From Armatimonadia bacterium (lineage in GTDB: Bacteria; Armatimonadota; Zipacnadia; Zipacnadales; UBA11051), in the NCBI GenBank assembly GCA_039683575.1, contig JBDKRC010000094.1, positions 1-19,541 on the forward strand: a stretch of 19,541 nt of DNA. Reading direction: 5' to 3'. A program made the position numbers and the translations under genes. Below are positions 1 to 19,541 of the stretch, piece by piece. Numbering within the stretch: the stretch's first letter is position 1; each line of letters opens with the position of its first letter. The notes below the pieces were generated by a model. That model saw only the letters and a program-made list of their open reading frames with translations, was not told the DNA's origin and ran no database searches.

Positions 1-885
1 GCGCTCGACCGCGGGGTCAACTTTTTCGACACCGCGGACAAGTACGGGTGGGGGGCTTCAGAGATTGTGGTGGGCAGAGCGTTGGCGCCGGTGCGCGATC
101 AGGTGGTGCTGGCGACGAAGGTCGGCCTGCAGGTGGACGGGGCGGGGCCGAACTCCTCAGGGACCAACCGCAAACGCATCCGCGAGGCGGTCAATGCCAG
201 CCTCCGACGGCTGGGGACGGACTACATTGATCTGTATTACCTGCACACCTACGATGCCTCGACGCCACTCGAAGAGTCGCTTGAGGCGCTCGAGGACCTG
301 GTGCGGGCGGGCAAGGTGCTGTATGTAGGGGTCTCCAACTTCCGAACGTGGCAGGTAGTGCGGGCGTTAGGGCTGCAGGAGCGGCAGGGGTGGACGGGGC
401 TCACGGCAGCGCAGCCGATGTATAACCTCGCCAACCGCGATGCGGAGGTGGAGATGCTGCCGATGGCGGCGGCAATGGGTCTCGGGGTTGTGACCTACAG
501 CCCGCTGGCCCGGGGGGTGCTGACGGGGAAGTACAAGGCAGGCGCGGAGCCGCCTGAGGGGTCAAGAGCAGCGCGTGGGAATGTGCGGCTGCTGCAGTGT
601 GAGTATCGCGAATCGAATTTCCTGTTGGCGGAGAAGATCATGGAACTCGCGGCGAAGGCGGGGTGCACTTCGTCACAACTGGCGCTGGCGTGGGTGATGG
701 CCAACAAGTACGTGACCGCGCCGATCATCGGCCCGCGGACGATGGCGCAGTTTGAGGACAACATGGGGGCGCTGAAGGTGGAGGTGACGGAGGAGATTGA
801 GGCGGCGATTGATGAGTTGGTGCCGCCGGGAGAGCATTCGGGGAAGGGCTTCCCGGACCCGGCGTTTCCAGTGGCGGGGAGATGA
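1..885 (+). CDS. Aldo/keto reductase (5' end outside window)
   Basis: Frame is open from base 1 (ALDRGVNFFDTADKYG...). AKR motifs FDTADxY, LATK, SLRRLGTDYIDLYYLH, GVSN, QPMYNL, YSPLARG, PIIGPRT. Stop TGA at 883-885. Confidence 0.95.
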   Translation, partial: ALDRGVNFFDTADKYGWGASEIVVGRALAPVRDQVVLATKVGLQVDGAGPNSSGTNRKRIREAVNASLRRLGTDYIDLYYLHTYDASTPLEESLEALEDLVRAGKVLYVGVSNFRTWQVVRALGLQERQGWTGLTAAQPMYNLANRDAEVEMLPMAAAMGLGVVTYSPLARGVLTGKYKAGAEPPEGSRAARGNVRLLQCEYRESNFLLAEKIMELAAKAGCTSSQLALAWVMANKYVTAPIIGPRTMAQFEDNMGALKVEVTEEIEAAIDELVPPGEHSGKGFPDPAFPVAGR

Positions 886-970
886 GACGGCGAAAACATA
901 AAACGGAGAACGGAAAACAGGGGGAGGGGGAGCGGCTATCCCCAGGTACAGGATGGGGCGCCGGGGGGGC

Positions 971-1019
971 GCCCGGGGTTGAAACCCCGGGCTTTGTTAT
1001 GAGCGTCCCTACGGGACGC
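971..1019. repeat. Double-hairpin REP-like element (family A)
   Basis: gcccgggg-ttgaaa-ccccgggc (971-992), an AT-rich spacer, then gcgtccc-tac-gggacgc (1003-1019). Same architecture as the units at 5822-5975. Confidence 0.75.
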
Positions 1020-1061
1020 GGATTGCGGCGGGCGGGGAGCGAGGCGTGGTGGTCAGCGTGC

Positions 1062-1132
1062 GGACGGAGCCTTTGCGCGACTGTTTGCCTGGAGGATACG
1101 ACGGAAGGTATTGGCGCGCAAAGGCTCCGTCC
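1062..1132. repeat. 18-bp perfect inverted repeat between convergent genes
   Basis: ggacggagcctttgcgcg (1062-1079) and its exact reverse complement cgcgcaaaggctccgtcc (1115-1132). Confidence 0.8.
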
Positions 1133-1151
1133 CCGCGTTGGGCGAGGGATT

Positions 1152-1209
1152 GTCAGGGAGAATGGCTGGGCCGCTGTGAGATCGCAGACGATCTTCGCGC
1201 GGCCCCTCC
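1152..1209 (-). repeat. REP-like family B variant with nested CAGA-loop hairpin
   Basis: gggccg...cggcccctcc arms, degenerate tail gtcagggagaatggc, internal hairpin gagatcg-caga-cgatctt at 1178-1195. Confidence 0.7.
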
Positions 1210-1225
1210 TGTGAACCGTTGGGGG

Positions 1226-2431
1226 CTACTGCCCTTTCACCTTGCCCATCAGCCAGTCGGTCAAGACCTGGGCCATCACCACGTGGCCTTCGGCGTTGGG
1301 GTGGGCCATGTCCGCCATGTAGCGGGCGAGGCCATCGCGGCCCTCTTGCTTGAGGCGCTCGGGCATGTCGCAATACTCCAGCCCAAGCCTCTTGCTGACG
1401 TCGCGCACGACCTGCGCGAAATCATCCATCATGACATAGCGCGGGCCCGCGCCGGGGATCGTCGCGATGGGTACGATGGCCGCTTTGCCGCCGGTGGCGT
1501 CGGCGACGCGCTGGATATAGTCTTCCAGGGCAGCGGCGAACTGCGCGGCGGACCACTGGTTGCTCTTGTCGTTGTAGCCGTAGAGCATTGTTACCAGGTC
1601 CGGGGCCTCGCCCTGGAAGTCGCGGGTGACCCAGGCGCGGGCGTCCGCCAGTTTCGCCCCGCCGACCGCCCGGCTCTCGCAGGTGATCTGCTGGTTGCCC
1701 GTCGCCTCGCGCAGCTTCGCCTGCAGCACAACCGCGTAGCGCTCGCTCCCCATGTCCTTGAGGCCGGTTCCCGCCGTAATTGAGTCCCCCATGCAGATGA
1801 TCCGCAACGGCTTGCCTTCGCGCAGGAGGGTGATGACATCCTGCAGCGGGCGGGGCTTGCGGTGGGGCGACGGAGGCGGCACTGACGCGACTAACTGAAC
1901 ATCATCCACCGAGTAGCTGTGCGGCGGGATACGCGCATTGTTGTGAGTGATGTTCCAGCGCGTTCCGAGCCGCAAGGTCTGGATGCCGGACGGCGGTAGC
2001 GCCCCAAACTGCCCGATGCCGCCCACCTGGCCCTCGGCAATCCAGTCGGCCCAGGGCACGGTGTACTGCTGCCACTCGGTGGAAATGAGCGGGAAGAAGA
2101 AGACGTACATGTAGCCGGAATTAGAGCCAGTCCCGCCGATGGCGAGGCTGCCCCATTGGGTCGAACCGTCCCCTTTGGCCCAGAAGCTCACCCCTGCGTA
2201 CTTGTCCCAGTCGGCCGGAGGAAAGGTGGCGCTGATGGTGGCGGACACCTGGCCCGGCATGGTGACCTTGATGGCTCCGGTGCCCTGATGGGCGTCCGGC
2301 GCCTTCTCGAAAGCCGCCGGGGGTTGGGTGGCCTTCCAGCCGTCGAGGTTCTCGAAGTCGCAGAGGATTTCGGCGGCAAGGCAGTGGGTCAGGCAGAGCA
2401 TCGCCAGAGCGACAGCGGTCAGGTATTTCAT
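1226..2431 (-). CDS. Secreted SGNH/GDSL hydrolase with N-terminal CBM11-like carbohydrate-binding domain
   Basis: ATG at 2431 with AGGAGG RBS. Signal peptide MKYLTAVALAMLCLTHCLA. DWDKYAGVSFWAKGDGS is CBM11-like. SGNH blocks GDSIT, GG, YGYND, DMAHPN. Confidence 0.85.
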   Translation of the reverse strand: MKYLTAVALAMLCLTHCLAAEILCDFENLDGWKATQPPAAFEKAPDAHQGTGAIKVTMPGQVSATISATFPPADWDKYAGVSFWAKGDGSTQWGSLAIGGTGSNSGYMYVFFFPLISTEWQQYTVPWADWIAEGQVGGIGQFGALPPSGIQTLRLGTRWNITHNNARIPPHSYSVDDVQLVASVPPPSPHRKPRPLQDVITLLREGKPLRIICMGDSITAGTGLKDMGSERYAVVLQAKLREATGNQQITCESRAVGGAKLADARAWVTRDFQGEAPDLVTMLYGYNDKSNQWSAAQFAAALEDYIQRVADATGGKAAIVPIATIPGAGPRYVMMDDFAQVVRDVSKRLGLEYCDMPERLKQEGRDGLARYMADMAHPNAEGHVVMAQVLTDWLMGKVKGQ

Positions 2432-2480
2432 GGCATTGCCTCCTAGGTTGCGGGTGGTATTTCGCCGTGAGGGGGTGCGG

Positions 2481-2891
2481 ATTCCTCCCTGGGGGGAGGG
2501 GCTGGCGGGGGTTGGTCGGTGATAACGGCTGGGCCGGCTGAAGCTCGGCCCCTCCGGAGAGGCGGCAAGCGGAGGCGGACGGGAGCGGAAACGGGGACAG
2601 TCACGCATGACGCTGTTGCGTCGCCCTGAACGATGAAAAGTGACAGACGCCCGAGCGGGCAAGGATGCCCGCGCTCCAAACGGCCCGTCACCCCCACAGA
2701 CCCCGTTTTCTCGGTGAGGTGAGGCTTGGTCGGGGATAACGGCTGGGCCGGATGCGCGGTGAGGCTGCGCATTCGGCCCCTCCGGAGAGGCGGCCGGGGG
2801 GATCGCAGATAGCGGCGGGCCGGCTGAAGCTCGGCCCCTCCGAAGAAACGGCCGGCGGAAACGGCCGGCGGGGTACGAGCCCCCGCCCTAC
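2481..2891 (-). repeat. Cluster of REP-like palindromes (three family B, one family C, plus other types)
   Basis: Family B at 2515-2555, 2729-2783 (longer internal stem) and 2802-2841. Family C ggcggggtacgagcccccgccctac at 2862-2891. gcgggcaaggatgcccgcgctcc at 2655-2677. ggggacagtcac...gtgacagacgccc at ~2593-2652. cctccctggggggagg at ~2484-2499. Confidence 0.85.
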
Positions 2892-2902
2892 AGCGGAAAA
2901 GG

Positions 2903-5768
2903 CTAGAGGCTTGAGGCGGACTCGAGTAGGGTGCGGCGGAGGGTTTGGACGGCGTTGGGGTCACGGTTGTATTCGGTTAGTTTGCCGGCGGGGCCGGAGA
3001 TTTCGGTTATTGTTTTGTTGTAGAGGGCGCGGGCGGCGGATTTGTTTTCGCTACGGCTTCTGGTGATTTTGCGGTCGAGGGCGCGGAGCATTTCGTAATC
3101 CTCGAAACCCTCTCGCATTCTCTCCCATCTTGGCGACGCGATCGGCTTGCGGTCGCCCGGATAGACTATGAAGAGGTCGCCGGGGGCGTACTTGCCGTCG
3201 CCCTCGGGCTTGTTCCAGACGTCAGCGGGCCAGTTGAGGTAGGACCAGCGCAGGAGGCCCTGGAACTGTTCGCGCCAGCAGATCCAGCCGATGGCGCGCT
3301 GCTCGATGGCTTCGGAGGTGATGAAGCTGTTGGGGCGGTCAGGATGGCAGCAGATGTAGGTCTCGACGAGGCGTCCCTGCTCGCGGAGTTCTTGGGCGAA
3401 GGCGGGGTCGTAGACGTCATCGCGGAGTTTGAAGACGAAGCGGTCGATGTCCACCGCGAGGGCGCGGGCGGATTTGAGGTTGTCGAGGGCGCAGGTGGTG
3501 CGGAGGGCCGGGTCGGCGTTGCGGAGGACCTGGCGCGCCTTGTGGAAGCGGTCGAGAGTGGGGTGGCCGTAGGAGTCCTGGGGCTCGTCGGTCGGGCAGA
3601 TGTAGAGGCGGGAAAGCCAGCCCTTCTCGCGGCAGTGGGCGGCGAGGGCGCGGCCGAAGGCGGTCCAGAGGGTGTCGAATTGTTCATCGCCGGGGTTGGC
3701 AGTGAGCTGTTGCGCTTTGCCGGTCGCGTCGGTGTAGGCGATCCGGGTGTCGCCGCGGCCATCGAACATCTGCAGGTATTCGATGAGGCCGCGGATGCCG
3801 ACGCTGTCGCAGAGCTCCACGTAGCGGTCGAAGCGGTCGAAGTTGAATTGCCACTGGCCATCGGCAGTGAGGCGCCAGTCGAAGTGTCCCCGGCCAACCT
3901 GTACGACGCTCTCGCCGTGGGCGGCGAGGTCCTGCAGGAAAGTCTTCACGATCCCCCACCACTCGTCGCTCCAGTCGGGCACATTGTAGGCTTTGGAGAG
4001 GCGGCCCATGGCTTGCCAGAAGTCCACGCGGAACTCCCACTGAGACGGGTCGGGCAGCAGGAGGTTGTGGACTACCACTTCGAGCGGGAGTGTGGCTTTG
4101 TCGCCGGAGGCATCGGTGACGGTGAGGGTGCCCGAGTAGGTGCCGGGGGCGGCTTCGGTGGGAGAGACCACGGTGAGCCAGAGGGCGCGGGACTCCCTGG
4201 GGGTGGTGCTGAAGCCGTCGGCGGGGAGGTCGCGCAGGACATCGGGCCAGCGGCGCAGTTGCTTCTGCGGGTCCATGTGGCCGACGGCGGGGACGTAGTC
4301 AACGAGGCGGAGGCCGACGGTGGGGACGGCGGCGCCGGGGCCGGTGAGAGGCGAGACCTGGGCAGTGAGGCGCAGGGCCTCTTTACCGAAAGGGCAGCAC
4401 CACCACCTGGAGGGATTCGGTCTCGTTGCGGCACATGTCCACGCGAGCGGAGGTGGCGGGCTCGAAGGCGAGGTCCTCGGGGAAGATGTGAACATCAGAA
4501 GGAGCGGCGGCGAGTGTGAACTTCGCGCCGGGGCGCTCGGCCGTCTTCGCGGTCTGGATCTGCTTTTGCAGCATCTCAGCCTCTCCCTTCAGGCGCAGCG
4601 CGAACTCAGCGAGTTCCTCGAGTTCGGAGCGCTCAAGCTTCTGGCGGTCCCGGTACTGGGTGACGAGGGCGCGCCACTGGACGGTGAGCGCGTCGAGGTC
4701 GCCCTGCAGGGACTTCTTGTTGTCGCTGTCGGGCAGGGACATCCAGCCCTTGGTCGCGGCGCCGAGAGCCCGCTCGACGGCGGCAATCTGCGGAGCGACT
4801 TCGGGAGTGACTACGCCATATGGCGAGGACCGCCACACGGTCTTGCCGGAGGCGTCGGTGAGAGAGAAAGCGACGGTCGAGAAGCCGTCCTGGTAGATCG
4901 AGTAGGGGATGGTCTGGGACTGGCGGCTGGAGGGCGGGATGGTGATTTTGGTGGCGCCGAAGAAGTGGCCATGCTTGTCGCGGCCCATGACGCGGACGTT
5001 GATCTTGGCGGTGGCGGACTGGGAGGAGAAGTTGCTGGCGACGATCTGGGCGGTGTTGGGGCCGAGCCACATGCTGCCGAGGGCGGCGATTTCGAGGGCG
5101 AGGGGGGACTCGCTGAAGGTGAGGCTGCCGAAGTTGCCGATCTCGTGGAAGCTCTTGAGCTTGCGGTCCCAGGAGCTGACCTCGCCGGTCGAGGCGACGT
5201 GACGGGCGGCTGAGAAGCCCCAGGAGACGCCGGGGGCGGGCGGGAAGTCGTTGGCGAAGGGAAGCTCGAACTCGACGGTCCAGCCGTCGGCGGTGGTGGC
5301 CGTGCGGGCCTTCCAGCGGAAGTCAGCGGCGGCGTCCTTCATGAGGGCGTCGTACTGGACTTCTTTGGAGTTGACGGCGAGATGGATGTAGCCCTTGCGC
5401 TGATCGTCGGTGTCGAAGAAGAGCTCGAGGTCGTCGTCCATCCAGACCTGGCCGTCGCGCTGGGTGGCGTCGGCTTTGAGGCCGGCGGGATTGGGGTCGT
5501 TGAGGGCGGCGGCGATGTACAGGCAGTGGTTGTCGTACATGACCGAGAGGGAGGTGCGGTACTGGGGCTGGCCCTGCCCGCCGACGAGGACGAAGGGTGA
5601 CAGCGGGACCGCGCGGGCCCATTCGCCGGGCTCGATGATGCCGTCGATGGTGGGGGCGGCGGAGACTCGCGGGACGTACGCAAGCGGGGGCGCGTAGAAA
5701 CGGGTGTCCTGGGCGAGGGCGGGCAGGACGACGAGGATCAGGAGTGAGATGATAAGGAGCTTACGCAT
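2903..5768 (-). CDS. Secreted CBM9-like + DUF4091/GH123-like glycoside hydrolase, interrupted by a +1 frameshift at ~4389-4391
   Basis: ATG at 5768 with GGGAGG RBS and a signal peptide. CBM9-like motifs (APTIDG...EW, YDNHCLYIAA, DDLELFFD, GWTVEFELPF). ORF1 ends RNETESLQVVVLPFR* at 4383. The +1 frame continues GKEALRLTAQVSPL...TDEP...PGDLFIVYPG...SPRWERMREGFEDYEML (DUF4091-like C-terminus) to the stop at 2903. Joined length is about 954 aa. Confidence 0.8.
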
Positions 5769-5821
5769 GGGGCGCCTCCCGGTGTTTTGGTTGCAGTTGG
5801 ATGATAGCGGGATCAACGGCG

Positions 5822-5975
5822 GGTGACCCCGTTGGGGTCAAGAGATGGCAATGGTCCGTCACCAGGGGTTTCACCCCTGGCTGTATTCGGTGACCCCGTT
5901 GGGGTCAAGAGATGGTAATGGTCCGTCACCAGGGGTTTCACCCCTGGCTATATTCGGTGACCCCGTTGGGGTCAA
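5822..5975. repeat. Tandem 67-bp repeat (2.3 copies) of double-hairpin REP-like units (family A)
   Basis: ggtgaccccgttggggtcaa starts at 5822, 5889 and 5956 (period 67). Each full unit also contains ccaggggtttcacccctgg. The two full units differ at 2 positions. Confidence 0.9.
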
Positions 5976-6014
5976 AAGAGCTACGACGGAGGCTCAGGCC
6001 ACAAGGTGCGGCGG

Positions 6015-6893
6015 TTACAGGGCATCATTCTCCGCAGCGCTTGCTTTCCCCTTCATTTGGGCGAGGGCCATTTGGTAGGCTTCGCGGCGCGGGAGGAGGC
6101 CGAGGTCGGCGATTATCTGGGCGATGTCGCGGGCACCGAGGCCGGCGGTTAGCATACGGTCGAGGGCGGAGATGAGGCCGGGCGGGGCGAGGGGGGCCGG
6201 TGGCGGCGGAGCGCCGGAGATGATGAGGACGAACTCGCCCTTCGGCTCGCGCTCGGTGAAGATCGCGACGAGGTCGGCGGCAGTGCCGTGGAGGAGTTCC
6301 TCGTACTGCTTGGTGAGCTCGCGGGCGATCATCATGGGGCGGTCGCAGAAGACTTCGGCGATGGCCTGGAGGGTATCGAGGACGCGGTGCGGTGCCTCGT
6401 ATAGCGCGAGGGTGTAGGGTAGGTCGCGCAGGGCGGTCAGGAATTCGTGGCGGTCGCCGGATTTGCGCGGGGCGAAGCCGGCGAAGAGGAAGCGGTCGGC
6501 TACCATGCCCGAGACGCTGAGGGCAGTGATAACGGCGGCGGGGCCGGGGATGGGGACGACACTGACTTCGGCCTCGACGGCGGCGGTGACCAGGTCGCGG
6601 CCGGGGTCGGCGATGCCGGGGGTGCCACCATCGGAGACGTAGGCGAGGGTTTGGCCGGAGGCAAGGTGGGAGATCAGGCGGGCGAGTTTCTTCGGGTCGC
6701 TGTCGCCGTGGAAGGACTCGAGCGGCTTGTGCAGGCCGAGGTGTGAGAGGAGGGTGCGGGCGCGGCGAGTGTCCTCGGCGACGACGAGGTCGGCGTGGCG
6801 GAGAGTGTCAATGGCGCGGGCGGAGAGGTCGGAGAGGTTGCCAAGAGGGGTGGCGACGAGGTAGAGCGTTCCCGATTGTGGTTGCGCTTCCAC
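6015..6893 (-). CDS. rsmI: 16S rRNA (cytidine1402-2'-O)-methyltransferase
   Basis: GTLYLVATPLGNLSDLSARA, AEDTR, SDGGTPGIADPG, IPGPAA, YEAPHR, ARELTK-YEE, KGEFVL. GTG start with AGGAGG RBS. Confidence 0.95.
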   Translation of the reverse strand: MEAQPQSGTLYLVATPLGNLSDLSARAIDTLRHADLVVAEDTRRARTLLSHLGLHKPLESFHGDSDPKKLARLISHLASGQTLAYVSDGGTPGIADPGRDLVTAAVEAEVSVVPIPGPAAVITALSVSGMVADRFLFAGFAPRKSGDRHEFLTALRDLPYTLALYEAPHRVLDTLQAIAEVFCDRPMMIARELTKQYEELLHGTAADLVAIFTEREPKGEFVLIISGAPPPPAPLAPPGLISALDRMLTAGLGARDIAQIIADLGLLPRREAYQMALAQMKGKASAAENDAL

Positions 6894-6923
6894 CTGTGAG
6901 CACCCCTCCTTTGGATTGACGGA

Positions 6924-7202
6924 CCCTCACCCCGGCCCTCTCCTTGAGGCCGCAGACGGTCTCCGGGGAGAGGGGGGTGGAGGGCTTGTTTGCGATAGCG
7001 GTGGCGGGCGGGAGGCCCTCATGGCGCGGATTGGGCCATGGCGGGCGGACCACGGTCCGCCCCTACGGCGGTACGACGGTGGTCGGTGATGACGGCAGGG
7101 CCGGCTAAAGCTCGGCCCCTCCGGGAGAATGTGAGTTGTCGGTGATAACGGCGGGGGCCGGCTAAAGCTCGGCCCCTCCGGGGGACTACGGTCCGTCCCT
7201 AC
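6924..7202. repeat. Cluster of REP-like palindromes
   Basis: ccctcaccccggccctctcc...ggggagaggg (6924-~6977) with nested hairpin at 6946-6963. gggcggaccacggtccgcccctac at ~7043-7066. Family B at 7082-7122 and 7138-7179. Degenerate GTAG element at 7180-7202. Confidence 0.85.
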
Positions 7203-8794
7203 TGGATCTGGAAGTTGCCCATGTTGCCGAAGCCGCCCATGGGGTTGGCGGGTTGCTGGGCGCGGTAGTCGGCCAGCCACTTGCTGACTTGCGGGGCTAG
7301 CGTGGTGTCGCCCATGGCCTTGAGCTTGCCCTCGACCTGCATGTTGGTGCCGAAGTTCGCGGTTGTGTAGCCGCTGGCGCGGTCGAAGGCTTCCTTGTAC
7401 TGCGCGAGGGCCTTGGCGCGGTCCTTCTGCTCTCCGTACAGGTCGCCAAGCTCGAGGTGGACGCGCGGGGAGGCCGCGCCCTCGGGGAGGGCCGTGAGCT
7501 GGTCGACGAGCTTCGTGGCCTCAGCCATGTTCTTCTGTTCCTTGTAGAGCTGCGAGAGCTCCCAGACTGCCGAGCCGTTGGAGGGGTTCATCTTGACGGC
7601 TTCCTGCAGCTTGAGCATCGCCTCGGGCTGCTTCCCCTCATCCATGAGACGATAGGCCAGGAGCTCGGGGTCGAAGACTTCGATCTGGGCTTCCTTGGTC
7701 AGCTTCTCTTTGTACTCGCCCCAGGCCTTGGACTTGGCCTGCGCGAGCGCGGAGTCGCGGAGCATCTGCTTGTTCTTCTCGAAGTCCTTGGGCAGATTGT
7801 CGCGGCGGCCGGTAACCTTGATGATGTGGTAGCCGAAGTCGGTCTTGACGACGTCGCTGACCTGTCCGACCTGGAGCTTGAAGGCGGCGTCGGCGAAGGC
7901 CGGGGTCATGCGATCACGGGTGAACCAGTCGAGGTCGCCGCCCTTGGGGGCGCTGGGGCAGGCTGAGTTGTCCTTGGCGAGCTTGGCGAAGTCGGCGCCG
8001 GCCTTGATCTGGGCGAGGAGTTCCTCGGCCTTCTTCTTGGCAATGGCATCGCCGTCAACCGCAGGGGCGGCCTGGCCGGGCTTGGCCTGCTTCGCGGCCT
8101 GCTCGGCGCACTTCTTGGGGTCGAGCAGGATGTGGCTCGCCCGGACTTCGGCGAAGCTATCCTTGAGCTGCTCGTCGGTCATCGTGACCTTGCTCTCGAT
8201 CTGCTCCTGCAGCTTCTTCTCGGCAACCTGCTGGCGGAGAGCGTCGGTGTCCTTGAAGGCTTCCTTGCGGAGGTCGGACTTGTACTTGTCGAGGGTCAGG
8301 TTCTTCTTCTTCAGGTAGTGCTTGAGCTCGCGCTGCTCGGGGAAGCGCTGATCCATGATCTGCTGGATCTGGGTGTCTTTCTCGCGCGCGAGGTCGGCGC
8401 CGGAGACCTTGATGTGCTCCTTCTTGACGGCCTGGCGCATGACGATGCCGTCAATGAGCTGGGTCAGGAGGCCGGACTTCATCCACCGTTCCTGGGTGGG
8501 GTCCATCTCGGGCATGCGCTCGCGCTGCATCGCCATGTTGGCTTCGAAGAGCTCGCGCGGGATCTTCTCGCCGTTGACGCGGGCGACGACGGGCGTCATG
8601 CGGCCCTGCGCGGCGCCCTGACTGCCCTGGCCGCTGCGACTAGGCCCACCGAAGTAGGTGTAGGCGCCCACGACGAAGATGAAGATGATCAGGTAGAAGA
8701 CTAGTTCCGCGGGGCTGGGGAGGGGAATGTGACGCTTTCCGGCCTTCACGCGTAGTTTGTTGCGGAAGACCTTCCTCATGCGGACGATGGACAT
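7199..8794 (-). CDS. Membrane-anchored peptidyl-prolyl isomerase/foldase (SurA-N + parvulin/PpiC + C-terminal TPR-like repeats)
   Basis: ATG at 8794 with AGGAG RBS. TM segment LVFYLIIFIFVVGAYTYF. VVARVNGEKI (SurA-N). VRASHIL...DFAKLAK...GGDL...F...KTDFGYHIIKV (parvulin). TPR-like helices AVKMNPSN / VHLELGDLY. Confidence 0.9.
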   Translation of the reverse strand: MSIVRMRKVFRNKLRVKAGKRHIPLPSPAELVFYLIIFIFVVGAYTYFGGPSRSGQGSQGAAQGRMTPVVARVNGEKIPRELFEANMAMQRERMPEMDPTQERWMKSGLLTQLIDGIVMRQAVKKEHIKVSGADLAREKDTQIQQIMDQRFPEQRELKHYLKKKNLTLDKYKSDLRKEAFKDTDALRQQVAEKKLQEQIESKVTMTDEQLKDSFAEVRASHILLDPKKCAEQAAKQAKPGQAAPAVDGDAIAKKKAEELLAQIKAGADFAKLAKDNSACPSAPKGGDLDWFTRDRMTPAFADAAFKLQVGQVSDVVKTDFGYHIIKVTGRRDNLPKDFEKNKQMLRDSALAQAKSKAWGEYKEKLTKEAQIEVFDPELLAYRLMDEGKQPEAMLKLQEAVKMNPSNGSAVWELSQLYKEQKNMAEATKLVDQLTALPEGAASPRVHLELGDLYGEQKDRAKALAQYKEAFDRASGYTTANFGTNMQVEGKLKAMGDTTLAPQVSKWLADYRAQQPANPMGGFGNMGNFQIQ

Positions 8795-8909
8795 GCAATC
8801 GACTCCTGAAAAGGCAAAGTGAAGTAGTGCCAAAGATATAACGGAATACTGCCCTGAGCGGTTCCGGAGGCCCCCGGTACGGCTCTGAGAGCGCGGGAGG
8901 GCGTCGTTG

Positions 8910-8968
8910 GTCGCAGACAACGGCAGGGCCGACTGTGAGACCGCAGACGGTCTCGATTCGGCCCCTCC
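8910..8968 (-). repeat. REP-like family B variant with nested CAGA-loop hairpin
   Basis: gtcgcagacaacggc tail + gggccga...tcggcccctcc, internal gagaccg-caga-cggtctc at 8937-8954. Confidence 0.75.
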
Positions 8969-9058
8969 GAAAAGCGGAGACGGTTAGCGCGGGCACAAGG
9001 GGAAACGGAGCCGGCATGGCCGGCTCCCGGGGGGACCGCGCAGATCGAATCCCGGGGC

Positions 9059-9087
9059 ATTATATACTGGTGGGAGTTCAATGACAA
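9059..9087 (-). promoter_or_regulatory. Sigma70-type promoter directed toward the foldase gene
   Basis: Minus strand TTGTCA-17 bp-TATAAT, a near-consensus match in a GC-rich background. Confidence 0.75.
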
Positions 9088-9261
9088 GGGTGAGGCAGGG
9101 GTCAGGTTTCAGGGATCAGGGTTCAGGAAAGGCAACGGCGGGGGAACGGCAACGGCAACGGCCATAGGAGGCGAGGAGGAGGACGGGTGGGGGGCGTCTA
9201 ACTGGTTAGGGGGACGTGAGAGGGGACAGGGGGAGATTGCGGCGCTTGTGAGGTGAGCATT

Positions 9262-10113
9262 GTGAGCGATATGACACGGCGACCGGCGGTGGCCGGGCAG
9301 TTCTATGAGGGGTCGCGGGAAAGGCTTCTGGCCGAGATCGAGGATGTTTATACGGACTCGCACGGACCGGGGGAAATGCCTGCTGTGGCTGAGGATGGGC
9401 CGCGACGGCTCCTCGGGCTGGTTTGCCCGCACGCGGGGTATATCTACTCCGGCCCCATCGCCGCCTATGCGTACGCCGAGTTGGCGCGGGATGGGCGGCC
9501 GGAGGCGTTTGTGATCATCGGCCCTAACCATGGCAGAGGGAGCTGGACATCGGCGGTGCAGACGGCGGGCGGGTGGCTGACGCCGCTGGGTGAGGCCTTG
9601 GTGCATGAGGAACTGGCGGGGGCGATTGCGGCGGAGTTGCCGGGCTTTTCGACCGGGGCGGAGGCGTTTCGGGCTGAGCACAGTATTGAGGTGCAGTTGC
9701 CGTTCCTGCAGCACCTGTATGGTGGCGGCGTGAAGTTCGTGCCGGTCATGATGCTGGAGCAGGAGGCGGCAGCGGCGCGGGAGGTGGGTATGGCATTGGG
9801 GAAGGCGTTGGCCGGGCGCAACGTGGTCATCATCGCCAGCACAGACATGACGCACCAGATGCCGCGACAGGTGGCTACGGCGCAGGATGGGCTGCTGGCG
9901 GAGAAGATCGTGGCCATGGATGCGGAGGGATTACTCGTTGAGAGAGACAAGCGGGACATCACGATGTGCGGGTATGGGGCGACGGCGGCGATGTTGATTG
10001 CGGCGCAGATGCTGGGGGCGACGGAGGCGAGGCTGCTGCGGTATGGGGATTCGGGGGAGGTGGCGGTGATGCCTACGGTGGTGGGGTACCTGGCGGCGGC
10101 GGTTTATCGGTGA
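9262..10113 (+). CDS. amrB: AmmeMemoRadiSam system protein B (MEMO1 family)
   Basis: RRPAVAGQFY, PHAGYIYSG, IIGPNHG, EHSIEVQLPFLQ, IASTDMTH, TMCG, VVGY. GTG at 9262 follows GAGGTGA. Alternative starts are 9253 and 9271. Confidence 0.92.
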   Translation: MSDMTRRPAVAGQFYEGSRERLLAEIEDVYTDSHGPGEMPAVAEDGPRRLLGLVCPHAGYIYSGPIAAYAYAELARDGRPEAFVIIGPNHGRGSWTSAVQTAGGWLTPLGEALVHEELAGAIAAELPGFSTGAEAFRAEHSIEVQLPFLQHLYGGGVKFVPVMMLEQEAAAAREVGMALGKALAGRNVVIIASTDMTHQMPRQVATAQDGLLAEKIVAMDAEGLLVERDKRDITMCGYGATAAMLIAAQMLGATEARLLRYGDSGEVAVMPTVVGYLAAAVYR

Positions 10114-10175
10114 GGAGGCGGGAACGGGTACGGCGGGAACGCGGGAACAACGGCGGGGGTGTGGCTGCCGTGTGT

Positions 10176-10307
10176 TGTCATCCTGTGCAACGCGAAGGAT
10201 CTCCCGGGGCGGGGGGGGGATCCTTCGCTTTGCTCAGGATGACACGCCTGTTTGGGCTGCGAGAGGGGGCTGGGAAGAGATCCTTCGCTTTGCTCAGGAT
10301 GACACGC
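10176..10307. repeat. GTCATCCTGAG-type palindromic repeats (one inverted pair plus a direct copy) between convergent genes; possible terminator role
   Basis: tgtcatcctgtgcaacgcgaaggatc (10176-10201) is inverted to gatccttcgctttgctcaggatgaca. The 29-mer gatccttcgctttgctcaggatgacacgc is identical at 10219 and 10279. Confidence 0.85.
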
Positions 10308-10335
10308 TGGTCCGTATAGGCAGGCGGCTTCTCCC

Positions 10336-11019
10336 CTATCTTGCTCCCCTGGCTTTGAGGAGGGTGCCGACGGTGGCTCCGAGGAGGGCGAGGTCGAGGG
10401 TCAGGCAGCGGCGGTTGAGGTACTCCATGTCCTGCTGCAGCATGAACTGGCAGTCGGTGTCTTTGCGGCCATGAACCTGCCACATGCCGGTCATGCCGGG
10501 GCGGGCGGCGAGGCGCTGCAGGCCCCGGGGGTCGGGGATCGGGCGGGAGATGGGGCGCGGGCCGACGAGGCTCATTTCGCCGCGCAGGACGTTGATGAAC
10601 TGTGGCGTCTCGTCGAGACTGGTAGCGCGCAGGAAGCGGCCGATGCGCGTGACCCGCGGATCGTCCTTGACGCGGATCAGAGAGTTGTCGGGCTCGGGGT
10701 TCTGGGCCAAAATCTGGTCTAGCTGGTCTTCGGCGTCCTGCCGCATGGTGCGGAACTTGAGGATGCCGAACGGGATGCCCCACTGGCCCGGGCGCTTCTG
10801 GCGGAAGATGATGGGACCGGGTGAGTCCCACCTGACTGCAAGCGCAATCAGACCCCACAGCGGCGCGCACAGCACGATGCCGCACAGAGAGCCCACAACA
10901 TCAACCATGCCCTTGACGGCCAGGTAGAGTCGCAGATTGAAGCTGAGTTCAGTTGAGCCTATGAACGGTGGGCGCGTGCCAAAGATGGCCGGCCTGCCGT
11001 TGATTGCTGTTATACCCAC
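10336..11019 (-). CDS. Bacterial sugar transferase (priming polyprenyl glycosylphosphotransferase, Bac_transf family)
   Basis: KGMVD...TM...DSPGPIIFRQKRPG, KFRTM, DDPRVTRIGRFLRATSLDETPQFINVLRGEMSLVGPRP, PGMTGMWQV. GTG at 11019 follows GGAGGT (alternative start 11037). Confidence 0.93.
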   Translation of the reverse strand: MGITAINGRPAIFGTRPPFIGSTELSFNLRLYLAVKGMVDVVGSLCGIVLCAPLWGLIALAVRWDSPGPIIFRQKRPGQWGIPFGILKFRTMRQDAEDQLDQILAQNPEPDNSLIRVKDDPRVTRIGRFLRATSLDETPQFINVLRGEMSLVGPRPISRPIPDPRGLQRLAARPGMTGMWQVHGRKDTDCQFMLQQDMEYLNRRCLTLDLALLGATVGTLLKARGAR

Positions 11020-11063
11020 CTGATTCCACCTCCCCACTCACCACAGCATACGCCACACAGACT

Positions 11064-11188
11064 GGGCGGAGGCTCGTACCCTGCCGCCCCCCGGTGGGGG
11101 CGCGCTGCCGAAGCAGACGAGACGCCCGCACTACGCGATGTAGGGTGGCCGTAGATAACGACCGGCGGGGTACGAGCCCCCGCCCTAC
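11064..11188. repeat. Inverted pair of family C REP-like elements (REPIN-like doublet) enclosing another GTAG-type palindrome
   Basis: gggcggaggctcgtaccctgccg (11064-11086) faces cggcggggtacgagcccccgccctac (11163-11188). gcagacgagacgcccgcactac lies between them. Confidence 0.75.
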
Positions 11189-11210
11189 AGCCGTCACGAC
11201 CCACAGGTAC

Positions 11211-12341
11211 TCAGGCGCTTTGCGAGACTAGCCGCAGGCGCCTGCCGTGCAGCAGCAAATTCGAGTACAACTCCTCAAAGCGGTCAGTCGTGAGGTCCCA
11301 GTTACGCTCGCGGCGGATGTAGCTGCGGGCGCGGTCGAACTGCGAGGCGACGAGCGACGGGTTGTCCAGCAGGTATTCCAGGCGCTCCCGAAGGGCCGCG
11401 GCGTCTTTGGTGGCGAAGGTGTAGCCGCAGCGTCCGAGAGCCTCGAGGTTCTGCGGGATGTCACTGGCGAGCACGCAGGTTCCGTAGCTGAGAGCCTCCA
11501 ACACCGAGATCGGCAAGCCCTCGCTCTCGGAGGGCTGCACGTACACGTAGGCATTTGAGTATAGTTCGGCAAGCAGGCGGCCCCTGACGTAGCCGGCGAA
11601 GAGGACGTTGTCCCCGGCGCGTTCCTGCAGGCTGCAGACGTAGGGATCCTCATAGGGGCAGTTGCCCGCGATGACGAGCATCTTGTCGGTTTTGAGGTCG
11701 CTGAAGGCGTCCACGAGATAGTGGACGCCTTTTTCTTTGACCAAACGGGAGGCGCAGAAGAAATACTCTTTCGGCGCGAGGCCGAGAGTAGCAAGCTCCT
11801 GGGCCGGGACCGGGTCCTGGAAGTTGACGCCGGTTGGGATGAAGGTGGCGTCACAGCCGAGGCGGCCGCGGCACTCTTCCTTGACCCAGTGTGAAACGGC
11901 GGTAACGCTGTCGGCGGAGCGGATGCCGAAGCGGGCGGCCGCGTGCATCATCTTCGCGGCGACGGGGCCCCATTTGCTGCCGGTCCAGTCGAGACCGTGG
12001 AGGGTGATCACGCTGTAGCCGTGCGGCAGCAGGCGGATCAGCGGGGCGATCATCCCCGGAGCGGCGCCATGGATGTGGAAGACGTCATAGTCGCTGCGCA
12101 TGGCATGGAAGGCCGAGGTCAGCGTGTGCGTCGTGGCATCGAGATGCTTGCCACGCAGACCCCGAGTGATGAGACGCCTCATGCCACGGTAGTCGCCCGC
12201 GTCGCCCTCGAGGAAGTGGGGGCGGCAGTAGACGGTGACCTCGTGGCCGCGGGCGGCCAGGCGCGAGCCGACCTCCTCGATATAGTGGGCGATGCCACCG
12301 ATGGCGGGAACAGATTTGGCGCCCAACATGGCGATTTTCAT
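11211..12341 (-). CDS. Glycosyltransferase family 4 (GT-B)
   Basis: MKIAMLG...GGI, GHEVTVYCR, TLHGLDW, SRLVKEKG, QPSESEGLPISVLEALSYG (EX7E motif), SDIP. Confidence 0.93.
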   Translation of the reverse strand: MKIAMLGAKSVPAIGGIAHYIEEVGSRLAARGHEVTVYCRPHFLEGDAGDYRGMRRLITRGLRGKHLDATTHTLTSAFHAMRSDYDVFHIHGAAPGMIAPLIRLLPHGYSVITLHGLDWTGSKWGPVAAKMMHAAARFGIRSADSVTAVSHWVKEECRGRLGCDATFIPTGVNFQDPVPAQELATLGLAPKEYFFCASRLVKEKGVHYLVDAFSDLKTDKMLVIAGNCPYEDPYVCSLQERAGDNVLFAGYVRGRLLAELYSNAYVYVQPSESEGLPISVLEALSYGTCVLASDIPQNLEALGRCGYTFATKDAAALRERLEYLLDNPSLVASQFDRARSYIRRERNWDLTTDRFEELYSNLLLHGRRLRLVSQSA

Positions 12342-12369
12342 TGGTCAGGGTTGCCTATGACGTTTGTTA

Positions 12370-12410
12370 TCGGTGATAACGGCCGGCGGGGTACGAGCCC
12401 CCTGCGACGC
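12370..12410 (-). repeat. Truncated family C REP-like element carrying the start of the nested hairpin
   Basis: cggtgataacggccggcggggtacgagccccctgcgacgc differs by 2 nt from 18929-18968. Confidence 0.8.
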
Positions 12411-12413
12411 CTC

Positions 12414-13508
12414 CTAGCCTACGCTGCGGGCGGACAGGCGGTGGAGACGGTGCAGTTCGGCCGCGTCCTTTTCCTCGTGGCCGCCGGTGGCTTCCTGAAC
12501 CGGATGAATCCTGCGGAAATTGAAGCCATGGGCCAGGAAGGCGTTGCGGGCGCGCTGGAACTGCCGATCGTCTTCGTAGAAGCCGACGATGGCACCGCCG
12601 GAGCCTGGGAACTTGGCCGGGAGGCCCAGTGACCTCGCGAGTTCGATCATTTCAAGGTTCTTGGCGCCGATCCACTCGTCGCCGTAGAGCTTGCGGCGCA
12701 GGTCGAAGTTGGCGTTCATGAGACTGCCAAGCGTGTCGTAGTCACGAGCGGCGAGGGCTTCGTACGCCTGATCGGTGTATTCGGCAAAGCGCTTCATGCC
12801 CGTGACGACCTCGGGGTCGCCGCTATGGAAGCGGGCGGCGACGAGGCTGTGAATCTTGCCAGAGTCGGAGGGCTCGTCGAGATAGCCAAGGTACAGCGGC
12901 GGAAGGAGGCTCATGTCCATCGGCTCGTAGTAGCCATGGCCGTCGCGCTCCAGAAGGTCCTTGCTGAAGTCCATGTAGACCATGCCGCCGTAGGTTTGCA
13001 CCACACGATCCTGCAGCCCCGCCTGGATGTGCAGTTCATTCGTTTCGACCTCCAGCGCCAGAGTCGGCTGCAGGGGGCGCGGCAGTACCCTTTCGTCGAC
13101 CTCCAGCAGGCGCATGAGAGCCTGGAGCGTGGCGACGGTGATGGCGCTGGAGCCGGCTAGGCCGACCTGGCGCGGGATATTGATGTCATACTCCAGTGTG
13201 AACTTGCGGTTCGGCAGCCGTGCGTGCTTCTGCGCGCAGTACTCGTGGAAGCGTTTGCAGGTTGCGTACAGCAGGCGCATGCCTCCGTAATAGCCGTCGA
13301 GGGAGGCCGTGTAGACGAGGTCCTGCAGGTCTTTGAAGCAGAACGGGTCGAACTTCGGGTGAGGGATAATCTCGATCTGAGGGCTCTCCCAGGCGGTTAC
13401 GGAGGCGGTGAAGTCATCGATGAGAACTGCGATGGTCTTGCCGCCGAAACCGTCTGAGGGATTGCCAATCAGCCCAACGCGAGCACCAACGTGCTGATGG
13501 AAAACCAT
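12414..13508 (-). CDS. GHMP-family sugar kinase, glucuronokinase-like
   Basis: ARVGLIGNPSD, IPRQVGLAGSSA (GHMP ATP loop), AGLQDRVVQTYGGMVYMDF, NFDLRR, AKFPGSGGA. These match plant glucuronokinase motifs as I recall them. Confidence 0.8.
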   Translation of the reverse strand: MVFHQHVGARVGLIGNPSDGFGGKTIAVLIDDFTASVTAWESPQIEIIPHPKFDPFCFKDLQDLVYTASLDGYYGGMRLLYATCKRFHEYCAQKHARLPNRKFTLEYDINIPRQVGLAGSSAITVATLQALMRLLEVDERVLPRPLQPTLALEVETNELHIQAGLQDRVVQTYGGMVYMDFSKDLLERDGHGYYEPMDMSLLPPLYLGYLDEPSDSGKIHSLVAARFHSGDPEVVTGMKRFAEYTDQAYEALAARDYDTLGSLMNANFDLRRKLYGDEWIGAKNLEMIELARSLGLPAKFPGSGGAIVGFYEDDRQFQRARNAFLAHGFNFRRIHPVQEATGGHEEKDAAELHRLHRLSARSVG

Positions 13509-13817
13509 AGAAACACCACCCCGACACCAGGTCTAGTACGGCTGCATCGCGTCTCTCCCGGTTGTTGGAAATACACATGCCGCACTCGCCGATTTTCCGG
13601 TTGCTGCGTGAGTTAGCTTACACGGTAGAAGAGAAAGAAGGAATCGGGTGGGACCTGATAATGCGGTCAGTGGTGACCTAAGGAAGGAGCGCGGTCTCCT
13701 GAGAGACGGGGCGGTAAAGGACGACTTTCCGAGGGGAAATGGAATGATTCAAAGGATGTTCTTCTACATCTTCCGGCGGTGGCAGAGTCGAGGGGAGGTG
13801 TCGGCTGGCGCAGGTCC

Positions 13818-13896
13818 GCCCGGCTGGAAGCCGGGCTCTGTTGGCGGAATCTCGCGGCTGGAAGCCGCTTGTACGACAAGGATGTATCCGCACCAC
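13818..13896. repeat. REP-like palindromes with a cggctggaagccg core
   Basis: gcccggc-tggaa-gccgggc (13818-13836) and gcggc-tggaa-gccgc (13854-13868), followed by acaaggatgtatccgcaccac. Confidence 0.65.
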
Positions 13897-13952
13897 TTGC
13901 TATCAACTACAGCTTCGCATTGAATGGGATCCGGCGGCTCGGAGGGCGTGGC

Positions 13953-14810
13953 TCAGCGTTGGTCGCGGCGGCAGAAGTTGTTGGTGCCGCAGGAGGTGTT
14001 CCACATGGGACGGGAGTGGATGGCGTCGTAGGGGCACTTCTCGCACTCCAGGCAGCCTATGCAGGCGTGGCCGTTGAGATCGCGGCGGGGGTCGATGCCC
14101 TGGGGGCAGATCTTGATGCAGTACATGCAGTCAGTGCACTTGGAGCGCTCGTAGTCTATGCGCCAGGCGCTGTAGCGGTGGAAGAGGGAGAAGATGGCGC
14201 CGAGGGGGCAGATCACGTTGCAGAAGGGGCGGCGGTAGAAGACGGCCCAGGTGAGGATGATGATCATGAGCGAGATCTTCAGGTACCACAACCAGCCGAT
14301 CTCCGCGCGTAGCTCGGGGTGCAGGAGGGGCTGGGGGATGGCCCCCTCGATGGCGCCCATGGGGCAGAGTTTGGAGAACCAGGCCTCAGAGGTCAGGAAC
14401 GGGATGATGAAGACGAGAACGGCAAGGACGAGATAGCGGATGTACCAACTCCAGCGGGGGGGCCGGCGGATGGCGCGGCGGCCGAGCAGTTCCTGAAACC
14501 AGCCGAAGGGGCAGAGCCAGCCGCACATCATGCGTCCGAAGAGGGCTGAGAAGAAGAGCAGCGTGCCGAGGACGTAGAGCGGGATGACAGCCCACCAGGA
14601 GGAGCCGCCCGCGAGGCCGAGGCGTGCGGCGCCGGCAGAGTTTTGCAGGGCGCCTATGGGGCAAGCGAAGTTGGCGCTGGGGCAGGCCCAGCAATTGAGG
14701 ACGGGGTAGCAGAAACCCTTAAAGCGGCTGAGGAAGAGGGAGTTGGCGAAGACGAAGGAGACGAGCTGGACATACCAGCGGCTATAGAGCCAGCGAGGGG
14801 GTCGGTACAT
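13953..14810 (-). CDS. Membrane 4Fe-4S binding protein (NapH/MauN-like polyferredoxin)
   Basis: CYPVLNCWACP, CPIG, GRMMCGWLCPFGWFQE, RPFCNVICPLGA, CTDCMYCIKICP, CIGCLECEKCP, and several TM segments. Confidence 0.92.
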   Translation of the reverse strand: MYRPPRWLYSRWYVQLVSFVFANSLFLSRFKGFCYPVLNCWACPSANFACPIGALQNSAGAARLGLAGGSSWWAVIPLYVLGTLLFFSALFGRMMCGWLCPFGWFQELLGRRAIRRPPRWSWYIRYLVLAVLVFIIPFLTSEAWFSKLCPMGAIEGAIPQPLLHPELRAEIGWLWYLKISLMIIILTWAVFYRRPFCNVICPLGAIFSLFHRYSAWRIDYERSKCTDCMYCIKICPQGIDPRRDLNGHACIGCLECEKCPYDAIHSRPMWNTSCGTNNFCRRDQR

Positions 14811-14816
14811 GCGGCG

Positions 14817-14957
14817 TCACCGGCCCAATCCGATGCAGGAGGTGCAGAGGGTGTGGGCCCACTGGGTGACTATGGCGAATTCGCCGCGGGAGACGCCGAT
14901 GGTGGTGATGGCGAGAGCCAGAAGAAAGGCGGGAATCCAGAGGTGTCGCGCTACCAG
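14817..14957 (-). CDS. Small membrane CXXC protein (CD1871A-like); probable CTG start
   Basis: Hydrophobic helix followed by RGEFAIVTQWAHTLCTSCIGLG, directly upstream of the polyferredoxin gene, the usual context as I recall it. Start uncertain: CTG at 14957 lies 9 nt after GGAG. Confidence 0.7.
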   Translation of the reverse strand: MVARHLWIPAFLLALAITTIGVSRGEFAIVTQWAHTLCTSCIGLGR

Positions 14958-14988
14958 CTTTCGCCGCTCCGCAGACCGCTTCGTGCCT

Positions 14989-15777
14989 TCAGAAAGCTGA
15001 GAGATATTCGAGGTCCTTCCTGAGCGACTGCTCTTTGTTATCCCCCTCCTCGGCGGCGAACTCGACAGCGACATGGCCGGCGTAACCGTTAGCCTTCAGC
15101 CGTCCGAGGAGCGAGGGGTAGTCAACGAAGCCATCGGCGATCTGGACACGCTTGTACTGCCCGTCGCCGTTGCCTTTGACGAAGTTCTGGCAGTGCATGT
15201 GCACCACGTAAGGCAATACTTCCTCCAGGCGCTGCAGCTGGTCTTCCTGGTCGTAGTTGCCGACCTGGAAGTTCAGGCGGAAGTTGGGGCGATTGACCTC
15301 TTCGACGAGGCGCCGGGCGGTGGGGCCGGTGTCGGCGAGGGTGCCGTCGTGCATTTCGGCGGCGAAGACGACGTTCATCTTGGCAGCACGGTGGCAGGCT
15401 TGCTGGGCTTCTTCGATGACGCACTTCCAGACTTCGGGAGTGGCCTTGGACGAGCCGACGTCGGAGGCCCAGACGCGGACGATGGGCGTGCGGAGGCCGT
15501 GGGCGTTGTGGAGAGTGTCAACGAGGGTGACGTTGTCGTCCTTGTGCTGGGTCTTGCCGAAGTAGAGGTAGGAGCCGAAGACAGGGAGCTTCAGACCGCG
15601 CTCCTCGGCTGCCGCGCGAATGCCGCGGATGCGCGATTCATCGTACTCCTCGGGCACGTGAGGCTCGCGGCCCCATAGCTCGACAGCCTGGAACTGCACG
15701 CGCTGGGCGGCAGCAAGGGCGACCTCGAGGAGCTTCTCGCGATAGCTGATGGTGCAAAGACAGACTTTCATGGTCAC
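14989..15777 (-). CDS. Sugar phosphate isomerase/epimerase (xylose isomerase-like / AP endonuclease 2 TIM barrel)
   Basis: FQAVELW, AAEMHDGT, RLNFQ, VVHMHCQN, GFVDY, GYAGHVAVEF. GTGA overlap with the upstream stop (alternative ATG at 15771). Confidence 0.85.
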   Translation of the reverse strand: MTMKVCLCTISYREKLLEVALAAAQRVQFQAVELWGREPHVPEEYDESRIRGIRAAAEERGLKLPVFGSYLYFGKTQHKDDNVTLVDTLHNAHGLRTPIVRVWASDVGSSKATPEVWKCVIEEAQQACHRAAKMNVVFAAEMHDGTLADTGPTARRLVEEVNRPNFRLNFQVGNYDQEDQLQRLEEVLPYVVHMHCQNFVKGNGDGQYKRVQIADGFVDYPSLLGRLKANGYAGHVAVEFAAEEGDNKEQSLRKDLEYLSAF

Positions 15778-16829
15778 TCTATTCCCACAGGTTGTCCCAC
15801 GCGGGCTGACTCGAGAGCGGCGAGGAGGACTTTGGTGTTCTGGAGGCCATCTTCAGGCTTGATGAATGGTGCCTTGCCCTCGATGACGCAGTTGGCGAAA
15901 TAGAGAATGCTCTCCACGCCGAAGCCAGTGGGCTTGCCGTGGATGTCCATGACGACATTGGTATCGGGGAACATGACGCCGCGGGTGCTGCCGAAGGGGC
16001 GCAGTTCGTTATCGCTGTAGAACTCGACAGTATCGCTTTTGACGACGCTGAAGAGGGCCGTGCCCTCGGAGCCGACGAACTCGCACTTGAGGTCGCAGAC
16101 CGTGGGGAAGGCGTTCGACATGATCCAGCAGTTCTCGATATGGGCGACGCCACCACCCTTGAATTCGCAGATGGTGTGGAAGAAGTCGGGAGTGTCCAGG
16201 CCGCGCTCTTTGAGCACGCGGGAGCGCGAGATGGAGTAGACGCGCTCGACTTCGTCATCGAAGAGCCAGCGCACGAGGTCGAGGGTGTGGGAGCCGAGGA
16301 ACCACAGGACCGAGGAGTCTTTGCTCCAGCTGAGCATGCCCGTCGGGACGTAGATGGTGTCGTTGAGGCGAATGGACATCATCTGCGGCTGGCCCATCTT
16401 GCCGGCGACAATCTGGTTCTTGAGGGCCACAAACGCAGGGTTGAAGCGATTGTGGAAGTCCACCATGAGGGTGACTTTGTTGGCCTTGGCGGCGGCAATC
16501 ATGGCTTCACAGTCTGCGACCGTGGTGGCCATGGGCTTTTCGATGAGGATATGCTTGCCTGCTTCGGCAGCGGCGACGACGATTTCGCGGTGGAGGAAAT
16601 CCGGGGTGACGATCGAGACGGCCTTGATCTCGGGATTGGCGAGAAGCTCGTGGTAGTCGGTGGTGAAGGTCTCAGCACCGTACTGGGTGGCGCGCTCGCG
16701 GCCAAGCTTTTCGTTCTTATCACAGGCACAGACGAGGCGGATGTTGGGGGCGGAAGAGTATGCCAGGAGGTGAGTCTCACCCCAGACGCCAGTGCCGATA
16801 ACGCCAAACCCGACCTGCTCGCAGGACAT
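15774..16829 (-). CDS. Gfo/Idh/MocA family NAD(P)-dependent oxidoreductase
   Basis: GVIGTGVWG, IVTPDFLH, AGKHILIEKPMA, FHNRFNP, GSHTLDLVRWL. AGAGGT RBS. Confidence 0.95.
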   Translation of the reverse strand: MSCEQVGFGVIGTGVWGETHLLAYSSAPNIRLVCACDKNEKLGRERATQYGAETFTTDYHELLANPEIKAVSIVTPDFLHREIVVAAAEAGKHILIEKPMATTVADCEAMIAAAKANKVTLMVDFHNRFNPAFVALKNQIVAGKMGQPQMMSIRLNDTIYVPTGMLSWSKDSSVLWFLGSHTLDLVRWLFDDEVERVYSISRSRVLKERGLDTPDFFHTICEFKGGGVAHIENCWIMSNAFPTVCDLKCEFVGSEGTALFSVVKSDTVEFYSDNELRPFGSTRGVMFPDTNVVMDIHGKPTGFGVESILYFANCVIEGKAPFIKPEDGLQNTKVLLAALESARVGQPVGIE

Positions 16830-16904
16830 GATGCCGCACCTCTATGCTTCGCTTCGCCAAGCGTGACATTGGGCCGATCCAAGGCCACTGCGGGGCCAAT
16901 TTGG

Positions 16905-16934
16905 ATTATAAGCGATAGCAAGAGGGGGAGTCAA
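16905..16934 (-). promoter_or_regulatory. Sigma70-type promoter for the Gfo/Idh/MocA operon
   Basis: Minus strand TTGACT-18 bp-TATAAT, about 75 bp upstream of the ATG at 16829. Confidence 0.7.
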
Positions 16935-16976
16935 TTCTGGGGGAGGAGGGCAGAATGGAGACGGGGGCGGCGCCGG

Positions 16977-17157
16977 AATGGGGACAGACCCCAATTTCGC
17001 GCGAACCTCTGTGGCGGCGGGAGGGAAGGTTGCGAGATCAGGGTCAGTCTCCACCATGGGGGAGGGGGGTAGCGCCGCAATGGGGACAGACCCCAATTTC
17101 GCGCGGACCTCTGTGGCGGCGACAGGGAAGGTTGCGAAATCAGGGTCAGTCCCCATT
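16977..17157. repeat. Two tandem copies (period 102 bp) of a GGGGACAGACCCC-ended inverted-repeat element
   Basis: aatggggacagaccccaatttcgcgcg...ggttgcga(g/a)atcagggtcagtc(t/c)cc starts at 16977 and 17079. Confidence 0.88.
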
Positions 17158-17166
17158 GCTGGGGTA

Positions 17167-17208
17167 GTCGGTGATGACGGCGCGGGCCGGCTGAAGCTCG
17201 GCCCCTCC
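17167..17208 (-). repeat. REP-like family B
   Basis: gtcggtgatgacggcgcgggccggctgaagctcggcccctcc. Confidence 0.85.
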
Positions 17209-17217
17209 GGGAGAGGG

Positions 17218-18588
17218 TTAGCGGGGTTTGGGGAGGGGGCCTAGTTCGATTTTGCCGATGAAGTTGCCGTGAGAGAGGGTGGGGGCGTTTGGTTCGGGGG
17301 CTTGTTCGAGCTTTTCGTAGACTACGTACAGGACATTGCCGAGGGCGGTGAGGTCCGCGTGGAAGTTGTACTTGCTGTCGTCCACGTAGCGGATGGTCTC
17401 GACGCCGGGGACGCGGGGGCTCAGGGTGGCGAGCATCAGAGCCGCATATCTGCCGGCGTAGCTCAAGTATGGGGAGTCGGAGCTGTAGACGAGATAGAGG
17501 TTGGGGCCGAGCTGCTGGCCCGCCGGCATGAAGCTGCGGCCGAGGTCCGCGAGCTTGCGGGCGCGGTGGAACATGGCGCCGTCGAACTGGACTGCCAGCA
17601 GAGGTTCGTAGTCCGGGCGGTCAGGGACGGGAGTGCGGTCGGAGTAGGCGACGAGGAGCTCTTCCGTAAAGACCGAGAGCGACGGGAAGGCGGCGTCCTC
17701 AGGCGTATCCGCGAAGACCGGGGCGGTGCCGGCGAGGGCCATGGTGTGAGGCGTCAAGCCGAAGCGCGCGCGGCCCTTTTCGTCCAGTTTCCCGACGAGC
17801 GCCCAGATCTGATCGCCATAGGATGCCATGGCTACGGCACCAGGAAGCGGAACCAGGTCGCCGACCCTCTGCTCTCCATGTGGATCGTAGTGCAGAAGCA
17901 TCGAGTTGCCATTGACGACGTAGAGAACGTAGAGCTGGTCGGCAAGAATTGCGACGTCGAGGCAGGTGAGGGGCTGATCGGCCTCGGCGGCGAGAAGCTC
18001 GCGAGTCCATACGACCGAGAAGTCGGCAGGGCGCAGGCAGGAGAGATACAGATCACGGGCGTGGGTTTCGACCACATAGAGCGCGTCCTCGACGGCCCAC
18101 TTGTCCTCGTCTTTTTTGGCGTCGGGGTTCTTGACGTAGCGCCGCGTGCCAGCCGTGATCCGGGGAACGGACTGGTCGCGGTCGAAGGTGCCGAGGCGGG
18201 CGGTAGGCCAGAGGTTGAGCATCCCGACGCGACGGGCTTCGAGGGGCGCGGTGCGAAGGCGGAGTTTGGCCTGGAAGGGGCGGGCCTTGCGCCCGGGCGG
18301 CGGGGGCGGGGGCTCACCGAGAAGACGGAGGGTGAAGTCGTAATAGGTGCTGTGCTGCAGTCCGACGACAGTATAGGTCGGGCCGGGGAGATTTGTGGCG
18401 GTGACGAAACGGTCGCGCGGCCAGGAGCGGTGGCGATAGGTAAGCTCATACAGGCCCGGAGGACCGGTCCAGCGCAGGACGACCGAGGTGGGCTCGAGGC
18501 GCGCAACCTCGAGCGTCAGCCGGGTGGGGGTCTGAGGATGGCCCGCGGTGGAGCAGAGCAGGATTAGCAGCCACGCCGCCTTGTGCAT
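17218..18588 (-). CDS. Exported protein with N-terminal fibronectin type III domain and an unassigned beta-rich C-terminal region
   Basis: ATG at 18588, 2 nt after the upstream stop. Hydrophobic N-terminus. FN3 pattern TSVVLRW...YELTY...YTVVGLQHSTYYDFTL, then a poly-Pro linker. Confidence 0.7.
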   Translation of the reverse strand: MHKAAWLLILLCSTAGHPQTPTRLTLEVARLEPTSVVLRWTGPPGLYELTYRHRSWPRDRFVTATNLPGPTYTVVGLQHSTYYDFTLRLLGEPPPPPPGRKARPFQAKLRLRTAPLEARRVGMLNLWPTARLGTFDRDQSVPRITAGTRRYVKNPDAKKDEDKWAVEDALYVVETHARDLYLSCLRPADFSVVWTRELLAAEADQPLTCLDVAILADQLYVLYVVNGNSMLLHYDPHGEQRVGDLVPLPGAVAMASYGDQIWALVGKLDEKGRARFGLTPHTMALAGTAPVFADTPEDAAFPSLSVFTEELLVAYSDRTPVPDRPDYEPLLAVQFDGAMFHRARKLADLGRSFMPAGQQLGPNLYLVYSSDSPYLSYAGRYAALMLATLSPRVPGVETIRYVDDSKYNFHADLTALGNVLYVVYEKLEQAPEPNAPTLSHGNFIGKIELGPLPKPR

Positions 18589-18590
18589 GG

Positions 18591-18899
18591 TCAGAGGGAC
18601 CTGATGGTGATGGTGTACTTGCCGGGCGGGAGGGTCACTTCGAGAGTCTGTGCCTGCTTGTTGTACGAGACGTCGGTTTTCTGTTGAAGGCCGGTGAGGC
18701 TGATGAGGCCGGGGGTTACCGGGCACCAGAGCTTCACGGTGGCGGCCTGAGTGAGTTCGAGTTGCGCCTGGTAGGTGTTCCCGGCGAGGCGCAGGCCGAC
18801 GCTTACGGGGGCAGAGGACTGAGTCAGCGGTGCGGAAGCCTGGGCCAGCAAGGGCGAGGCGAGAACCAGAAGGATGAGTGCGAGGCAGATCGGTCTCAT
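18591..18899 (-). CDS. Small secreted hypothetical protein
   Basis: GGAG RBS, signal peptide MRPICLALILLVLASPLLA, beta-strand-rich mature region, codon usage typical of neighbouring genes. Confidence 0.75.
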   Translation of the reverse strand: MRPICLALILLVLASPLLAQASAPLTQSSAPVSVGLRLAGNTYQAQLELTQAATVKLWCPVTPGLISLTGLQQKTDVSYNKQAQTLEVTLPPGKYTITIRSL

Positions 18900-18926
18900 T
18901 GGCAGGCTCCGGAAGATGGTTGCAGC

Positions 18927-18987
18927 GTCGGTAATAACGACCGGCGGGGTACGAGCCCCCTGCGACGCAGACGTCGCTACGCCCTAC
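18927..18987 (-). repeat. Family C REP-like element with a 20-bp nested hairpin insertion
   Basis: gtcggtaataacgaccggcggggtacgagccccc[tgcgacgcagacgtcgctac]gccctac. Confidence 0.85.
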
Positions 18988-19036
18988 GGCGAGGCGGCTG
19001 ACGCCGTCTCGAAAGAGAGTGTGGACTGTCCACACG

Positions 19037-19470
19037 CTATTTCGTCTCGGGCGCGTCGGGTTCCTGCAGGCGGGCGATTTCGGTGACGGCGAACTTCAGG
19101 GCCTCGGCTTTGGTGTGGACCACTTCGTCGGCGTGGGCGTCTTCCACGGCGGCGAGGACCTGGCCGAACCACGGGGCGGGCTGGTAGCCGGCCTCGATGA
19201 GGTCCTGACCGCTTAGCAGGGGCTTGAGTGGCTGAGTGTTGCGCCAGTGCAGGTAGCGAGTGAGCATCTCGTCGAGCACCGGGGCGAGTCTGGCGTGGTA
19301 GTCGCCGGCGGTGGCGGGGCCGCGACAGCCGCTGGCGTCGGCGAGAGCCAGCAGCAGCAGGCCGATCCCGTCTGGATGGGTCTCGCGGAAGAGGCGGCGC
19401 AGGGCGCTCACTGTGATCTCCTGCGGCTCATGGCCGGGCTGAGGGAGGCGGAGGTTGGCCAGTTGCAGGG
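19037..19470 (-). CDS. C-terminal part of a CCA tRNA nucleotidyltransferase / poly(A) polymerase-HD family protein
   Basis: ALRRLFRE...LLLLALAD...LKPLLSGQDLIEAGYQPAPWFGQVLAAVEDA...TKAEAL is a typical C-terminus. The frame stays open to the window end but stops looking like this family above ~19470. Confidence 0.8.
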
Positions 19471-19541
19471 CGCGCTGGGGCAGATTCTCGTCGCGTCGCT
19501 CATCTCGCTGCCGGCGGGCATTACGATCGCGCGGGTGATGG
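19469..19541 (+). other. Internal fragment resembling a NupC/CNT nucleoside transporter (probable chimeric junction)
   Basis: Plus frame reads GALGQILVASLISLPAGITIARVM, resembling the CNT motif 'LL.AS..S.PA....A.IM'. No start or N-terminal part is present. Confidence 0.5.

Follow-up and report, generated by a model that had tools for sequence, protein, structure and literature searches.

The genome of this Armatimonadia bacterium (designated G000) contains ∼130 copies of a hairpin module of 18–22 nt, made up of TG, a 6–7 bp stem, a C[A/G]GA loop and the complementary stem, which always lies inside a larger REP-type palindrome. The host palindromes fall into five families, labelled B to F, every one of which also occurs in many empty copies. 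We lean, with some reserve, towards the view that the module is a mini-REP driven by a RAYT-type transposase, which was inserted several independent times into REP palindromes at fixed positions and then co-amplified with its hosts.

Anatomy of the hairpin module

Four modules are present in the window, i.e. the whole 19,541-nt stretch of DNA analysed. They lie where an earlier note on this sequence had placed them, on the plus strand, each preceded by T and thus starting with TG, and all four are indeed nested in bigger palindromes (1168–1209, 8926–8968, 6936–6974 and 18943–18987). The modules, their hosts and the other REP copies of the window, which are intergenic, are as follows.

1177..1195, + strand: module of M2 type, TGAGATCG-CAGA-CGATCTT; hairpin gagatcg-CAGA-cgatctt at 1178–1195, loop at 1185–1188
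1168..1209, + strand: host REP of family B, form B2, GGGCCG ... CGGCCCCTCC
6945..6963, + strand: module of M2 type, TGAGGCCG-CAGA-CGGTCTC; hairpin gaggccg-CAGA-cggtctc at 6946–6963, loop at 6953–6956
6936..6974, + strand: host palindrome of family F, CCCTCTCC ... GGAGAGGG
8936..8954, + strand: module of M2 type, TGAGACCG-CAGA-CGGTCTC; hairpin gagaccg-CAGA-cggtctc at 8937–8954, loop at 8944–8947
8926..8968, + strand: host REP of family B, form B2, ends GGGCCG..CGGCCCCTCC
18961..18980, + strand: module of M1 type, TGCGACG-CAGA-CGTCGCTAC; hairpin gcgacg-CAGA-cgtcgc at 18962–18977, loop at 18968–18971
18943..18989, + strand: filled REP of family C, GGCGGGGTACGAGCCCCC[insert]GCCCTACGG; palindrome GGCGGGGTACGAGCCCC..GCCCTAC at 18943–18987
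2867..2893, + strand: empty REP of family C, GGCGGGGTACGAGCCCCCGCCCTACAG
11164..11190, + strand: empty REP of family C
7098–7121 and 7155–7178, + strand: two copies of empty family B (B0)
2531–2554, 2817–2840 and 17184–17207: further B0 copies
2745–2782: B1 copy
12388..12410, + strand: truncated filled REP C, consisting of the core and then the 5' half of the module only

The module at 1177..1195 forms the distal stem-loop of its family B REP, and the region 1163–1210 folds into a single nested ssDNA hairpin (−16.4 kcal/mol, z = −4.1). For the module at 8936..8954, whose host is preceded by a shared leader in the variant form TTGGTCGCAGACAACGGC (8907–8924), the fold has −16.2 kcal/mol (z = −3.8), and that at 6945..6963, nested within the host stem, −15.9 kcal/mol. 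The fourth module (18961..18980), which reads GTAG-CGACG-TCTG-CGTCG-CA on the minus strand, is located in the 3' arm of a REP C. It had been described as a clean insertion, and the comparison with the empty copies at 2867–2893 and 11164–11190 bore this out, the difference being exactly +20 nt.

The M1 20-mer forms a stable hairpin on its own (−7.8 kcal/mol) and in E. coli effects of REPs on mRNA stability and on termination have been reported, which would suit an RNA-level role as terminator, stabiliser against 3' exonucleases or processing site. We regard such a role as highly improbable, as the modules showed no preference in gene orientation (31 co-oriented with both neighbours, 31 anti-oriented), no T-run follows the hairpin at any of the four window sites, and none of these sites matched an Rfam family. 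The sole Rfam match in the window, Acido-Lenti-1 at 972–1018, lies away from all four hairpins.

The loop, termed invariant in the earlier note, is so only in the four window copies; genome-wide it is C[A/G]GA accompanied by one-base decay variants. In modules of the GCGACG type the loops are CAGA (45), CGGA (28) and CAGG (5), with CCGA, AAGA and others found one to three times each, and in certain stem variants the closing CG..CG is changed to TG..CA or AG..CT. The GCGACG and GAGACCG classes jointly comprise 103 copies with C[A/G]GA-like loops, to which family E adds ∼24. The proposed covariation of the stem was evident from at least six stem versions (GCGACG, GCGATG, GCGGTG, GCGAAG, GAGACCG and GCGGACG/CCGCACG), in every one of which Watson–Crick pairing is kept.

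Enrichment of CAGA hairpins, not significant in the window, where the 8-mer CGCAGACG occurs 4 times versus an expectation of 1.68 and 4 occurrences are attained in 18 of 200 shuffles, was found at the level of the genome. A perfect 6-bp flanking stem accompanies 81 of 45,612 CAGA occurrences (18–33 in controls) and 58 of 58,974 CGGA occurrences (20–30 in controls), the controls being four sets in which the 3' arm was slid away. Among all tetraloops CAGA/TCTG ranks third, with 82 of the 3051 perfect 6-bp hairpins of the genome. The module is found on the G-rich strand in 78 of 102 cases; this bias is no stronger than that of the empty hosts (63–80%) and hence adds nothing module-specific. In length and copy number the module falls among REPs, which are defined as multi-copy palindromes of 20–65 nt. 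Its 5' foot is GTAG in REP C of G000 and of the sister genome G002, GAAG in family D and in the inverted form of C, and GGAG or GCAG in minor variants, while families B, E and F have none.

Filled and empty host palindromes

That each hairpin lies inside another repeat holds for the whole genome, in which no module was found outside a REP host, so that it was never seen moving alone. Hits outside the named families were degenerate C or D copies where the loop was of the C[A/G]GA type, and coding-sequence background otherwise. Families C and D are themselves REPs by sequence and distribution, REPs being short palindromes with a 5' GT[AG]G foot after CT that are extragenic, of high copy number and often arranged as inverted doublets (REPINs). 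Family C reads CT-GTAG-GGCGGGG-GCTCGTA-CCCCGCC in reverse complement, the major form of D CGC-GTAG-TGCGGGCGTCTCGCCCGC; C has ∼307 copies and D ∼258, and C forms 62 head-to-head doublets.

Filled forms have empty counterparts, seen as clean length classes in several families. Family C comprises 249 empty copies (172 + 77) and 58 filled ones with +20 or +21 nt; family D 239 empty copies and 19 with exactly +20 nt, 17 of which carry the module; and family E 139 empty copies and ∼24 filled with +18 or +19 nt. Occupancy amounts to ∼10–20% of host copies, or about one in seven. Family F gave seven regex matches, two of them short and empty; three matches, together with a tandem pair at C80:6872–6912, carry modules of two stem types. 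In family B, where the earlier note had the hairpin replacing the centre of the repeat, comparison with the short form (B0, 117 copies) does not show a clean insertion. Besides ∼15 B2 copies, this family has 23- and 27-nt length classes with 82 copies that mostly contain a conserved GGTGAGGCT loop (B1), 10 copies of the 27-nt class being B2.

As read in families C and D, the inverted form of C and REP C of G002, the insert consists of G(T/A)AG, the palindrome and CA, placed between GC and GGG on the GTAG strand of the host. On that strand the module is laid out like a minimal REP that has a CA cleavage dinucleotide next to it. Comparison of filled with empty copies revealed no target duplication beyond a 1-nt ambiguity. 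A mirror-image case is provided by six copies in which the opposite arm of REP C carries TGCGGTG-CAGA-CACCGC in inverted orientation, the local junction staying the same (CCCC^GCC). Families B, E and F and the loop-insert form of C revealed no target or end sequence in common.

The modules might instead reflect ordinary REP subfamily variation, in which one-off indels or template switches made longer REPs that a RAYT then amplified, with no dedicated insertion process. The hosts mostly have their own stem type each, solo modules are absent, and other internal variants exist, such as a +10 nt form of family E and B1 with its conserved 9-nt loop and covarying stems, all of which would fit this explanation. 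Against it, the same module occurs in unrelated hosts, the GCGACG type in C, D and F and the GAGACCG type in B and F, and fill state does not track host subfamily. In the four commonest REP C haplotypes 30 of 139, 6 of 70, 4 of 38 and 2 of 18 copies are filled, the last being a compensatory C..G pair in otherwise complete linkage (266 G..C, 20 C..G, 3 mispaired). Filled copies of family D span the loop subfamilies AGGGAT, AAGGAT, AGGAT, GGGGAT and GAGAC. Point mutations that recur, or gene conversion over very short tracts among hundreds of REPs, could be invoked for this independence; as the variable base of the compensatory double-change subfamily directly abuts the insert, a conversion tract would need to stop right at the edge of the insert. 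In the asymmetric REP C doublet the module may occupy either half: 47 of the 62 doublets are empty in both halves, none is filled in both, and in the remaining 15, whose spacers are all different, the filled half is leader-adjacent in eight and leader-distal in seven. We therefore judge subfamily variation unlikely, though still worth serious consideration.

Sister genomes and RAYT genes

The GAGACCG-type module was also detected in the sister genomes G002 and G003, in REP C at a site identical to that of the G000 module (11 and 2 copies, respectively), and in G002 additionally within a GTGG..CCAC REP. REP C of these two sister species holds a different module at exactly the G000 site, a finding at odds with subfamily variation; the flip of the loop between CAAG and CTTG in G002 could be produced by template switching in a palindrome and agrees with it. 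No filled/empty pair at the same locus was obtained, as the sister genomes are only ∼70% identical and matching spacers lacked REP clusters, and the mobility of the module is consequently something that we infer.

The GAGACCG stem is kept across these ∼70% identical genomes in spite of differing host REP families. This, the loop consensus common to stems differing at most positions and the documented loop-specific recognition by RAYTs (PMC8266576) would also be expected of a selected structural tag, whereby the C[A/G]GA hairpin binds a host or RAYT protein, REPs acquiring it by whatever route are favoured in copying or retention, and the shared loop results from convergent selection and not from descent of a mobile unit. 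We consider this improbable, since the loop is the most variable part within a family, the module is borne by a small fraction of host copies as given above, the loops of sister species are CAAG or CGAG, and no candidate binding protein was identified.

Seven Y1_Tnp hits were obtained in G000. The gene at C31:740–1222 passes the NCBIfam cut-off for REP-associated tyrosine transposases (NF047646; 85.6 versus 80 bits) and has family B (B0) doublets on both sides, the arrangement of a REPtron, which recurs with a RAYT and flanking family B at G003:C274. Neither the module nor family C or D flanks any of the seven genes; as the assembly consists of 352 contigs and is 96% complete, a RAYT flanked by C or D may be missing from it. 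The Y1/RAYT gene flanked by the hairpin that the earlier note had envisaged was not seen in G000; in G002 a RAYT-like gene (65.7 bits, below the 80-bit cut-off) has the module on either side, inside larger REPs.

Relation to known elements and implications

IS200/IS605 elements and the transposase-less PATEs share with the proposed module system ssDNA hairpin recognition, oriented insertion without target duplication and a GC-skew strand bias. IS200/IS605 elements have two different subterminal hairpins, hundreds of bases apart, and insert 3' of a defined tetranucleotide, whereas the module is a single hairpin without internal sequence. With 18–22 nt in total and no distinct left and right subterminal hairpins it was rejected as an IS200/IS605-derived PATE, and likewise as a MITE, which would require terminal inverted repeats and a target-site duplication.

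In comparison with GTAG REPs and REPINs and their RAYTs (TnpA_REP; Nunvar, 2010; Bertels and Rainey, 2011; Di Nocera, 2013, PMC3733652; Quentin, 2018, PMC6006769), the hosts are alike in being 25–45 nt palindromes with a CT-GTAG head, in hundreds of intergenic copies with head-to-head doublets and a RAYT gene flanked by REPs. The module shares the short perfect palindrome and, in family C, a GTAG of its own, but differs in being only 18–22 nt long, never free-standing and fixed at one site inside another REP, with a conserved loop, interchangeable stems and no GTAG head in most hosts. CGTC-tagged REPs, reported to have a terminal unpaired CGTC, an 8–9 bp stem starting with A–T and a CCA tail (PMC3733652), were rejected as well: in the module CGTC occurs in the paired 3' arm only and the stems are GC-rich and of 6–7 bp. 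REP-targeting insertion sequences such as ISPpu9 also use REP palindromes as specific landing sites, but these are complete members of the IS110 family that encode a transposase, and not 20-nt hairpins.

A close case is that of Thermomicrobium roseum, in which GTAG-23 REPs are reported to be inserted in small palindromes (CCGSSCC(n3,4)GGSSCGG), hundreds of which are empty (PMC3733652), that is, a REP-type hairpin nested in a GC-rich small palindrome with many empty copies. The earlier statement that no description was known is thus too strong. In that paper the case occupies one sentence and concerns one host type; our analysis provides five host families, exact junctions, stem variants, cross-species exchange and occupancy figures. 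The proposal of an ultra-small element that targets REPs stands as regards a discrete module with clean filled and empty hosts, while its mobility is the conjectural part.

We propose that, within this Armatimonadia genus, the module would have entered resident REP palindromes at fixed positions on several independent occasions, most cleanly at the base of the stem, with GC on one side and GGG on the other, and that module and host REP would afterwards be copied together through the genome. The likeliest agent would be a RAYT-type HUH/Y1 single-strand DNA endonuclease recognising the loop and the hairpin shape, which may cut beside CA and, at the replication fork, insert the piece into REP DNA that is single-stranded. 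As the insert pairs with itself, the host hairpin stays foldable; it would be extended in its stem (families B and F) or acquire a side hairpin (family C). Published data on group 3 RAYTs, which depend on certain loop bases and cleave at a CT or CA flanking the hairpin (Corneloup, 2021, PMC8266576), agree with this, and the module, with its conserved loop and adjacent CA, resembles at the sequence level their reported perfectly palindromic substrates with essential loop bases in Stenotrophomonas and Marinomonas.

Nested hairpins enlarge intergenic palindromes and disrupt short-read assemblies, and annotators should take them for repeat structure, not for regulatory sites. The spread of REPs is still regarded as poorly understood (PMC8266576), partly because a REP in a unique spacer leaves no empty site to compare. 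Here the landing sites are themselves repeats, so that a single genome allows hundreds of comparisons between filled and empty forms, which give the exact junctions GC^[G(T/A)AG, palindrome, CA]^GGG, an occupancy figure and evidence for repeated events. For assaying cleavage and strand transfer by the RAYTs of the genus, module and hosts also offer substrates that are short and defined. Rather more speculatively, the module may represent the smallest unit seen to date that is transposed by a RAYT, a ∼20-nt single hairpin homing to GC^GGG at the base of the stems of other REPs on ssDNA. If so, its use of repeats with hundreds of empty copies as targets would have preserved exact natural REP insertion junctions, cutting would take place right after CA, and single REP hairpins, not only REPIN doublets, would be mobile.

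Hairpins of the window and their excess in the assembly

Direct reading of the sequence revealed the four hairpins singled out by the earlier note, all on the + strand, each preceded by a T and enclosed by the palindromes described there. The window encodes ordinary housekeeping and carbohydrate-use functions, and the hairpins are intergenic.

Hairpins and a truncated copy in the window
1178-1195, + strand: hairpin within the palindrome GGGCCG..CGGCCCCTCC
6946-6963, + strand: hairpin within the palindrome CCCTCTCC..GGAGAGGG
8937-8954, + strand: hairpin within the palindrome GGGCCG..CGGCCCCTCC
18962-18977, + strand: hairpin within the palindrome GGCGGGGTACGAGCCCC..GCCCTAC
12388-12410: truncated filled copy of REP family C, in which the module breaks off after its first half and unrelated sequence follows; the REP C core precedes it

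Compared with the empty (module-free) family C copies at 2867-2893 and 11164-11190, the segment 18961-18980 is a clean addition of 20 nt, as had been proposed. The 8-mer common to the four hairpins showed no significant excess in the window (4 against 1.68 expected, with at least 4 in 18 of 200 shuffles), and the test for excess was therefore moved to the whole assembly (6.23 Mb, 352 contigs, 63.5% G+C), in which the window is contig C94. Here, perfect hairpins with 6-bp stems and 4-nt loops numbered 3051, and the CAGA/TCTG class, with 82, ranked third. The suspected enrichment of CAGA was borne out, as a 6-bp stem flanked 81 of its 45,612 occurrences compared with 18-33 in controls whose 3' arm was taken from 20-80 nt away; for CGGA loops the figure was 58 of 58,974 (controls 20-30). 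Listing of the hairpins showed that this excess comes from copies lying within a small number of repeat families. The genome-wide listing contained no solo module: every copy whose loop was of the C[A/G]GA type lay in a recognizable REP host.

The loop had been taken to be an invariant CAGA. Genome-wide, modules with the GCGACG-type stem carry CAGA in 45 copies, CGGA in 28, CAGG in 5, and CCGA, AAGA and others in 1-3 each, and those of the GAGACCG type carry CAGA in 9 and AAGA in 2, so that the consensus is C[A/G]GA. Stem variation does preserve pairing as claimed, the GCGACG, GCGATG, GCGGTG, GCGAAG, GAGACCG, GCGGACG and CCGCACG stems all being perfectly paired. A T followed by a G-initial stem was found in 80 of the 141 perfect hairpins with a CAGA or CGGA loop.

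Filled and empty host repeats

In order to compare REPs with the module (filled) and without it, host copies were extracted by their anchors alone, leaving the sequence between the anchors unconstrained.

Copies of the five host families without and with the module
Family B: 117 short (form B0); about 15 module-bearing (form B2)
Family C: 249 empty; 58 filled, by +20 or +21 nt
Family D: 239 empty; 19 with exactly +20 nt, 17 of these with the module
Family E (GTCATTCTGAG-CGAA-GCGAAGAAT): 139 empty; 24 with an 18-19 nt hairpin; 44 more with an unrelated +10 nt
Family F: 2 short; several filled, of two stem types, one being a tandem pair

Family C, GGCGGGGTACGAGCCCCCGCCCTACAG, reads on the other strand as CT-GTAG-stem-loop-stem, the layout of a canonical REP, and occurs in 62 head-to-head doublets. 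Family D (GCGGGC-loop-GCCCGC-ACTACGCG) resembles it, and the leader GGTCGGTGATAACGGC is common to families B, C and D. In family B, the module-bearing form does not differ from B0 by a clean insertion. The 23- and 27-nt length classes of this family comprise 28 and 54 copies, 10 of which are B2, and most are of a further form, B1, distinguished by another long stem and by the conserved loop GGTGAGGCT. The B1 form, GATGCCGAC-GGTGAGGCT-GTCGGCATT (e.g. window 2745-2782), again combines a constant loop, here of 9 nt, with variable stems that covary in most of the 82 copies. In the 44 family E copies of G000 (the genome under study) with the 10-nt addition, the consensus GAGCGTCGTTTGCG replaces CGAA between the two arms.

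Alignment of the filled and empty forms placed the junctions precisely. On the GTAG strand of the host, the insert consists of G(T/A)AG, the palindrome and CA, and lies between GC and GGG; this junction was read, with a placement ambiguity of 1 nt, for families C and D, for an inverted form of C and for REP C of the sister genome G002. For C and the major form of D, the insertion point lies three bases past the GTAG of the host itself. The GC/GGG junction is absent from a loop-insert form of C and from families B, E and F, in most of which CA still adjoins the hairpin. Fold prediction suggested that in families B and F the hairpin lengthens the host stem, and that in family C it stands as a second hairpin next to a host hairpin that is shortened.

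Evidence for the module as a separate unit within and across genomes

Haplotype, doublet, host-mixing and cross-species data point to the module as an independent unit. Each of the four common REP C haplotypes includes filled copies (30/139, 6/70, 4/38 and 2/18); the last haplotype is a compensatory C..G subfamily, whose variable base lies directly against the insert and whose two arm positions otherwise show complete linkage. Likewise, the filled family D copies are spread over five loop subfamilies. Among the 62 REP C doublets, one half was filled in 15 and both halves in none; relative to the asymmetric doublet spacer, the filled half was the leader-side one in 8 and the opposite one in 7, every spacer being different. 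Furthermore, one module is shared by unrelated hosts and one host carries different modules, and a related hairpin is present, inverted, in the opposite arm of six REP C copies, where the same local junction is recreated.

The exact GCGACG 18-mer occurs 50 times in G000 and not at all in 40 relatives. REP C itself is represented by 125 and 133 copies in the same-genus genomes G002 and G003, respectively, and by 111 in one genome of the same order. In G002 and G003 it is filled at the identical position by another module, TGAGACCG-CAAG/CGAG-CGGTCTCTAC (11 and 2 copies), whose stem is that seen in families B and F of G000. In G002 this module also lies inside a GTGG..CCAC REP, including the copies that flank a RAYT-like gene on either side (RAYT, REP-associated Y1 tyrosine transposase). 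G000 and G003 both have family B, which a search of G002 did not find. Comparison of modules and hosts in the three genomes thus indicates that the module persists while its hosts change.

Across 301 sampled genomes of the phylum, the core GACGC[A/G]GACGTC was found 77 times in G000 against 26 for the reversed control, the next-highest genomes having 19 versus 3 and 14 versus 0; as enrichment was confined to G000, the expansion is specific to its lineage. The genes of the window are 66-73% identical in three same-genus genomes, and the G002 spacers matching those of the window are short and REP-free. A scan of a genome contig collection for filled REP C with any stem yielded four loci, two in an Armatimonadia MAG and one each in an Acidimicrobiaceae MAG and a Streptomyces. 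A metagenome scan with the 18-mer gave at least 120 loci; filled family D REPs were found in 5 of the 80 contexts examined, most of the others being dismissed as chance matches in apparent coding sequence, including one recurrent gene. Logan contigs from public runs (∼5× depth) were broken at REPs, one contig of run X2 covering 966-2093 with the 1178-1195 hairpin present. Among the rows listed there was no 18-22 nt omission at any of the four hairpins, a result that is uninformative.

Y1 genes, possible mobilization and precedents

Seven matches to the Y1_Tnp domain were found in G000. One of them, C31:740-1222, exceeded the NCBIfam cut-off for REP-associated tyrosine transposases (85.6 versus 80 bits) and has family B doublets on both sides; further repeat families flank other Y1 genes. 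The earlier note had suggested looking for a Y1 gene flanked by the hairpin. None in G000 was flanked by it or by families C and D, an absence that is weak because the assembly is fragmented. In five cases a single gene is bracketed by two modules, and none of these is a transposase: they encode a SurA-like PPIase, an MFS transporter, an MTTB-family protein, an RNase_H-superfamily protein and a protein without a Pfam match. At G000:C196:87000-88700 (locus L084), filled REP C and D copies bracket a 447-aa ORF (169-1509) near the contig end, with no Pfam match at E ≤ 1e-5.

Repeats were also seen beside Y1 and RAYT-like genes. In G002:C166 (locus L072), modules at 1293-1310 and 2034-2051 flank the RAYT-like gene at 1411-1968 with their loops flipped (CAAG versus CTTG), the host REPs around them having the same orientation and being adjoined by empty copies of that host. 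Window positions 1058-1140 contain an inverted doublet from a different repeat family (GGACGGAGCCTTTGCGCG ... CGCGCAAAGGCTCCGTCCCC), and this family is also present on both sides of a RAYT-like gene at C237 (locus L004, 1462-2100). At 972-1018 (+), the window matches Rfam Acido-Lenti-1 (RF01687; 39.9 bits, gathering score 37). This two-hairpin motif occurs about ten times in G000, one copy lying directly beside the IS200-like Y1 gene C331:37316-37654, so that the 'sRNA' motif behaves here like a transposase-associated repeat.

According to Corneloup 2021 (PMC8266576), RAYTs cleave beside the REP hairpin at a CT or CA dinucleotide and GTAG has a guide role, and for group 3 RAYTs certain loop bases are absolutely required while the stem is mainly structural. 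The conserved loop, interchangeable stems, GTAG-like head and adjacent CA of the module all fit this description, and we propose on these grounds that a RAYT-type enzyme may cut the module and transfer the strand on single-stranded DNA. The 'CnGA foot' of Class 3 TnpA_Y1 (Quentin 2018, PMC6006769) was set aside as a lead, C[A/G]GA in G000 being a loop and not a 5' foot. A restriction-site reading was likewise discarded, GGTCTC or GACGTC lying within some stems and not within all stem types. Of 102 modules, 78 were on the G-rich strand; empty hosts show this bias too (C 63%, D 80%, B0 77%), and it therefore supports a single-strand, replication-linked life style of REPs generally and not of the module in particular. 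The GC skew of G000 is unusually strong (mean absolute 0.075 in 20-kb windows), and all REP families tested had a G-rich-strand bias (63-91%). The orientation of modules with respect to adjacent genes showed no preference genome-wide (31 versus 31), which argues against a sense-specific RNA role. Of the earlier note's account of an ultra-small element or protein-binding tag targeting other REPs, the observation stands and the interpretation is supported in part.

The biology of REPs, REPINs and RAYTs is established. The closest precedent for the module is the GTAG-23 REPs of Thermomicrobium roseum, reported in one sentence by Di Nocera et al. 2013 (PMC3733652) to be inserted within small palindromes of which hundreds of empty copies exist. 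Full-text literature searches and passages of Nunvar 2013 (PMC3686654), Quentin 2018 and Corneloup 2021 yielded no more detailed precedent; REP catalogues in the supplements of these papers may bear on this. New here are the very small size of the module, the conservation of its loop while stems are swapped, the five host families, the exact junctions and the exchange of modules and hosts across species.
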